Positions 1 through 64,000 of a DNA stretch of 64,000 bases are shown in pieces. The stretch lies in contig CAWHKQ010000015.1 of NCBI GenBank assembly GCA_963829925.1, forward strand, positions 182,073 through 246,072. The letters are read 5' to 3'. Under the pieces are notes generated by a model. That model was not told where the DNA came from, ran no database searches, and saw only the letters and a list, made by a program, of their open reading frames with translations. The stretch is from an uncultured Acidobacteriota bacterium. Its GTDB lineage: Bacteria > Acidobacteriota > Thermoanaerobaculia > UBA5066 > Gp7-AA6. Made by a program: the position numbers and the translations under genes. The first letter of the stretch is position 1, and every line of letters starts with the position of its first letter.

Positions 1-552
1 TGTTGTAGTCCACTCCCGTGTCGAGCACGGCGATCGCGTGCCCGGCGCCGTCGAAGCCGAGGGCGTTGGTCCGGTCGCTCTGAATCAGGACCTGCGCGGG
101 CTGCGCGATCTCGTCGTGCCTGTGGCGGACGGCGTCGAGAGTGACCCAGCGCACATCGCGCCGGTTGGCCAGCGCGAGCACGCCGTCGCGCGTAGCCCGT
201 GCCGGCGAGCATCGGAAAAGCTTCCGTACTCGCGGCGCATCGCGATCGATCCGGGAGCCATCTCCCCGACCAGCCGCCTCTGCGCCGCCAGGCGGCGGAT
301 GCGGCGGGCGGGCTCTCCGGCGGTGTCGGGACGAGCCGCGAGAGCCCGGTGGGAGGGAGTGTCGTCGCGGAGGCCGACGATCACGTTCAGGACGCCGTCT
401 CCGCGATTCAGAGCGGCGAGGACCGACGCGTCGGCCCGGGGCGCTTCGTCGGGCGTCGTCATCCGGACCGCGCGCCCGCCCGAGCGAGGCTGCGAGAAAC
501 AGAAGACACACCGCCGCAGTCCTCTCCCCGAGTTTTCCGACCGGACGCATAA
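1..552 (-). CDS. Subtilisin-like serine peptidase (S8) with I9-type propeptide, N-terminal part only; it runs off the left edge and needs 2 frameshifts to read
   Basis: Minus-strand translation gives a signal peptide MRPVGKLGERTAAVCLLFLAASLG (start near 552). A second frame gives an I9-like propeptide (VLNVIVGLRDD...MRREYGSF). Back in the first frame it reads ALANRRDVRWVTLDAV...GFDGAGHAIAVLDTGVDYN, the catalytic Asp motif, at coordinates ~60-2. The listed ORF 85..579(-) is the middle-frame piece. Confidence 0.6.
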
Positions 553-637
553 GGCAGGAAACAGGCGAAAACCCAGCAAATTCCGGCTTCCGGACGGGCG
601 AGGACGCCGCGGAGAGGCCTGCTATCGTTGCGCCGCC

Positions 638-1342
638 ATGCGCGCGGTGTTCGCCGACTGCCACGTGGGGCGCCGCCCCGGGGACGAAGGGCCGTTTCTC
701 GAGGCCCTGGAGCAGGCGAGGCAGCGCGGAGCCCGGGCGATCACGCTGCTGGGAGACATCTTCCACTTCTTCATCGCCCACCCGAAGTTCGAGACTCCGG
801 CGATCGCCCGCTTTCTCGAGACCGCGCGGGGGCTGCAGCAGGCCGGCGTGGCGGTCACTTACGTCGAAGGCAACCGGGACTTCTTTCTGCGAGGCTCCTA
901 CGCCGAGAGCGCGTTCCGGGCGGTGTGCGACGAGGAGACATTCGAAGCCGGAGGCCGGCGCTTTCTGGCCACCCACGGCGATCTTCTGAACGAGAAGGAC
1001 AGGCCCTATCGGTTCTGGCGGTTTCTCTCGAAGAATCCGGTTTCGCGCGCGGCTCTGGCCGTCGTCCCGAAGGGGGCCGGCAACCGTCTCGTGTGGAACG
1101 TGGAAGCGCGCCTGTACCGCTCCAATTTCAAGCACAAGACGCGCCTGCCGGTCGAGATGATCCGGAGCTTCGCCGAGAAGCGGTTTCGCCAGGGCATCGA
1201 CGTGCTGCTGCTCGGGCACTTCCACAAGTCCTGGAGAGAAAACGTCGACGGGGGAGTGGTCGAGATCCTCCCGGCCTTCGTCGACGAGCGCCGCTGGATG
1301 GAGATCGGCGGTGACGGGGAGACGAGGCTCGTGGGCCTCTGA
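638..1342 (+). CDS. Calcineurin-like metallophosphoesterase, LpxH-like UDP-2,3-diacylglucosamine pyrophosphatase candidate
   Basis: ATG at 638 inside the long ORF 38..1342. Motifs DCHVG, GDIFHF, GNRDFF, THGD, GHFH fit the LpxH/calcineurin phosphoesterase pattern. The 5' 600 nt of the listed ORF are Arg-rich antisense of the subtilase. Confidence 0.55.
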   Translation: MRAVFADCHVGRRPGDEGPFLEALEQARQRGARAITLLGDIFHFFIAHPKFETPAIARFLETARGLQQAGVAVTYVEGNRDFFLRGSYAESAFRAVCDEETFEAGGRRFLATHGDLLNEKDRPYRFWRFLSKNPVSRAALAVVPKGAGNRLVWNVEARLYRSNFKHKTRLPVEMIRSFAEKRFRQGIDVLLLGHFHKSWRENVDGGVVEILPAFVDERRWMEIGGDGETRLVGL

Positions 1343-1368
1343 ATTCCGAAGCCCGCGATCCTGCACTC

Positions 1369-2643
1369 GTGAGCCACGTCCTGTCGGTGCCGCCCGTCTC
1401 GTCGATCCGCGGCTCCCTGCGGGTTCCTCCTTCCAAGAGCGCCACGAACCGGGCGCTCCTGCTGGCCGCGCTGGCGGAGCGGCCGGTCGAGATCCGTCGA
1501 CCCCTGGCCAGCGACGACACCGTCGCGCTGCAGCGCTGTCTGACGGCGATGGGCGCCTCGATCGAACCCGTCGCGGGCGGGCTCACGGTCTCGGGCCCGC
1601 TCGGCGCGGATTCCAGCCGGACGATCCCTCTCGACGCCGGCGACTCCGGCACGGCGGCCCGCTTTCTGACCGCCGTGTGCTCGGCGATCTCCGGGCGTTT
1701 CCTTCTGACCGGCTCGCATCGTCTTCGGGAACGGCCCATCGCGCCCCTCGTTGAGGCATTGACTGCCGCCGGCGCGCGTATCGCCTATGCCGGAGAGGCG
1801 GGTCGGCTCCCGCTTCGAATCGACGGCGGCGGGCTGCGCTCGGAGCTTCTTCGAGTGGACGCGTCGGAGTCGAGCCAGTACCTCTCGGCCATCCTGCTGG
1901 CAGGCGTCGCGGTGGAGGGCGGGCTCTCCGCCCGCGCGACCGGGGCCGTCGCCTCGCAGCCCTATGTCGCCATGACGCTCGACGCCCTGAGGGCTTTCGG
2001 GCATGACGTCGTCGAGACGGACTCCGTGCGCGTCCGGAGGGGAGCGCTGCATTCCGGTCGATACGAGGTTCCGGGCGACTACTCGTCGGCGGTTCCTCTC
2101 CTCGCCGCCGTCGGCGCCGCCGGGGGCTCGCTGGAGCTGACGGGGCTCGCCTGGCCGTCCCGGGACGCCGATGCGGACGCGATTCCCGTCCTCGAGCGGA
2201 TGGGGATCCGGATCGACGGATTCGCCTCGGCCCTCGTCGCCGCCGCATCGGGCGACTTGCTGCGCCCGGTCTCGGTCGAAGCGACGGGGTTCCCGGACTC
2301 CGTCCCGGCGCTGGCAGCTCTGGCCGCGCTTGCGCCGGGGGAGAGCCGGTTTTTGGGGATCGGTCATCTCCGGCTCAAGGAGAGCGACCGGATCGCCGCT
2401 CTGGCCGGGATCCTGACGGCCGCCGGCGCCTCGGCGACACCCGGGCCCGACAGCCTGACGGTCGTGGGTCCGGCGCGAGTCCGCGGGCTCGTCCGCCTCG
2501 CAACGCACAGCGACCATCGCATCGCCATGGCCGCCGCGCTGCTGTCGCTGCGCCTTCCCGGCCTCCTCATCGAGAACCCCGCCTGCGTTTCCAAGTCCTA
2601 CCCGGCCTTCTTCCGGGACCTGGATTCCGTCTCGGTCCGATAG
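1369..2643 (+). CDS. aroA: 3-phosphoshikimate 1-carboxyvinyltransferase (EPSP synthase)
   Basis: Intact 424-aa ORF. N-terminal LRVPPSKSATNRALLLAALA, C-terminal CVSKSYPAFFRDL, and the HRIAMAAAL motif are typical AroA. Confidence 0.9.
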   Translation: MSHVLSVPPVSSIRGSLRVPPSKSATNRALLLAALAERPVEIRRPLASDDTVALQRCLTAMGASIEPVAGGLTVSGPLGADSSRTIPLDAGDSGTAARFLTAVCSAISGRFLLTGSHRLRERPIAPLVEALTAAGARIAYAGEAGRLPLRIDGGGLRSELLRVDASESSQYLSAILLAGVAVEGGLSARATGAVASQPYVAMTLDALRAFGHDVVETDSVRVRRGALHSGRYEVPGDYSSAVPLLAAVGAAGGSLELTGLAWPSRDADADAIPVLERMGIRIDGFASALVAAASGDLLRPVSVEATGFPDSVPALAALAALAPGESRFLGIGHLRLKESDRIAALAGILTAAGASATPGPDSLTVVGPARVRGLVRLATHSDHRIAMAAALLSLRLPGLLIENPACVSKSYPAFFRDLDSVSVR

Positions 2644-2697
2644 GCCGTCGCCTCCGCTCGCCGGGATCGTGCGGGCGCCGGCCGAAGGCCTGCGGCG

Positions 2698-3006
2698 GCA
2701 CCGGCCTGCGGCTCGCCTGTGGGCTCGACCGCAGGCCTGATCCCTCCCTCGCTGCGGCTCCCGCGGCGCGGGGCTCCTCCCCTGTGGGAGACTCCCCGCG
2801 CCGCGTACACGCCCACCTGTGCCGCTCGCCGACTCTCTCCTAGCTGGGCTCGAGAGCCCGACGCTTTTCGAGGCGCTGGTCGGTATGTACGCGGCGCGCG
2901 GAGTCTCCCGAAGTAACCGAGGGAGGAGCCGGGCGCCGCGGGAGCGAGCGCGCAGCGAAGGATCAGGCCCGCGGTCGAGCCCACAGGCGAGCCGCGGGCC
3001 GGTGCG
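2698..3006. repeat. 309-bp palindromic unit: two ~115-130 bp copies of a GC-rich intergenic repeat in inverted orientation around a 73-bp core
   Basis: The left arm 2698-2812 (gcaccggcctgcggctcgcctgtgggctcgaccgc...gggagactccccgcgccgcgtacac) is the reverse complement of the right arm 2886-3006 (gtacgcggcgcgcggagtctccc...gcggtcgagcccacaggcgagccgcgggccggtgc) at ~85% identity. The outermost ~35 nt are near-perfect inverted repeats. The core 2813-2885 contains a small hairpin, gggctcgagagccc. Confidence 0.7.
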
Positions 3007-3077
3007 CCCGAAGGGCGCAGATCCGTAGCGAAGCGCTCGCGACGGTCGCGACAATAAGGAGACAGAGCCCTAATGAT

Positions 3078-7006
<3,929 letters not shown>

Positions 7007-7062
7007 GAGAAGCGGGTTCGCGGCGTACGGCGCGTCGCCGACTGCTCCTGTATCCTCCCTTC

Positions 7063-7748
7063 GTGATCTCGCTGCTCGACATCGTCGGCCCCGTCATGGT
7101 CGGCCCGTCCTCCTCCCACACGGCCGGCGCCTGCCGTCTCGCGCGCGTGGCGCGGGCGCTCCTGGAAGAGGAGCCGGTCGAGGCGCGCTTCGAGCTCCAC
7201 TCGGCTTTCGCCAAGACGATGCGCGGCCACGGAACGGACCGCGCGCTGGTGGCCGGCGCCCTCGGCATGGAGGTCGATGACGCCCGGCTGAAGGACGCCC
7301 TGGAAATGGCCGCGGCGAGCGGGTTCCCCTACAAGCTCAAGCCGAAGAACATGGGACCGGAGGCGCACCCGAACAGCGTCGCGATCCACCTGAAGGAAAG
7401 ACGCGGGCGATCTCGATTCTCGGCGCCTCGATCGGGCGGCGGGATGATCGAGATCCGGGAAGTCGACGGGTTCCCCGTCGTCGCTGTCGGCCAAGGATCC
7501 CTGCCTGCTGCTCTTCTACGATGACCGGCCGGGCGTCGTGATGCGCGCCTCCGAGATCATCGGCCGCCGCGGGATCAACATCGCTTCGATGGAGGTTCTG
7601 CGCCGCGGAAAGGGCGAGCTGGCGTTCATGCGGATCGACCTCGACGCCCCGCTGCCGGCCGAAGACGTCGCGTCCATGAAAGCAGCTGCCGGGCATTCGC
7701 CGCGTGCACGTGCTCGACCGCGTGGCCGGGGGCGCGCCCATTACCTGA
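7063..7748 (+). CDS. sdaAB: L-serine dehydratase (Fe-S dependent), beta subunit; frameshifted
   Basis: N-terminal ISLLDIVGPVMVGPSSSHTAGA, characteristic of SdaAB. The ACT-like C-terminus ASEIIGRRGINIASMEVLRRGKGELAFMRIDLD is in another frame. It ends ...RRVHVLDRVAGGAPIT* near 7748. Confidence 0.65.
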
Positions 7749-7759
7749 GGAGAGTGTCC

Positions 7760-8641
7760 ATGTCCCGTCTCAACAGCTTTGCCGATCTGCTCGACGTCGC
7801 GGCGGAGACCGGCCAGCCCCTCGACGCGATCTTTCTGGCCGAGGAAGCCGCCGAGCGGGAAGTTCCCGCGGACCGCGTCTTCCAGACGATGCTGGAGCGC
7901 TGGGCGGTCATGAAGGATTCGGTTCGGCGCGGGCTCGCGGGCGGAAAATCCTTCTCGGGGATGGTCGGCGGCGACGCGAAGAAGATCATGGATTTCGCCC
8001 GCGGCGGCGACATCGCCGGCGGAAGTCTGGTCGCAAAGTGCATCGCCTATTCGATTGCCGTGCTCGAGGAGAATTCCCGCATGGGGATCATCGTGGCCGC
8101 CCCGACGGCCGGAGCGCCGCGGGGATGGTGCCGGGCACTCTGCTGGCGATGTCGGAGGAGCGCGGGCTTCGACGATGCGTTCGCCGCGCGCGGACTCGTC
8201 GTTGCCGGAGGCTTCGGCGCGCTCGTGGCCGGCCGGGCCGAGCTGTCCGGCGCCGCCGGCGGCTGTCAGGCCGAGCAGGGCGTGGGCGCCGCGATGGCCT
8301 CCGGCGCTCTGACGTTCCTCCTCGGGGGCACGCCCGCCGCCTCCGTCCATGCGGCGGCGCTCACTCTGCAGAACACGCTGGGGTTGGCCTGCGACCCGGT
8401 GGCCGGCCTCGTCGAGGTGCCGTGCGTGGTGCGCAACGGTTTCACCGCGATGCTCGCCCTGACGGGGGCCCAGGCGGCCCTCGCGGGCGTCGAGAGCGTC
8501 ATCCCGATGGACGAGGTCGTGGAGGCCATGGTCAAGATCGGCGAGGCGATGCCGCGGTCGCTGAAGGAGACGGCCGACGGCGGTCTCGCGATGACGCCGA
8601 CGGGCTGCCGCATCCGGAAAGAGCTGTACCAGATTCGGTGA
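7760..8641 (+). CDS. sdaAA: L-serine dehydratase, alpha subunit; two frameshifts near 8100-8170
   Basis: RBS gaggag then ATG. It reads MSRLNSFADLLDVAAETGQPLDAIFLAEE...GGDAKKIM...VAKCIAYSIAVLEEN... and later ...AAALTLQNTLGLACDPVAGLVEVPCVVRNGF...MPRSLKETADGGLAMTPTGC, typical of SdaAA. Confidence 0.7.
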   Translation: MSRLNSFADLLDVAAETGQPLDAIFLAEEAAEREVPADRVFQTMLERWAVMKDSVRRGLAGGKSFSGMVGGDAKKIMDFARGGDIAGGSLVAKCIAYSIAVLEENSRMGIIVAAPTAGAPRGWCRALCWRCRRSAGFDDAFAARGLVVAGGFGALVAGRAELSGAAGGCQAEQGVGAAMASGALTFLLGGTPAASVHAAALTLQNTLGLACDPVAGLVEVPCVVRNGFTAMLALTGAQAALAGVESVIPMDEVVEAMVKIGEAMPRSLKETADGGLAMTPTGCRIRKELYQIR

Positions 8642-10492
8642 CCCCGCCCCGCCTGCGGCTGTCCGACGTGCTTCTCCTCTTTGCCGCCTGCCTGCTGAGC
8701 TACGCCAACGCCCTGCCCGGCGGCTTCACGTACGACGACAAGGCGATCGTGCGGGACAACCCGAGGATCCGGGCGCCGGACAGGATCGACGAGGTCTTCA
8801 CGACGCAGTACTTCGGCGGGGAACGCGGCACCGGGACCGCGTACCGGCCCGTGCTCCTGCTGTCCTATGCCGCGCAATGGTGGATCCATGGCGGGGAACC
8901 GGCCGCCTTCCATGCCGTGAACGTGCTTGTGCACGTCGCTGCGACGCTGTTGTTCGCCCGCCTTCTGCTGCACACTCGGCATCGCGCCGCCGGCCGCTCT
9001 CGCCTCGGCCCTCCTCTTTGCCGTGCATCCCATCCACGTCGAGGCCGTGACGAGCATCGTCGGGCGGGGCGAGACGCAGGCCGCCGCGCTGACTCTGGGC
9101 TACCTGCTCCTCGGCCTGCGTGACGCCGACCGACGCGGGAGACGGTGGCTGGCCCTGTCGATGGCGCTCCTCCTCTACGGGCTCGCGGTCCTGACCAAGG
9201 AGAGCGCCGCGGTGGCGCCGGCCCTTCTGCTTCTCTGTCTGGTCTGGCTCGCCGACGGCGGGCTCGGACGGCGGCTGCTCGACGCCCTCCGCCGCGGCCT
9301 CCCGCTGTATGCGGGATCCGCGGTCATCCTGCTCGGCGTTCTCCGTGTGCGGACCTGGGTTCTCGGCGGCCCGCTGAAGTCCGCGGACTCGGGGATCTTC
9401 CAGCTCGAGAACCCGCTGGCGAGACTGCCGCCGCTTATCCGGGCGGCGAACGCCGGCGTCCTGTTCTTCATCTCCCTGGGGCGCCTGGCGTTTCCGCTCC
9501 GCCTGTCCTCGGACGAGTCGGCCTGGGCGATCCGGCCGCTCGGTCCGCGCAACGTCCTGTTCTGGCTGGCCCCGCTGCTTCTCGCCGCGCTGGGCGCCGC
9601 GGCGCTCCGGGGGCTGCGATTCCGGGCGCCGGCGGCGCTCGGCTTTCTCTTCCTGGCGGTGGCCTCGCTGCCCGCGTCGAACCTCCTCTTTCCGACGGGG
9701 ACCATTTTCGCGGAGAGGCTCGCGTATCTTCCGTCGGCGGGGTTTTGTCTCGTCGCGGGATCCTGGATCCTCGGGCAGACGAAAACCGGTGATGGCCCCG
9801 GACGCGCCCGGCTCCTGCTCCTGTCCGCGGTGGTGGTCCTTCTCGCCGCCCGGACGGTGGTCCGAAACGCGGTCTGGGCCAGCGACGAGACTCTCTTCAC
9901 CAACATGGTCCGCGTCTCGCCCGAAAGCGCCAAGGCGCACTACGACTTCGCGTACATGTCGGCGACGGAGGGCAGAAAGCGCGCCGCGCTGGAGTCCTAC
10001 ACGCGCGCCACGCAGATCTACCCCCGGTATTGGGACGCCTGGGCGGGGCGGGGCCGGATGGAGCGCGATCTCGGAAACCTCGCGGCCTCGGAGGCGTCCT
10101 ACGCCGAGGCTGTGCGGATCGCGCCCTTCTACGAGAACGGATACTTCGGGCTCGGTCTGGCGCGGGAAGGCCGCGGCGACCGCGCCGGCGCCGAGGAGGC
10201 GTACCGGGAGGGTCTGAGGCAAAAGCCGAGGTCTCTGCCTCTCGCCTTCCGGATGGCCGAGCTCCTGACGGCCGAGCGCCGTCCGGCGGCCGGGCACGCC
10301 TGGCACCGCGCTCTGACCATCGACCCGAACTCCGCGGCGACGCGCATCGGCTACGCGCGCTGGCTGGCCGCGGTGGGCCGCCGGGACGAGGCCCTGCGGG
10401 AAGCGCGGGACATCCTGAGGCGGACCCCGCGTTTCGCTCCCGCGCGAGAGCTCGAGACCCGGCTCCTCAGTGGATCCGCTCCCGCGAACTGA
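8638..10492 (+). CDS. Integral membrane protein with C-terminal TPR repeats, TMTC/DUF1736-like (GT39-related glycosyltransferase-like); frameshift near 8990
   Basis: GTG start overlapping the sdaAA stop (GTGA). N-terminal ...YANALPGGFTYDDKAIVRDNPRIR...AYRPVLLLSYAAQWW is the TMTC-family signature. Multiple TM segments follow, then TPR-like repeats (YTRATQIYPRYWDAWAGRG..., AEAVRIAPFYENGYFGLGLA...). Confidence 0.6.
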
Positions 10493-11082
10493 CCTGGTCT
10501 TCGCGGGCCCTCCGGATGGCGGCGCGGTCCCGCCGCCGCGCGGCGCGGGCCGCGACGCGCGGATAGCGCCGGTGGTAGAGCCTGAGGATCGCCAGGGTCA
10601 GCCAGTACGCGGCAAACGCGAGGACCACAGCCAGCAGCGTGGTCCCCACGAGAAACGAAGCCAGGCGCGGCCCGAAACCGGGCCCGCGGAACGCGACCCA
10701 GAAGTCCTGGTTGAGGATCCGCTGCCACTTCAGGGCCGGGACCGCCGCCGGCGCGTATCCGAGCAGCGCCCGGCCCACCCGGTATCCGACCGCGAAGAAC
10801 GGCGGAAGAGTCCAGGGATTCCCGATCAGCGATCCCAGGACCGTATCGAGCTTGTTCAGACGGAAGAGGAGGGCGAGAGCGATTGCCAGGAGAAAGTGAA
10901 AGCCGATGAAGGGCGAGAGCCCCACGCCCACGCCGACGGCGACGGCCGCCGCCACGCGTTCCGGCGTCTGCGCGCGACCCATGAGGTCGAGCAGGAGCTT
11001 GAGCCTCCGCCGGCGCCAGGAGGGACGGCGTCTGGCGGCCGAGGGCGTCCCCTCCGAGCTCCTGGCCGGGGGCGTGCTCATC
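10467..11082 (-). CDS. DUF2062-family membrane protein
   Basis: MSTPPARS...[49 protein letters not shown], the DUF2062 core. Its ATG overlaps the thiL stop (ATGA). Confidence 0.6.
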
Positions 11083-12087
11083 GGGCGGCCTCGAGATGGT
11101 CGTGTCCGAGCTCCGCGACGTCGCGCTCGCCGGCGCGACCGCGCAGGACGGCGCCGCTGCCGGCCTCGATCCCGCCGATGTGCGTGACCGGGATACCGAG
11201 CTCTGCCGCAAGCGCGAGGAGCCGCCCGTCCGCCGCCTCCGGGACCGTGAAGAGCAGCTCGTAGTCGTCCCCTCCGGAGATGGCCAGCTCCACCGGGTCG
11301 ATCGCTTCCACGACTCCGAAGGATACGAGAGCCGGGGAGATCGGGAGGCGGTCTTCTTCGAGCACGACGCGCGCCCCGGAGGCGCGGGCCAGCCGCCCGG
11401 CGTCGAGCCCCAGGCCGTCGGAGACATCGATGGCGGCGCTGGCCAGCCCGTGCCGGGCCAGGGCGAGGCCCAGGGCGATGCGCGGGACCGGATCGCGGTA
11501 AGCGTCGAGAAGCCGTTTCCGGTGCTCGGAGGACAGCCCGGGCGGGCGCGGGTCTCGCTCGTCCTCTCCGGCCGCGAGTCTTTTCGCCACGCGAAGGCCG
11601 GCGGCGGCGTCTCCCAGGTATCCGGAAACGTAAACGCGGTCGCCGGGCGAGGCGCCGCCGCGAGTCAGAGGCTCGCCCGGGAGCCGTCCCCATGCGGCGA
11701 CCGACACCAGCCTCGCCGGAGCCGCCGACAGGTCCCCTCCGGCCAGGTGCGCCCCGAACTCGGCGGCCCGCGCGATCGCCCCGCGCGCGACGGCGAGCGG
11801 GAAGTCCTCCCGCTCGGTTCCCGGAAAGCCGATCGTGAGGAGGAAGAGCTCCGGTTGGGCGCCCATCGCGGCCAGATCCGAGAGGTTCACCGCGACGGCG
11901 CGGCGCCCCAGCCGCTCCGGGTCCTCGCCCGGAAGGAAGTCGACGCCCTCGACGAGCACGTCGGTCGTGACGGCGAGCAGCCCGGAGGCCCATTCCACGA
12001 TCGCCGCGTCGTCGCCCGGGCCGAGGCGGATCCCGGGAGCGGGGGGGAGCAGCGCGCGGAGTTTCTCGACGAACCGGTCTTCCGGCT

Positions 12088-12092
<5 letters not shown>
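11078..12092 (-). CDS. thiL: Thiamine-monophosphate kinase
   Basis: [16 protein letters not shown]...[11 protein letters not shown]...[14 protein letters not shown]...[16 protein letters not shown]...[14 protein letters not shown]...[13 protein letters not shown], canonical ThiL (AIR-synthase-like fold). The GTG start overlaps the lon stop. Confidence 0.75.
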
Positions 12093-14577
<2,485 letters not shown>

Positions 14578-14592
14578 GGTTCTGAGCCTACT

Positions 14593-15060
14593 CCTCCAGC
14601 TCCGCCGCGACCGGTATCTCGATCTCCTTCTCTCGCAGGTCGGGCACCCGCGGGAGGAGGATCTCGAGAAGGCCGTTCTTCAGTTTGGTCTTCGCCAGGT
14701 GCGAATTGACCGGGCGCGGCAGCGGGATCGACTTCACGAAGGCGCCGAAGTAGCGCTCCATGCAGAAAAAACGCATGCCTTCCCGGGCGCGGATCCGTCC
14801 CTTCTTGGTCCCGCGGATCATCGCCATGCGGCCGCGGATCGTGCACGCGGACGTCGCCGGCCTCGACGCCCGGCAGCTCGACGAGGATCTGGATCGACTC
14901 CCCGTCGTCCACGACGTCCACGTTGGGGTCCCAGGAGGACGCCGGCGTCCCGCCCTTGTTGTTCGACTCGACGAAGACGGCGAAGAGCCGGTTGAGCTCG
15001 CTCTGCAGACGCGAGAGCTCCACCATCGGACCGTAGAACCGGGCCGTGCGTCTCACCATG
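14593..15060 (-). CDS. Small heat-shock protein, Hsp20/alpha-crystallin family; frameshifted near 14830-14870
   Basis: N-terminal MVRRTARFYGPMVELSRLQSELNRLF...WDPNVDVVDDGESIQILVELPGVEAGDVRV. C-terminal EGMRFFCMERYFGAFVKSIPLPRPVNSHLAKTKLKNGLLEILLPRV. Confidence 0.7.
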
Positions 15061-15121
15061 GGATCGCTCGGCTCGGCGTCGGCTCGATAAGTCGGGATCC
15101 CTCGGCCTGCGGCCTCGGGAT

Positions 15122-15149
15122 GACTTCGTGGGGCTCGCCTCACGAAGTC
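15122..15149. promoter_or_regulatory. Perfect 9-bp inverted repeat (GACTTCGTG-N10-CACGAAGTC) overlapping the nrdR stop codon, upstream of hsp20-lon
   Basis: Read directly from the sequence. The stem-loop has no T-tract. It could be a transcript-end hairpin or an HAIR/CIRCE-style heat-shock operator. Confidence 0.3.
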
Positions 15150-15610
15150 ACCTTCTCGCCGCGTCCGATCAGGTTCTTCAGCTCGTGCAGGAACTCGTCG
15201 ACGTCCTCGAACTTGCGATAGACGGAGGCGAAGCGCACGTAGGCGACCTTGTCGAGCTCGCGCAGCCGCTCCATGACGAGGGCGCCGATCCGCGAGGTGG
15301 CGATCTCCCGCTCCTCGGCGTCGTGGAGAAGGGACTCGATCGCGTCGACCACCCGGTCGAGCTCGACGGGCGGCACCGGGCGCTTCTCGCAGGCCTTGAC
15401 GAGCCCGGTTCGCAGCTTGTTCCGGTCGAAACGCTCCCGCCGGCCGTCGTTCTTGACGACCATGTAGGGAATCTCCTCGATCGTCTCGTAGGAGGTGAAG
15501 CGCCGGCCGCAGCCCGTGCACTCCCGCCGCCGGCGGATGACCTCGCCTTCCCGGCTCTCCCGGGAGTCGACGACCCGGTCGTCCCCGGCCGCGCAGAAGG
15601 GGCATTTCAT
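15140..15610 (-). CDS. nrdR: Transcriptional repressor NrdR
   Basis: Intact 156 aa. MKCPFCAAGDDRVVDSRESREGEVIRRRRECTGCGRRFTSYE zinc ribbon plus ATP-cone. Confidence 0.85.
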   Translation of the reverse strand: MKCPFCAAGDDRVVDSRESREGEVIRRRRECTGCGRRFTSYETIEEIPYMVVKNDGRRERFDRNKLRTGLVKACEKRPVPPVELDRVVDAIESLLHDAEEREIATSRIGALVMERLRELDKVAYVRFASVYRKFEDVDEFLHELKNLIGRGEKVTS

Positions 15611-15648
15611 CGAACCTCCAGCTTACCCGAGAACGGCCGGATTCCCGA

Positions 15649-16691
15649 CTATCGGCTCCCGATTTCCGGCTCCGCCGCCAGGTCCTCGAGGCGCTTTTTG
15701 CGCAGCGGGCTCGTGGCGAAGAGCGCGAATCCGATGAGCGAGATCGGGACGAACGACACCGCGTGCGCGAGCAGGGCCACGCCCGTCGCCGTGGCCACCG
15801 GGACGGCGAAGACGTCGGTCAGGGCGAACTGCACGGCCGCGTGGTATCCGCCCACACCGCCGGGCGTGGGGACGGCGAGGCCCAGGACCGCGGCGGTCGT
15901 CACCACATAGGCGGCCGTCAGGGGCAGGTCGAGGTCGAAGGCGCGCATCACGCAGTAGATCTGGACGTTGATCACCAGCCACATGCCGACGGAGCCCGCC
16001 GACACGAGCAGGAGGAGTCGAGGCGTCCTCAGCGACGCGAACCCGTCGAGGAACGTGCTCGAGATTTTCCGTGCGATGTCTCGGAAGCGCTCGGGAAAGA
16101 CGCGAAAGAGGCTGCTCGAGGACCTTTTCGGTCATCTGCCGCCAGACGACCGCGAAGAGCGCGACCGCGATGGCTCCCGCCGCGATCGCCGCCACGACCC
16201 ATCGGGTCCGGTCCGAGGCCATGATCCCGCGTCGTGCCGGACCCCGAGGCCAGCGCGATCCCGAGAAAAAGAAGCTGCGCCAGCGCATCGAGGACCCGCT
16301 CGAAGACGATCGAGGCGAGGAGCGCCGCAAAGGGCAGCCCCCGCTCGCGGGCCAGGATCGCCGGCCGCAGCACCTCCCCGGCGCGCGCCGGCAGGACCGT
16401 GTTCGCGGCGAAGCCGATCGCGGTGGCGCGGAAAGCCGGCACGAACGGGACGCGGCCGACGGGCTCCAGGATCCAGATCCAGCGGACGGCCCGGAGCACG
16501 AACACGAACAGCGAGAGAACAACGCTCGCCGCGAGCCATCCCGGCGAGACATCGGCCAGCCGCCGGCCGATCTCGGCGAGCGGAACGCGGGACAGGAAGA
16601 ACGCCAGGAGTCCGATCGCGAGCACGATCGAGGCGACGGCCTGGAAACGGCGCGAACGAAACAGGGAGCGAGACGAGGTGACCGGCGTCAC
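15649..16691 (-). CDS. UPF0104 / lysylphosphatidylglycerol-synthase-TM-like flippase-like membrane protein; frameshifted near 16010-16030 and near 16230
   Basis: MTPVTSSRSLFRSRRFQAVASIVLAIGLLAFFL...LRAVRWIWIL...FRATAIGFAANTVLPARAGEVLRPAIL and C-terminal ...AAVLGLAVPTPGGVGGYHAAVQFAL... match the LPG_synthase_TM/UPF0104 family. Confidence 0.6.
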
Positions 16692-16797
16692 CGGCGCTCA
16701 GGCGCCGCGGCCAGGGCTCGAGGAGACGGAGACTCCCCTCGAATCAACCTCGTTTGTGCGAATCTCACGCATGGGTTTTAGCATTCGCAGCGTGCGT

Positions 16798-16818
16798 TTG
16801 CCTAAGAAAATGAGGCAA
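16798..16818. promoter_or_regulatory. Imperfect palindrome TTGCCTaAGAAAATGAGGCAA, a candidate operator upstream of the repeat-protein promoter
   Basis: 7/8 matching arms. It lies in a ~40% GC island between divergent genes. Confidence 0.3.
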
Positions 16819-16833
16819 AGCCCCGATAACACT

Positions 16834-16862
16834 TGACTTTCCAGCGTATTTTTCACATTCTT
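16834..16862 (+). promoter_or_regulatory. Putative sigma-70-type promoter (TTGACT -35, 17-nt spacer, weak -10 CATTCT) followed by RBS GGGAGG (16875-16880)
   Basis: A -35 hexamer with 5/6 consensus match. AT-rich context unusual for this genome. Strong SD 8 nt before the ATG at 16889. Confidence 0.4.
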
Positions 16863-16888
16863 TTCTTAAATTTTCGGGAGGAACACGC

Positions 16889-18577
16889 ATGGCAAGGAAG
16901 GCGCCCCGGCTTCTGGCGCTTCTGGTCTCGTCGGTGTGGTTTCTGGCAGGCCGCGCCGGAGCGCAGCCCATCGGTGGCCTCGACTTCCCCGGCGAAGGTC
17001 AGACGGTCACAGGGATCGTCCGGGTCTCCGGCTTCGTGCTCGACTTCAATAACATCGATCGGGTCGAAGTGCTGGTCGACGGCATCCTCGTCAACCGGGC
17101 CGACATGAATCTGCCCCGCCCCGACGTCCTCGAGATCTTCCCCAACTACGTCAACAGCGCCACTCCGAATCCCGGGTTTCTCTCCGCGTTCCTGGCGCGC
17201 GGCGTCTTCAGCGACGGTCCGCACGCGGTCTCGATCCGCGTCACCGAGTCGGCCAGCCAGCAGCAGTTCACGATCGCCACCCGCAACGTGATCGTGGACA
17301 GCTCGCTCAACCAGGCGCCCTTCGGCTACATCGACATTCCCCACGCGTCCGGCCTGGAAGGCGCCAACGGCTCGTTCCCGGTGTCGGGCTGGGCCGTCGA
17401 CGACGTCGACATCGACCACATCGACTTCCTGGTCGACGGCCAGATCGTGGCCGGCGCCGTCGGCCGAGGCGAGCCCGGCACGGCGGTCTACGGCACCACG
17501 CGCCCGGACGTCGCGGCGGCGTTTCCGGACCTGCCGCTGGCGCTCTACTCGGGATTCTCCGCGAACATCAACACGACACAGTTCATCAACGGACTGCACG
17601 TCCTGTCGGTCCGCGCGACCGACAGCGAAGGGGCGTCCCGGGACCTCGGGAGCCGCACCGTCCAGATCGTCAACAACGGCGCCAATCTCGCGCCGTTCGG
17701 GCGCATCGACTACCCGCTGGACAAGGCCTCGCTGTTCTGCTCGACGATCGGCGGGGGCATTCCGTCTCCCTGCACCCCCGACATCTGCGGCGACATCCTG
17801 ACGAACGTCGTGGCCGGCTGGACGCTGGACGTGGGCTCCGCGCTCGACCAAGGCCAGGTGTCGTACGTCGAGCTCCTGCTCGACGGCGCGATCATCGCCA
17901 ACACCCGGACCGATTGCGTGCAGCTCGGGCAGGCCCTGACCAACTGTTACGGCATCAACCGCCCCGACGTGGCGCGCAGCTACTCGGGTTACGTCAACGC
18001 CGACAACGCGGGGTTCCTCTTCAATTTCGCGCTCGTTCGCGACGCCGATGAATCCTCCGGCCAGATCTTCATCCTGCTTCCGACCAGCCGCTTCGGCGAG
18101 TTCATCCTGGCCGGTGTCACGACCCCCGGCAAGCACACCATCGCGATCCGGGTGGGCGACGAGGAAGAGACGGTCGCCCAGATCGCCGCCATGTCGGTCG
18201 ACATCCTGTGCGACCAGCAGTTCGGCGATCAGCCGGCGTTCGGATACATCGACACGCCCACCGACTACCAGTTCATCAACGGCGTTTTCGAGGTGTTCGG
18301 CTGGGCGTCCGACTTCCAGCAGGTGCACAGTGTCGAGGTCGACGTCGACGGCCACGTCGTGGGCACCGCGTTCTACGGGCTTCTCCGGCCCGACGTGCGC
18401 GCGGTCGATCCGCGGGTCTTCTCGCCCAACGTCGGGTTCTCGTTCCTGCTCGACACGACGCACCTGTCCGATTCGCCGCACGATCTCGTGATCTACGTGA
18501 TCGACCGGTTCGGCAACCGCAGCGAGATCGGGCGCCGCAAGTTCGTCGTCAACAACAACGTCTCCACACATAACTAG
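16889..18577 (+). CDS. Secreted protein of unknown function built from four tandem ~130-aa repeats (signal peptide plus 4 modules); intact 562 aa
   Basis: Signal peptide MARKAPRLLALLVSSVWFLAGRAGA. The repeats start near residues 28, 150, 278 and 450 and share these features: PFGYID-P near the start; a G-x-F/V-x-V-x-GWA segment; an I/V-D-x-V-E/D-F/V-L-V/L-DG-x-x-V-G segment; and the motif YG-x-x-RPDV. The third repeat carries a Cys-rich insertion. GC is visibly lower than in the neighbours. A clean rho-independent terminator follows. Confidence 0.8.
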   Translation: MARKAPRLLALLVSSVWFLAGRAGAQPIGGLDFPGEGQTVTGIVRVSGFVLDFNNIDRVEVLVDGILVNRADMNLPRPDVLEIFPNYVNSATPNPGFLSAFLARGVFSDGPHAVSIRVTESASQQQFTIATRNVIVDSSLNQAPFGYIDIPHASGLEGANGSFPVSGWAVDDVDIDHIDFLVDGQIVAGAVGRGEPGTAVYGTTRPDVAAAFPDLPLALYSGFSANINTTQFINGLHVLSVRATDSEGASRDLGSRTVQIVNNGANLAPFGRIDYPLDKASLFCSTIGGGIPSPCTPDICGDILTNVVAGWTLDVGSALDQGQVSYVELLLDGAIIANTRTDCVQLGQALTNCYGINRPDVARSYSGYVNADNAGFLFNFALVRDADESSGQIFILLPTSRFGEFILAGVTTPGKHTIAIRVGDEEETVAQIAAMSVDILCDQQFGDQPAFGYIDTPTDYQFINGVFEVFGWASDFQQVHSVEVDVDGHVVGTAFYGLLRPDVRAVDPRVFSPNVGFSFLLDTTHLSDSPHDLVIYVIDRFGNRSEIGRRKFVVNNNVSTHN

Positions 18578-18607
18578 GACGACCCGGGGGTCGCCCCGAG
18601 AAACCAT

Positions 18608-18636
18608 CGCCCCGCCGTGAGGCGGGGCGTTTTGTT
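18608..18636 (+). terminator. Rho-independent terminator (cgccccgcc-GTGA-ggcggggcg-TTTTG)
   Basis: 9-bp GC stem, 4-nt loop, T-tract, immediately after the 16889..18577 stop. Confidence 0.75.
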
Positions 18637-18677
18637 GTCCGTCGCTTCCGCTCGTTCGGGACCTGCGGCCTTCGGCC

Positions 18678-18800
18678 GCACCGGCGAGCGGCTCGCCCGG
18701 ATGCGGGCTCGACCGCTCGCCTGGTCCCTCGCTCGCTCTCGCTCCCGCAGCGCGAGGCTCCTCCCTTCGGGAGACTCCTCGCGCTGCGAACGAAGTCCGC
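18678..18800. repeat. Copy C of the GC-rich intergenic repeat, same orientation as the left arm at 2698-2812
   Basis: gcaccggcgagcggctcgcccggatgcgggctcgaccgctcgcctggtccctcgctcgctctcgctcccgcagcgcgaggctcctcccttcgggagactcctcgcgctgcg aligns at ~80% with 2698-2812. Confidence 0.6.
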
Positions 18801-18830
18801 AGCGCGGCTAAGATATTCTTCGATGCCGGC

Positions 18831-20116
18831 GTGACCCCAGAAGACAACGAGCTGCTGACGCGGGTGGGACCGGGCACGCTCATGGGCGATCTGCTGCGGC
18901 AATACTGGCTGCCATTGATGCTCTCGGACGAGCTCGGTGCGCCGGACGGGGCGCCGCGGCGGATGCGGCTGCTCGGCGAGGATCTGGTCGCCTTCCGCGA
19001 TTCGGGGGGGCGCGCGGGTCTTCTGGCGGAGGCGTGCCCGCACCGTCGGGCCTCGCTCTTCTTCGGGCGCAACGAGGAGGGCGGGCTGCGCTGCGTTTAC
19101 CACGGCTGGAAGTTCGACGTGGCGGGGCGCTGCCTCGAGCTTCCGTCCGAGCCGTCCGACAGCCGGCTGCGGGAAGGGGTCCGGGCACGCGCGTACTCCC
19201 TGTCGGGAGCTCAACGGGGTCGTCTGGGCCTACCTGGGGCCCGCGGAGGAGGCTCCGCCCCTGCCCGAGCTCGGTTGGGCTCTGGCGCCGCTCGAGCGGC
19301 GGTCGGCGCGGACGTACGCGCGCGCCTGCAACTGGCTCCAGGCGCTGGAGGGCGATGTCGACACCGTGCATCTGGGCTGGCTGCACGCGCGCCTCGGGCC
19401 GGCCGGCGCGCGTGAGGTGGCTTTCCACGAGGGGGATCGCCTCCGCGACATTGCGGTGCGGGACCGGCGCCCCGTCCTCCAGGTCGTCGATACGCCGGCC
19501 GGACTGAGCATCGGAGCCCGGCGCGACGACGGGGGCGGCGAGCACTACTGGCGTATCTCGCAGTTCCTGATGCCGATCTTCACGAGCGTGCCGGCGATCG
19601 GGCAGCAGCGCCGGGCGAAGGCCTGGGTTCCTCTCGACGACACGCACACCCTCGTGTGGGAGGCCAACTGGTACCCGACCGAAGAGCTCGCGGCCGGGAA
19701 GGACGCGACAGGGGAGCGTCGGACGCCGGAAGAGCGGGATGCTGCCCGATACGGAGGACCCGCTCGAGCGCGGGCGATTCGCGGCGAACTCCGAGAACGA
19801 CTATCGGATCGACCGGGAGCGCCAGCGCACCTCGAATTTCAGCGGGATCGAGGACTCGCCTCCCCTCCAGGACGCGGCCGTCCAGGAGAGCATGGGCCCG
19901 ATCGTCGACCGCTCCGGCGAGCACCTGGTCGCTTCGGACGAAGGCGTCATCCGCGTGCGCCGGCGTCTGCTGGACGCGGCCCGCCGTCTCCGCGACGTTG
20001 GCGAGGAGCCTCCCGGTGTCCGCGCTCCGAGCGCCTACCGATTACGCGGCTGCCAGATGATCCTGCCCCCAGGCGCCGACTGGCAGGAGGCGACCAGGGA
20101 AGAGCAGACGACCTGA
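18831..20116 (+). CDS. Rieske [2Fe-2S] non-heme-iron oxygenase, alpha-subunit-like (VanA/KshA/phthalate-dioxygenase class); frameshifted near 19210 and near 19740
   Basis: MTPEDNELLTRVGPGTLMGDLLRQYWLP. Rieske ligands CPHRRASL...CVYHGWKF. Catalytic-domain motifs NWLQALEGDVDTVHLGWLH and ...HYWRISQFLMPIFTS.... The C-terminus is in the ORF 19739..20116. Confidence 0.7.
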
Positions 20117-20149
20117 GATCCTGCCGCCAAGCGGCTATTTCAGCGGCCC

Positions 20150-20270
20150 TCATCAGCTCGCGGCGGGGGAGCGCTCTCCCGGAGGAGCCGGCCGCGGGAG
20201 CCGAGCGGCGAGGGATCAGGCGAACGGTCGAGCGCGCACCCGCGCGAGCCGTTCAGTGCGCCGCGCCGCA
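20150..20270. repeat. Copy D of the GC-rich intergenic repeat, same orientation as the right arm at 2886-3006 (inverted relative to copy C)
   Basis: cgcggcgggggagcgctctcccggaggagccggccgcgggagccgagcggcgagggatcaggcgaacggtcgagcgcgc aligns with 2886-2998. The outer end (...ggtcgagcgcgcacccgcgcgagccgttcagtgc) is the reverse-complement match of the outer end of copy C. Confidence 0.55.
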
Positions 20271-20292
20271 GTCCGAGCGAGCGGAGGCGACG

Positions 20293-21942
<1,650 letters not shown>

Positions 21943-22017
21943 TCTGGCACGCCGGTCGCCGAAAGTCTCCCCGGACCCCGGAGGGCGGCGTAAAATCGCC
22001 CTGCGAGGGGACAGAAC

Positions 22018-22326
22018 ATGTTTGGCTCCATCGGAATGCCCGAATTGATCCTGATCTTCGTCGTGGCGCTTCTGGTCTTCGGACCCAAGAAGTTGCCCGA
22101 GCTCGGAAAGTCGCTGGGGCGCGGGCTGGCCGAGTTCAAGAGGGCCTCCGACGACCTGAAGAAGACCATCGAGGACGAGATCGAGCAGGGCAAGCGCGAA
22201 GCCGAGGCCGTCAAGAGGCAGGTCTCGGAAGCCGGAAGCTCGCTCGCGGGCGCCGCCGGAATCGAGACGCCGCGCGCCCCCGAGGCCACCGTCCCGAGAG
22301 CCGAATCGCCGATCCGTCCCACTTGA
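22018..22326 (+). CDS. tatA: Twin-arginine translocase subunit TatA/TatB family
   Basis: MFGSIGMPELILIFVVALLVFGPKKLPELGKSLGRGLAEFKRA, the canonical TatA/E N-terminus. Confidence 0.85.
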   Translation: MFGSIGMPELILIFVVALLVFGPKKLPELGKSLGRGLAEFKRASDDLKKTIEDEIEQGKREAEAVKRQVSEAGSSLAGAAGIETPRAPEATVPRAESPIRPT

Positions 22327-23138
22327 GCCGCTTCAACCCGCGCGACCTCGTCGACGGCCCGGGCGCCCGGCCGCCCGCCGGCGACGAGGAAGAGCTGGCG
22401 CGGATGGGCTTCTTCCAGCATCTCGACGATCTGCGCAAGCGGCTCATCGCCTCGATCGCCGCCATCTTCATCGGGTTTCTGCTGTCCTGGGCGTGGGCGC
22501 AGGAGATCTTCGACTTTCTCGCCCGGCCGCTGCGCGACGTGCTTCCCCCCGGAGAGAACCTGGCCTACACGACCCTCACCGAGCCCTTCATGATGTATTT
22601 CCGGGTGGCCCTGCTCGCCGGGATCCTGATCTCCTCGCCGGTCGTCCTCTGGCAGGTCTGGCTGTTCATCTCGCCGGCCCTGTACCGCCGCGAGAAACGC
22701 TGGGTCTGGCCCTTCGTGACGTTCGGGGCTCTCTTTTTCCTGGCGGGTTGCGCCTTCTCGTACTACGTCGCCTTCCCGCTCGTCGTGAGGTTCCTGGTCG
22801 ACGTCGGCAAGCCGTTCGAGGCCGTCATCACGATCAACGAGTACCTGTCGGTCGCGACGAAGCTGATCCTGGCCCTGGGCCTGTGCTTCGAGATGCCGAT
22901 CCTCATCTTCTTCCTGGCCCGGATGGGGATCGTCTCGGAGCGGTGGCTTCTCAAGAAGTTCAAGTACGCCATCCTCATCATCTTCATCCTGTCCGCCGTG
23001 ATCACGCCCTCGGCCGACGTTGCGACGCAGTGCGTCTTCGCCGTGCCGATGATCCTGCTGTACCTGCTGGGGATCCTGGCGGCCTGGCTGTTCCGGAAGC
23101 GCGAGACTCCGGCGGAGATCCAGCAGCCGGAGGTCTAG
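22323..23138 (+). CDS. tatC: Twin-arginine translocase subunit TatC
   Basis: Intact 271 aa. HLDDLRKRLI...six TM segments...FFLARMGIV. The start overlaps the tatA stop. Confidence 0.9.
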   Translation: MSRFNPRDLVDGPGARPPAGDEEELARMGFFQHLDDLRKRLIASIAAIFIGFLLSWAWAQEIFDFLARPLRDVLPPGENLAYTTLTEPFMMYFRVALLAGILISSPVVLWQVWLFISPALYRREKRWVWPFVTFGALFFLAGCAFSYYVAFPLVVRFLVDVGKPFEAVITINEYLSVATKLILALGLCFEMPILIFFLARMGIVSERWLLKKFKYAILIIFILSAVITPSADVATQCVFAVPMILLYLLGILAAWLFRKRETPAEIQQPEV

Positions 23139-23612
23139 CGGCTCCTCGCGTTTCTCCTCAGGATCAGCTCGATGAGCTCGCGGACGGCCCCGTGTCCGCC
23201 GGGACTCTTGAGGACGATGGTCGCGGCCCGGCGCGCGGCCGGAACGGCGTCGGCGGGGCAGGCGGACAGCCCGGTCGCTTCGAACATCGGGATATCGGGC
23301 TCGTCGTCGCCGATGGAGGCCATCTCGGAGCGCTGGAGCTTGAGCCTGCGGCGCACCGCTTCGAGCCGGGCGCCCTTGTCTCGAACGCCCTGGTAGCAGT
23401 AGGGGACGCCGAGCTCCCTTCGCCCGGCGCGCGGTCGCGGGCGAGCTCCGGCCCGAGATCCAGCACAGCGTGATCCCGGCGGCCGCCGCCTTGCGCATGC
23501 CGTGACCGTCTTTCGTGTTGAAGACTTTCAACTCGTGGCCGCGGCCGTCCAGGTAGATCTGGCCGTCGGTCAGCACGCCGTCGACGTCGAGGAAGAGCGC
23601 GCGGATCGTCAA
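23135..23612 (-). CDS. kdsC: 3-deoxy-D-manno-octulosonate 8-phosphate phosphatase (HAD); frameshifted near 23400-23470
   Basis: N-terminal MTIRALFLDVDGVLTDGQIYLDGRGHELKVFNTKDGHGM. The C-terminal piece IGDDEPDIPMF...GGHGAVRELIELIL is in the ORF 23135..23356. The ATG overlaps the kdsD stop (ATGA). Confidence 0.65.
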
Positions 23613-24565
23613 CCGAAGCCCGCCGAGAGCAGGTCGTGCATGTGCAGCGCGCCCGACAGGCGCCCGTCGCCGTCGAGGATGAAGAGCGACGTGATCCGGT
23701 GCTTCCGCATGGTTTCCAGGGCGGTCGCGGCGAATTCCTCGGCGCCGATCGTGCGGGGATCCGGCCGGCAGCAGTCGCCCGCCGCTCTCCCGAGCTCACC
23801 CGCGTCGTTCTCGAGCAGGCGCCGGAGATCGCCGTCCGAGATGACGCCGAGGAGGCGGTCCGCGCCGTCGACGACGGCCGTGATCCCCATCATCTTCCGG
23901 GACATCTCGTGAATCGCGGCCGGCATGGGCGTGTCGGGCGCGACCCGTGGAACCCGGTCGCCCGTGCGCATCAGGTCCCGGACCTTGAGGAACCGCCGGC
24001 CGAGGGTGCCCCCCGGATGGAGCGCGGCGAAGTCTTCCTCCTGAAAGCCCCGCCGCTCCGAGATCGAAAGGGCGAGGGCGTCTCCCATGGCGAGCATCGC
24101 CGTCGTCGAGGCGGTCGGAGCCAGGTTCAGAGGGCAGGCCTCGCGCGGAATCGCGAGGGAGATCGCGATCTCGGCCGCCCGCCCGGCGGAGGACGCCGGA
24201 TCGCCCGTCATGACGATCGTCCGGATTTTCCGGGACCGCGCGAACTCCAGCAGGCGGACGACCTCGGGCGTCTCTCCCGAGGTGGAGAGCGCGAGGACGA
24301 CGTCGCCCGGCATCAGCATGCCGAGGTTCCCGTGGCTGGCCTCCCCGGCGTGCAGAAAGTAGGCGGGGGTCCCCGTGGAGGCCAGGGTGGCGGCGATCTT
24401 CTGGCCGATCAGGCCCGATTTCCCGATACCGGTCACGCAGAGGCGTCCGGCCGTGGACTGGATCGCGTCGATGGCCTCCAGGAACGGCGGCCCGAGGTTG
24501 TCGATCTGCCGCCGAACGGAGTCCGCCTCGACCTCCAGAACCTTTCGGGCTGTCTCGAGATTCAC
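23609..24565 (-). CDS. kdsD: Arabinose-5-phosphate isomerase (SIS + 2xCBS), KdsD/GutQ family
   Basis: Intact 318 aa. SIS domain GRLCVTGIGKSGLIGQKIAATLASTGTPAYFLH...VVLALSTSGET. Tandem CBS domains at the C-terminus. Confidence 0.85.
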   Translation of the reverse strand: MNLETARKVLEVEADSVRRQIDNLGPPFLEAIDAIQSTAGRLCVTGIGKSGLIGQKIAATLASTGTPAYFLHAGEASHGNLGMLMPGDVVLALSTSGETPEVVRLLEFARSRKIRTIVMTGDPASSAGRAAEIAISLAIPREACPLNLAPTASTTAMLAMGDALALSISERRGFQEEDFAALHPGGTLGRRFLKVRDLMRTGDRVPRVAPDTPMPAAIHEMSRKMMGITAVVDGADRLLGVISDGDLRRLLENDAGELGRAAGDCCRPDPRTIGAEEFAATALETMRKHRITSLFILDGDGRLSGALHMHDLLSAGFG

Positions 24566-24738
24566 GCCCGTATCTTACCGGGCCGACGTCCGACCGCGGA
24601 CCGCCTGCCGTTCCGGCGAACCGTGGGGAGCCACGAGCTCGAGCGGCTGCGGATCTCTGTCACTTTCTCGACTTTCTGCCCCGTGACCGGGCGGGCAGTG
24701 GCTGTTCGGGCGTCGAACTTGCAGCGCATCAGCGCACG

Positions 24739-26385
24739 ATGACCCCGAGGGAGCAGGAAGAGGCGATGCGGGTTTTTCGGGACGACTTCGTCCGCAGCTC
24801 TCTGCACCGGCTCGCCGACATGGAGACTCTGGTCGACCGTCTCGAGAAAGCACCCGCCGACCTCGAATCGGTCAGAGCCCTTCTCGGCCACTTTCATGGC
24901 CTGTCGGGCGCGGGGGGGACCTACGGGTTTCCGGGCGTGACGACTCTGGGACAGGACGGAGAGGCTTCCTGCCGGGGCGTCCTGTCGGGCGCCGGATCGT
25001 CGGTTCCCGCCGACGTCGTCTTTTGGTCGAACCTCGTCGCCAATCTCCGGAGCGAGCTGTCCTCCGACCCGTCGCCGGAAGTCTCCGTCGTGTCCCGCGT
25101 GTTGGCGGCCCGGCCTCCGATGGACCTGCTCCTGGTGGGGGGCGAGGAGGAGGATCGAGACCTCCTGACGCAACTGGCTCAGCGGGACGGGATGGCCCTG
25201 CGTTGGGCGAGATCGGCGGAAGAGGCCACTCGGGAGCTGGCTCGCCGGATTCCGGAAGGCGCGATCGTGAACGTCGATCTGCCCGACGGCAATGGCTTCG
25301 GGGTCGTCGAGCGCCTGAGGGGGCTGCCGGGAGGCGAGACTCCCGCCGTTCTGATCCTGAGTGGCATCGGGGAGTTCGCGGATCGCGTGGACGCGATCCA
25401 TTGCGGAGCGGACGGGTTCTTCATGAGACCTCTGGACGGCGAGGCCCTGATGCGCCGCCTGGAATTTCTCTTCCATCGCGCCCGCGTCGAAACGCCGCGC
25501 GTCCTGTCGGTCGAAGACGACCCGCATCAGGCGAATTTCCTGACCGCCGTGCTGGAGTCCGCGGGCTACGAAGTCCGGATCTGCAGCGAACCCGAGAGCT
25601 TTTTCGCGGACATCGCCGCCTTTCGCCCCGACCTGGTCTTGATGGACATTCAGCTTCCCGGAGCCAGCGGCTACGACCTGGTCCGTTCCCTTCGCCAGGA
25701 GGAGACCCAGGCGATGCTGCCGGTCGTCTTTCTGACGACGCAGGCCGAGCCGGGGTCACGCATCGAGGCGGCCAGGGCCGGCGGCGACGATCACATGGTC
25801 AAACCCGTCTCCCCGGGCCTTCTGCTCTCGACGGTGGCCTCACGGATCGAACGCGCGCGGTTCCTCCGAAGCCTCGTCGAAAGGGACGGATTGACGCGGC
25901 TGCTGTCGCACACGGCCTTTCTCGAGCGCGCCAGGGTTGCCGTCGCCCGGCAGGAACGGCACCCGGACTGGAAATGCGCCTTCGTCATGCTCGACATCGA
26001 TCGCTTCAAGGCGGTGAACGACTTGTATGGCCATCCGGCGGGAGACCGCGTCCTGGCGACGCTGGCGGCACTTCTTCGCCGCAGGTTGCGTCTGACCGAC
26101 ACGATCGGCCGGATGGGCGGCGAGGAGTTCGCGATCCTGCTCGAGGAGTTCAGCGAGGAGCAGGCCCTGCGTCTGATGCAGCGGCTCCTGCAGGAATTCT
26201 CGGCCATTCCCCACGCGGGTCCGGACGGCCAGACCTTTCGGGTGACGTTTTCCGGCGGCGTGGCGATGCTTCTGGCTCCGAGGTCCGACCTGAAGTCGTG
26301 GCATCAGGCCGCGGACGAGGCCCTCTACGCCGCCAAGACCGAGGGGCGCAGCCGGATCGTGGTCGGGTCCAGGGTCGCCGGGTGA
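24739..26385 (+). CDS. Hybrid signalling protein: Hpt-like N-terminus, two receiver domains and a GGDEF diguanylate cyclase
   Basis: Intact 548 aa. Receiver motifs (LLLVGGEEEDRD..., VLSVEDDPHQANFL...LVLMDIQLPGASGYD). GGDEF core RMGGEEFAILLEE with the RxxD I-site region. Confidence 0.85.
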   Translation: MTPREQEEAMRVFRDDFVRSSLHRLADMETLVDRLEKAPADLESVRALLGHFHGLSGAGGTYGFPGVTTLGQDGEASCRGVLSGAGSSVPADVVFWSNLVANLRSELSSDPSPEVSVVSRVLAARPPMDLLLVGGEEEDRDLLTQLAQRDGMALRWARSAEEATRELARRIPEGAIVNVDLPDGNGFGVVERLRGLPGGETPAVLILSGIGEFADRVDAIHCGADGFFMRPLDGEALMRRLEFLFHRARVETPRVLSVEDDPHQANFLTAVLESAGYEVRICSEPESFFADIAAFRPDLVLMDIQLPGASGYDLVRSLRQEETQAMLPVVFLTTQAEPGSRIEAARAGGDDHMVKPVSPGLLLSTVASRIERARFLRSLVERDGLTRLLSHTAFLERARVAVARQERHPDWKCAFVMLDIDRFKAVNDLYGHPAGDRVLATLAALLRRRLRLTDTIGRMGGEEFAILLEEFSEEQALRLMQRLLQEFSAIPHAGPDGQTFRVTFSGGVAMLLAPRSDLKSWHQAADEALYAAKTEGRSRIVVGSRVAG

Positions 26386-26768
26386 ACGCGGTCCTCGAGC
26401 GCGTCCTCTATGTCGAGGACAATCCCGACCTGCGTGCGGTCGGGGCTTTCGCCCTGGAAGACATCGGCGGTCTGACCGTGAGGGCGTGTGCCTCGGGGGA
26501 GGAGGCCGTCGAGGCCGTGGGGATGTTCGCTCCCCAGCTGATCCTTCTCGACGTCATGATGCCGGGTATGGATGGCCCGGCCACGCTCCTCGCTCTGCGT
26601 TTGATCACGAGCGTCGCCGAGACGCCGGTCGTCTTCATGACGGCGAAAGCGCAGCCCGACGAGGTCGCGAGCTATCGGAAGATGGGTGTGGCCGGCGTGA
26701 TTCCGAAGCCCTTCGACCCGATGACGCTCGCCGCCCGGATCCGCGAGCTCTACGAGCGCGCGGGCTGA
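26382..26768 (+). CDS. Single-domain CheY-like response regulator
   Basis: The GTG start overlaps the upstream stop. VLYVEDNPDLRAVGAFALED...LILLDVMMPGMDG...VVFMTAK...GVIPKPF. Confidence 0.7.
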   Translation: MNAVLERVLYVEDNPDLRAVGAFALEDIGGLTVRACASGEEAVEAVGMFAPQLILLDVMMPGMDGPATLLALRLITSVAETPVVFMTAKAQPDEVASYRKMGVAGVIPKPFDPMTLAARIRELYERAG

Positions 26769-26787
26769 GGGGCTCCCGGCAACCGCG

Positions 26788-30011
<3,224 letters not shown>

Positions 30012-30067
30012 TCATCGGCGGCAATAGTATCCTCGCCCGCGGTTTGCGTCAAGAAACGCGGTCATCC

Positions 30068-30667
30068 CGTTTGTTTTCGAGGCCTCTGGCCGCGTGGACC
30101 TACGCGATCGCGGTCGCGATCCTCGCCGCCGCCGCCGGGCGGTCTCTCTTCCGCGCCCACGCCGATCGCCTCTCGCTCGCGACCGGGCCCGCCGAGTGGA
30201 TCTGGTACACCGGGCGGGTCCCGGAGCCGCGGCCCGTGCGCTTCTACGCGACTCGGGACTTCGATCTGCCCCGGGCGCCGGCCCGCGCGTTCGCCAAGCT
30301 CTTCGTGGATCGCGAGCACGCGCTCTACGTCAACGGACGGCGCGTCGGAGCCGGCGTCCAGCACCCGGGCGATCCTCTGGCGGTCTACGACCTGACCCGC
30401 CATCTGACCGGGGGCCTCAACCGCGTGGCGATCGAGGCCGCGAGCCCGACCGGGATCGGGGGGATTCTCTTTTCGCTCGACCTCGACGCCTTCGGGCGCG
30501 ACGCGGTTTTCTCGGACGGAAAGTGGCGGGTGGACCTTTCGGCGGAGGCGATCCGCGACGGGGGGAGGTACCGGCCGCAGGTGTGGGGAAGGCCGCCGCA
30601 GTACCCGTGGCGCTACCCCCGGCTGCCGCGGCCGAACGAGCTCGGAGACGCGAGCCGCAAACCGTGA
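30068..30667 (+). CDS. Hypothetical membrane-anchored protein with a possible jelly-roll (galactose-binding-like) domain; start codon uncertain (TTG/CTG)
   Basis: The open frame reads ...FSRPLAAWTYAIAVAILAAAAGRSLF (TM anchor), then VRFYATRDFDLPRAPARAFAKLFVDREHALYVNGRRVG...LNRVAIEAASPTGIGGILFSLDLDAF.... No ATG/GTG in frame near the 5' end. Confidence 0.4.
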   Translation, partial: RLFSRPLAAWTYAIAVAILAAAAGRSLFRAHADRLSLATGPAEWIWYTGRVPEPRPVRFYATRDFDLPRAPARAFAKLFVDREHALYVNGRRVGAGVQHPGDPLAVYDLTRHLTGGLNRVAIEAASPTGIGGILFSLDLDAFGRDAVFSDGKWRVDLSAEAIRDGGRYRPQVWGRPPQYPWRYPRLPRPNELGDASRKP

Positions 30668-30698
30668 GGGGGCGACTCGTTTCCGACGAACGCGTCGG

Positions 30699-31118
30699 TC
30701 AGGACTCGGCCGGGACGAGCTCGCAGCGGGAGACGAGCGCGTCGAGCGCTTCGCGCGCCGCGAGACAATGGGGATCCGCGCCGTCGTAACCCGCCAGCGA
30801 GATGACCCTGCGGTAGCCGGCGACGGCGGCCTCGAGGTTGCCGAGGCCGCGGTCGTGAATCTTCGCGAGCAGAAGCCTCGCGGCCAGGTGTCGCGGAGCG
30901 ACCTCCACGGCCTTGGTGCAGAAAACCAGCGCGACGTCGTAGCGCTCCTCGGCCGCCGCCAGGCACGCCCTCCGATAATAGAGGTCCGCCTCGCCCGATG
31001 GATCTGATTGACCTGGAAGGAGTTGTGAGAGATTTCGGAGTGTCGAGGCGAGGGCCGTCCAGTTGCTGCCGTGGGATGCCATCTGGGTGGAGTTTACGCC
31101 CATCCAGCCGAATCTCAA
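30699..31118 (-). CDS. Small TPR-repeat protein
   Basis: YYRRACLAAAEERYDVALVFCTKAVEVAPRHLAARLLLAKIHDRGLGNLEAAVAGYRRVISL... is TPR-like. Confidence 0.5.
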   Translation of the reverse strand: MRFGWMGVNSTQMASHGSNWTALASTLRNLSQLLPGQSDPSGEADLYYRRACLAAAEERYDVALVFCTKAVEVAPRHLAARLLLAKIHDRGLGNLEAAVAGYRRVISLAGYDGADPHCLAAREALDALVSRCELVPAES

Positions 31119-31229
31119 TAAAAATTTAGATGGAAGGGTAAGAAATCCTTCTTTTGTATGGCCGGGCGGTCGCAGCGCTAACCTAATTTTATTAGCTATT
31201 TTCTACTTTATGCCGAATTAAATAAGGCG
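31119..31229. promoter_or_regulatory. AT-rich (~35% GC) intergenic island between the ispB stop and the TPR gene start; probable terminator/promoter region
   Basis: aatctcaataaaaatttagatggaagggtaagaaatccttcttttgtatgg...ctaattttattagctattttctactttatgccgaattaaataagg in a 70% GC background. Confidence 0.3.
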
Positions 31230-32234
31230 TCATCGGATCCGGTCGATGACCGATTCCGTCGCCAGAAGGAGGCCTTCCTTGGCCTCCGAATCCGGGAACC
31301 CCCCGAGGGCGACGCGCGCCGCGCCTGCATAGTCGCGCGCGAGAGCGCGCGTCTCGGGGATCCCGTCGTAGCGTTCGACGATCGACAGGATCTCGGCCGG
31401 CTGGACACTGCGGAAGTCCCGCTCGCGGAGGACGGCCGACACCTTCTCGCGCTCGGCGGGATCGGCCAACGGGAGAGCCAGCAACAGCGGCATCGTGAGC
31501 TTGCCTTCCCGCAAATCGTTGAGAACGGGCTTGCCGACCTCCTCGACGCTGCCGGTGTAGTCGAGGAGATCGTCGATGAGCTGAAACGCCATGCCGAGGC
31601 AACGCCCGTACTCGGCCAGGCGCTCGGCCGCGATCAGGTCCCCCCGGGGAGCGAAGTGCGCGGGCAGGCGGCACGACGCCGCGAAGAGGTCCGCGGTCTT
31701 GCGCCGCGTGATCTCGAGCGCCTCCTCCCGCGTCACGTGGATCGACCCCTCTTTCTCGATCCCGAGGATCTCGCCCTCGATCATCGACAGCGTGGTGTCC
31801 GACAGGACCTTGAGGATCGTCAGGTCGCCCGCGTCCAGCGCGATGCCCATCGACATCGTGTAGAGGTAGTCCCCGAAGAGCACCGTGAGGTTGTTCCCCC
31901 ACCGCGCGTTGGCCGAGGTCCGGCCGCGCCGCAGGCGCGCCTCGTCGATGATGTCGTCGTGGACGAGCGTGGCGGTGTGGATGAACTCGATGACCGCCGC
32001 GTACCGGACGTCCTTGTCTCCGTCGCGGTAGTCGAGCAGCTTCGCGGACAGCAGCAGAAGGGCGGGCCGGATGCGCTTGCCGCCGCCCTGCGCCAGATAG
32101 GCGCCGATCCGATCGATCGTCGGGATGGGCGACCGGAAGTGGAGGAGCAGCTCCTCCTCGACCTTCGCCAGCTTGTCGCTGATGAGGTCGTAGGCGCGCT
32201 TCAGGCGCACGTTCTCGAGGCGGGAAGGGGTCAT
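31230..32234 (-). CDS. ispB: Polyprenyl diphosphate synthase (octa/heptaprenyl)
   Basis: MTPSRLENVRLKRAYDLI... First DDxxD: LVHDDIIDEARLRRG. Second: FQLIDDLLDYTG. It is the C-terminal 335 aa of the listed ORF 31230..32993. Confidence 0.8.
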   Translation of the reverse strand: MTPSRLENVRLKRAYDLISDKLAKVEEELLLHFRSPIPTIDRIGAYLAQGGGKRIRPALLLLSAKLLDYRDGDKDVRYAAVIEFIHTATLVHDDIIDEARLRRGRTSANARWGNNLTVLFGDYLYTMSMGIALDAGDLTILKVLSDTTLSMIEGEILGIEKEGSIHVTREEALEITRRKTADLFAASCRLPAHFAPRGDLIAAERLAEYGRCLGMAFQLIDDLLDYTGSVEEVGKPVLNDLREGKLTMPLLLALPLADPAEREKVSAVLRERDFRSVQPAEILSIVERYDGIPETRALARDYAGAARVALGGFPDSEAKEGLLLATESVIDRIR

Positions 32235-32728
32235 CGGTAGTTCGTGAACTGCAGCGGCACGCCGAAGTCCCCGGCGCGCAGCAAGGCCATGACCTCCTGG
32301 AGCTCGTCCTTGGCCCGGCCCGTTACGCGGACCTGGTCGGCCTGGATCGAGGCCTGCACCTTCAGCTTCTTGTCCTTGATCGCCCGGACGATCTCCTTGG
32401 CTTTCTCCGACGCGATGCCCTGCTGGATCTTGACGACCTGGCGGACGGTGCCCATCGCGGCCGGCTCGACCTTCTGGTAGTCGAGCGACTTGGGAGCGAC
32501 GCCCCGTTTGACGAGCCGCGTCTCCAGGATGTCCTTGACGGACTTCAGCTTGCCTTCGTCGTCGGAAGTCAGCGTCAGCTCCAGCTCCTTGTCGTTCCAC
32601 TCGATCTTCGATTTCGAGCCTCGAAAATCGAACCGGGTGGCGATCTCCTTGGAGGCCTGCTGGACCGCGTTGGAGACCTCCTGCAGGTCCACCTTGCTGA
32701 CGACGTCGAAGGAGAATTCCTGGGGCAT
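32231..32728 (-). CDS. yajQ: YajQ-family (UPF0234) nucleotide/c-di-GMP-binding protein
   Basis: Intact 165 aa. MPQEFSFDVVSKVDLQEVSNAV...GVPLQFTNYR, characteristic YajQ. Confidence 0.85.
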   Translation of the reverse strand: MPQEFSFDVVSKVDLQEVSNAVQQASKEIATRFDFRGSKSKIEWNDKELELTLTSDDEGKLKSVKDILETRLVKRGVAPKSLDYQKVEPAAMGTVRQVVKIQQGIASEKAKEIVRAIKDKKLKVQASIQADQVRVTGRAKDELQEVMALLRAGDFGVPLQFTNYR

Positions 32729-32821
32729 CGGGGGGATTGTATGAGAGTCGGGCTCGACGAGTTCGGGATCCCTCGTCTTGCAGGCTCGGGATGACCTGCG
32801 GCGGGCTCCGCCTGCCGCAGG

Positions 32822-33444
32822 TCAGTTTTCGACGATCCGCGTCCCCTTCGGCCCCTGGATCCGGTAGTCGGCGGGGGGCCGCGCCTTTTCGGTCTTCCAG
32901 CCTTCGAACCGGAACTCCGTGCGGTTGCCGGCCGAGTCTTCGTACGAGAGGCCCTCGACCATCCCCGTGGGAGCGACCGCGACCTTCACCCACGCCAGGT
33001 CCGATCCGGGCGCGCGGGGCTTCAGAAGGACGGCCCCCGAGCCGTCGAGCGTGATCTCGTATCGAGCCGCCAGGTCCTCGGGCTTCGTCAGGAAGACGAG
33101 CGGCAGCCGCGCCTGCTCGTCCTCGGACAGCTTTCGTATCGTGAGCTGCTTGTCCTCGGGGGAGAAGAAGCGGCCCTCGCCGGCGTCGTAAGTGAACACC
33201 TTCTTCTCGGGCGCCGTGTAGTCGAAGCGGAGCCGTTGGGGCGCCTGGACCCAGACGCGTGCCGGACTCGCGCCGGGCGCTGGCGAACCCGGCGGGCGTG
33301 TAGATCTGGGTGAACGCCGAAGCGTGAGCCTCACCGTCCCCATAGGCGGCCGCGGCCTCGCGGCGAGTGAGGGCCTGCGGCGTCCGGCGCCTCCTCCCGA
33401 AGCGCGGAAAGAACGGCGAGCACGAGGAGCGCGGCGCGCATCAT
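32822..33444 (-). CDS. lolA: Outer-membrane lipoprotein carrier protein LolA-like; two frameshifts
   Basis: Signal [14 protein letters not shown]. Then, in a second frame, ...[18 protein letters not shown]. Then [40 protein letters not shown]...[21 protein letters not shown]. Confidence 0.6.
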
Positions 33445-33447
33445 CGG

Positions 33448-35027
33448 CTAGTGCCGGAAGTGCCGGCGCGGGGCGATGAGGAACGCCATGCTCGCGCTCG
33501 TCGGCAGCCGCGATGATCTCCTGGTCCCGAATCGAGCCCCCCGGCGCCACGACCGCGGTGACGCCGGCATCCGCCGAGGATGTCGACACCGTCGCGAAAG
33601 GGGAAAAAGGCGTCGGAGGCGGCGCCGCAGTTGACGATCGGGAGCACGGGCTTGGTCACCGCCAGCCGGCAGGCGTCGACGCGGCTCATCTGCCCCGCGC
33701 CGATTCCGATGGTCTGGCGCGCGTTCGCGAGCACGATCGCGTTGGACTTGACGCGCCGCGCGACCTTCCACGCGAGCTCGCACGCCGCCCGTTCGACCGC
33801 GGTCGGCTTGCGCCGGGACATGACCTTCCACCCGGAGCTCGTATCGGGCTCGGAGTCGGAGTCCTGGAGGAGGAGCCCTCCCTCGATGCGCTTCCAGTCG
33901 AGGCCCGGGACCGGCGGCCGCGAGACGGCACGCGGAGGAGCCGGATGTTCGGCTTCTTGGCGAAGAGCGCCAGCGCCTCCTCCGAGAAGTCGTCCGCCGC
34001 GACGACCTCGACGAAATGCTGGAGCACGAGAGACGCCAGGGCCCCGTCCACGGTCCCGCGGATGGCGATGATGCCGCCGAAGGCGGCCAGCGGGTCGCAC
34101 GCGAAGGCGCGGCCGAAGGCTTCCGAGATCGTCTCGCCGACGGCGGCCCCGCACGGGTTGTTGTGCTTCACGATGACGGCCGCCATGCCGTCGAAGTCCC
34201 GGGCGAGCGTGACCGCCGAGTCGAGGTCGAGCAGGTTGTTGAAGGACAGCTCCTTGCCCTGGAGCATCTGGAAGCGCACGAGGGCGTCGGCCGGCGCCGA
34301 CGGGAACGAGTAGAGTGCGGCGCGCTGGTGCGGGTTCTCCCCGTAACGCAGCGAACTGACGCGGTCGAACCCGAAGACCAGGTTCTCGGGGAACGGGTCG
34401 GATTCCTTCCACGTCCCCGTGAAATACCGGGCGATCGCGGCGTCGTAGGACGCCGTCCGGGAGAACGCCCGGGCCGCCAGGCGCTCGCGCGTGGACAGGC
34501 GCGTCCCTCCCGTCATGCGAATTTCCTCGAGGATGACGGGATAGTCGGTCGGATCCACCACGACCGTCACCCGCGCGTGATTCTTGGCCGCCGCCCGGAT
34601 CATCGCGGGCCCGCCCACGTCGATCATCTCGACGATCTCGGCCCGGCTCTTGCCGGCCGCGACGGTCTTCTCGAAGGGGTACAGGTTGACGATCACCAGG
34701 TCGAAGGTCTCGATCCCGGCCGCCTCCAGGTCCCGCGCGTGGTCCTCGCGGAGTCTCATCGCCCAGCACCCCGCCGAAGATCTTGGGGTGCAGAGTCTTG
34801 ACCCGTCCGCCCAGGATCTCGGGAAAGCCGGTCTTCTCCTCGACGAGGGACACTTCGACCCCGGCCGCTTTCAGGGCCGCGGCCGTGCCGCCCGTCGATA
34901 CGAGCAGGACGCCGAACTCGGACAGCGCCTGGCCGAGCTCCGCGATGCCGGTCTTGTCGTGAACGGAGACGAGCGCGCGGCGCACCGGCGTGACGGCGGA
35001 AGGAATCGGAATCGGCTCGGGCATCGC
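33448..35027 (-). CDS. purH: Bifunctional AICAR transformylase / IMP cyclohydrolase; at least 4 frameshifts
   Basis: N-terminal [34 protein letters not shown]...[17 protein letters not shown]. Middle (ORF 33686..34759) ...[15 protein letters not shown].... C-terminal ...[24 protein letters not shown]. Confidence 0.8.
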
Positions 35028-35108
35028 TCGCGAAATATAGCAGGGCGCCGGGCGCCGTCGGGACCAGGGAAGATTAAACGTCTTCAGCAGGAACACGGCC
35101 ATCTGGCA

Positions 35109-35462
35109 TCAACCCCATGTCCCCCGGGAGTACCGTGGCGTTGGACACCGGATCCGCTGGTCGCGCTGCGTTTCGGTGCCGTCGAAGCCGCCGGAGACGC
35201 CGACGCCGTTCTTCAAGGCAATCGAAATCGTGCGATCCGGCGCGACCGTCGGCCGGTATGTCCCCGCCGCGACCCAGATCTCATCCGTCGCGACCGCGGC
35301 GGCGAGCGCGGCCTGGAGGTCCGTGTAGGCGTCGGTCCAGCTCGACCCGTCGCTGGCGCCGGTCGCGGCGGCGTCCACGTAGAGAACATCGGCGCACAGG
35401 GCGGCCGCCGATGAAAAGAAAACGACGGCGCAAGCGGTCATCAGCCCGCGGGAACGGGGCAT
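35109..35462 (-). pseudogene. 117-aa N-terminal fragment of a secreted right-handed beta-helix (pectate-lyase-fold / choice-of-anchor-Q-like) protein; truncated remnant
   Basis: Signal peptide plus [47 protein letters not shown]...[22 protein letters not shown], the typical opening of ~500-1500 aa beta-helix proteins. The stop comes after 117 aa and purH begins 80 bp downstream. Confidence 0.45.
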
Positions 35463-35572
35463 CGGTTTTCCTCCTGCCGGTCTCGCGTCAGGCCATTGTC
35501 GGCCTGCGAGGGCAGGTCTTCAACGCCTTTCGAGGGGCGGCCAAAGGCCGGCGCGACCGAGCACCACGCAGG

Positions 35573-38349
35573 TCAGAACAGCTTCAGGAGCTGGAGATTG
35601 ATCGTGAACCCGTTCACGCCGTGGCGCACGACCGGCACACCGACCTCGGCCCGAACGCGCGTGTTGTCCCACGGGCCGTTGAAGGCCGTCGAGATTCCGG
35701 CGCCCGAGAAGTACGCCCCGTCGTAGCCGGCGAACGTGTTCGTGACGAGAGCCTGGTCGTAGAACACCTCGAAGCGGACCACGTTCTCGATGTTGAGGCC
35801 GTACGAGACGTTGGCGAGGACGGCGCGGTCCGCCCGCACGCTGCCGCCCGGGAACCCGTGAAGCGTGGTGGATCCGAAGGGGCCGAAGTCCCACTGGGAA
35901 AACCGGTCGAGGCGGGTGCCGTCCAGGTAGGAGAGCTTGACGAAGAGCTTTCGGAAGCGCGCGAAATAGAAGCCCTTGGTCAGCTCGGCCGAATACTTCC
36001 AGTAGGTCTTCTGGTCGGGGTCGAACCCCGATGTGTCCGGGTCGCCCCAGGGCTCCCACTTCGCCCGCGCCTGGTAGGAGCCGGTGAGCGCGAGGTTGTA
36101 GCCGGCCTGGTTCCAGTTCAGTCGGAGCTGGGCGCCGTTGGTGAAAGTGTCCACGGGTGTGACGAACCTCGGGCCGGTGTCTTCGTCCCGCTGGTAGTTG
36201 TCCCACTGGGAGAAGAGGCCGAGCGAGGCCTTCAGGTACGTTCCCAAAGGATGGCCGATGTTGACCTGGGCGTACTCCGGGAGGTGCTTGATGCGCTCGG
36301 ATCGGACTTCTTCCCCGTTGCGGTAGGACTCTTCGACGAACGGAAAGGCGACTCCGAAAATGTCGGCGCCCAGATCGAACCGCGAGCCCAGGAAGGAAGG
36401 GTCGGTGTAGTTGGCGAAGAGCAGCGCGCCGGCGAAGAAGACGGAAAGCTGCTTGTTCTTCTTCCACAGGTCGAAATCGAAGTACTGGATCCCGAGGAGA
36501 GGGAACGGGTAGTCCTGCCCCGTCTGATAGAAGCCGCCGACCAGGCCGAAGAGGCTCTTGCGCGACAGGGCGTTTTCGACGACCCGCGTTCCGGGCGCGG
36601 CCTCGTCCGGCACGAGGTACCGCAGGCCCTGATCCGTGTCCCGGACCATCTGGGACTGCGAGGCATAAGCCTCGGCGCGCCGGGCCTCGAAATCCGGCGG
36701 ATCGACGACGACGTCGGTCATCACGACGTGACGCTCGACCGCCGTCGTGCGCCCGGCCGTCGAGAAGACCTGCTGCCCCCGGATCTCGAGCGGCAGGACG
36801 ACCCCCGGCGCGCCCGGAACGTCGCGGTAGTACTCGGTCTGGACGTTGGACAGCGTGTCGCCCTTGAGGTTGAGCTGGATCGATTCCCGGCGCAGGAGAG
36901 CGAACGTCTCCCGGTCGATCCAGGCCGTGCCCCGGTAAAGGGGCCTGTCGGGCACCGTCTCGCGCGGAACGAAGTCGACCCGGTAGGCCGGGCGCCCGTC
37001 GACCGTGGTCTCGCCGCCCAGCGAATACACGTACTCCTCGCCCAGGCGGATGTCGAGGGGCAGAGTCGTCACCTTCTCGGGCTGCAGGATCGGGAGCCGG
37101 GGAATCGTCCGGCCCTTCCAGCGCACGCCGTTCAAGAAAAACTCCTGCCAAGCCCAGTCGGCGGGCTTCCCGCGCTCGAAGAAGTACGGGCCGAGGATCG
37201 TCAGGTCCAGGCTCTGTCCGAACTGGGCCACCCGGAAACGCAGCGACGTCTCGACCGACGCCACGTAGCTCCGGACTTTCTCGCGCTGGCCCGCGTCCCA
37301 GGCGCGTTCGCGCGCGATGATCTCGTCGGCCGTCAGCCCGCGGGTCGCGGCCACGGCGACCTCGGCCTTCGTCTCGCCTCCCTTGCGCGCCGCCGGGGAG
37401 AGGATGACCGCGAGGGAGCCCTTCGAGAGGTCCAACGTGAGGGCCTTCGCCCCCTTCAGCGCGAAGTCGCGTTTCACGCCGCTGGCCAGGTTCTCGACGC
37501 TCGCGCGGTCGTACGACGCGCCCGAGAGGTCGATCCGCGTGTCGCCGGAAGGGATCGCTTTCGAGGAGCAGGATCGGCGTGAAGCCCTTCGCGTCGTAGA
37601 ACCGCAGGACCGGCGCGCTGGAACCGTCTCTTCGGGTCCGCGTCGTCGTGGTCGGGTCTCGGGAGACGTCCGCGGTCAGGTATCTCTGCAGCCGCGAGAG
37701 CGCGGCCGTGTCCGCGTCGGTCAGAGGTGCGGCGCCCGCAGCCGACGGCGACGAGCGACGCCCGCGGGAACTCGGCCAGGGCCGCCAGCGCCGCCGCGAC
37801 GGGCGTCCGGGTCCGCCGAAGCGGTGGCCAGAACCCACAGCCTCTCGGTGCCCTCCGCGGACACGGCCTGCCCCGGCCGCACCACGAGCGCGTCGACGTA
37901 GGGGGACGAGCTCTTCGGCGGCCTCGGGCGCGAGCGCGTGCGCACTGTCGAGAGCGATCTGGCCGGCGGCGGACCCGGAGCGGGCCACCGACGCTAAACG
38001 CTTGACGGCATAGGCGAACCGCTCGGTTTCGGCCGTCGGGCAACGCGAGGATCGTGCCGGCCGCGCCTCGGGCCGTGCGCCAGCCGGGCTGCGGCTTCGT
38101 CGATCTCGGCGTCGGAGAGTCCTTCGACGCGCAGTTGGACGACGCAGCCGCGATGGATCCGAGCCGCGGGCGGACGCCGCGTCCGCGCGAACGATCCCCA
38201 GAACGTTCGGCGGCCGCGGGGCAGGCGCCGTCGGCCTCTTTCGGCGGCGAGGCGGATCTGCTCGGCGGCCGCGCGGGAACCGGCGAGCCGGGAGAACGCC
38301 GCAAAAGAAAAGCGCCCGCGAGAAGGCGGGCGCGAAGGGGCGATCTCAT
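35573..38349 (-). CDS. Large outer-membrane beta-barrel protein with N-terminal periplasmic region, unknown family; multiple frameshifts
   Basis: Signal-like MRSPLAPACSRALFFCGVLPA at 38349. The N-terminal pieces (...RFAYAVKRLASVARSGSAAGQIALDS..., ...VLRFYDAKGFTPILLLES...) are in different frames. A clean 634-aa frame (35573..37477) is rich in beta-strand dipeptides and ends ...FTINLQLLKLF (C-terminal Phe, OMP signature). Confidence 0.5.
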
Positions 38350-38400
38350 CCTCATCGGGAACCTCATTCTCCGCAGAGCTTGTTCCCGACGGCGCGGCGA

Positions 38401-39498
38401 TCAGCGGCGGATCTGCCTCTCCTTCTCCTTCTCCTTCTCCTTGACGGCCTCGACGACTTCCGCGGGCGGTGCCGCCGGCGCGGGAGCGCCCTCGATCGGA
38501 GAGAGCCCGAGACTCTGCCTCAGCTTTCTCTCGATCTCGTTGGCGAGCTCGGGGTTCTCCTTGAGGAACTGCTTCGCGTTCTCGCGCCCCTGGCCGATGC
38601 GGAGGTCGCCGTAGGAGAGCCAGGCGCCCGACTTCTCGACGATCTTGGCCTCGATGCCCATGTCGATGAGCTCGCCCGAGCGCGAGATGCCCTCGCCGTA
38701 GTTGATGTCGAACTCGGCCTGGCGGAAGGGCGCGGCGACCTTGTTCTTGACGACCTTGACCTTGGTGCGCGACCCGACGACCACGTCGCCGTCCTTGAGC
38801 GACGCGATGCGGCGGATGTCGATGCGGATCGACGAGTAGAACTTCAGCGCGCGGCCGCCGGTCGTCGTCTCGGGATTGCCGAAGAGGACGCCGATCTTCT
38901 CGCGGATCTGATTGATGAAGATCAGGCTGGTGCGCGACTTCGAGACGATCGCGGTCAGCTTGCGCAGGGCCTGGGACATCAGGCGGGCCTGGAGGCCCAT
39001 CTGCGCCTCGCCCATCTCGCCCTCGATCTCGGCCTTGGGCACCAGGGCCGCCACCGAGTCGATGACGATGACGTCGATCGCTCCGGAGCGGATCAGCATC
39101 TCGGCGATCTCGAGGGCCTGCTCGCCGTTGTCGGGCTGCGACACCAGAAGGTTGTCGGTGTCGACGCCGAGCTTCTTGGCGTAGTCGGCGTCGAGCGCGT
39201 GCTCGGCGTCGATGAAGGCCGCGAGGCCGCCGGTCTTCTGCGCCTGGGCGACGACCTGGAGGGAAAGCGTCGTCTTGCCCGAGGACTCCGGGCCGAAGAT
39301 CTCGACGACCCGGCCGCGCGGGAAGCCGCCGATGCCGAGCGCGGCGTCCACCGCGAGAGAGCCCGTGGGGATGACGGCGATGGCCGTTTCGGGCCGCTCG
39401 CCCAGCCGCATGATCGAGCCCTTGCCGAACTGGCGCTCGATCTGGGTCAGCGCCGTCTCGACGGCGCGCCACTTCTCGTTGGATTTGACGCTGGACAT
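38401..39498 (-). CDS. recA: Recombinase A
   Basis: Intact 365 aa. [19 protein letters not shown] (Walker A), ...[37 protein letters not shown].... Confidence 0.95.
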
Positions 39499-39647
39499 GT
39501 CCTCACCTTTCTCGATCGAGGAAACTGCGCGGACTCAGGGTGTCTGCGGCTCCGCGCGATCTCTCTGCGCGATTATAGACTTCGGAAAAGGCGCTGCAGG
39601 ACGCGATGAGGACCGAAGGATCTTCTCTCCGACACGATCCCGTGTCA

Positions 39648-40149
39648 ATGTCGCGACGCCCGCCGCGCGTTCGCCGCTCACCCGTTCCTGACGTTTCTCG
39701 CCACCGGTTTCGGTTCCGGGCTCTCGCCCGTCGCGCCCGGGACAGCGGGCTCGATCGTCGGCCTGGCGCTCGCGTGGGTCTCTCGTTCCACACCGCATTT
39801 TCGGGTCGCCGGTCGGACTGTTGATGTCCGGTCTGGCCGTCGGCCTTCTGGGGGTGTTCGGTCTCCGGGCCCGTCAGCCGCGCGCTCGAAGCCGAAGACC
39901 CCGGATGCATCGTCATCGACGAGGTCGCGGGCCAGATCGTGGGCCTGCGCCGGAGTCGTCCTGGTGCCGGGACGTCCGCTCTGGGCCTGGGTCGCGGCTT
40001 TCGCTCTGTTTCGCTGCTCGACGTCGTCAAACCTCTCGGGATCGGTCGCCTGCAGGCCTTCCGGGGCGGCTGGGGCGTGGTGGCCGACGACGTCGCGGGG
40101 GGTCTCTGGGCCGCCGCGACTATCGTGGCGCTCGCCGGCCGATGGCTCT
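39648..40149 (+). CDS. pgpA: Phosphatidylglycerophosphatase A; multiple frameshifts
   Basis: ...[34 protein letters not shown]... and ...[17 protein letters not shown]...[37 protein letters not shown], the PgpA signature. The stop overlaps the murB ATG. Confidence 0.6.
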
Positions 40150-41041
40150 GACGCTCTCGGCCGAGGAAGGGCTCGATCGCCGAGAACGAGCCTCTCTCCC
40201 GGTACACGACCTGGCGGATCGGGGGCCCGGCGCGGTTCTTCTGCCGCATCCGGACCGAAGCGGTCCTGGCGCGCGTCCTGGCGGCGGCGTCGGAGAGCGG
40301 GCTCCCCCTGGCTCTTCTGGGCATGGGCTCGAACATCCTCGTCGCCGACGAGGGCTTCCCCGGCTACGTACTCCGGCTGGAGGGCGATTTCCTGAAGGTC
40401 GAGGTCGAGGGCGAACGCGTCCGGGCAGGCGGGGGAGCGGCGCTCGGCGGCGTCTGCGCCGCGGCCGCGCGGGCCGGTCTTTCGGGAATCGAGGCCATCT
40501 CGGGCATCCCTTCCTCCATGGGCGGGGCCGTGCGGATCAACGCCGGAGCGTACGGCGGCGAGATCTTCGAGGTCCTCGAGATCGGCTCGTCTCGTCTCCC
40601 GCTCCGGAGAGGTGCGGTCGGTGCCGGCGTCCGAGATCCCGCACGGGTACCGGTGGTCCGGGCTCATCGAGACCCGAGAGATCGTGGGAGAAGCCGTGCT
40701 CAAGCTCCGGCCGGCGTCCCGCGAGGAAATCGCAGGCGAAGACCCGTACGGTCGCCGAGAAGCGCCGCGGCGCTCTTCCTTCGGAGCCCAATGCCGGCAG
40801 CGTGTTCAAGAACCCGGAGGGCGACTACGCCGGGCGCCTGATCGAGGCCTGCGGCCTGAAGGGCGAGCGTTCGGGCGCCGCGCTGATCTCGCCGCGCCAC
40901 GCCAACGTGGTCGTGAACACGGGCGGCGCCCGGGCCGGCGACGTCCTCGTCCTGATGCGGAAGATGAGGGACACGGTCCGGGAGAGGTTCGGGGTTACCC
41001 TGTTTCCCGAAGTGGAAATGCTCGGTGTGAAGTGGGAGTGA
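40141..41041 (+). CDS. murB: UDP-N-acetylenolpyruvoylglucosamine reductase; frameshifted
   Basis: ...[19 protein letters not shown]...[20 protein letters not shown]...[21 protein letters not shown]... with the C-terminus ...[42 protein letters not shown]. Confidence 0.7.
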
Positions 41042-41042
41042 G

Positions 41043-41093
41043 GGGGGCCGACGCCCCCCTCACCCTAACCCTCTCCCCCAAAGGGGGAGAGGG
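41043..41093 (+). terminator. Two tandem GC-rich hairpins after murB (ggggggccgacgcccccc; ccctctccccc-aaa-gggggagaggg)
   Basis: Perfect 6-bp and 11-bp stems. No clear T-tract. Probable transcription terminator/attenuator before manC. Confidence 0.5.
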
Positions 41094-41165
41094 AATCTAT
41101 TTGGGAGGCGGGACTCCAGGATCCCCCTCTCCTGGCGGGCAGAGGGCAGGGGTGAGGGGCGCTCC

Positions 41166-42149
41166 GTGCCGGTGAGACTCCTCCTCATGGCCGGCGGCTC
41201 CGGCACACGGCTCTGGCCGCTCTCCACGGAGGCGCGGCCCAAGCAGTTCCTTGCGCTGCTCTCCGAGAAGAGCCTGCTCGCGGAAACCTATGCCCGCCTC
41301 GTTCCGCTCTCGTCGGACGTCTGGGTGGCGACGACCGCGCGCCACGTGGACCTCGTGCGCCGTGAGCTTCCGGGAGTCGCTTCCGAGAGGATCCTGGCGG
41401 AGCCCGCGCGCCGCAACTCGGGACCCGCGATCCTGGCGGCGGCCCTCCGTTTCGCGGCCGACGGAGATCCGGTCGTCGCCGTCGTTCCGTCCGACCAGAC
41501 CGTGAGCGACGCCGAGGCGCTGCGCCGCGCGCTGACGGAAGCGGCGGATCTGGCCGACCGCGCGAACGTGGTCGTCCTGGCCGTCCCGCCCAGCCGTCCC
41601 GAGACGGACTTCGGCTACCTCGAGGTCCGCGACGGCGCCGTCGTGCGCTTCTCCGAGAAACCGGACGCGGCCGGCGCGCGGGAGTACGCGGCTTCCGGCC
41701 GGCACTTCTGGAACGCCGGAATGTTCGTTTTCCGTCCATCGCGGTTCCTCGCGGCGGCCCGCGGCGCTTCGGCGAGCCTCGTCGAGGGTGTCGAGCGGTA
41801 CGCGCGGACCGGCGCCGCCGGCGACTACGAGGCGCTGCCGGACATCTCGATCGACTTCGCCGTGATGGAGAAGATCTCCGGAGCGCGCGCTGTCCCGCTC
41901 GACGCGGGCTGGAGCGACGTGGGCACCTGGCGCTCGGTCCGCGAGCTGCGCGAGCGGGCCGGAGCCGGAGACGCATCCGGCAACCTCGTTCTTTCGCCCG
42001 TGCCGGTCCTGGCCCCCGGCGTCAGGGACACGGCGATCGTCGTGGGCGACGGCGGGGTCCTGGTCCTCCCGTTCGATCGGGAGGGGGAGCTCCGGGCGTC
42101 CGTCCAGGGGCTCCCGCGGCGGGAACACCCGGAGCCGGTGAAGGGTTAG
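41166..42149 (+). CDS. Mannose-1-phosphate guanylyltransferase-like nucleotidyltransferase
   Basis: LLLMAGGSGTRLWPLSTEARPKQF... and ...GMFVF... motifs of NDP-sugar pyrophosphorylases. Intact 327 aa (GTG start, or an internal ATG 7 codons later). Confidence 0.8.
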   Translation: MPVRLLLMAGGSGTRLWPLSTEARPKQFLALLSEKSLLAETYARLVPLSSDVWVATTARHVDLVRRELPGVASERILAEPARRNSGPAILAAALRFAADGDPVVAVVPSDQTVSDAEALRRALTEAADLADRANVVVLAVPPSRPETDFGYLEVRDGAVVRFSEKPDAAGAREYAASGRHFWNAGMFVFRPSRFLAAARGASASLVEGVERYARTGAAGDYEALPDISIDFAVMEKISGARAVPLDAGWSDVGTWRSVRELRERAGAGDASGNLVLSPVPVLAPGVRDTAIVVGDGGVLVLPFDREGELRASVQGLPRREHPEPVKG

Positions 42150-42166
42150 CAGGAGTACAGACTGCC

Positions 42167-43108
42167 ATGAACACCGCATCGGCAACCGCGCTCTTGAAGC
42201 TGCGCGACAACGTGGGGCTCGCCTATCGGGGCGACGGGAGGGCCGTGGACCTGCTCCTGACGGCCCTGTTGTCGCGCGGCCACGTCCTGATCGAGGACGT
42301 GCCGGGCGTCGGAAAGACGACGCTGGCGCGCGCCCTGGGCCGGAGCCTGGCGCTGGACTTCCGGCGGATCCAGTTCACCAGCGACACGCTGCCGGCCGAC
42401 GTCCTCGGGATCTCGGTGTTCCACGCTCCCAACGACCGGTTCGAGTTCCATCCCGGCCCGATCTTCGCCAACATCGTCCTGGCCGACGAGATCAACCGCG
42501 CGACACCCAAGACGCAGTCGGCTCTGCTCGAGGCGATGAACGAAACGGCGGTCACCGTCGAGTCCGAGCGCCGGCCCCTCCCGCAGCCGTTCATGGTCGT
42601 CGCGACTCAGAACCCGGTCGAGTACCTCGGGACATACCCGCTGCCGGAATCGCAGATGGACCGCTTCTTCCTCCGTCTCTCGCTGGGCTATCCCGCGGAA
42701 ACCGAGGAGAAGATGCTCCTGCGCCGCGGCGGAACCGAGCGCGTGCTGGCGTCGATTCCGGCCGTGCTCTCGCCGGCCGAGGTCCTCGCGCTCCAGGACG
42801 AGACGGAGAAAGTGGCCGTCGCCGACCGGCTTCTCGACTACGTCCAGGGGATCGTGCGTGCCACGCGACAGACGGCGGAGCTTCGGCTGCCCGTTTCGAC
42901 GCGCGGAGCGCAGGCGTTCTACCGGGCGGCGCAGGCCCACGCGCTTCTCGGAGGACGCGCCTACGCCACGCCGGACGACGTCCAGGCCGTCGCGGAGCCG
43001 GTTCTCGCGCACCGGATCCTGTCCATCTCGTCGGACGGGTTCGGGGCGGGGGGAAGGGAGAAGGAGATCGTCCGGAAGATCCTGTCGCAGGTGCCGGTCC
43101 CGGTGTGA
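42167..43108 (+). CDS. MoxR-family AAA+ ATPase
   Basis: Intact 313 aa. LIEDVPGVGKTTLARALGRSL, ...VLADEINRATPKTQSALLEAM..., typical MoxR. Confidence 0.85.
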   Translation: MNTASATALLKLRDNVGLAYRGDGRAVDLLLTALLSRGHVLIEDVPGVGKTTLARALGRSLALDFRRIQFTSDTLPADVLGISVFHAPNDRFEFHPGPIFANIVLADEINRATPKTQSALLEAMNETAVTVESERRPLPQPFMVVATQNPVEYLGTYPLPESQMDRFFLRLSLGYPAETEEKMLLRRGGTERVLASIPAVLSPAEVLALQDETEKVAVADRLLDYVQGIVRATRQTAELRLPVSTRGAQAFYRAAQAHALLGGRAYATPDDVQAVAEPVLAHRILSISSDGFGAGGREKEIVRKILSQVPVPV

Positions 43109-43115
43109 TCCACGC

Positions 43116-44103
43116 ATGACCCGCCTCATCCCGGACTGGGAAATCCGCGTCACGAACTTCGGCCTGGGCTACATCCTGATGTGCCTCGTCGTCGCGATCG
43201 CGGCGACGAACACGGGCAACAACGGTCTCTACCTGGTGCTCGCGGCGATGCTCGCCGCGCTGATCGTCTCGGGGTTCCTCTCGCGCCGCAACGTGCGGAG
43301 CGTCCGGTGCGAACTGGAGACGGTCGGCGAGGTCATCGCCACCCGTCCCGCCTGGTTGAAGCTCAAGCTCGAGAACGAGCTCGTGACGGGCACGGCACAG
43401 GCCATCTTCTTCCTTCACGAGTCCCTGCCGGGCCCGCTCTGGATCGACCCGCTGAAGGCCGGCGAGAAGCGGGAGATGATCGTGGAAGGCGTGTTCCCCC
43501 GCCGCGGCGTCTACCGCGACGCCGACGCGGGCCTGCTGTCGCGGTTTCCGCTCGGGTTCTTCCGCAAGTACCGCAAGGCCTCCATCGGCCGCGAGATCGT
43601 CGTCTATCCGCTCCCGGTCTCCAGTCCGGTGCCGGTCATTCCGCCGGAGGACGCGCGGGGAGGGCGGCCGCATCCGCGCTCGCGCGGCAGCGGCTCCGAC
43701 ATCCGGACGCTGCGGGAATTCTCGCCGGGCGACGACCCTCGCGACCTGCACTGGAAGCAGTCCGCGCGGATGGGCCGGTGGATCGTGCGGGAGCGCGAGG
43801 CGGAGCGGGATCGCGTGCTCTTTCTGGCGGTGGAGAACGGGATTGCGGAGCCCGTCGACGCGGCGGCGCTCGAGCGCTTCGAGAGGGCGGTCGCGCGCTG
43901 CGCGGGGCAGGCGCTGCTTCTCCTGTCGCGCGGGGCGGAGGTCGGGTTCCACGCCCGCGGACGTCAAGGTGGCGGCCCGGGGAGGCAAGAGCCAGCGTCT
44001 CAGGATCCTCGACGCGCTGGCCCGCCTGGATCCCGTCCCGCTCGCCTCGGCCCCGAGCTTCCCGGCCATGCGGCGGGGGGACCTGAGATGGTTCGTTTCG
44101 TGA
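43116..44103 (+). CDS. DUF58 (VWA-like) protein, MoxR partner; frameshift near 43960
   Basis: ...DIRTLREFSPGDDPRDLHWKQSARMGRWIVRERE... is the DUF58 signature. The C-terminus is in the ORF 43843..44103. Confidence 0.7.
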
Positions 44104-46103
44104 GGGATCGTCGGGAGATGCCCCAGGGCCTGGCCCGGGCCTACCTGCTGTCGCTGGCCCCCGCGGCGTTCCTGGCTCCGCTGCCTCTTCTCTGGACGCA
44201 AGGCGCGGGACGCGAGGCGATCCTGCTCTACGAGCTCGGGCTGCTCTACCTGTGGTGGCGCGCCCGCGCCCGCCGGACCGTGCGGGTCTCGGACGCCCTG
44301 ATGAACGTGGCGGGCCTCGTCTACCTGGTCTGGCTGGGCTATTCGGTCGTGACGCTGCGGACCGGCCTGCTGCCCTCGGTCGCGCACCTGCTGCTCTTCA
44401 CGGGGCTCGCCAAGCTCGCGTCGCTGAAGCGTCCGAGCGAGGCGCGCCTGGCTCTGCTGGTCATCTTTCTGCTGACCCTGGCCGCGGCCTCCACGTCGAC
44501 GCACGTGGCTTCGCTTCTCTACTTCGGCGCGATGGCCTGGGTCGGGTTCCGCACGCTCGCGCTTGCTGGCGGTGCTCGCCGACTTCGACGAAGCGCCTCC
44601 CGAGAAAGTGCTAGGATCGGTCCCGACCCGCGGGCTCGCTCTCGTGGGCCTCGCCGCCGGCGCGCTCTGCACGGCGCCCCTCTTCTTCGCCCTGCCCCGG
44701 CTCCACGGGCCGTATGCGGTCGCGCCCTTCCGGATCGGCGACGCCGTTTCCCAGGCGCTCGCCGCCGACCGCGTGGATCTCGAAGCCTTCGGTGCGGCCA
44801 AACGCAGCGACCGGGTCATCCTGCGTATCTCGGGGGAGCCGGACCTGCCCCGCGGAGACGGGCTGCGGTTGCGCGAGGCGGATTTCGTGGAGTACCACGA
44901 CGGCGTCTGGATCCGGAACCCGTCCATCGGCGGCCGCCGCGGCCAGGGTTCCGCTTACGGCGGCGGCCCCGAGCCCGTGGCCACGGTCGTGTCGGTCGAC
45001 TTGAACGTGTTCGGCCAGGGGTTTCTGTTTCTGCCCGTACGGCACCTCGGCGGTGCGACTGGAAAAAGGACGGGCCACGGAGCTGACGGACGGCGTGCTG
45101 CGGGTTTCCTCGGGCCGCGGGACGGTCCGGTACAACGTGGACGTGCGGCGCGGACCCGAGCGGGCCCGGGGCGCAGCCGGATCTCGCCGTCGGAAGTGCC
45201 GGAACGAGGTCCGGCAATACGCGCTGCAGCTGACCGCCGGCCTGACCGACGCGCGCGAGATCTACCGGCGCATCGAGGAGCATCTGCTCAAGGACTTCAT
45301 CTACACGCTCGACCCGCCCCCGGCGAACGGCGATCCCATCGCCAGCTTCCTTCTGCGCTCGCGGGCGGGCCACTGCGAATACTTCGCGTCGGCCGCGGCG
45401 ATGATGCTGGCCGCCCGAGGCGTGCCGGCGCGTCTGGTGACGGGCTCCTTCGGTGGCGAAGAGGGGCTGTTCTCGCGGTCTCTCGATCGTGCGCGCGCAG
45501 AATCTCCATGCCTGGGTCGAGGCGGATCTCGGGGGAGGCGGCTTCGAGATCCTGGACCCGACGCCGCCGTCCGGCGTTCCGCCCGCCGTCCGGACCTACT
45601 CCCTCTTTGCGCGCCTGGCGTCGCTCGGCCGGGAGATCGAGTTTTTCTACGACCGGCACGTCCTCGGCTTCGATTCCCTCGACCAGGTGGGAGCGGTCGA
45701 GGCCGCCCGCGAATCGCTGGGGGAGGCCGCCAGCTCGCTGACGTCCTTCGGAAGATCCGCCCGCGAGCTGCTCACGCCTTCGAATGCGGCCGGCCTTCTC
45801 GCGGTCGGGCTCGCGGCCTGGCTCCTCGCCCGCCTCCTTCTGCGGCGGCGCGGCGGGAACACGCCGGAGACCCGGGCCTATCTGGCGTTGCGGAGCCTTC
45901 TCGCCCGCCGGGGACCGGTGTCCGACGCGACGCCGCCGGCGGAGATCGCCCGACTCCTCGCCGAGCGCGCGCCGGAAGGGCGCGACGACGCGGACGCCGT
46001 CGTGTCCATCTACTGCGCGAGCGCCTTCGGCGGCCTCGAGGCAGGCGAGGATGAGCGTCGCGAGCTTGCCGAACGGCTGAAACGGCTGCGGAAGCTGGCC
46101 TAG
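44086..46103 (+). CDS. Transglutaminase-like membrane protein (DUF3488 + transglutaminase core + DUF4129-like), TgpA-like; about 3 frameshifts
   Basis: The ATG overlaps the DUF58 stop. N-terminal TM region. Core ...FLLRSRAGHCEYFASAAAMMLAARGVPARLVTGSFGG... with the Cys-His-Asp triad context. The C-terminal helical TM tail is in the ORF 45453..46103. Confidence 0.65.
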
Positions 46104-46176
46104 TCTCTCAGATCAATTGCCGCGCCCGCGCGGCGACGAGGGCGCTGTCGTCGTTCGGGGCTGCCCGCCTCGGCCG

Positions 46177-47656
46177 TCAGTACGCGTTGCGGTGGCGCAG
46201 GCCGTGCCGCAGCGTCATCCAGAGGATCTTGATGTCGAGCGAGAGCGACCAGTTCTCGATGTAGTAGAGGTCGTACTCGATGCGCTTGGAGAGGCTGGTG
46301 TTGCCGCGCCAGCCGTGCACCTGGGCCCAGCCCGTGATGCCGGCCCGCACGCGGTGGCGGAGCATGTACTGCGGGAACTTCTCCTTGAACTCGCGGACGA
46401 ACTCGGGCCTCTCGGGGCGCGGGCCCACCAGCGACATCTCGCCGCGGAACACGTTGACGAGCTGGGGCAGCTCGTCGAGGCTCCACGCCCGAGGAAACGC
46501 GCCGAGGCGGGTCCGGCGCGGGTCGTCCTCGCTGGCCCAGGTCGGGCCGGACTCCTCTTCGGCGCCGACGACCATCGAGCGGAATTTCAGGATGTCGAAG
46601 GGCCGGCCGTCGAGGCCCATGCGGCGCTGGCGATAGAGGATCGGGCCGCGGCCCGAGAGGCGGATCGCCAGCGGCGATCGCGCCGAGCAGCGGCGAGAAA
46701 GCGCCGACGAGGGCCGCCCGCCGAGATCGCGACGTCGAGCGTGCGCTTGACGAGGCTCATCCAGCCCGTCAGCGGCACCTGGGTCAGGTGGACGACGGGC
46801 AGGCCGTCGAAGTCCTCGATCGCCGGCGCGGAAGGTGATGTACTGGAGCAGGTCCGGCACGACCCGGACGTCGGCGACGGTGCGGCCCACGTCCTGCAGG
46901 ACCGACAGCATCGGCCCGATGCGCGTCGAGGGGGAGAGCGAGAAAGACCGTGTCGACTCCGCGCTCGTCGACGATCCGGGCCGACGTCCGCGGTCGTGCC
47001 GATCACGGGCAGCGCCGCGGTACGAGGTCGAGCGCTTCTCCGGCGCGTCGTCGACGAATCCGATCGCCCGGAGGCCCGGCCTCGGGATGCTCGAGGAACT
47101 TGTCGACGAGCGCGCGGCCCAGCCGTCCGGCGCCGACGACGAGCACGTGCCGCACGTTGACGCCGTGCCGCCAGGCCTCCTCGAGATAGCGGCGGATGGC
47201 GGTGCGGCCGGCGAACACGAAGAGCACGTCGAGACCGAAGAAGAAGAGGAGCACGAGCCGCGAGTAGGAGAATCCGCGGTAGAAGGTCGCGAGGCCCGCG
47301 AGCAGCAGCGTCGCGAGCCCCGTCGCGACGAAGACCGAAAGCCCCTCCTCGACCCGGGAGCGGTTCCGGCGCACCTGGTAGAGGCCGTAGAAGTAATAGA
47401 CGATCGGCCACAGAACGGCCATCAGCGGGAAGAGGCGGTAGTAGGAGGACGCGTCGGGAATGCCCTTCGTGACGGGCACGATCTCCGCCCGAAACCGCAG
47501 GAAGTACGCGGCGGACAGGGCGGCCAGCGTCGCGCCGACGTCGGAGACGGCGAGGAGGAACGCGATGCGACGCGTGGAGTTTCGGATCACGGCAAAACGC
47601 TGACTCAGCGAGCCTCGGAAACTCTCCGGCGAAACGCTCTCCGGCGGAAAGGGCAA
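46177..47656 (-). CDS. Exopolysaccharide-priming polyprenyl-phosphate hexose-1-phosphate transferase (WbaP/bacterial sugar transferase family); frameshifted
   Basis: N-terminal TM domain (ORF 47003..47656). C-terminal ...DILKFRSMVVGAEEESGPTWASEDDPRRTRLGAFPRAWSLDELPQLVNVFRGEMSLVGPRPERPEF...GITGWAQV. Confidence 0.7.
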
Positions 47657-47659
47657 GGC

Positions 47660-48690
47660 CGAGCCCCGCAGGACGAGTGTAATCGAAACGGGCGCTCGGG
47701 GCGCGGCGTGAGGGCCTCGGCGAGGCCCCGGGCGTCGTCTCCGGTGTCTCCATACAGGGCGCCGTTGTCGCCGTCACGGACGAAGTCGCGCGCTCCTCCG
47801 CGTCCGAGCGCGACGACCGGGGCGCCGCAGGCGAGCGCCTCGACCGCCGCGATGCCGAAGTCCTCTTCGCCGGGTTGAACGGAAGTCGCGCAGGTTCGAT
47901 AGAGGTCGCGGAGCTGCTCGGGGGAGCACTGCCCGACACGAAGTCTACGGAGGCAGGCGCGACCGCGCGGAGGCGCGCCTCCTCGGGGCCGCGGCCCGAC
48001 GAGGACGAGCCGGCGGCCGAGCCGCCGCGCGGCCTCGATCGCGACTTCGTAGCGCTTGTACGGCACGAGCGCGCCGACGGCGAGGAGAAAGCTCTCGCGC
48101 GGCCGGTCGCCGAGGGTTGAAAGTAATCGACGTCCACCGGAGGGTGGCAGACCTCGGACTCGCGCCCGTAGTGGCGGAGGATGCTGGCGGCGACCGCCGA
48201 CGAGTTGGCGAGGTAGCGCGTCGGCGTCGCGGCCGTGGCCACGTCCCATGCGCGCAGACGCCCGATCGCGGCGGCCTTGAGCCCGTAAAGCGCGTCCTTC
48301 CCGGCGGGAAGTAGAGATCGAACTGCTCGTAGGCGTAGCGGACGGGCGTGTGGCAATAGGAGAGGTGCGGAGCTCCGTCGCGGGCGATCGCTCCTTTGGC
48401 GACGCAGTGCGACGAGGAGACGACGAGGTCGAAGCCCGAGAGATCGAAGGACTCGACCGCCCTCGGAAAGAGCGGAAGGTAGTTACGGTAGTCGCGCTCC
48501 GGGCGAACGGCAAGTCGGTTGAGAGACGAGGCCACGAATCGGATAGCGTCTCGATCGCCGGCGAGACGGAGCCGGGGACGTGGAAGAGGGTGAAGATCGT
48601 CGGCTCGGGCACGAGCGGAAGGATGGCCTCGAGCACCTTCTCGCCGCCCCGCATTCCGTTGAGCCAGTCGTGGACGACGGCGGTTTTCAT
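47660..48690 (-). CDS. GT4-family glycosyltransferase; frameshifted
   Basis: MKTAVVHDWLNGMRGGEKVLEAIL..., ...DLVVSSSHCVAKGAI..., C-terminal ...EEDFGIAAVEALACGAPVVALGRGGARDFVRDGDNGALY. Confidence 0.6.
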
Positions 48691-48719
48691 GCGGGTCGCG
48701 AACCGGGCTCCGGGAGTCG

Positions 48720-49790
48720 GGGCCCGGGATTCCGGCCCAGGGCCTCGGCGTAGACCCGCAGCGTCTGTTCCGCCGCCTTGTCCCAGGAGAAGTCGCGGGC
48801 CCGCCGCTTGCCGAGGTCCGCGAACTCCGTCCGCCGGGCTCGGATCGGTCGCGAGATCCACGATGCCGCGGGCGATGGCGTCCACGTCCATCGGGTCGAC
48901 GAGGTACGCGTATCCTCCGGCGATCTCCTGCAGCGCGGACGTCGAGGAGGTCAGGACCGGCACGCCGCAGGCCATGGCCTCGACGACGGGCAGGCCGAAG
49001 CCTTCGTAGAGAGTCGGGTAGAGAAACGCGTCCGCGCCGGCGAAAAGGCCCGGCAGGTCCTCCTCCGGCACGACTCCCGGTGCGGAAGACCCGCGATCGT
49101 CGAGCTCGAGCGCGGAGATCATGGCCTCGACGCGGCTGCGGTTCTTCGGCATGGGGCCGGCGAGGACGAGCGCATGGGGCAGCGCCCGCTCGCGCCGCGC
49201 CTGCGCGAACGCGCGGAGGACGTTGCGCACGTTCTTGTGCGGCTTCTCGCCGCCGAGAAAGAGCAGGTACGGCCGCGGCAGGCCGTACTTGGCGGCGACC
49301 CGGTCTCGTTCCTCGCGGGGAACGATCGCGAATGGTAGCGGGCGGAGACGCCGTTGTAGACGACGTCGACCCGGGCCGGCGCGATGCCGAAGTAGTCCAC
49401 GAGATCGCGCTTGCTGTTGTACGAGACCGTGAGGATCCGGTCCGCGCGGTCGCAGCGCGCGGCGGATCATGACGCGGGCGTAGAGAGCGCGGCGCGGTTG
49501 GGCAGGAACTGCGGATACAGCACGTGGATGATGTCGTGAATGGTCACGACCGCGCGGGCGCGGGCCAGCGGCGGAATCACGTAGTGCGTGGCGTGGAAGA
49601 GGTCGAGCCGGTCGCGCATCAGCCGCCACGCGAAGCGGGTCAGCTCCGAGACCGAGTAACCCGGGCGAGTTCGTCTTCGACGACTCGAGAAGTTCGTCGG
49701 CGAGCGCGGGGAGCGCCTCGCGGTCCTCGCGGCGGACGTAGAGGCGGAACTCGATACGCGCGACGGCCTCGGGCCGCCGCGCGATCGCCT
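48720..49790 (-). CDS. GT4-family glycosyltransferase; frameshifted
   Basis: ...[31 protein letters not shown]... and C-terminal ...[20 protein letters not shown]...[40 protein letters not shown]. Confidence 0.55.
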
Positions 49791-49799
49791 TCGACGAGG

Positions 49800-51000
49800 T
49801 GGCGGACGTAGGAGCCGATCCCGAAGTCGGTCAGCTTGCGCGCGTCGATCCCGATCCGCGGGCGGCCGCGCTTCACGGCTCTCGACCGCGGCCTCGGCGA
49901 AGACGACTTCGGCGAGGGCCCGGCCGTCGGCGTCCGCGGCGTCGTCCCAGCGGAATTCGGCGGCGCGCCGGGGCCGCGGCCGAGGCCAGCTCTTCGCGCA
50001 GAGGCGCGTCCTCGAGCGCCCGCTCGATCTGGCGCGCGAAAGGGCCTCGACGTCGCGGGGCGGGGCGTAGAGCGCGGCGTCGCCGCCGACTTCGAGGAGC
50101 GCCTCGGCCGTCGAGGCCACGACCGGCGTGCCGCAGGCCATCGCTTCGAGGACCGGCAGCCCGAAGCCTTCGGCCAGGGACGGGTACACGAACGCCTCGG
50201 CCGCGCGGTAGAGCTCTCGGGCGGCGTCGCGCGCGGCGTAGCCGGCGACGTGGATCTTGTCGCGGATAGGCCGAGCGGGCGATGCGTCGGTGGAGGCCGG
50301 CCGGTCTTCCAGCCGGAGCCGCCGGCGAGCACGAGGTCGGGCCTCGAGCGGCGGCGGCCCCACATGCGCTCGCAGGCCACGACCAGCGCCTCGACGTTCT
50401 TGCGCGGCTCGAGCGTGCCGAGATAGAGGACGAACGGGCGGCCGTCCGCGTAGCGCTGCCGGGTCCGCCGGCGCGCCGCCGGGTCGTCGGGCGGGCGAGA
50501 AGAAAGCGCGTGTCCACGCCGTTGCGCGCGACGCGCGACCGGCTTGCCGTCTCGGGATAGCGGGCGACGAGCTCCCGGGCGGTGGTCTGCGAAACGCAGA
50601 GGAAGCGGGAGGCGCGCTCCACGGTGCGTTCCCAGAGCGGGACGAAGCCGATCAGCGTCCGGGCGGCGTGCCACTCCGGGTGCGTCAGGGGGGTCAGGTC
50701 GTGCACGGTCGAGACGAACGGGGACGTCCCCGCGGGCCGGCCCGATCGTCAGGGCGGAGACGAGGACGTCGGCGCCCCAGCGGGCGATCCGCTGGGGCAG
50801 GGTCGAGTGGAGCCAGACGATCCCGAAGGGGTGGTGGTCGGTGTGGAGGCTGAACGCTCCGGGCCGGCGCCGTTGACGGAGGCCGGAAAAGGGCGCGGGG
50901 CAAAGAGTCCCACGGACAGTGTCCGGGCCGGGCGGCCAGGCCCCGGGCGATGGCGACGGTGTAGGTGCCGATGCCCGTGCGCTCCTGCAGCAGCGCGCGC
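49800..51000 (-). CDS. GT4-family glycosyltransferase; heavily frameshifted, boundaries uncertain
   Basis: ...[25 protein letters not shown]..., ...[47 protein letters not shown]..., C-terminal ...[40 protein letters not shown]. Confidence 0.45.
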
Positions 51001-51045
51001 GCGTCGATGGCGATCTCTCACGGAAGAGAAGTCTAAGTCGGCGTT

Positions 51046-51064
51046 CACGGTCAAAGTTTGACCG
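51046..51064. promoter_or_regulatory. Perfect 19-bp palindrome ACGGTCAAA-G-TTTGACCGT, candidate TetR/FabR-type operator
   Basis: 9-bp perfectly inverted arms around a central base. It lies 51 bp upstream of the -35 of the fab-operon promoter, in the divergent region shared with the glycosyltransferase cluster. Confidence 0.45.
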
Positions 51065-51114
51065 TGGATTTGGCGACTCTCGACTCCGTGCGGGGAAGGG
51101 CGGAGGTCCCGTCA

Positions 51115-51143
51115 TTTGACTGTTTCGCCGCATCCGGCTAAAA
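51115..51143 (+). promoter_or_regulatory. Consensus sigma-70 promoter: TTGACT, 17-nt spacer, TAAAAT
   Basis: ttgact gtttcgccgcatccggc taaaat. Positioned to drive yceD-rpmF-plsX-fabHD-...-fabF. Confidence 0.7.
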
Positions 51144-51195
51144 TGCGCGGTTCTACCATGACCAGCACGCGAGACGCTCTCTCCGCTCGAATACC

Positions 51196-51698
51196 GTGCT
51201 CGACGAGCCCGTGAGGTTCGCCTTCGAGCTGCCGTGTCCCGTCGCGGCGATCGACCGGGAGCCCTCTGGTCTCGCTGTCGCCCCTCGCATCTCTCGGGTC
51301 AGGTGCGGCGCATCGACGGGGGATACGCGCTCGAGGCCCGGCTCGCCTACGGAGGGGAGCTCGAGTGCAGCCGCTGCCTGGCGCCCTACCCGTTCGAGGA
51401 GAGACGAGAGCTTCTCGCTGGTCCTGTATCCCCGCGGCAGCGGCAGCCGGCGGACGACGTCGAGCTCGACCGCGGCGACCTCGACGTGCTCTACTACGAC
51501 GAGCCGCTGGTCGCGCTCTCGCCCGATCGCCGAGGAGCGCGTGCAGATGGCCTCCCGATGAAGCCCCTCTGCAAGGAGGACTGCCTGGGCCTCTGTCCGA
51601 CGTGCGGAAAGGACTTGAACCAGGGTCCGTGCGCCTGCGCGCCCGAAATCATCGACCCCCGCTGGGAGGCCTTCAAGGCTCTCAAGGAGAAAGTGTAG
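51196..51698 (+). CDS. yceD: YceD/DUF177 family protein (precedes rpmF); frameshifted near 51290
   Basis: C-terminal ...CKEDCLGLCPTCGKDLNQGPCACAPEIIDPRWEAFKALKEKV with the conserved Cys cluster. N-terminal LDEPVRFAFELPCPVAAIDRE in another frame. Confidence 0.65.
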
Positions 51699-51705
51699 GA
51701 CCACG

Positions 51706-51882
51706 ATGCCGAATCCCAAACGGCGCCACAGCAAGGCCCGCCGCGACAAGCGCCGCGCGCACGACGCGCTCGCACGCCGCCCGCGCTGTCGGAGTGTCCC
51801 AACTGCCACGAGGCCAAGCAGCCTCACCGCGTCTGCACGCGCTGCGGGTACTACAAGGGCAAGCAGGCGATCAACCCGTAAG
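51706..51882 (+). CDS. rpmF: 50S ribosomal protein L32; frameshifted
   Basis: MPNPKRRHSKARRDKRRAHDAL... then, in a second frame, ...SECPNCHEAKQPHRVCTRCGYYKGKQAINP*. Confidence 0.75.
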
Positions 51883-52007
51883 ACGTGAACCGGAAGCCGA
51901 CAACCGTAAGCCGAAAGAGCCGCGGCTCACGGCTCACGGCTGACGGCTCACGGCCCCGGCCGTTATAATCCCCGCACCCGTGTTCCTATCAGGCGAGAGA
52001 GGCTGAC

Positions 52008-53040
52008 GTGCGGATCGCAGTCGATGCGATGGGCGGCGACAACGCGCCGCTCGTGAACGTGGACGGCGCCATCGCCGCCGCCCGGGAGTTCGGGATCCGG
52101 CTCGCTCCTCGTCGGCAAGACCGGCCGAGCTCGAGGCTCTGCTCCGAGGACTCCGGTTATCACGGGCTCCGACATCGAGATCGTCGACGCGCCGGAGGTC
52201 GTGACCATGGACGACCCGGCGACGGCGGCGATCCGCAAGAAGCGCAACTCCTCGATCCGGATCGCGGCCAACTGCGTCCGCGACGGGCGGGCCGCCGGGC
52301 CTCGTCTCCGCCGGCCACACGGGCGCCGCCATGGTCTGCGGCCAAGATGGTCATCGGGACGATCGAAGGCGTCGACCGCCCGGCCCTCGCGACCGTCCTG
52401 CCCAACCTGACCGGCCACTGCCTGCTCCTGGACGTCGGGGCGAACCCGGACACGAAGACGCCCGCATTTCAAGGAGTTCGCGATCATGGGCTCGATCTAC
52501 GCCGAGCTCGCCTTCGGCAAGAAGAACCCCTCGATCGGCCTGATGTCGATCGGCGAGGAGGACTCGAAGGGGACCGAGCAGACGAAGGAAGTCTTCAAGA
52601 CGCTCAAAGACGACCGGCCTGAACTTCATCGGCAACGTCGAAGGGCCGCGACGTTTTCAACGGCACCGTCGACGTGATCGTCACGGACGGGTTCACCGGC
52701 AACGTGATCCTGAAGGTCTCGGAGTCGCTCTCCGAGATGGTCGAGAAGCTCCTCCGCGAGGAGATCAAGCGGACCCTCCAGGCGTCCGTCGGCTTCCTGC
52801 TCTCGCGCTAGGCGTTCCGGAGCTTCAAGCAGCGGCTCGACTATTCCGAGTACGGCGGCGCGCCGCTGCTCGGCGTCAAGGGGTGCGTGATCATCTGCCA
52901 CGGCCGCTCCTCGCGCGAAGGCGATCAAGAACGCCATCCGCTTCGCCGCCGAGTTCTCGCGTCAGAAGCTCGCCGAGAAGATCCAGGCCCAGATCGCCGA
53001 GCTCCACGCCCGCGAAGAGCGCGCGTCGGCGAAGGCGTGA
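52008..53040 (+). CDS. plsX: Phosphate acyltransferase PlsX; multiple frameshifts plus one in-frame TAG (near 52809)
   Basis: [30 protein letters not shown]..., ...[28 protein letters not shown]..., ...[17 protein letters not shown]..., ...[18 protein letters not shown]. Confidence 0.75.
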
Positions 53041-54029
53041 ACCGGGCGCAGAGTCGTCGGGACGGGCGCGGCCGTCCCGAAGAAGCTCCTGACCAACGCG
53101 GACCTGGAGAAGCTCGTCGAGACCTCGGACGAGTGGATCATGTCGCGCACCGGGATCAAGGAGCGCCACATCGTCTCGGAGGGCGAGCACTTCTCCGACC
53201 TCTGCACGCGGGCGGCGGAGCAGGCGCTCAAGACGCGCGCGCTTGCAGGCCGAAGACCTCGACATGATCCTCGTCGGGACGATCTCGGGCGACATGCCTT
53301 TCCCGGCGACCTCCTGCCTCGTCCAGCGCAACCTCGGCGCGACGCGGGCGGCGGCGTCGGACGTGGGCGCGGCCTGCGTCGGGTTTCTCTATGCCCTCCA
53401 CCTCGCCGACGGTCTGATCCAGTCGGGCAAGGCCGAGAACGTCCTCGTGATCGGCGGGGAGATCCTCTCGCGCATCGTCGACTGGACCGACCGCAACACC
53501 TGCGTGCTCTTCGGCGACGGCGCCGGGCGCCGTCGTCCTGCAGGGCGACCAAGGGGGATCACGGCATCCTCGGCAGCCTGATGAAGTCCAACGGCAACCT
53601 CCACGACTTCATCTGCATGCCCGGCGGCGGCTCGGACCGGCCCGGCCAACGACCCGAAGTCCATCGAGGAGCGGCTGCCGTTCATCAAGATGAAGGGCAA
53701 CGAGACGTTCAAGGTCGCGGTCAAGGCGATGGCCGACGTCAGCGAGCGAGCTGCTTGACCGAGCAGGGCTTCACGCACGAGCAGATCGACCTCTTCATCC
53801 CGCACCAGGCGAATCTCCGGATCATCGACGCCGTCGGCGAGCGGCTGAAGATCGATCCCAAAAAGGTCTACAAGAACGTGGAACGCTACGGGAACACGTC
53901 GGCCGCGTCGATCCCGATCGCGCTCGACGAGTGCGTCCGCGAAGGGCCGCGTGGAATCGGGCGACATCGTCCTGCTGACGGCGTTCGGGGCGGGGCTCGT
54001 CTGGGGCATCCGTGCTCCTGCGCTGGTGA
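53037..54029 (+). CDS. fabH: 3-oxoacyl-ACP synthase III; frameshifted
   Basis: ...[40 protein letters not shown]...[10 protein letters not shown]...[12 protein letters not shown]...[17 protein letters not shown]...[17 protein letters not shown]. Confidence 0.8.
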
Positions 54030-54042
54030 GACGACCCCTTCC

Positions 54043-54955
54043 GTGACGCTCGTCCTCCTGTTCCCCGGCCAGGGCTCGCAGTTCGTCGGCATGGGCAAGG
54101 CGCTCTATGAAGGCTCTCCCCGCGGCGCGGACCGTCTTCGAGGAGGCGGACGCGGCGCTCGGGTTTTTCGCTCTCCCGGCTCTGCTTCGAGGGGCCGGAG
54201 GAGGAGCTGCGAGCTCACGGCGAACACCCAGCCCGCGATCCTGACGCACTCGATCGCGGCCTCGGGCGGACCTGCGCCAGCGATTTCCCGAGCGGCTCGA
54301 GGGGGCCGGCGTTCGCCGCCGGCCACTCGCTCGGCGAGTACTCGGCCAGCGTCGCCGCCGGGTCGCTGTCGTTCGCGGACGCGGTTGCGCTGGTGCGCGA
54401 GCGCGGACGCTTCATGCAGGACGCCGTGCCGCCCGGCGTCGGGGCGATGGCCGCGATCGTGGGGCTTGCCGCCGAGGAGGTCGAAGCGGCCTGCCGGGAG
54501 GCCGCGCAGGACGAGTCTGTTTCGCCCGGCCAACTACAACTCGCCGGAGCAGACGGTGATCGCGGGTCACGCGGCCGCGGTGGCGCGGGCGTCCGCGGGG
54601 TGCCTCGCGCGCGGCGCGAAACGGGCGATTCCGCTCCCGGTGTCCGCTCCGTTCCACTGCGCGCTCATGTCCCCGGCGCGGGAGCAGATGCGGCCCCTTC
54701 TCGAGAGCCTCCGCTTCGCCGACGCGGCCCTCCCCGTGGTGACCAACGTGGATGCCGAGCCGGAGACCAGGGTGAACGGAGACTCCGCGACGCGCTGATC
54801 CGCCAGATCGACTCTCCCGTGCGCTGGGTCGCGCTCGGTCCAGCGACTCGCCCGCGAAGGCGTGACTCGCGGCGATCGAGATCGGGCCGGGCAACGTCCT
54901 GGCGGGGCTCGTCCGCCGGATCGACCGGTCGATCAAGGTCGAGGGCCATGCGTAG
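54043..54955 (+). CDS. fabD: Malonyl-CoA:ACP transacylase; frameshifted
   Basis: VTLVLLFPGQGSQFVGMGKALYE..., active site ...AAGHSLGEYSASVAAGS..., ...NYNSPEQTVIAGH..., ...IEIGPGNVLAGLVRRI. Confidence 0.8.
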
Positions 54956-54997
54956 AGCCGTCGCCCCTTCGTCGTCTCCTCGCGGCTCGCCGCACGG

Positions 54998-55875
54998 ATG
55001 TGCGACCTGCCGCGGCCCGGGACCCTCCGAGCTGTCGACGCGGCGGTCGCCACGGCCGAGCGCCGTTGCCAGTGCCGCGTCGGCGTCGCCGCGCGGCACC
55101 TCGAGAGCGGCCGGGCGTACGAGCACAACGCGCGAGGTCGAGTTCGAATCGGCTTCGGTGATCAAGATCGCGGTGCTGACCGAGGCGATGGCCGCCGTGC
55201 GCGAGGGCCGGGTCGACCTGTCCGAGCGCTGGGATCTGACCCTCGAGAACAAGGCCGACGGTTCGGGGACTGCTTCTCCTGCTCGATCCGGGCCTCAAGC
55301 CGACGTGGAACGACCTGGCGACCCTCATGATCGGCCCCTCCGACAACACCGCCACGAACGCGTGGATCGAACGACTGTCCGTCGATTCCATCAACGCGCG
55401 GATGCGGTCGCTGGGCTTCGCGCACATCCGGCTGCTTCGGCACGATCCCGATAGCTCTCGACGCGCGACGACAGCCCCTCGCCCTGGAAGGGCTTGCGGC
55501 TCGGCGCGATCACGCCGCACGACGTCGCCGAATGGATGACGCGGGTCGCGAGGGGGGAGCTGCTTCGACGGCGAGTCGTCGAAGAGGATCTTCGACTACC
55601 TCGACAAGGACCCGAGCCGCCTGCGCATCGCGCGCCGCTTCCCGTCGGACGTCCTCTGGGCGGGCAAGACCGGCACCATGTCGGGCGTGCGCAACGACTC
55701 CGGAATCCTGCGGAACCGCGAAGGGCCGCTTCGTGCTCGTCATCTTCACCGCCGACAGCCAGGCCGAAGGCTGGGGGGCGGATCATCCGGCGGTCCTGGC
55801 GATCTCGAACCTCGCCCGGGCGATCGTCGACGGGTGGAGCCGGGACCTGCCGGACATCGTCGAGAAACCCGAATG
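54998..55875 (+). CDS. Class-A beta-lactamase-family serine hydrolase (SxxK ... KTG); frameshifted
   Basis: ...FESASVIKIAVLTEAMAAV (S-V-I-K), ...MIGPSDNTATNAWIER... (SDN loop), ...VLWAGKTGTMSGVRNDSGIL... (KTG). It is embedded between fabD and fabG. Confidence 0.6.
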
Positions 55876-55948
55876 ACCGGTCGCGCGACCGGTCATCCCG
55901 AGCGTAGCGAGGTCGCCCGAACTCTCGCAATGATAGACTCCCCGCCTG

Positions 55949-56693
55949 ATGACCCGCTTCACCGGCAAGACCGCCCTCGTCACCGGAGCATCCCGGGGAA
56001 TCGGCGAGGCGATCGCGAAGCGTCTGGCCGCGGAGGGGGCGACCGTGATCGCCGCGGCGCGCTCGACGGAGGCGCTCGAGAGGGTCGTCGCGGAGATCGC
56101 GGCCGCGGGCGGGAAGGCGGCGCCCCTCGTCCTGGATCTGGCCGACGGCACGGCAATCGACGGCGCTGTCAAAGGCGCGCTCGCCTCCCACGGGGAGATC
56201 CACGTTCTCGTCAACAACGCCGGCGTCACGGAGGACAACCTCATCCTGCGGATGAACCGGAAGGCCTGGGACACGGTCCTGGCCACGAACCTCACCGGGG
56301 TGTTCCTCCTGACCCAGGCCGTGATCAAGGGGATGGTGCGCCAGCGCTACGGCCGGATCGTCAACGTGACCTCGGTCGTCGGCCTGATGGGGAACGCCGG
56401 CCAGGCGAACTACGCGGCCTCGAAGGCCGGCCTCATCGGTCTGACCAAGTCCGTCGCGCGCGAGCTGGCCTCGCGCAACATCACGTGCAACGCCGTGGCG
56501 CCCGGCTTCATCGCGACGGCGATGTCCGACAAGATGACGGACGTGGCGCGTGAGCGTCTGCTCGGCGCAGATTCCGCTCGAGCGCCTCGGCACGCCCGAC
56601 GACGTCGCCGCGGCCGTGGCGTTTCTCGCTTCCGAGGAGGCGCGCTACATCACGGGAACCGTTCTCAACGTCTCCGGGGGCCTCTATATGTAG
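55949..56693 (+). CDS. fabG: 3-oxoacyl-ACP reductase; frameshift near 56560
   Basis: [31 protein letters not shown]...NAGVTEDNL...[34 protein letters not shown]. Confidence 0.85.
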
Positions 56694-56771
56694 TTTTTCC
56701 TACCCTTGCCCCCGGGGGGCATCTAGGGAACAATACGGCGTCTTTTCGCAATCCGAAGAAGGGGGAGAGGA

Positions 56772-57011
56772 ATGGCTGTCGAAGAAAAGGTGAAGAGCAT
56801 CATCGTCGAGCAACTCGGCGTGGACGCCAACGAAGTGACTCCCGAGGCGTCTTTCGTCGATGACCTCGGCGCGGACTCGCTCGACACCGTGGAGCTCGTC
56901 ATGGCCTTCGAGGAAGCGTTCAACATCGAGATCCCGGACGAGGCCGCCGAGAAGATCCAGAAGGTCAAGGACGCCATCGAGTACATCGAGAAGAACTCCT
57001 CGAAAAACTAA
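56772..57011 (+). CDS. acpP: Acyl carrier protein
   Basis: Intact 79 aa. ...[19 protein letters not shown]... with the phosphopantetheine Ser (DSLD). Confidence 0.95.
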
Positions 57012-57016
57012 ACCCC

Positions 57017-58281
<1,265 letters not shown>

Positions 58282-58289
58282 ACCGCCGC

Positions 58290-59073
58290 ATGAACTCGCT
58301 CGTCTGCATCGCCTACGTCCCCGACACCGAGACCAAGATCAAGATCGCGGCCGACGGAAAGTCGATCGACGAGTCGGACGTGAAGTGGATCGTCTCGCCC
58401 TACGACGAGTTCGCCCTGGAGGAGGCGCTCCGGACAAGGAGGCGAAGGGCGCGGGCGTCGTGACCGTGATGACGGTCGGGCCCGAAAGGGCCAAGACGGG
58501 GCTGCGCGAGTGCCTCGCGCGAGGCGCGGACGAGGCGATCTGGGTGGATTCGACCGGAACCCCGTTTCTCGATGCGCTCGGGACGGCCAGGGCGCTGGCC
58601 GCCGCCGCAAAAGGCGGGGCGTACGACTTCCTGTGGTTCGGCCAGAAGGGCGTCGGATTCGACGAGTCGCTCGTCGGGCCGATGTTCGCCGAGCTGATGG
58701 ACCTGCCCCATGTGGCCAACGTCATCAAGCTCGAGATCCAGCGAGGGCAAGATCACCGCGCACCGGGAGATCGAGGGGGCCCACGAGGTCGTGGAGTGCG
58801 CGCTGCCCGCGGTGCTGACCGCGCAGAAAGGGCTCAACGAGCCGCGGTACGCGTCGTTGAAGGGGATCATGGCGGCCAAGAAGAAGCCGATCGTCGAGAA
58901 GAAGCTGGCGGAGCTGGGCGTGCCGGAGGCCGACCCCGCCAACGCGAAGACGCGCTGGCGCAAGCTCGAGCTCCCGCCGGCGAGCGTGGCGTGCAAGATG
59001 GTGCCCGGCGACGACCCGGTGGCGGCGGGCAAGGAGCTGGCGCGCTTGCTCCGTGAGGAAGCAAAAGTCATCT
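58290..59073 (+). CDS. etfB: Electron transfer flavoprotein, beta subunit; frameshifted
   Basis: [47 protein letters not shown]...VTVMTVGPE.... C-terminal ...[22 protein letters not shown].... Confidence 0.8.
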
Positions 59074-59145
59074 GACGGCCGCCACCACGCCGTCATCCCG
59101 AGCAGTAGCGAGGGATCGCCGAACTCGAATAGGACAACGATCATC

Positions 59146-60113
59146 ATGAAATTCCTCGTCTTCATCGAACAGCGGGACGGCAAGATCCGAAAGGCCTCGC
59201 TCGAGGCGCTCTCGCTGGCGCGCAAGCTCGCCGGCGGCCCGGTCGCGGCGGTGATTCCCGGAAAGGGAGTCACGGCCCTGGCCAAAGACCTCGGAGATAT
59301 GGCGCGGGGACCGTGTACGTCGCCGACCGCGAGGACCTTGCCCTCTACGGCAACAAGGGCTACGTCGGGGCTCTCGACGCGGCGACGAAGAAGGAGAGCC
59401 CCGACGCCGTTCTGATCGCCGCGACCGCGATGGGCAAGGACGTGGCGCCCCGCTATGCCGCGCGCCACGAGGTCTCGGTCCTGGCCGACGTGATGGAGCT
59501 GCGGGTCGAAGGGGATCGCCTCGTGGCGTGGCGTCCCGTCTATTCGGGCAAGGCGCGGGCCGAGGTCGACTGCGGGGCCGCGAAGCTGCAGATCGCGACG
59601 ACGCGGCCGAACGTTTTCCCGGCCGAAGCCCAGGACGGAGCGGCGGAGCCGAAAATCGAGACGCTCGAGCTCGGCGACATCGCGCCCCGCGCGAAGGTCG
59701 TGCGCGTCGAAGTCTCCGAGACCAAGGAGATCGACGTTTCGGAAGCCGACATCATCGTGTCCGGAGGCCGGGGCATCAAGGGCCCCGAGAACTGGCCCCT
59801 CATCCGCGACCTGCAGCAGGCCCTTCACGCGGCCCTCGGCGCTTCGCGCGCCGTGGTCGACGCCGGCTGGATCGACCACCAGCATCAGGTCGGCCAGACG
59901 GGCAAGGTCGTGTCGCCGACTCTCTACGTCGCCTGCGGCATCTCCGGGAGCGATCCAGCACCTCGCCGGGATGGGCACGTCGAAGGTCATCGTCGCGATC
60001 AACAAGGACGCCGAGGCGCCGATCTTCAAGGTCGCCAACTACGGCGTCGTCGGCGACATCTTCAAGATCGTTCCCGAGTTCGCCAAGGCTGTGAGGGCCG
60101 CGCAAGCACGGAG
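59146..60113 (+). CDS. etfA: Electron transfer flavoprotein, alpha subunit; the 3' end is probably frameshifted
   Basis: [31 protein letters not shown]..., FAD-binding ...[74 protein letters not shown].... Confidence 0.8.
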
Positions 60114-60233
60114 TGACGTCGGCATTTCACCGGTCGGCTCAGAACGTCTCTGCGGCGTATCTGCGACCGCGGCCTCAGCTGTCAGCGCTGAGCGCGGCAG
60201 AGCCATCCTCGAGAATCGAAGCGACCCGCATCC

Positions 60234-61231
60234 TCAGGACGGCGGCAGCTCCTTCTCGACAACTTTCACCCGCCGGGCGCCGGCGGTCGCACGCCGCCGG
60301 TGCTCGTGGAAGTGCTTGGACTGAACGCGAGTGAACACCGCGCCCAGCAGCACCAGAAGAGAGCGTAGTAGACCCAAAAGAGGATGACGATAACCGAGGC
60401 GGCGGTTCCGTATGCCGAGGCCAGGGCAGTCCGGCCCAGATAGAATCCGATCGCCCACTTTCCCAGCGAGATCAGCAGCGCCGTCACGAGCGCGCCGAAC
60501 CAGACGTCGCGCCACGGGATCTCGACGTCGGGCAGGATGCGGTAGATCATCGCGAAGAGGAGGGAGATCAGCAGATAGGTCACGACCGCGTTCGCCGCCC
60601 TCGAAGAGGGCGGCGGGAAGCTCCAGGAAGCCCTGGACCAGGACCTGGAGCGCGTGCATCGTCGCCGAGAAGACGAGCGAGACGAGCAGGACGAACCCGA
60701 CGGCCAGGACCAGCGCGAATGAGATCAGCCTCTTCAGCAGCAGGGTCTTGATCAGCGGTCCCGGCTTGGGTGCCACATCCCACATGTGGTTGAGCGAGTC
60801 CTGGAGCTGGACGAAGACCGCGGTGGTCCCGACGCAGAAACGTGATGAGCCCGACGATCCGGGCAAGGGCGCCTGTGCTCTGGAAAGCGGCGTATCCGAG
60901 CATCTGCGTCGACGGCCAGAGCCTGGTCATGGCCCATGAGCAGCTCGAACTCGCCGACGATGTGCTGGCGAACCGCCGAGGGTTCGAAGAGCCGGCCGGC
61001 CACCGCGACGAACAGGATCAATACCGGAGCGAACGAGAACAGCGCGAAGAAGGCGAGGGCCGCGCTCTGCGCGAATGCGTCGCGTTCGAACCAACTCGCG
61101 AAGGTCTCCCGCAGGATCGGGTCCCCAGAGGCGGGGGCGCGGGTGAGCGGGAGCGTCGGACCATCGCGCCGAGATCGTAAGTCAATCGGGGCGAGTCTCT
61201 CGGCCGAAAAACAGCCTGCTAGACTTGGCAT
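60234..61231 (-). CDS. YihY/BrkB-family membrane protein; frameshifted
   Basis: ...[29 protein letters not shown]..., ...[49 protein letters not shown]..., ...[14 protein letters not shown]..., YihY-family hallmarks. Confidence 0.65.
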
Positions 61232-61441
61232 CGTGCCGCCGCTGCCGACCGACAGGGTGATCCTCGGCCTGCCCGGCCGGGTGGTCTTCGCGCTCCTGGT
61301 CCTCGCGGCGACCGTCGCCTTCGTCTACTCCGATCTCGCGGCGGATCCGGGTGCTCCTCGCCGGCCGGCCGGACAACCGCTTCACGCGGATCGGCGGAGC
61401 GCATCGTTCGCACGCTCGAGTACGCGTTCGCGCAGAAGCGC

Positions 61442-63260
61442 ATGTTCCGCGACTTCTACGCGGGCGTGTTCCACATCCTGATCTTCAGCGGCTTCGTCGT
61501 GCTGACGGTGCGCACGATCGCGCTCGTCGTCGAGGGGCTGATTCCGGGATTCGTGCTCCTGCCCGGGGCGCGCCGGCAACGCCTACACGCTGGTCAAGGA
61601 CGTCTTCGAGGTGCTGACCCTCCTCGGGGTCGGGATGGCGGTCTTCCGTCGCGCCTTCGCCCGCCCGAAGCGGCTCGATCTGACGACCGACGCCTGGATC
61701 ATCCTCTTTCTCATCGCGTTCCTCATGGTGACGGACCTCGTCGCGGAAGCCGCGCGCACCGCTCTCGACCCGTCCCCCGCACGGTCTGGGTGCCGGCCGT
61801 CGGCGTCGCTCGCGCGGCTGGCTGGCGGGAGTCGCCGCGGTCGAGCTTCAGGCCGATCTACGAGTGGTGCTGGTGGGGGCACCTCGCTCGACATCCTGAT
61901 CTTCGGCAACTACCTCCCGTACTCGAAGCACTTCCACATCATCACGTCGATCCCGAACATCTTCTTCATGAACCTCGAGCCGATGGGCCAGCTCCGCGAC
62001 GGTCGACCTCGAGAACTCCGAGCGCTTCGGCGCCTCGCAGGTCGAGGACCTGACCTGGAAGTCGATGCTCGACGGCTACACCTGCACCGAGTGCGGGCGC
62101 TGCCGCGTCGTGTGCCCGACCGCCCTGACGGGAAAGCCGCTCGACCCGAAGATCTTCATCGGCGACGTGCGCGACGCGGTGTACGAGGCCACGCCTTCGA
62201 TCCTCGCCGCGAGGCCGACGGGCGCGGAAACGGCGCGGCGCCGCCCGCCGCGCCGGGACCTCATCGGGGACTGGATCTCCGAGGACACGATCTGGGCCTG
62301 CACGATGTGCGGCGTCTGCACGACGGCGTGCCCGGTCTTCATCATCCCGGCCGTCGACAAGATCGCCGAGATGCGCCGCTATCTCGTGCTCGACAAGGCC
62401 GAGTTCCCGAAGGAGGTCCAGAACGCCTTCCGCGGCATGGAGACCAACGGCAACCCGTGGAACATGTCGGCCGCGACCGCGCCAACTGGGCCAAGGCCTG
62501 CCGGTCGCGACGATGAGCCAGGTAGCCGGCATCGAGGTCGAGGTGCTGTACTGGGTCGGCTGCGCCGGCAGCTACGACGACCGCGCCAAGCGGGTCTCGC
62601 GCGCCCTGGTCGAGATCCTGACCGCGGCCGGGGTCTCGTTCGCGATCCTCGGCACCGAGGAGACCTGCACCGGCGACTCCGCGCGCCGCGTGGGCAACGA
62701 GTACCTCTTCCAGATGCTGGCGCAGCAGAACGTCGAGACGCTCAACGGCTACAAGGTCCGGAAGATCGTCACGACCTGCCCGCACTGCTTCAACTCCCTC
62801 AAGAACGAGTACCCGGACTTCGGCGGCCACTACGAGGTCGTCCACGGCTCCCAGCTCGTCGCCGAGCTGATCGCGCGCCGGCCGGGTGAAGATGACGACG
62901 CCGCGATCCCGGAGACGGTCACGTTCCACGACACCTGCTACCTCGGCCGCTACAACGACGTGTACGACGCGCCGCGCGAGATGCTCGCGCGCGATCCCCG
63001 GCGTGCGAGCTGCCGCGAGCTCGCGCGCTCGCAAGAGAAGGGCCTGTGCTGCGGCGCCGGCGGCGGGCAGATGTGGATGGAGGAGAAGCTCGGCAGCGCG
63101 ATGAACCAGAAGCGCATGCGCGAGATCGCCGACACCGGCGCGGGCTCCGTCGGCGGTCTGCCCGTTCTGCATGGTCATGATCGGCAACGCGAAGGACGAG
63201 CTCGGCGTCGCGACGCAGCCCTTCGATGTCCTCGAGCTCGCGCGCCGCTCGATGGGGTGA
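61442..63260 (+). CDS. Membrane-anchored Fe-S oxidoreductase: N-terminal multi-TM domain, two [4Fe-4S] ferredoxin motifs and two cysteine-rich CCG domains (heterodisulfide-reductase-like / GlcF-like); frameshifted. An alternative GTG start lies at 61233
   Basis: MFRDFYAGVFHILIFSGFVVLTV... (TM). CTECGRCRVVCP and CTMCGVCTTACP (ferredoxin motifs). ...VTTCPHCFNSLKNEYP... and ...VTFHDTCYLGRYNDVYD...GLCCGAGGG...AVCPFCMVMIGNAKDE (CCG motifs). Confidence 0.65.
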
Positions 63261-63265
63261 CGGGC

Positions 63266-63726
63266 GCGTGACGCCGCGCGCGGTTCTGAACCGGGTCCTC
63301 GAGGCCCTTCGCCCCCTGCGGCCCGCGCGCTATCTCGGCTCCCGCGGCGTCGGCCAGAGCTGGGAGGACCTCGCGGCGAAGCGCCTGAAGGCCGCGGGTT
63401 ACAGGATCCGGGCGCGCAACTATCGCGGCCGCTCGGGCGAAATCGACTTCGTCGCCGAGGAAAACGGAGTGCTCTGCTTCATCGAGGTCAAGGGCCGAAG
63501 CGGCCTCGGCTTCGGGGCGCCCGCGGAGGCCGTCACGCTCGAGAAACAGCGCCGCATCGCGCGCGCCGCTCGGGAGTACGTCCGGCGGCGGCGCGTCGGA
63601 CCGGGGCGGTGCCGCTTCGACGTCGTCTCGATTCTCGAGTCGGACGGCCGCGCGGAGGTCGCGATTCTGCGCGGCGCCTTCGACGTGCCCGAGCCGCGAA
63701 CGCCTGACGTGAAGCCCGCATGCTAA
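63266..63726 (+). CDS. yraN: YraN-family (UPF0102) putative endonuclease
   Basis: GTG start. ...GEIDFVAEENGVLCFIEVKGRSGLGFGAPAEAVTLEKQRRIARAAREY..., typical UPF0102. Confidence 0.75.
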
Positions 63727-63750
63727 AATCGACCGTGATCCAGAGCGCAG

Positions 63751-64000
63751 GTGACAACGGACGAGGAGCTTCGCTACACCTTCGCCTGCCCGAGCTGCGG
63801 CGCGAGCTTTTCGATCGCGCTCGCGAAGATTCCCGCGGTCCAGGCCCGTTTCAGCTGCCCCCGGTGCGGCAAGGCGATGGACTTTCCGTCGCGCGACGAG
63901 GTGCGGGTCTACAATTTCCGGAGGCGGGGGAGAGCGCCCCGGAGCCCGCGCCGGCCCCCCGCCGCTCGAGCCCGAGCCCGAGCCGGCGCCGCCTCCCCCG
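63751..64000 (+). CDS. Zinc-ribbon (MJ0042-type) domain protein, N-terminal part; runs off the right edge
   Basis: VTTDEELRYTFACPSCGASFSIALAKIPAVQARFSCPRCGKAMDFPSRDEVRVY, two CxxC pairs. Confidence 0.4.
   Translation, partial: MTTDEELRYTFACPSCGASFSIALAKIPAVQARFSCPRCGKAMDFPSRDEVRVYNFRRRGRAPRSPRRPPAARARARAGAASP

Follow-up and report, generated by a model that had tools for sequence, protein, structure and literature searches.

The window, by which we mean the whole 64-kb stretch of Thermoanaerobaculia (Acidobacteriota) DNA analysed here, carries among others lon, recA, purH, murB, two serine dehydratase genes, a polysaccharide cluster and the plsX and fab genes. Most of the genes listed below are interrupted by one- or two-base shifts of the reading frame. 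Frameshifts were counted with a purpose-written frameshift-aware protein-to-DNA dynamic programming alignment against intact orthologues; relatives are designated by contig number, and L164 is a contig of the same species.

4587–6977, plus strand: sigma-54-dependent activator (Sigma54_activat, AAA_lid_14 and HTH_8, by Pfam on the L007 orthologue), six +1 frameshifts
7036–7745, plus strand: sdaAB, serine dehydratase beta with ACT (Pfam), four frameshifts (deletion at 7394; insertions at 7434, 7480 and 7679)
7663–8638, plus strand: sdaAA, serine dehydratase alpha (Pfam), three frameshifts
12094–14579, minus strand: lon, lying in three frames, with 1-nt insertions at ~13601 and ~13018
14591–15133, minus strand: hsp20-like gene, two frameshifts
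15664–16697, minus strand: LPG_synthase_TM family membrane protein (Pfam), 2–3 frameshifts
16814–18574, plus strand: Big_7-domain protein, intact; its 1.76 kb carry no frameshift and illustrate a clean stretch
27627–32728, minus strand: clean block of pyrG, kdsB, hyp182 (this gene on the plus strand), TPR, ispB and yajQ, no frameshifts
32825–33444, minus strand: lolA, two insertions (33378 and 33257), neither in L164
33451–35006, minus strand: purH, four frameshifts, none in L164
35576–38078, minus strand: TP_0789-like outer-membrane protein, four insertions close to the 5′ end
38422–39498, minus strand: recA, intact
39655–40148, plus strand: pgpA, five frameshifts (three deletions, two insertions), none in L164
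40142–41038, plus strand: murB, three insertions, none in L164
46180–51017, minus strand: polysaccharide cluster of a Bac_transf gene (seven frameshifts) and three GT4 glycosyltransferase genes (six, six and nine)
51183–51878, plus strand: yceD and rpmF, seven frameshifts and one
52008–53037, plus strand: plsX, ten insertions and an in-frame TAG, 96% identity after correction
53037–55873, plus strand: fabH, fabD and a beta-lactamase-like gene, eight, nine and seven frameshifts
55949–58279, plus strand: fabG, acpP and fabF, one, zero and eight frameshifts; acpP is 100% identical to that of L162
58290–60105, plus strand: etfB and etfA, two frameshifts each
60237–61185, minus strand: brkB/YihY-family membrane protein, six frameshifts
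61233–63257, plus strand: Fe-S / CCG-domain oxidoreductase, 17 frameshifts, the maximum among the genes

Altogether, 152 frameshifts were found in 33 of the 55 assessed genes, covering ~52 kb. The original prediction had spoken of more than 50 single-base frameshifts in about half of the genes; the first figure was an underestimate, and the second agrees with the 60% found here. Every gene that it had named as broken is present with at least one frameshift: the sigma-54 activator, sdaAB/AA, lon, kdsC (one frameshift), lolA, purH, pgpA, murB, rpmF, plsX and fabH/D/G/F. Extra bases make up ~85% of the frameshifts (129 insertions vs 17 deletions, ~7:1), and +1, +2, -1 and -2 shifts all occur in the assessed genes. 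The sole in-frame stop of the window is the TAG at 52809–52811 in plsX, also predicted, where L162 has GAT and L163 has GAC. In the sigma-54 activator, the insertions lie at 5883, 6238, 6335, 6378, 6622 and 6650, and the frameshift-aware alignment gives 81% identity to the L007 orthologue.

Once the two 1-nt insertions are allowed, the window Lon aligns at 93% identity with the 832-aa Lon proteins of L004 and L007, both of them intact. A single extra C had been proposed for the lesion within 13017–13030. One extra base is indeed there (GCGC-GCCGCCAC in the relatives vs GCGCAGCCGCCAC in the window), but the comparison is more simply read as an inserted A.

Six-frame ORF lists of the window are, as foreseen, full of gene halves and of Arg-rich wrong-frame or antisense ORFs. 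Chaining of plain ORFs by tblastn was dropped as the main measure, because such ORFs stay open at 70% GC; they even match antisense ORFs of relatives, and chaining misses closely spaced shifts. A GC3 frame plot gave many phase changes, in which gene borders and frameshifts were not separable. Tandem-repeat and tRNA scans of the window returned nothing relevant.

The lesions are distributed by region. Insertion density is 0 per kb at 24–32 kb and 5–9 per kb at 44–56 kb, and frameshift density varies above all with location along the window (rho 0.43, p = 0.0025). The heavily affected blocks lie at 4–9, 33–41 and 44–64 kb, with affected sites for example at 52098–52914, 53052–54008 and 61332–63155. 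The original prediction had described the intact genes as shorter or lower in GC. This was not borne out: among the assessed window genes, frameshift density showed no dependence on gene length, and mean GC is 0.677 in intact vs 0.699 in broken genes (Spearman rho 0.28, p = 0.057), so that GC is at best a weak reason for which genes stay intact.

The genes beneath the lesions are conserved. After restoration of the frame, the window proteins are full length, with ~100% query coverage and 67–100% identity to their orthologues, and the purifying-selection signature is kept in the broken genes. In bacterial pseudogenes, deletions prevail, and nonsense mutations, larger deletions and IS insertions occur side by side. 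If the frameshifts were real, the lineage would be undergoing massive recent gene inactivation, with the broken genes as true pseudogenes. Such genome decay would fit the fact that the lesions stand in the deposited sequence and affect many genes. However, the genes repeatedly hit include essential single-copy ones (plsX with 10 frameshifts, fabH 8, fabD 9, fabF 8, murB 3 and rpmF 1), the corrected proteins of the worst-hit region remain 86–100% identical to orthologues, and 66% of the window-private substitutions fall on codon position 3. The excess of insertions and the single stop codon also speak against decay, and coding sequence is not spared: the indel rate of 5.9 per kb coding vs 11 per kb in a small non-coding sample was counted in favour of an artefact.

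Comparison with other assemblies bears on the same question. Where the sequence is clean, L164 and the window share 98–99.4% identity; within the clean block, mismatch to L164 is at most ~1.4% from 28.5 kb on and 2.8% in the 27.5–28.5 kb bins. In the overlap, 18 of the 19 window frameshifts have no counterpart in L164, and none of the 47 frameshifts of L164 itself recurs in the window, although L164, a separate strain, differs by ~1% even where the sequence is clean, and non-sharing is therefore compatible with very recent strain-specific lesions. In a three-way alignment with L162 and L163 over 51.8–64 kb, both ~90–92% identical to the window, 73 1-bp indels (62 insertions and 11 deletions) are private to the window, vs two to L162 and five to L163. 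The orthologues of the polysaccharide cluster genes are intact in L163. A RecA-based metagenome scan for relatives returned mainly distant or short contigs.

The presence of frameshifts follows the style of the contig name. With the same method, six related contigs named in short-read style (k141_, k127_, Scaff and the like) gave no frameshift in 8,234 codons, whereas four Flye-style ‘contig_N’ contigs (L163, L164, L166 and L168) gave between them 2, 31, 39 and 47, at positions other than those of the window, the platforms here being judged from contig names and ENA accessions, with L168 alone tied to the Microflora Danica (MFD) project. An insertion-rich, regionally clustered pattern like that of the window is found in three of these four, L163 being nearly clean. 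Similar lesions occur in unrelated genes elsewhere among the ‘contig_N’ contigs, but in none of the short-read-style ones. Taken with the conservation of the coding sequences, these observations make inherited mutation very unlikely as the origin of the lesions, and genome decay as an explanation is highly improbable. They favour the view, already taken in the original prediction, that the frameshifts in genes still under purifying selection are assembly or sequencing errors and not pseudogenes.

A different possibility is that the extra bases are real and tolerated through recoding, by widespread programmed +1/-1 ribosomal frameshifting, transcriptional slippage or RNA editing. Two observations would suit it: the insertions are not random by codon phase, and the sequence downstream of them is still conserved as coding. 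However, inspection of the sites by eye revealed no common motif, and their flanks are diverse; +1, +2, -1 and -2 events are mixed; the positions are kept neither in L164 nor in any other relative; and as many as 33 genes are affected, those with up to 9 frameshifts per kb adjoining genes with zero. The phase bias is more simply a coincidence with synonymous polymorphic sites, and we give recoding practically no credence. Nearly as hard to accept is the broader idea that the extra bases are truly in the DNA of the population, which would call for an unknown large-scale recoding or editing that still yields full-length proteins or, in a weaker version, for an early catastrophic burst of frameshifts (e.g., through a defective polymerase or mismatch repair).

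The reading as an assembly error leaves the question of its type. The original prediction had expected homopolymer-biased indels, and this part fails. Between 51.8 and 64 kb, none of the 108 homopolymer runs of at least 4 nt carries an insertion, and the inserted base is unlike both of its neighbours in 51 of 62 cases, with 31 expected if random. The indels are thus not concentrated in homopolymers as in the classical profile of Nanopore R9 or 454.

The insertions do follow codon phase and polymorphism. At codon junctions 1|2, 2|3 and 3|1, they number 8, 24 and 26, respectively; dinucleotide context was ruled out as the cause, as the bias persists after correction for it (p = 0.005). When four such contigs were pooled, 37 of 178 insertions fell at junction 1|2 (p = 1.6e-4). 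In the window, 23 of the 58 insertions flank a site that varies between L162 and L163, where 15% would be expected (p = 7e-6), and 13 of the 58 are exact allele doublets. Indel density is also higher where the window and L164 mismatch more densely (rho 0.53). Insertions near third-codon positions and relative-variable sites suggest a consensus built from mixed strains, with both alleles written side by side, which is an artefact of a known kind. However, this signal accounts for only part of the insertions, as 8 of the 58 touch no third position and 35 flank sites that are invariant between L162 and L163. Overall, the insertion bias, the regional clusters and the polymorphic third-codon neighbours point to a mixed-strain or low-coverage consensus and not to homopolymer miscalls.

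We propose that the consensus may have been built either on insufficient read support or across a mixture of close strains. A single-nucleotide difference between strains would then be written as two bases rather than one, and the outcome would be mainly extra bases, in regional bursts, beside third-codon positions and sites variable among relatives. A variant without strain mixture, in which plain random read errors persist where local coverage is very low (one or a few reads), differs from this proposal in the mechanism of the artefact only. The regional bursts are consistent with it, and indel rates of raw reads are about the same as the density in the worst regions, 5–9 per kb. Published frameshifts in Nanopore MAGs have been tied to low coverage (PMC9262707, PMC8103633, PMC12313526). 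However, random errors should ignore codon phase and nearby polymorphism, and the biases described above do not. Low coverage on its own therefore seems a possible but rather unlikely explanation, and both mechanisms may contribute.

We thus hold with high confidence, from sequence comparison, that the window comes from an unpolished long-read metagenome assembly and that its ~150 one- and two-base indels are almost certainly consensus errors rather than mutations of the organism, whose real genes would be intact. Its source is most likely a Nanopore-only MAG like those of the Microflora Danica long-read catalogue, assembled with metaFlye and one round of Medaka, to judge by circumstantial signs of platform and pipeline. 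What counts against this reading is that so marked an excess of insertions and the sparing of homopolymers do not fit the classical Nanopore error profile. Overall, the interpretation given in the original prediction is partly supported.

The finding is a warning about data quality, not a piece of biology. The genes concerned (lon, the fab cluster, plsX, murB, purH and others) are ordinary and, on present comparisons, almost certainly intact in the organism. Within the window, and above all at 44–64 kb, ORF tracks, gene calls, coding density, pseudogene counts and any claims of novel small ORFs or split genes are unreliable; all of these need to be repeated on a polished sequence or with tools that allow for frameshifts. 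As the errors come in insertion-rich bursts beside polymorphic sites, quality checks focused on homopolymers would miss them.

Among known systems, true pseudogenes and genome decay, as in recent host-restricted bacteria, resemble the window in having many genes interrupted by frameshifts. True decay brings deletion bias, nonsense mutations, IS elements, relaxed selection and lesions common to close strains, with essential genes spared; none of these hallmarks is seen in the window. The indels of Nanopore-only assemblies, known from truncated proteins of the IDEEL type (PMC9262707, PMC8103633, PMC12007338), are closer: there, too, one- and two-base indels split conserved genes, are worst in low-coverage bins, have clean short-read relatives and are fixed by polishing or frameshift-aware protein alignment. 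However, discussion of Nanopore frameshifts centres on homopolymers (PMC12313526, PMC9262707), and reports on Nanopore-only assemblies stress homopolymer miscalls, whereas in the window the runs of at least 4 nt are untouched, insertions prevail ~7:1 and the errors form multi-kb blocks.

The Microflora Danica project used Nanopore reads only, with metaFlye and one round of Medaka but without short-read polishing, and its authors describe Nanopore-associated errors in low-coverage MAGs (PMC12313526). They associate a lower coding density with low GC and long homopolymers (PMC12313526), a description that does not fit the window with its 70% GC. In other respects, the window probably belongs with this material: the ‘contig_N’ relatives L163, L164, L166 and L168 come from one ENA analysis series (ERZ250395xx), L168 and the MFD MAG record CAWEMP010000002.1 are one and the same contig, and an IspB 100% identical to that of the window lies on a contig held by both NCBI and ENA, a deposit pattern as in MFD MAG contigs.

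With a purpose-written frameshift-aware protein-to-DNA aligner, validated on Lon and then applied with intact orthologues to the whole window, at least one frameshift was detected in 33 of the 55 genes assessed (~52 kb), with a total of 152 events. The original observation of more than 50 frameshifts, for which such a comparison against reference proteins was the proposed check, is borne out at about three times that size, and every gene it named was confirmed by Pfam. In the main set of 48 genes, the events comprise 112 of +1, 17 of +2, 16 of −1 and one of −2. The frame-hopping described for lon is visible in the ORF listing, which splits this gene among three minus-strand frames, and each of the three pieces continues into Arg/Pro-rich nonsense. 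The intact Lon of the related contig L004 successively matches frames −3, −1 and −2 with 92% identity. A nucleotide alignment of 15 sequences traces the breaks to one extra base at about 13601 and another at about 13020, both specific to the window. A three-way nucleotide alignment over 51.8–64 kb (12.2 kb) revealed 73 window-private 1-bp indels, compared with 2 and 5 in two relatives. The in-frame TAG reported in plsX is present at 52809–52811, where relatives possess GAT or GAC. It is the only in-frame stop found and represents a two-base change within one codon, which has the appearance of a local consensus error over several bases rather than a point mutation.

The window has a GC content of ~70% along its whole length, and the best relatives of its Lon fragment are solely Thermoanaerobaculia/Acidobacteriota MAGs. 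The following related contigs were aligned to it:

3.5–28 kb: L004 and L007, ~84% nucleotide identity, names with length/coverage and k127 tags
21198–42291: L164, ~96% identity overall, 98–99.4% in clean 2-kb tiles
38.9–44.8 kb: L165 (k141), ~89% identity
45.7–64 kb: L161, L162 and L163, ~90–92% identity

Judged by sequence, L164 is treated as the same species as the window; it carries an IspB 100% identical to that of the window. The Flye-style "contig_N" records L163, L164, L166 and L168 originate from ENA analyses ERZ250395xx; CAWEMP010000002.1 (MAG MFD02809.bin.2.249) is another record of L168. Going by the accession series, L163, L164 and L166 probably also come from the Microflora Danica project, whose long-read MAGs rest exclusively on Nanopore data, assembled with metaFlye and passed through a single round of Medaka (PMC12313526). 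On the minus strand, window 38947–39525 is matched by a 191-aa gene called in L165 (positions 3–575), for which no Pfam entry is on record. The match lies wholly within recA and shares its strand. This gene call, which was left out of the gene table, may be a truncated recA end at the edge of the L165 contig.

Real pseudogenisation or recoding is a very unlikely source of these frameshifts, as several lines of evidence converge against it. Within the 21-kb overlap, L164 has exactly the intact state at 18 of the 19 window frameshifts, the 19th lying 19 nt from a window/L164 difference of that kind, and none of the 47 frameshifts of L164 itself is present in the window. Frame-corrected proteins from the worst-hit region are full length and 86–100% identical to their orthologues, and of the 420 substitutions private to the window within 11.2 kb of coding DNA, 66% fall at third codon positions, close to the shares in two relatives (75% and 72%). 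The broken genes include the essential plsX, fabH, fabD, fabF, murB and rpmF, with many hits. Bacterial pseudogenes are deletion-biased, and 129 insertions against 17 deletions with a single stop codon form the wrong spectrum. Nor is coding sequence spared, with 5.9 indels per kb against 11 per kb in 631 non-coding nucleotides. The evidence thus supports assembly error rather than a biological feature, as originally proposed, with the exception of the homopolymer bias and of the accompanying suggestion that intact genes are those of lower GC content.

Applied to other contigs with the same reference proteins, the aligner found no frameshifts in 8,234 codons of six whose names are short-read-style (L161, L162, L165, L167, L004 and L007), against 2, 47, 39 and 31 in the "contig_N" contigs L163, L164, L166 and L168, respectively. 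Tile-wise alignments agree. Dense bursts occur in L168:4512–7049 (29 in one TP_0789-like gene), L166:12960–14635 (10 in pyrG) and L164:19084–21004 (17 in tatC and an S41 protease together), with clean adjoining genes. As these public same-clade contigs carry bursts of their own, the problem recurs across these assemblies and is not special to the window.

The original attribution to homopolymer-biased indels fails: in 51.8–64 kb, none of the 108 runs of at least 4 nt (25 of them at least 5 nt) carries an insertion, and the inserted base is unlike both neighbours in 51 of 62 cases (31 expected for random insertions). By codon junction, insertions number 8 at 1|2, 24 at 2|3 and 26 at 3|1 (p = 0.0065), a bias that persists given flanking dinucleotides (p = 0.005) and reappears in a pool of the window and three further "contig_N" contigs (1|2 receives 37 of 178; p = 1.6e-4). 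A site variable between L162 and L163 adjoins 23 of 58 insertions (15.4% expected; p = 7e-6), and at 13 of these the adjacent window bases are exactly the L162/L163 alleles. Against L164, indel density climbs with mismatch density (rho 0.53, p = 2e-4), with no indels in stretches of at most 1% mismatch. The simplest reading is that low coverage or a mixture of strains underlay the consensus, in which a SNP may sometimes have been written as both alleles in tandem; this would account for only part of the events.

The errors cluster regionally, with a density of 0 per kb at 24–32 kb, 1–3 at 4–12 kb and 32–44 kb, and 5–9 at 44–56 kb. The window and L164 differ by at most ~1% at 29.5–33 kb and by 10–15% at 21–23.5 kb, where frameshifts are abundant in L164 and not in the window; the L164 end matching ~21–24 kb resembles a consensus that mixes more distant strains, as a mosaic or chimera. 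In the Bac_transf gene, three frameshifts (47013, 46982 and 46912) cluster at a 29-bp tandem repeat (46954–47021; 2.4 copies, 11% indels). Two window-private intergenic insertions, absent from L162 and L163, lie at 51882–51951 (70 bp) and 60157–60214 (58 bp), the first containing a 7-bp tandem repeat (CGGCTCA × 4.6, 51923–51954) and a 14-bp repeat (51876–51914). Both may represent genuine short repeats or stutter of the assembly.

Gene-level claims in the window, above all at 44–64 kb, must be worked out afresh on corrected sequence. For Nanopore-only assemblies, it is well documented that frameshifts fragment genes, that this depends on coverage and that polishing or frameshift-aware alignment repairs it (PMC9262707, PMC8103633, PMC12007338), and the Microflora Danica authors themselves looked for Nanopore-type errors (PMC12313526). 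The window resembles these assemblies in its fragmented genes; its one unusual trait is the non-homopolymer, insertion-rich and polymorphism-linked profile.

Follow-up and report, generated by a model that had tools for sequence, protein, structure and literature searches.

The stretch of DNA analysed here, hereafter the window, covers 64 kb with a GC content of 69.5%. Between the stop codon of aroA and a gene for a sigma-54 activator lies a palindrome of ~403 bp (2644-3046), formed by two copies (A and B) of a non-coding repeat unit of ~165-180 nt that are arranged tail to tail. There are two further, solitary copies: C, between a Big_7 gene and a Rieske gene, and D, behind an S41 peptidase gene, where the orthologous locus L122 carries an intact copy (Table 1). 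All four are intergenic, as the positions of the flanking genes confirm. No tRNA genes were found in the window.

Table 1. Repeat units and adjoining features in the window, with the evidence for each.
Feature	Position	Strand	Remarks
aroA stop codon (TAG)	2641-2643	+	Unit A starts 1 nt later; Pfam EPSP_synthase match 1369-2643
Unit A	2644-2823	+	Core 2644-2812, lineage-specific tail to 2823; covariance-model match 2642-2812 (83.6 bits, E 2e-15), HMM match, inverted arms reaching 2823
Unit A landmarks	2645-2652; 2808	+	CCGTCGCC at 2645-2652; 3' hairpin end CGCCGCGT at 2808
A/B spacer	2824-2871	.	48 nt between the 3' tails, the dimer centre; inner arms 2786-2823 / 2872-2909
Unit B	3046-2872	-	Inverted partner of A; core to 2883, tail to 2872; covariance-model match 3048-2883 (140.4 bits, E 6e-27), orthologous filled/empty sites
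Unit B 5' end (CCGTCGC)	3045-3039	-	Borders on TCGCGACAATA, a conserved leader sequence of the sigma-54 activator gene that lies downstream
Sigma-54 activator gene	GTG at 3078		Pfam matches; B ends 32 nt upstream
Intrinsic-terminator-like hairpin and T-tract	18608-18637	+	CGCCCCGCC-GTGA-GGCGGGGCG + T-tract, 3' of the Big_7 gene; unit C flush behind
Unit C	18636-18795	+	Best-preserved copy; covariance-model match 149.7 bits, E 8e-29
Unit C helices	18658-18788	+	P1 18658-18663 with 18723-18728; P2 hairpin 18664-18680; P3 18683-18721; P4 hairpin 18746-18788
Unit C flanks		+	Starts 1-2 nt past the terminator T-tract (18630-18637); 36 nt from its end to the start of the Rieske gene (18831)
Unit D	20296-20152	-	Degenerate copy; deletions in P1/P2 and P4 apex; match 57.4 bits, E 4e-10
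Unit D 5' junction (CGTCGCC)	20292-20286	-	Follows the stop codon of the S41 peptidase gene (TAA, 20295-20293) directly

When positions 2640-3060 were compared with the window by blastn, the region matched its own reverse complement (2689-3014, 75% over 342 nt, E 9e-58) and two other places, 18639-18791 (77-81%, E 4e-30) and 20159-20274 (73%, E 2e-10). An inverted-repeat search gave outer arms at 2689-2749 and 2954-3014, with 89% complementarity, and two inner arm pairs. Both a profile HMM and a covariance model run with filters off found exactly four copies in the window; under the covariance model these scored 150, 140, 84 and 57 bits, and the next match 22 bits. The core motif CGGCTCGC-N6-10-GCTCGACCG-NNN-GCCTG-N-TCC is present four times, against none expected from 100 shuffles. 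The original prediction of two inverted arms and two solitary copies, all intergenic, therefore holds, but its arms (2698-2812 and 2886-3006) were cut ~50 nt short at their outer, 5' ends, so that the palindrome is longer than the 309 bp first given. To call it near-perfect was an overstatement, as A and B are 72-75% identical overall and differ in P2, a 25-nt hairpin in A that takes up 11 positions in the model and in B. What had been described as a flipped loop is this P2 hairpin, variable in length and with a covarying stem, rather than one inverted loop. Pairwise identity among the window copies is only 67-76%, so that this genome gives no sign of a recent burst.

The hairpin-prone character noted from the letters turned out to be a conserved multi-stem shape. 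A fold shared by 55 copies consists of a three-way junction, which P1 closes and from which P2 and P3 project as hairpins, and of P4, a long, interrupted hairpin on the 3' side, and was captured in a covariance model of 170 positions, 54 base pairs and 7 helices. Across these copies 87.7% of the paired cells do pair; shuffling lowers this share to 78.3%, and sliding the partners to 32-47%. Compensatory changes on both sides were seen in 32 of the 54 pairs, a number reached by none of 500 shuffles, and the covariation score was 0.227, against 0.084 in shuffles. RNAalifold independently recovered P2-P4, and the single-sequence minimum free energy fold of copy C gave P1-P4 at -94.6 kcal/mol (z -5.5). 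Conserved internal loops accompany the covariation in four helices. An outer helix, P0, pairing the 5' segment with the segment after P1, was convincing in a few copies only (L013, L031, L001); only 70.8% of cells pair in the helix holding P0 and P1, and P0 was treated as subfamily-specific. The 5' boundary of the unit is sharp (CCGTCGC) and its 3' boundary fuzzy. In the CGTC head, conservation over 68 copies is 68 for the first C, 66 for G, 67 for T and 68 for the last C.

A scan of the genomes of 185,579 species with a 17-nt core yielded at least 117 loci. Among the matches listed, HMM matches (74-87, E down to 1e-36) were found only in loci labelled Acidobacteriota/Thermoanaerobaculia, and the remaining listed loci were chance core matches; as far as sampled, and among those matches, the family is confined to Thermoanaerobaculia, Acidobacteria that abound in soils and sediments and are represented almost exclusively by MAGs. 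Copies were present in dozens of these MAGs, and the family is not limited to the region where it was first seen: LS2_sbin.54 carries units on five contigs, GB_EKS_MAG_00015 on four and MFD02809.bin.2.249 on three. The listed loci also include 5' and 3' fragments as well as tandem and nested copies. The earlier suggestion of hundreds of copies per genome is only an extrapolation, based on 4 copies per 64 kb and ~23 extra copies in ~450 kb of flanking DNA. The covariance model is ready for use in annotating these loci, which may number in the hundreds in each genome and over which gene callers otherwise put spurious ORFs.

Searches elsewhere agree with the claim that the family was previously undescribed. 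Rfam gave no match at the gathering threshold anywhere in the window; with the limit relaxed to E<=10, the region 2600-3100 gave only miRNA-type hairpin matches at noise level (E>=0.13). No copy was found on plasmids (blastn in distant mode with 2640-3060) or in viral contigs, where a scan of IMG/VR with the 17-nt core gave 15 loci, all of them chance matches that do not fit the covariance model. The full-text literature on Acidobacteria and Thermoanaerobaculia repeats contained no description of the family that we could find, nor did we find one of the non-coding repertoire of Thermoanaerobaculia.

At this GC content, and with several long spurious ORFs overlapping the repeat regions, a chance GC-rich palindrome or a duplicated gene fragment might have been suspected. 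This explanation can be regarded as refuted: the core was never matched in the shuffles, full-length homologs exist in dozens of genomes with E values down to 1e-36, and the variation among copies has the pattern of base-pair covariation, not that of codons. Copies occur in both orientations, beside unrelated genes and outside ORFs, and their length differences are not multiples of three, which together with the covariation shows that the unit is not a duplicated coding fragment.

The junctions of the units are precise and mostly lie at the ends of genes. A stop codon (TAA, TAG or TGA) occupies positions -5 to -3 in 30 of 68 copies, and the stop of a co-oriented ORF of coding type lies within -1 to +6 nt in 24 of 73. 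These adjoining stops are TAA in 10 cases, TAG in 10 and TGA in 4, against a background of 32, 115 and 206 (Fisher p 7e-5), the units starting 0-2 nt after TAA or TAG. Other copies adjoin the 3' ends of tRNA-Pro and tmRNA genes, and several (among them C, its ortholog L123, L013, L031 and L037) are flush with terminator T-tracts. CTAA and CTAG are frequent 5' flanks; A+T makes up 59-66% at positions -4 to -2, but there is no single invariant word, and no fixed 5' tetranucleotide of the IS200/IS605 kind was found. The gene on the 5' side is on the same strand as the unit in 45 cases and on the opposite strand in 20 (p 0.003). Three further ideas about the target were considered and rejected. 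What might have been a 3' TRR signal came down to the tails of subfamilies (GCTTAG, GCTGAT), which do not correlate with the 5' flank. Insertion 3' of a hairpin, as with group IIC introns, is not supported as structure-guided targeting for the stop-codon class, because the 40 nt upstream of the abutted stops fold slightly more weakly than controls (-9.8 versus -11.5 kcal/mol). The element does not supply a new stop that truncates the gene, since the C-termini of AroA and the S41 peptidase are equally long in filled and empty orthologs; that of AroA is identical.

Orthologous sites differ in what they hold. At the aroA site both A and B are present in the window and in L118, B only in L119, and neither in L120 and L121, while the site of unit D is filled in the window and in L122 and lacks the unit in L123 and L124. 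Such filled and empty sites are a natural marker of strain-level genome dynamics. Copies within a MAG are 89-97% identical in three MAGs, with values of 92-97% in some, and non-orthologous copies in the lineage of the window are 87% alike. Between orthologs, conservation reaches 0.80 in unit C and 0.78 in unit B, against 0.59 and 0.65, respectively, at 4-fold synonymous sites, a hint that individual copies may be under selection or undergo gene conversion. Between close relatives (98% S41 identity) there are large indels in C and D, with an identity of 0.70-0.73 compared with 0.87 at 4-fold sites.

Inverted pairs of units are tail to tail in 17 cases and head to head in one. Since A and B form an inverted pair whose 5' ends point outward, as in terminal inverted repeats (TIRs), since such dimers recur in L011, L020, L049 and L008, and since CTAA or CTAG is frequent as 5' flank, the A/B pair could be taken for a classical MITE, an internally deleted IS with the units as long TIRs, moved by a DDE transposase. 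We consider this improbable. Most copies, including C, D and those at most loci, are solitary, and L119 has B without A. The consensus ends of a single unit (5'-CCGTCGCC... and ...GCGCCGCGA-3') are not complementary and the only hairpins are internal, so the unit has no TIR. No target-site duplication was detected around units or dimers, either as a repeat between the 5' and 3' flanks of 59 full copies or by comparing filled with empty aroA and S41 sites. The ORFs between convergent copies (L116, L010) are PLD, HAD and citrate synthase genes, with no transposase among them. The first interpretation, an undescribed REP/MITE-like family of intergenic repeats with copies beyond this region, is supported; a classical MITE the unit is not, having neither TIR nor target-site duplication, and for a classical REP it is far too long and complex.

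The position of the units raises the question of whether they act as RNA. A cis-acting structured RNA (a 3'-UTR stabiliser, a 3'-end processing or termination signal, or an insulator), selected behind genes and spread by duplication, would explain the sense orientation behind co-oriented genes, the tail-to-tail pairs between genes and the copies that lie directly at stop codons or at the ends of tRNA-Pro and tmRNA. The strong fold, the extensive covariation with its conserved internal loops, and the conservation of orthologous B and C above 4-fold sites fit as well. The mismatches in P1-P4, however, are G·U in 41 cases and A·C in 41, so that they carry no RNA-strand signature; equal numbers are expected from neutral decay of inserted copies, whereas a selected RNA would be expected to favour G·U. 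The copies behind an intrinsic terminator would be excluded, as sense units, from the upstream transcript, and B lies antisense in front of a gene. No T-run follows P4 at +1 to +24, where the 3' flank reads RC..., and the unit is therefore not an intrinsic terminator. The preference for TAA and TAG over TGA points to a DNA target and not to any gene end, and the empty orthologous sites and the large indels in C and D between genomes with 98% S41 identity also argue against a selected RNA. We therefore regard a function of this kind as possible but doubtful.

Several junctions coincide with the mature or terminated 3' ends of RNAs (the tRNA-Pro end, the CCA end of tmRNA, terminator T-tracts), which, with the sharp 5' and fuzzy 3' boundaries, would suit a retro-mobile structured RNA copied into DNA at RNA 3' ends. 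The commonest junction, however, is a stop codon and not an RNA 3' end, signatures of poly-A or priming are absent, none of the copies had a reverse transcriptase nearby, and the balance of G·U and A·C again fails to mark an RNA strand. Such an origin seems to us very improbable indeed.

Our preferred reading, which we hold to be reasonably likely, is that the unit is a non-autonomous mobile or dispersed DNA element of the REP/BIME, ERIC or PATE kind. It is multicopy, present or absent at orthologous sites and recently amplified in some genomes, and it has no TIR, no target-site duplication and no coding capacity. It was probably mobilised as single-stranded DNA: a trans-acting enzyme would recognise the folded strand and make copies of it, for which a 'peel-and-paste' mechanism of the HUH/Y1 type (IS200/IS605- or RAYT-like) would fit best. 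Insertion would occur without duplication, just 3' of short A/T-rich signals, and in a genome of 70% GC such signals would essentially be TAA and TAG stops, terminator T-tracts and the spacers behind tRNA and tmRNA genes. As most copies follow a gene immediately and in its orientation, transcription of the gene would extend into them and give it a 3' UTR with a very stable structure, and the tail-to-tail dimers would form a giant hairpin. By analogy with REP/BIME, the 3' ends of mRNAs could be buffered in this way, or neighbouring genes insulated from each other. If the units are transcribed, the stability of mRNA 3' ends and the polarity of operons should be influenced at many genes, by the 165-nt fold (-95 kcal/mol) as well as by the 400-nt dimer hairpin.

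We searched for the enzyme that such an element would need. A tblastn search of the window and loci with four Y1 queries found nothing. One of the four is a genuine PF01797/RayT-like sequence, and 80 of its matches were used to build a RayT HMM. In six-frame translations of 1.14 Mb, comprising the window and all loci, the latter as 8-kb pieces of MAG contigs, this model found no PF01797-like ORF at E<=1, and none of the RayT-like matches listed carries a Thermoanaerobaculia label. The lack of a mobilising enzyme in this DNA and of copies in the viral contigs and plasmids searched counts against a mobile element, as do the lack of a fixed 5' target tetranucleotide, the divergence of the window copies and the better conservation of orthologous B and C than of 4-fold sites. 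Further, the orientation bias and the flush position at gene ends would also fit an RNA function, and the three-way junction is more elaborate than any transposase-recognised end known to us. In a broader, tentative and rather unlikely view, the unit is more than selfish DNA and serves as a class-wide, modular 'gene-end' RNA/ssDNA device. Its junction and the conserved internal loop of P4 would bind a dedicated host or element-encoded protein. Its place flush with stop codons and with the 3' ends of tRNA and tmRNA would result from recognition of where functional transcription units end, for example by a new end-targeting HUH or retro-type mobilisation, or else through a new 3'-end processing signal or one coupled to ribosome termination.

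Taken as a probably mobile element, the unit represents a previously undescribed family of a familiar kind of small repeat, dispersed in one class of soil Acidobacteria. Like the RAYT-associated REP/BIME/REPIN repeats of Proteobacteria, it is multicopy, GC-rich, extragenic and hairpin-forming, is found for the most part behind coding regions and between genes that are unidirectional or convergent, and occurs as singletons, inverted dimers and clusters, with neither TIR nor target-site duplication. REPs carry a conserved unpaired tetranucleotide head, GTAG or CGTC, at one end, the latter marking a 'CGTC-tagged' superfamily (PMC3733652), and our unit shares the unpaired, (nearly) invariant 5' CGTC. 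In contrast, REPs are single stems of 20-40 nt where the unit has ~165 nt with a three-way junction and a long hairpin; head-to-head dimers predominate among REPs (PMC3733652) but ours are almost always tail to tail; and no RAYT was found near the sampled copies, which belong to a different phylum. As the mobilisation of CGTC repeats is still unresolved (PMC3733652), the precise, duplication-free junctions described here offer a good system for the mobilisation of small TIR-less repeats, REP-like or 'orphan' and CGTC-headed.

PATEs derived from IS200/IS605 likewise have no TIR and no target-site duplication, carry folded structures near both ends, insert immediately 3' of a short unduplicated target with a strand or orientation bias, and show a stem constraint that is symmetric between strands. 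Their target is a fixed tetra- or pentanucleotide, whereas the unit has an A/T-rich triplet (enriched in TAA and TAG); their 5' domain is a simple subterminal hairpin and not a three-way junction, and no cognate TnpA or TnpB was found in the window and loci. Structured intergenic repeats of similar size (100-200 nt) are the ERIC/IRU, BOX, RUP and Correia (NEMIS) elements of Enterobacteria, pneumococci and Neisseria, which are also non-coding, stably folded and often co-transcribed with their neighbours, with copy number and presence varying by strain. They have no sequence similarity to the unit, and the TIRs and TA-type duplications of Correia and RUP are absent from it; to our knowledge none has been reported flush with stop codons, tRNA and tmRNA ends. 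Finally, group II introns of class C (IIC) have their insertion sites immediately behind intrinsic terminators. The unit has no intron RNA domain and no RT ORF and resembles them in targeting only, several copies lying, like these introns, directly after a terminator T-tract.

Comparing the stretch 2640-3060 with the rest of the window (69.5% G+C) by self-blastn, we recovered its own reverse complement at 2689-3014 (75% over 342 nt, E 9e-58), and also 18639-18791 (77-81%, E 4e-30 to 7e-28) and 20159-20274 (73%, E 2e-10). An inverted-repeat search placed outer arms at 2689-2749 and 2954-3014, with 89% complementarity, and extended the inner arms to 2823 and 2872, separated by 48 nt. The 309-bp palindrome of the original prediction (2698-3006) is therefore real, although each outer end had been drawn about 50 nt too short, and the description "near-perfect" was too strong for arms that match at 72-75%, with indels. 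Exactly four copies (A-D, see table; A and B form a tail-to-tail dimer) are detected both by a profile HMM trained on homologs and by a covariance model searched without filters; they score 150, 140, 84 and 57 bits, and what follows, at 22 bits or less, is the other strand of these hairpins. The core CGGCTCGC-N6-10-GCTCGACCG-NNN-GCCTG-N-TCC occurs four times in the window and never in 100 shuffles. Mechanical ORF lists of the window (1-64000) contain mostly long spurious ORFs on both strands, some overlapping repeat units (e.g. 1006-3054(-), 2598-3851(-), 18937-21993(+)), and automated annotation may mistake the repeats for coding sequence.

Repeat units and associated features (window positions, or positions in comparison loci from other genomes, L)
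Feature	Position	Strand	Basis or note
Unit A	2644-2812, tail to 2823	+	HMM + covariance model
Unit B	3046-2883, tail to 2872	-	HMM + covariance model
Unit C	18636-18795	+	HMM + covariance model
Unit D	20296-20152	-	HMM + covariance model
aroA	1369-2643		Pfam EPSP_synthase
Rieske domain	18831-19415		first frame of split oxygenase gene
LigXa_C domain	19571-20116		second frame of split oxygenase gene
tRNA-Pro gene	L055:4272-4346		adjoins a repeat copy
tmRNA gene	L043:6056-6415		adjoins a repeat copy
Short 5' tandem duplications	L081:5405; L010:7277, 6138; L067:5358; L115:355; L114:5656; L116:6159

The family extends beyond this region. A 17-nt core scanned against one genome per species (185,579 species) returned at least 117 loci. 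Among the loci listed, an nhmmer search seeded with the window's four copies yielded 74 matches, 49 of them full length (E down to 2e-35), and a refined HMM yielded 87 matches in 61 sources including the window. All repeat-positive loci listed are labelled Acidobacteriota or Thermoanaerobaculia; Streptomyces, Microbacterium, Planctomycetota and the other core-scan loci listed hold only chance core matches by nhmmer. The window too belongs to Thermoanaerobaculia; homologs of its AroA and S41 peptidase (77-100% identical) are, where named, proteins of MAGs from this class. Several related MAGs carry copies on three to five separate contigs, and about 23 copies besides the seed copies lie in about 450 kb of locus flanks; extrapolating from these and the four per 64 kb, hundreds of copies per genome are plausible. 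We found no match in plasmids (PLSDB), viral contigs (IMG/VR) or Rfam and, in full-text literature searches, no description of the family, in agreement with its having been predicted as undescribed.

Alignments of 49 and 55 copies show a sharp start at (A/C)C-CGTCGC, the head bases C, G, T, C, G and C each being present in 65-68 of 68 copies. The conserved part terminates at ...GCGCCGCGA, past which conservation is limited to 'RC' and subfamily-specific tails. RNAalifold predicts 30 pairs, with compensatory changes in 18. A second model, written by hand, contains P1 (GGGAUC with GAUCCC), P2 (a hairpin of variable length), P3 (CCGGCnnnCGG with CCGnnnGCC, a GCC/GGC stem at the apex and an internal loop, UC/UC, that is conserved) and P4 (a 12-bp stem separated from a 4-bp stem by the conserved internal loop CUC/ACU, and topped by a small apical stem); P1, P2 and P3 form a three-way junction nearly without unpaired linker, and an outer helix, P0, is limited to some subfamilies. 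Over 55 copies, 87.7% of cells in this model are paired, versus 78.3% after shuffling columns and 32-47% after sliding the partners by 1-3 columns. Both-sided changes affect 32 of 54 pairs (228 cells), and none of 500 shuffles reached any of five pairing measures. At P1 position 30-126, 35 copies have U-A, 11 have C-G and 6 have G-C, and four distinct Watson-Crick pairs occur at P3 position 87-119. The minimum free energy fold of copy C alone gives P1-P4 (-94.6 kcal/mol, z -5.5), and the A/B dimer folds as one long hairpin (-185 kcal/mol, z -12, DNA parameters). For specialists, the interest lies in the unusually elaborate three-way-junction fold of the unit, supported by covariation and conserved across a bacterial class, and in junctions flush with gene ends.

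Orthologous loci indicate mobility. The gene order around aroA (S8 peptidase, metallophosphoesterase, aroA, sigma-54 activator) is kept; A and B are both present in L118 (AroA 88% identical), only B, plus a solitary 33-nt tail, in L119 (86%), and neither in L120 and L121 (77%). Behind aroA the two empty loci read TGA-GCGGCGCCC-TCGCGACAATAG and the window TAG-G-[A...B]-TCGCGACAATAAG, with the same AroA C-terminus in filled and empty orthologs. Around the S41 gene, the window and L122 carry D, and L123 and L124 lack it; C is shared by the window, L122 and L123 and is missing from L124. In three MAGs the copies are mutual nearest relatives (LS2_sbin.54, 92-97%; cluster3_bin.236, 93%; GB_EKS_MAG_00015, 89%), and B of L119, at aroA, is closest to D of L122, at S41 (87%). 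Isolated 5' domains, P4-only fragments and head-to-tail arrays also occur.

Further repeated modules occur in the window and in comparison loci. The tail module GTACACGCCCACCTGTGCCGCTCGCCGACTCTC (about 33 nt) follows P4 of A and B (2808-2840, 2855-2887) in this lineage and stands alone, inverted, directly behind the aroA stop in L119 (5273-5306); it may be an independent small repeat or the leftover of a lost unit. A second, shorter family (TCGGGATCCCTCG-N-CTCGGGATGAC, then a copy-specific hairpin) has copies at 15092-15150 and 32763-32823, each directly abutting the TGA that closes a minus-strand gene (ORF ends at 15140 and 32822). In L124, where D is absent, a related palindromic unit (…GTCATCCCGAGCGAAGCGAGGGAT…) makes up the entire 102-nt S41/Rieske intergenic region (5627-5728); it has the motif GGGATCCC / GATCCCTCGCT in common with P1 of the main element and the segment behind P1.

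Insertion sites follow a pattern. A stop codon lies at -5 to -3 of CGTCGC in 30 of 68 copies (other positions, 1-3 each), and at least 24 of these stops end long ORFs whose GC3 is of the coding type. When ORFs were filtered independently, 24 of 73 copies began -1 to +6 nt from the stop of a co-oriented gene. These abutted stops are TAA, TAG and TGA in 10, 10 and 4 cases, versus 32/115/206 for other genes of the same loci (Fisher p 7e-5), and stops differ between filled and empty sites (TAG vs TGA at aroA, TAA vs TAG at S41). Copies also start 1-3 nt past the encoded 3' ends of a tRNA-Pro and a tmRNA gene, in the same orientation, and directly behind terminator T-tracts (window C, L013, L031, L037, L090, L123). 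Within the window, A starts 1 nt past the aroA TAG; B ends 32 nt upstream of the GTG (3078) of a sigma-54-type activator gene (~1300 aa; AAA_lid_14 and HTH_8 matches, Sigma54_activat in called orthologs); C starts 1-2 nt past the T-tract of the terminator-like hairpin (18608-18637) that follows a Big_7 protein gene, and ends 36 nt upstream of a Rieske oxygenase gene; and D places CGTCGCC directly after the TAA of the S41 peptidase gene, with convergent genes on either side. For the stop-codon class we rejected structure-guided insertion 3' of hairpins, since no stronger hairpins were found before the stops of abutted genes. The 5' neighbour gene is on the same strand in 45 cases and the opposite in 20 (p 0.003), and inverted neighbouring copies are tail-to-tail in 17 cases and head-to-head in 1.

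Two of these genes deserve comment. The sigma-54 activator gene is preceded by a leader, TCGCGACAATA-N-AGACAGAG (window 3047-3078, L119:5527-5557, L121:5283-5321), which is kept across genomes with or without the adjoining dimer and probably belongs to the gene itself, as its RBS or regulatory region. The Rieske/LigXa-like gene between C and D (18831-20116) is split over two reading frames, is a single ORF in L122 and L124 (387-410 aa) and is entirely absent from L123; a frameshift, pseudogene formation or an assembly error accounts for the split.

The main rival reading, a selected 3'-UTR or gene-end RNA module, would also fit the bias in orientation and the fact that some orthologous copies are conserved. 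Orthologous C is 0.80 identical between window and L123 (0.59 at 4-fold sites) and B 0.78 between window and L119 (0.65); in a genome with a 98% identical S41 protein, C and D reach 0.70-0.73, with large indels, versus 0.87 at 4-fold sites. In an RNA under selection, G·U is normally tolerated much better than A·C, but P1-P4 contain 41 of each among 2419 cells, and therefore the helix constraint looks strand-symmetric and DNA-like, or limited to 'master' copies; the equal counts would represent transitions in copies decaying neutrally after insertion, compensated variants arising in lineages still being copied. An RNA module is likewise disfavoured by the preference for TAA and TAG, by orthologous sites that are empty, and by copies that follow a terminator or lie in antisense to the gene behind them. 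A non-autonomous dispersed element is the simplest account of all observations: it would insert in a defined orientation on the 3' side of short patches rich in A/T and cause no duplication, such patches at 70% GC being largely TAA/TAG stops, T-tracts and spacers behind tRNA or tmRNA genes, and selection would then purge insertions within genes. Both could hold in part, by analogy with REP/BIME: a selfish origin, and a structure that takes on importance when transcribed. We consider unlikely the more radical reading, in which mobilisation is dedicated to targeting gene ends or the repeat is a functional RNA device of gene ends.

As to how such an element would move, we infer that single-stranded HUH/Y1 transposition (IS200/IS605, RAYT) fits better than a DDE MITE, because neither target duplications at the copies nor inverted repeats at the unit's ends were found, and because of the folded domains at both ends, the invariant CGTC head, the symmetric stem constraint and the inverted dimers. 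No Y1/RayT gene was detected in 1.14 Mb of sampled sequence with a query set validated against PF01797 proteins, and ORFs between convergent copies are housekeeping genes, with no mobilising enzyme among them. The family also resembles the 'orphan' REPs with a CGTC head, which have no known transposase (PMC3733652). The repeat works like REP/BIME/REPIN, ERIC, BOX-type repeats and PATE but is a member of none: its size and shape are not those of a REP, it lacks the TIR and TSD of a MITE, and Rfam offers no match. It represents a new family within a general kind already known. Tandem duplications of the element's first bases (10-16 nt, e.g. TAA-ACCGTCGCCA-ACCGTCGCC) occur in independent subfamilies and suggest that something happens repeatedly at the CGTCGC end, for instance re-initiation or mis-termination where the strand is nicked.

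Follow-up and report, generated by a model that had tools for sequence, protein, structure and literature searches.

An old, vertically inherited gene of Thermoanaerobaculia encodes a predicted exported protein of four Big_7 modules

The gene at 16889-18577 of this 64,000-nucleotide stretch of acidobacterial DNA (the window) encodes a protein with four tandem modules from a known family of Ig-like domains, Big_7 (Pfam PF17957). We read the product as Sec-exported, non-catalytic and vertically inherited, and as a likely structural or ligand-binding protein of the envelope or cell surface; we put the probability of this reading at roughly 60%. Since Big_7 is a known family and the gene was inherited vertically, the gene is largely ordinary. 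Its one notable feature is the promoter region, which is conserved in 68 of 68 species.

Modules, family and fold

The gene and the parts of its product are:

16889-18577, plus strand: CDS, an intact open reading frame of 562 amino acids (stop codon included)
16889-16963, plus strand: predicted Sec-type signal peptide, residues 1-25, with cleavage between AGA and QP (from sequence features)
16964-17311, plus strand: Module 1, Big_7 Ig-like, residues 26-141 (22.2 bits against Big_7 when searched alone; BLASTP against Module 4, E = 2e-14)
17312-17689, plus strand: Module 2, Big_7 Ig-like, residues 142-267 (20.4 bits alone)
17690-18223, plus strand: Module 3, elaborated and Big_7-like, residues 268-445, with a Cys-rich N-terminal insertion and a second insertion at about 376-412
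18224-18574, plus strand: Module 4, Big_7 Ig-like, residues 446-562 (19.6 bits alone; BLASTP against Module 2, E = 5e-18)

As the original prediction had it, the reading frame is unbroken. An identical protein is on record (P0001, 496-kb contig). The computed mature protein has 537 amino acids, a mass of 57.4 kDa and a pI of 4.39, and it is poor in lysine. An acidic pI and low lysine are common among extracytoplasmic surface proteins. The N-terminus (MARKAPRLLALLVSSVWFLAGRAGA followed by QPIG) has the basic n-region, hydrophobic core and A-x-A site expected from the Sec signal peptide that had been proposed. This shape is conserved in orthologs (pattern M.rk....lal...a..a.aqp), and AlphaFold2 (AF2) places a low-confidence helix at residues 6-22. 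Because the N-terminus lacks a twin arginine, we rejected a Tat signal, and because there is no cysteine near the cleavage site (no lipobox), we rejected a lipoprotein. Judging by the features of the signal peptide and by six conserved cysteines, the product is exported via Sec.

Pfam finds only Big_7 in the whole protein, NCBIfam finds nothing significant, and neither search finds a catalytic or anchor domain. (An OmpL47-type match in NCBIfam was rejected as sub-threshold, at 16 bits against a cutoff of 40.) The protein also has no recognisable anchor among those we looked for (lipobox, SLH, PEP-CTERM, T9SS CTD or LPXTG).

The four modules are about 115-180 amino acids each and together span residues 26-562. 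They are homologous, as had been claimed: BLASTP between modules gives E values from 5e-18 (Modules 2 and 4) to 8e-5 (Modules 1 and 2), at 25-35% identity. The motifs quoted in the original prediction turn out to be invariant columns of the module (G5, D8, P10, G20, G26, D30, D42, G43, R64, P65, D66, V67, G81, F82 and H96). Module 2 is the best conserved, with a mean column conservation of 0.79-0.84. Module 3 has no Pfam match when searched alone. It is homologous to Modules 1, 2 and 4 (BLASTP E = 4e-7, 4e-8 and 5e-5), 49 of its positions are at least 97% invariant among 56 species orthologs, and the AF2 model has extra strands at residues 375-411. The third module was also correctly described as Cys-rich, as all six cysteines of the protein lie in it (C284, C295, C300, C343, C353 and C441). 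Conservation of each among 120 orthologs is 83-100%. Of 56 species orthologs, 47 have six cysteines, neither more nor fewer, and these probably form disulfides.

The module had been called an unrecognised domain, which it is not. The Big_7 HMM matches the full-length protein in three stretches, with 50.2 bits (E = 4e-13) against a gathering cutoff of 24.1. Single modules fall just under the cutoff (22.2, 20.4 and 19.6 bits), and their matches span just profile positions 5-47 or so of 70. A profile built from Modules 1, 2 and 4 matches 13,025 representative proteins, most of which carry the module in tandem; the matches span positions 2-112 of the profile. All 50 of the distant relatives that we sampled from this search (best E = 2e-72) match Big_7. 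Four single modules from relatives exceed the Big_7 cutoff on their own (27.8-45.8 bits), and three of these reach the end of the Big_7 profile (positions 68-70 of 70). Among the 50 relatives, partner domains include Peptidase_S8 (7/50), Glucosaminidase (6/50) and SH3_3 (2/50). Score, homology across the whole module and fold agree, and the repeat belongs to Big_7. We therefore set aside a novel domain, as the repeat is a member of a named Big family whose distribution is ordinary.

The earlier guess of an Ig-like beta-sandwich held up. An AF2 model of Module 2 alone has a pLDDT of 91.9 and a pTM of 0.84, and Foldseek matches it to E-set and Ig-like domains: the X1 modules of CbhA (3PDD and 3PE9), the E-set domain of sulfite oxidase, CelAly B1 and the N-domain of ChiA, with E from 1e-5 to 1e-3. 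As modelled, the module is an Ig-like or E-set sandwich, and the RPDV motif forms a short helix after the fifth and sixth strands. For the full four-module model, Foldseek returns only generic multi-Ig, FN3 and macroglobulin (MG) proteins with TM scores of 0.12-0.26; at the level of the model, these matches confirm a series of sandwiches but say nothing more specific. When the full-length sequence was searched against the PDB, nothing meaningful came up (6GKV, E = 2.4), and a search of BFVD found only generic phage Ig-like domains.

The closest known proteins are tandem Big_7 proteins annotated as "Ig-like domain-containing protein," such as those from Ectobacillus sp. JY-23 (WP_281503686.1) and Sporolactobacillus sp. 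CQH2019 (WP_274398778.1). They share the same module of about 110 amino acids (including G-W, V-D-G, Y-G-x-x-R-P-D-V, G-F and H), are secreted, carry arrays of 4-12 copies and score above the Pfam cutoff. In contrast, the protein studied here has a fixed number of four modules, no enzyme or other domain and an enlarged, Cys-rich third module. It is found at a fixed locus and only in Thermoanaerobaculia, and it is about 30% identical to the Bacillota proteins. This RPDV-type module has the invariant pattern D…W…D-G…R-P-D-V…G-F…H in about 13,000 representative sequences.

Among specific structural matches to a single module, the best is X1 of Clostridium thermocellum CbhA ("fibronectin-III-like"; Foldseek E = 2e-5 to 7e-5 for 3PDD and 3PE9, target-normalised TM 0.66-0.71). 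It also matches the sequence profile of the module (E = 1e-3 to 1e-2), but only at the ends (profile positions 5-46 and 81-111). X1 has no counterpart of the central segment of about 34 residues that carries Y-G-x-x-R-P-D-V and the short helix, and X1 modules are parts of a cellulase, unlike the four-module protein.

Just one PDB-listed sequence aligns across RPDV, and the match is marginal (E = 0.04): the C-terminal domain of the Enterococcus faecium prophage amidase EfAmi1 (8C4D), which aligns as GiaRPDVkkay…GF…D. This domain has been proposed to bind cell-wall carbohydrate (PMC10167349). We rejected 8C4D as a solved relative of the RPDV segment, since the domain is missing from the crystal (PMC10167349) and so has no structure. 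EfAmi1 has a single such domain on a lytic enzyme, unlike the four-module protein. Finally, region II of the Marinomonas ice adhesin (4P99) and the Deinococcus HPI S-layer protein (8CKA) are, as here, extracytoplasmic strings of Ig-like sandwiches, and both are among the top Foldseek matches of the full-length model. The TM score is 0.14, so only the plan of repeated sandwiches is common. Our candidate is much shorter, lacks RTX/T1SS signals and shows no sign of Ca2+ sites or of a lattice.

Conserved locus and promoter region

We found orthologs in 79 species-level MAGs, all of them Thermoanaerobaculia/Acidobacteriota, at 45-88% identity. Ortholog length is fixed at about 560 amino acids (over 120 orthologs). 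In 74 of the 79 species loci, the gene is adjoined divergently by an operon of LPG_synthase_TM, NrdR, HSP20 and Lon, and synteny with S41 is kept in 55 of the 79. Synteny holds in more distant loci, down to 37-53% identity. In the same pairs of genomes, the gene is less conserved (68-73%) than NrdR and S41, so it is not under exceptional constraint. A 37%-identical paralogue (locus L006) adjoins an exosortase-family gene.

The elements around the gene are:

15623-16691, minus strand: gene for an LPG_synthase_TM (PF03706) membrane protein, the divergent neighbour; frameshifted in this assembly (Pfam 105.7 and 63.5 bits on two frame pieces)
16797-16819, plus strand: palindromic A-rich box, TTTGCCT-AAGAAAATG-AGGCAAA, starting 36 nt 5' of the -35-like hexamer
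16832-16840, plus strand: -35-like box CTTGACTTT, containing TTGACT (16833-16838)
16856-16861, plus strand: candidate -10 hexamer CATTCT, 17 nt after TTGACT, with A at position 2 and T at position 6 kept
16862-16888, plus strand: T-rich leader and Shine-Dalgarno sequence GGGAGGA (16876-16882), with the conserved consensus CTTAaaTTTTcGGG.gg
18608-18639, plus strand: intrinsic terminator, CGCCCCGCC-GTGA-GGCGGGGCG then TTTTGTTGTC

Much of this had been noticed in the original prediction and is borne out: an AT-rich island (44% GC at 16780-16888), the TTGACT hexamer, a palindrome (TTTGCCT-N9-AGGCAAA) and a strong Shine-Dalgarno sequence, which ends 6 nt before the ATG. Across orthologous upstream regions, these elements are conserved. 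The palindromic box has a consensus, GCCtAAAAAAATGAGGC, that is near-invariant over 68 species loci (AAAAATGAGG is present in 65/68), and it is found once in the window. It is a candidate operator or UP-like element. All 68 upstream regions carry the -35-like box CTTGACTTT at a distance of 53-60 nt from the start codon, and its information content is maximal. The block CATTCTTT is invariant in the 68 loci, and we infer that CATTCT is the -10 hexamer. The order GCCtAAAAAAATGAGGC, then CTTGACTTT, then CATTCT is common to all 68 species, and the window contains the combined pattern just once. GGAGG lies at most 17 nt from the start codon in 66/68 loci.

A simple scan for the sigma-70 consensus calls no promoter upstream of the gene; we assign the promoter because it is conserved across species, not because it matches a consensus. 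No Rfam family matches the leader and upstream region (16600-16950). We rejected the palindrome as a terminator of the upstream gene (a minus-strand match at 16824-16812): that gene runs in the opposite direction, away from the palindrome, and has just its 5' end here. Downstream of our gene, the clean terminator that had been claimed is present, with a hairpin at 18608-18629 (9 G-C pairs and a loop of 4) followed by TTTTGTTGT. The hairpin is part of the minimum free energy fold of 18575-18660 (-43.3 kcal/mol).

Possible roles

The gene would give a monocistronic transcript that runs between the class-wide conserved promoter region and the intrinsic terminator. Expression would be constitutive and probably strong, and the protein would probably be abundant. 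High expression is plausible given the strong conservation of the promoter, Shine-Dalgarno sequence and terminator, but the gene's codon bias is no higher than in its neighbours, and its ENC (effective number of codons) and GC3 are unremarkable. The protein may form a short, rigid chain of some four beta-sandwich domains and serve as a structural or ligand-binding part of the envelope or cell surface. Conserved faces of the modules (D8, W27, D42, R64-P65-D66 and H96, in module numbering) might bind an envelope polymer, a glycan or a metal ion, and they would bind rather than catalyse. In Bacillota, relatives carry this module on peptidoglycan hydrolases and subtilases, where it may tether or space enzymes at the wall. 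A search of the literature on this lineage turned up nothing relevant on Ig-like proteins or metaproteomes.

The protein might instead be a self-assembling, S-layer-like protein whose four Ig-like modules tile the outer cell face as a lattice. The strongly conserved promoter, strong Shine-Dalgarno sequence and strong terminator are consistent with this, as is a predicted secreted, acidic, single-copy protein made only of beta-sandwiches. The HPI S-layer (8CKA) matches the full model (Foldseek E = 1.7e-9, TM only 0.14), but that match is generic to any tandem Ig protein. Pfam and NCBIfam find no SLH or other known anchoring domain, and a size of 57 kDa and six cysteines would be atypical for S-layer proteins. 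We consider a lattice unlikely. A broader proposal, in which the extended RPDV-type module is a distinct glycan- or metal-binding subtype of Big_7 and the four-module protein is a major S-layer-like protein of Thermoanaerobaculia with a near-invariant promoter and operator-like box, seems quite unlikely.

Might the protein be a periplasmic partner of the divergent LPG_synthase_TM (flippase-like) protein, in the modification of lipids or glycolipids or in envelope biogenesis? The two genes are adjacent in 74/79 species, and down to 37% protein identity. LPG_synthase_TM is also the neighbour at loci L001, L003, L004, L007, L008 and L009, and other envelope genes are nearby (S41/Ctp peptidase, TatA, TatC, KdsC and KdsD in the window, and KdsA at L001 and L003). 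However, LPG_synthase_TM is the first gene of a string whose other members, NrdR, HSP20 and Lon, have unrelated functions, so simple inheritance of the gene order may explain the linkage. At L009, a Hist_deacetyl gene separates the two. We saw no co-occurrence outside the lineage, and the Bacillota relatives of the module pair with other enzymes. LPG_synthase_TM is a conserved neighbour, and its adjacency does not imply a functional partnership, which we think improbable.

Tandem Ig-like stalk domains, here four Big_7 modules, are also what a fibrillar-adhesin-like protein for attachment to particles, polymers or cells would have, and Big_7 has been counted as one of the Ig-like families found in surface proteins (PMC8877628). 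The Ca2+-stiffened extender of the ice adhesin (4P99) matches the full model (Foldseek E = 8e-13), and the paralogue next to the exosortase-family gene would fit as well. Against this, there are only four modules, with no adhesive domain at the tip, no anchor and no T1SS/RTX signals. Adhesins usually vary in copy number and have a patchy distribution, while here the length is fixed at about 560 amino acids in more than 120 orthologs, and the synteny is fixed too. An adhesin or matrix-binding protein is doubtful indeed.

We give still less weight to a secreted, CBM-like protein that captures polysaccharide substrates, which we consider very unlikely. The fold resembles the ChiA N-domain, CbhA X1 and CelAly B1, the conserved residues of the module include Trp, Asp, Arg and His, and some authors treat Big_7 in chitinases as a carbohydrate-binding domain, as an annotation rather than from a test (PMC8950537). 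But no Pfam CBM family matches at E up to 10, the conserved neighbourhood has no CAZyme or transporter, and the gene belongs to the syntenic core, not to a variable polysaccharide-utilisation locus.

Inheritance and significance

The original prediction described lower GC and codon usage than in the neighbours, and this was half right. The total GC of the gene is 66.1%, at the 5th percentile of windows of the same length; the window mean is 69.5%. Its GC3 of 0.911 is not lower than the local average (26 gene-like ORFs of the window give 0.868±0.035); its ENC is 33.1, within the range of intact neighbours (28.4-38.0). Low-GC codon usage is thus refuted. The original prediction had named two outcomes that would tell against it, a repeat from a well-characterised family and a GC3 that does not stand out, and essentially both are seen. 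The deficit sits in GC1 (0.64) and GC2 (0.43), and because GC3 is not reduced, the lower total GC comes from amino-acid composition.

Nor is the gene one of few long genes without a frameshift. S41 (549 amino acids), KdsD, TatC, AIRS and NrdR are intact too, while Lon, HSP20, LPG_synthase_TM and KdsC are frameshifted. We rejected the idea that the gene is intact because it has fewer homopolymers: G/C runs of at least 5 occur at 1.78 per kb in the gene and 1.61 per kb in the whole window.

Horizontal acquisition had also been suggested, and it does not agree with what we found. Within one lineage, 79 species genomes carry the gene in conserved synteny, and the gene's GC3 and ENC are typical. 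There is no tRNA within 10000-26000, and we noticed no mobility gene among the ORFs of 14000-22000. It does not look like a genomic islet, as its synonymous composition is typical, its distribution is not patchy and its neighbours are the same. A surface protein gene recently acquired on a low-GC islet, as the low total GC and the AT-rich upstream region might suggest, is almost certainly wrong, since GC3 is at or above the local mean, the location is the same across the 79 genomes and the AT-rich island, too, is conserved throughout the lineage. The gene is old, vertically inherited in Thermoanaerobaculia and single-copy, with a fixed chromosomal position, and it is a lineage-specific core gene.

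Overall, a new domain on a foreign island gives way to a predicted exported protein of tandem Big_7 modules, whose gene is a conserved marker for an uncultured class of Acidobacteriota. The Big_7 subtype that bears RPDV is very common and has no solved structure. To our knowledge, no promoter or operator architecture has been mapped experimentally in the Thermoanaerobaculia lineage, and the promoter region common to 68/68 species is a ready example of such architecture. If the protein is a major envelope or surface protein of Thermoanaerobaculia, as is possible, it could serve as an antigen or marker for enrichment, imaging and metaproteomics.

A secreted protein of four Big_7 repeats

The ORF at 16889-18577 (+) is intact, as originally predicted, and encodes 562 amino acids. 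Its N-terminus (MARKAPRLLALLVSSVWFLAGRAGA, followed by QPIG) looks like a Sec signal peptide, with a basic stretch, a hydrophobic stretch and an A-x-A site, and inspection of this sequence showed neither a lipobox cysteine nor a twin arginine. Four modules follow:

Residues 26-141: module 1
Residues 142-267: module 2
Residues 268-445: module 3
Residues 446-562: module 4

The modules are homologous by BLASTP (25-35% identity, from E = 5e-18 for modules 2 and 4 to E = 8e-5 for modules 1 and 2). The motifs quoted in the original prediction are the invariant columns of the module alignment: G5, D8, P10, G20, G26, D30, D42-G43, R64-P65-D66-V67 (RPDV), G81-F82 and H96. The third module had been described as carrying a Cys-rich insertion, and it holds all six cysteines of the protein. 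These are kept in orthologs, which is consistent with disulfides in an exported protein, and 49 positions of module 3 are at least 97% invariant. Of the 537 residues of the mature protein (pI 4.39), just 3 are Lys, 3 are Trp and 2 are Met.

The repeat had been thought to be an unrecognised domain, but the whole protein matches Pfam's Big_7 (PF17957, "Bacterial Ig domain") in three stretches, with 50.2 bits against a gathering score of 24.1 bits. Visual inspection easily misses this family because, taken alone, modules 1, 2 and 4 score just 19.6-22.2 bits and align with no more than the first two thirds of the model's 70 positions, and module 3 alone has no match in Pfam. An exhaustive search with a profile built from modules 1, 2 and 4 found 13,025 representative proteins at E ≤ 1e-3 (734 at E ≤ 1e-30). 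The matches run across the entire module of ~110 residues, and in the majority of the proteins, the module is repeated 4-12 times in tandem. Each of the 50 matches that we sampled is a Big_7 protein; partner domains in this set include Peptidase_S8 (7/50), Glucosaminidase (6/50), SH3_3 and other Ig-like families. Named relatives are from Bacillota and are annotated as "Ig-like domain-containing protein." Four single modules from relatives exceed the Pfam cutoff by themselves (27.8-45.8 bits), and for three of these, the match reaches the end of the Big_7 profile (68-70 of 70). In other words, this is a Big_7 Ig-like repeat protein, and its repeat has a very wide, ordinary distribution.

Structure prediction agrees with the earlier suggestion of an Ig-like β-sandwich. 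AlphaFold2 modeled the full protein (with 52 orthologs) as four all-β units, with a mean pLDDT of 77.9. With a diverse alignment of modules, module 2 was confidently predicted (pLDDT 91.9, pTM 0.84) to have nine strands plus a short helix beginning at RPDV. Foldseek matched this model to E-set/Ig-like sandwiches in the PDB (E = 1e-5 to 1e-3, TM 0.5-0.7): the C-terminal domain of sulfite dehydrogenase/oxidase, the X1 modules of C. thermocellum CbhA (3PDD/3PE9), the B1 domain of CelAly (9KVU), CopC, and the N-domain of chitinase A.

A profile search of PDB sequences also found the X1 modules, but they align to the module's ends only (profile positions 5-46 and 81-111), and the central ~34 residues with Y-G-x-x-R-P-D-V have no counterpart in them. 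The only PDB-listed sequence that aligned across the RPDV segment was the C-terminal domain of EfAmi1, an Enterococcus faecium prophage amidase/endolysin (8C4D, residues 259-312; a weak match, E = 0.04). This uncharacterised domain was lost from the crystal, and its authors inferred that it binds carbohydrate or the cell wall. Thus the fold class is already known, but neither search of the PDB found an experimental structure of the RPDV-bearing subtype.

A core gene of one lineage

The database contains over 120 full-length orthologs (66-100% identity, all ~560 aa). A scan of species-representative genomes found 79 loci (45-88% identity), all from MAGs of uncultured Thermoanaerobaculia/Acidobacteriota. 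In 74 of the 79, the gene adjoins a divergent LPG_synthase_TM gene, the first in a string with NrdR, HSP20 and Lon, and in 55 of the 79, an S41 peptidase gene follows downstream at a distance of no more than 2.5 kb. Loci that we inspected one by one have this arrangement as well, down to 37-53% protein identity. No tRNA was found near the gene. This single-lineage distribution, the shared synteny and the lack of a nearby tRNA contradict the proposed horizontal acquisition; instead, this is a lineage-specific core gene. When the same pairs of genomes are compared, conservation of the protein (68-73%) is below that of NrdR (81-92%) and S41 (73-86%), which is normal for an extracytoplasmic protein.

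Base composition does not point to a foreign origin either. The gene's total GC is indeed low (66.1% vs. 69.5% for the window, 5th percentile), but the deficit is at codon positions 1 and 2 (0.64 and 0.43) and comes from the protein's high content of D, N, I, F and V. GC3 is not lower than in local genes (0.911 vs. 0.868 ± 0.035 for 26 gene-like ORFs), and the effective number of codons is ordinary (33.1; 28-38 for intact neighbours). Codons ending in C make up a larger fraction (0.60) than in any other of the 13 genes compared (0.41-0.55).

The gene's intactness had been attributed to fewer G/C homopolymers, but runs of at least 5 are not rarer than in the window (1.78 vs. 1.61 per kb), so its intactness needs no special explanation. 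In this assembly, Lon, HSP20, LPG_synthase_TM and KdsC have changes of frame, while S41, KdsD, TatC, AIRS and NrdR do not. Relative to an orthologous locus (L001), the broken genes (window 12091-16691, 23138-23606 and 18831-20116) are spread over 3 frames for Lon and 2 each for HSP20, LPG_synthase_TM and KdsC; the downstream Rieske/LigXa-like oxygenase also seems to be split. The breaks look like indel errors in assembly or sequencing rather than pseudogenisation, since the pieces are still 74-91% identical to intact orthologs.

The slot between the gene and the S41 peptidase varies in content. It holds a Rieske + LigXa_C oxygenase here (18640-20290), a 52-aa ORF in L001 (9678-10559), a Glyoxalase_3 gene in L003 (9678-11044), nothing in L004 (9690-9767), and a TrkA-type channel in L007 (9888-12255), where TatC/TatA is inverted. 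Near the L007 locus, its MAG encodes a metalloprotease of the Reprolysin family that matches the SLH domain faintly (16051-17887), a sign that this lineage may use SLH-type anchoring to the wall. A distant four-module paralogue or orthologue (L006, 754-3059; 565 aa, 37% identity) is directly followed by a short Exosortase_EpsH-family gene, a possible sign that another lineage connects such proteins with exopolysaccharide or PEP-CTERM systems.

The conserved, putative promoter region

The gene's most distinctive feature is its promoter island. The AT-rich region upstream (16780-16888, 44% GC) and the other expression signals are all present as described:

16797-16819: palindrome TTTGCCT-N9-AGGCAAA, upstream of the gene
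16833-16838: TTGACT, upstream of the gene
6 nt 5' of the ATG: GGGAGGA
18608-18639: terminator hairpin of 9 G-C pairs, then a T-run

The ~90 nt that precede the start codon share a consensus among 68 different species: GCCtAAAAAAATGAGGC – ~16 nt – CTTGACTTT – 14 nt – CATTCTTTtCTTAaaTTTTcGGG.gg. All 68 species have CTTGACTTT, 65 have AAAAATGAGG, and 66 have GGAGG close to the start codon. Within the window, each upstream box occurs once. A consensus promoter scan of this region called no promoter, and Rfam had no matching family. TTGACT-N17-CATTCT is a candidate -35/-10 pair, and the A-rich palindrome, which would then be centered near -60, could serve as an operator or UP-like element. The gene is monocistronic, and the conservation upstream suggests that its expression is under tight constraint and probably strong. 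Codon bias does not independently support strong expression.

The non-coding DNA upstream (window 16770-16888; ~160 nt before the ortholog in species loci L010-L088) is more conserved than the protein. TTTTAGCAT (window 16776-16784) is conserved as well and may be part of the promoter from which the LPG_synthase_TM operon is divergently transcribed.

Possible roles

The protein is exported and non-catalytic. Its most likely role (probability roughly 60%) is that of an abundant envelope or surface component, either structural or ligand-binding. In this role, a conserved face would be displayed by each module, and module 3, enlarged and held by disulfides, would have a function specific to the lineage. 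More specifically, it might be an S-layer-like lattice protein, a partner of the neighbouring flippase-like protein (LPG_synthase_TM), an adhesin, or a polysaccharide-capture protein. No defining feature among those tested favours any of these four: searches of Pfam and NCBIfam domains found no anchor, tip domain or match to a CBM family, and no CAZyme neighbourhood was found at the individually inspected loci.

Overall, the sequence features in the original prediction largely stood, but its reading of them as a new domain, in a gene of low GC and possibly foreign origin, did not, because the repeat is a widely distributed Big family domain and GC3 is not lower. What remains of interest is the class-wide conserved promoter, with its operator-like box, and the structurally unsolved RPDV subtype of Big_7. 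If the match to EfAmi1 is real, then RPDV-type Big_7-like domains would also act as wall-binding domains of endolysins.
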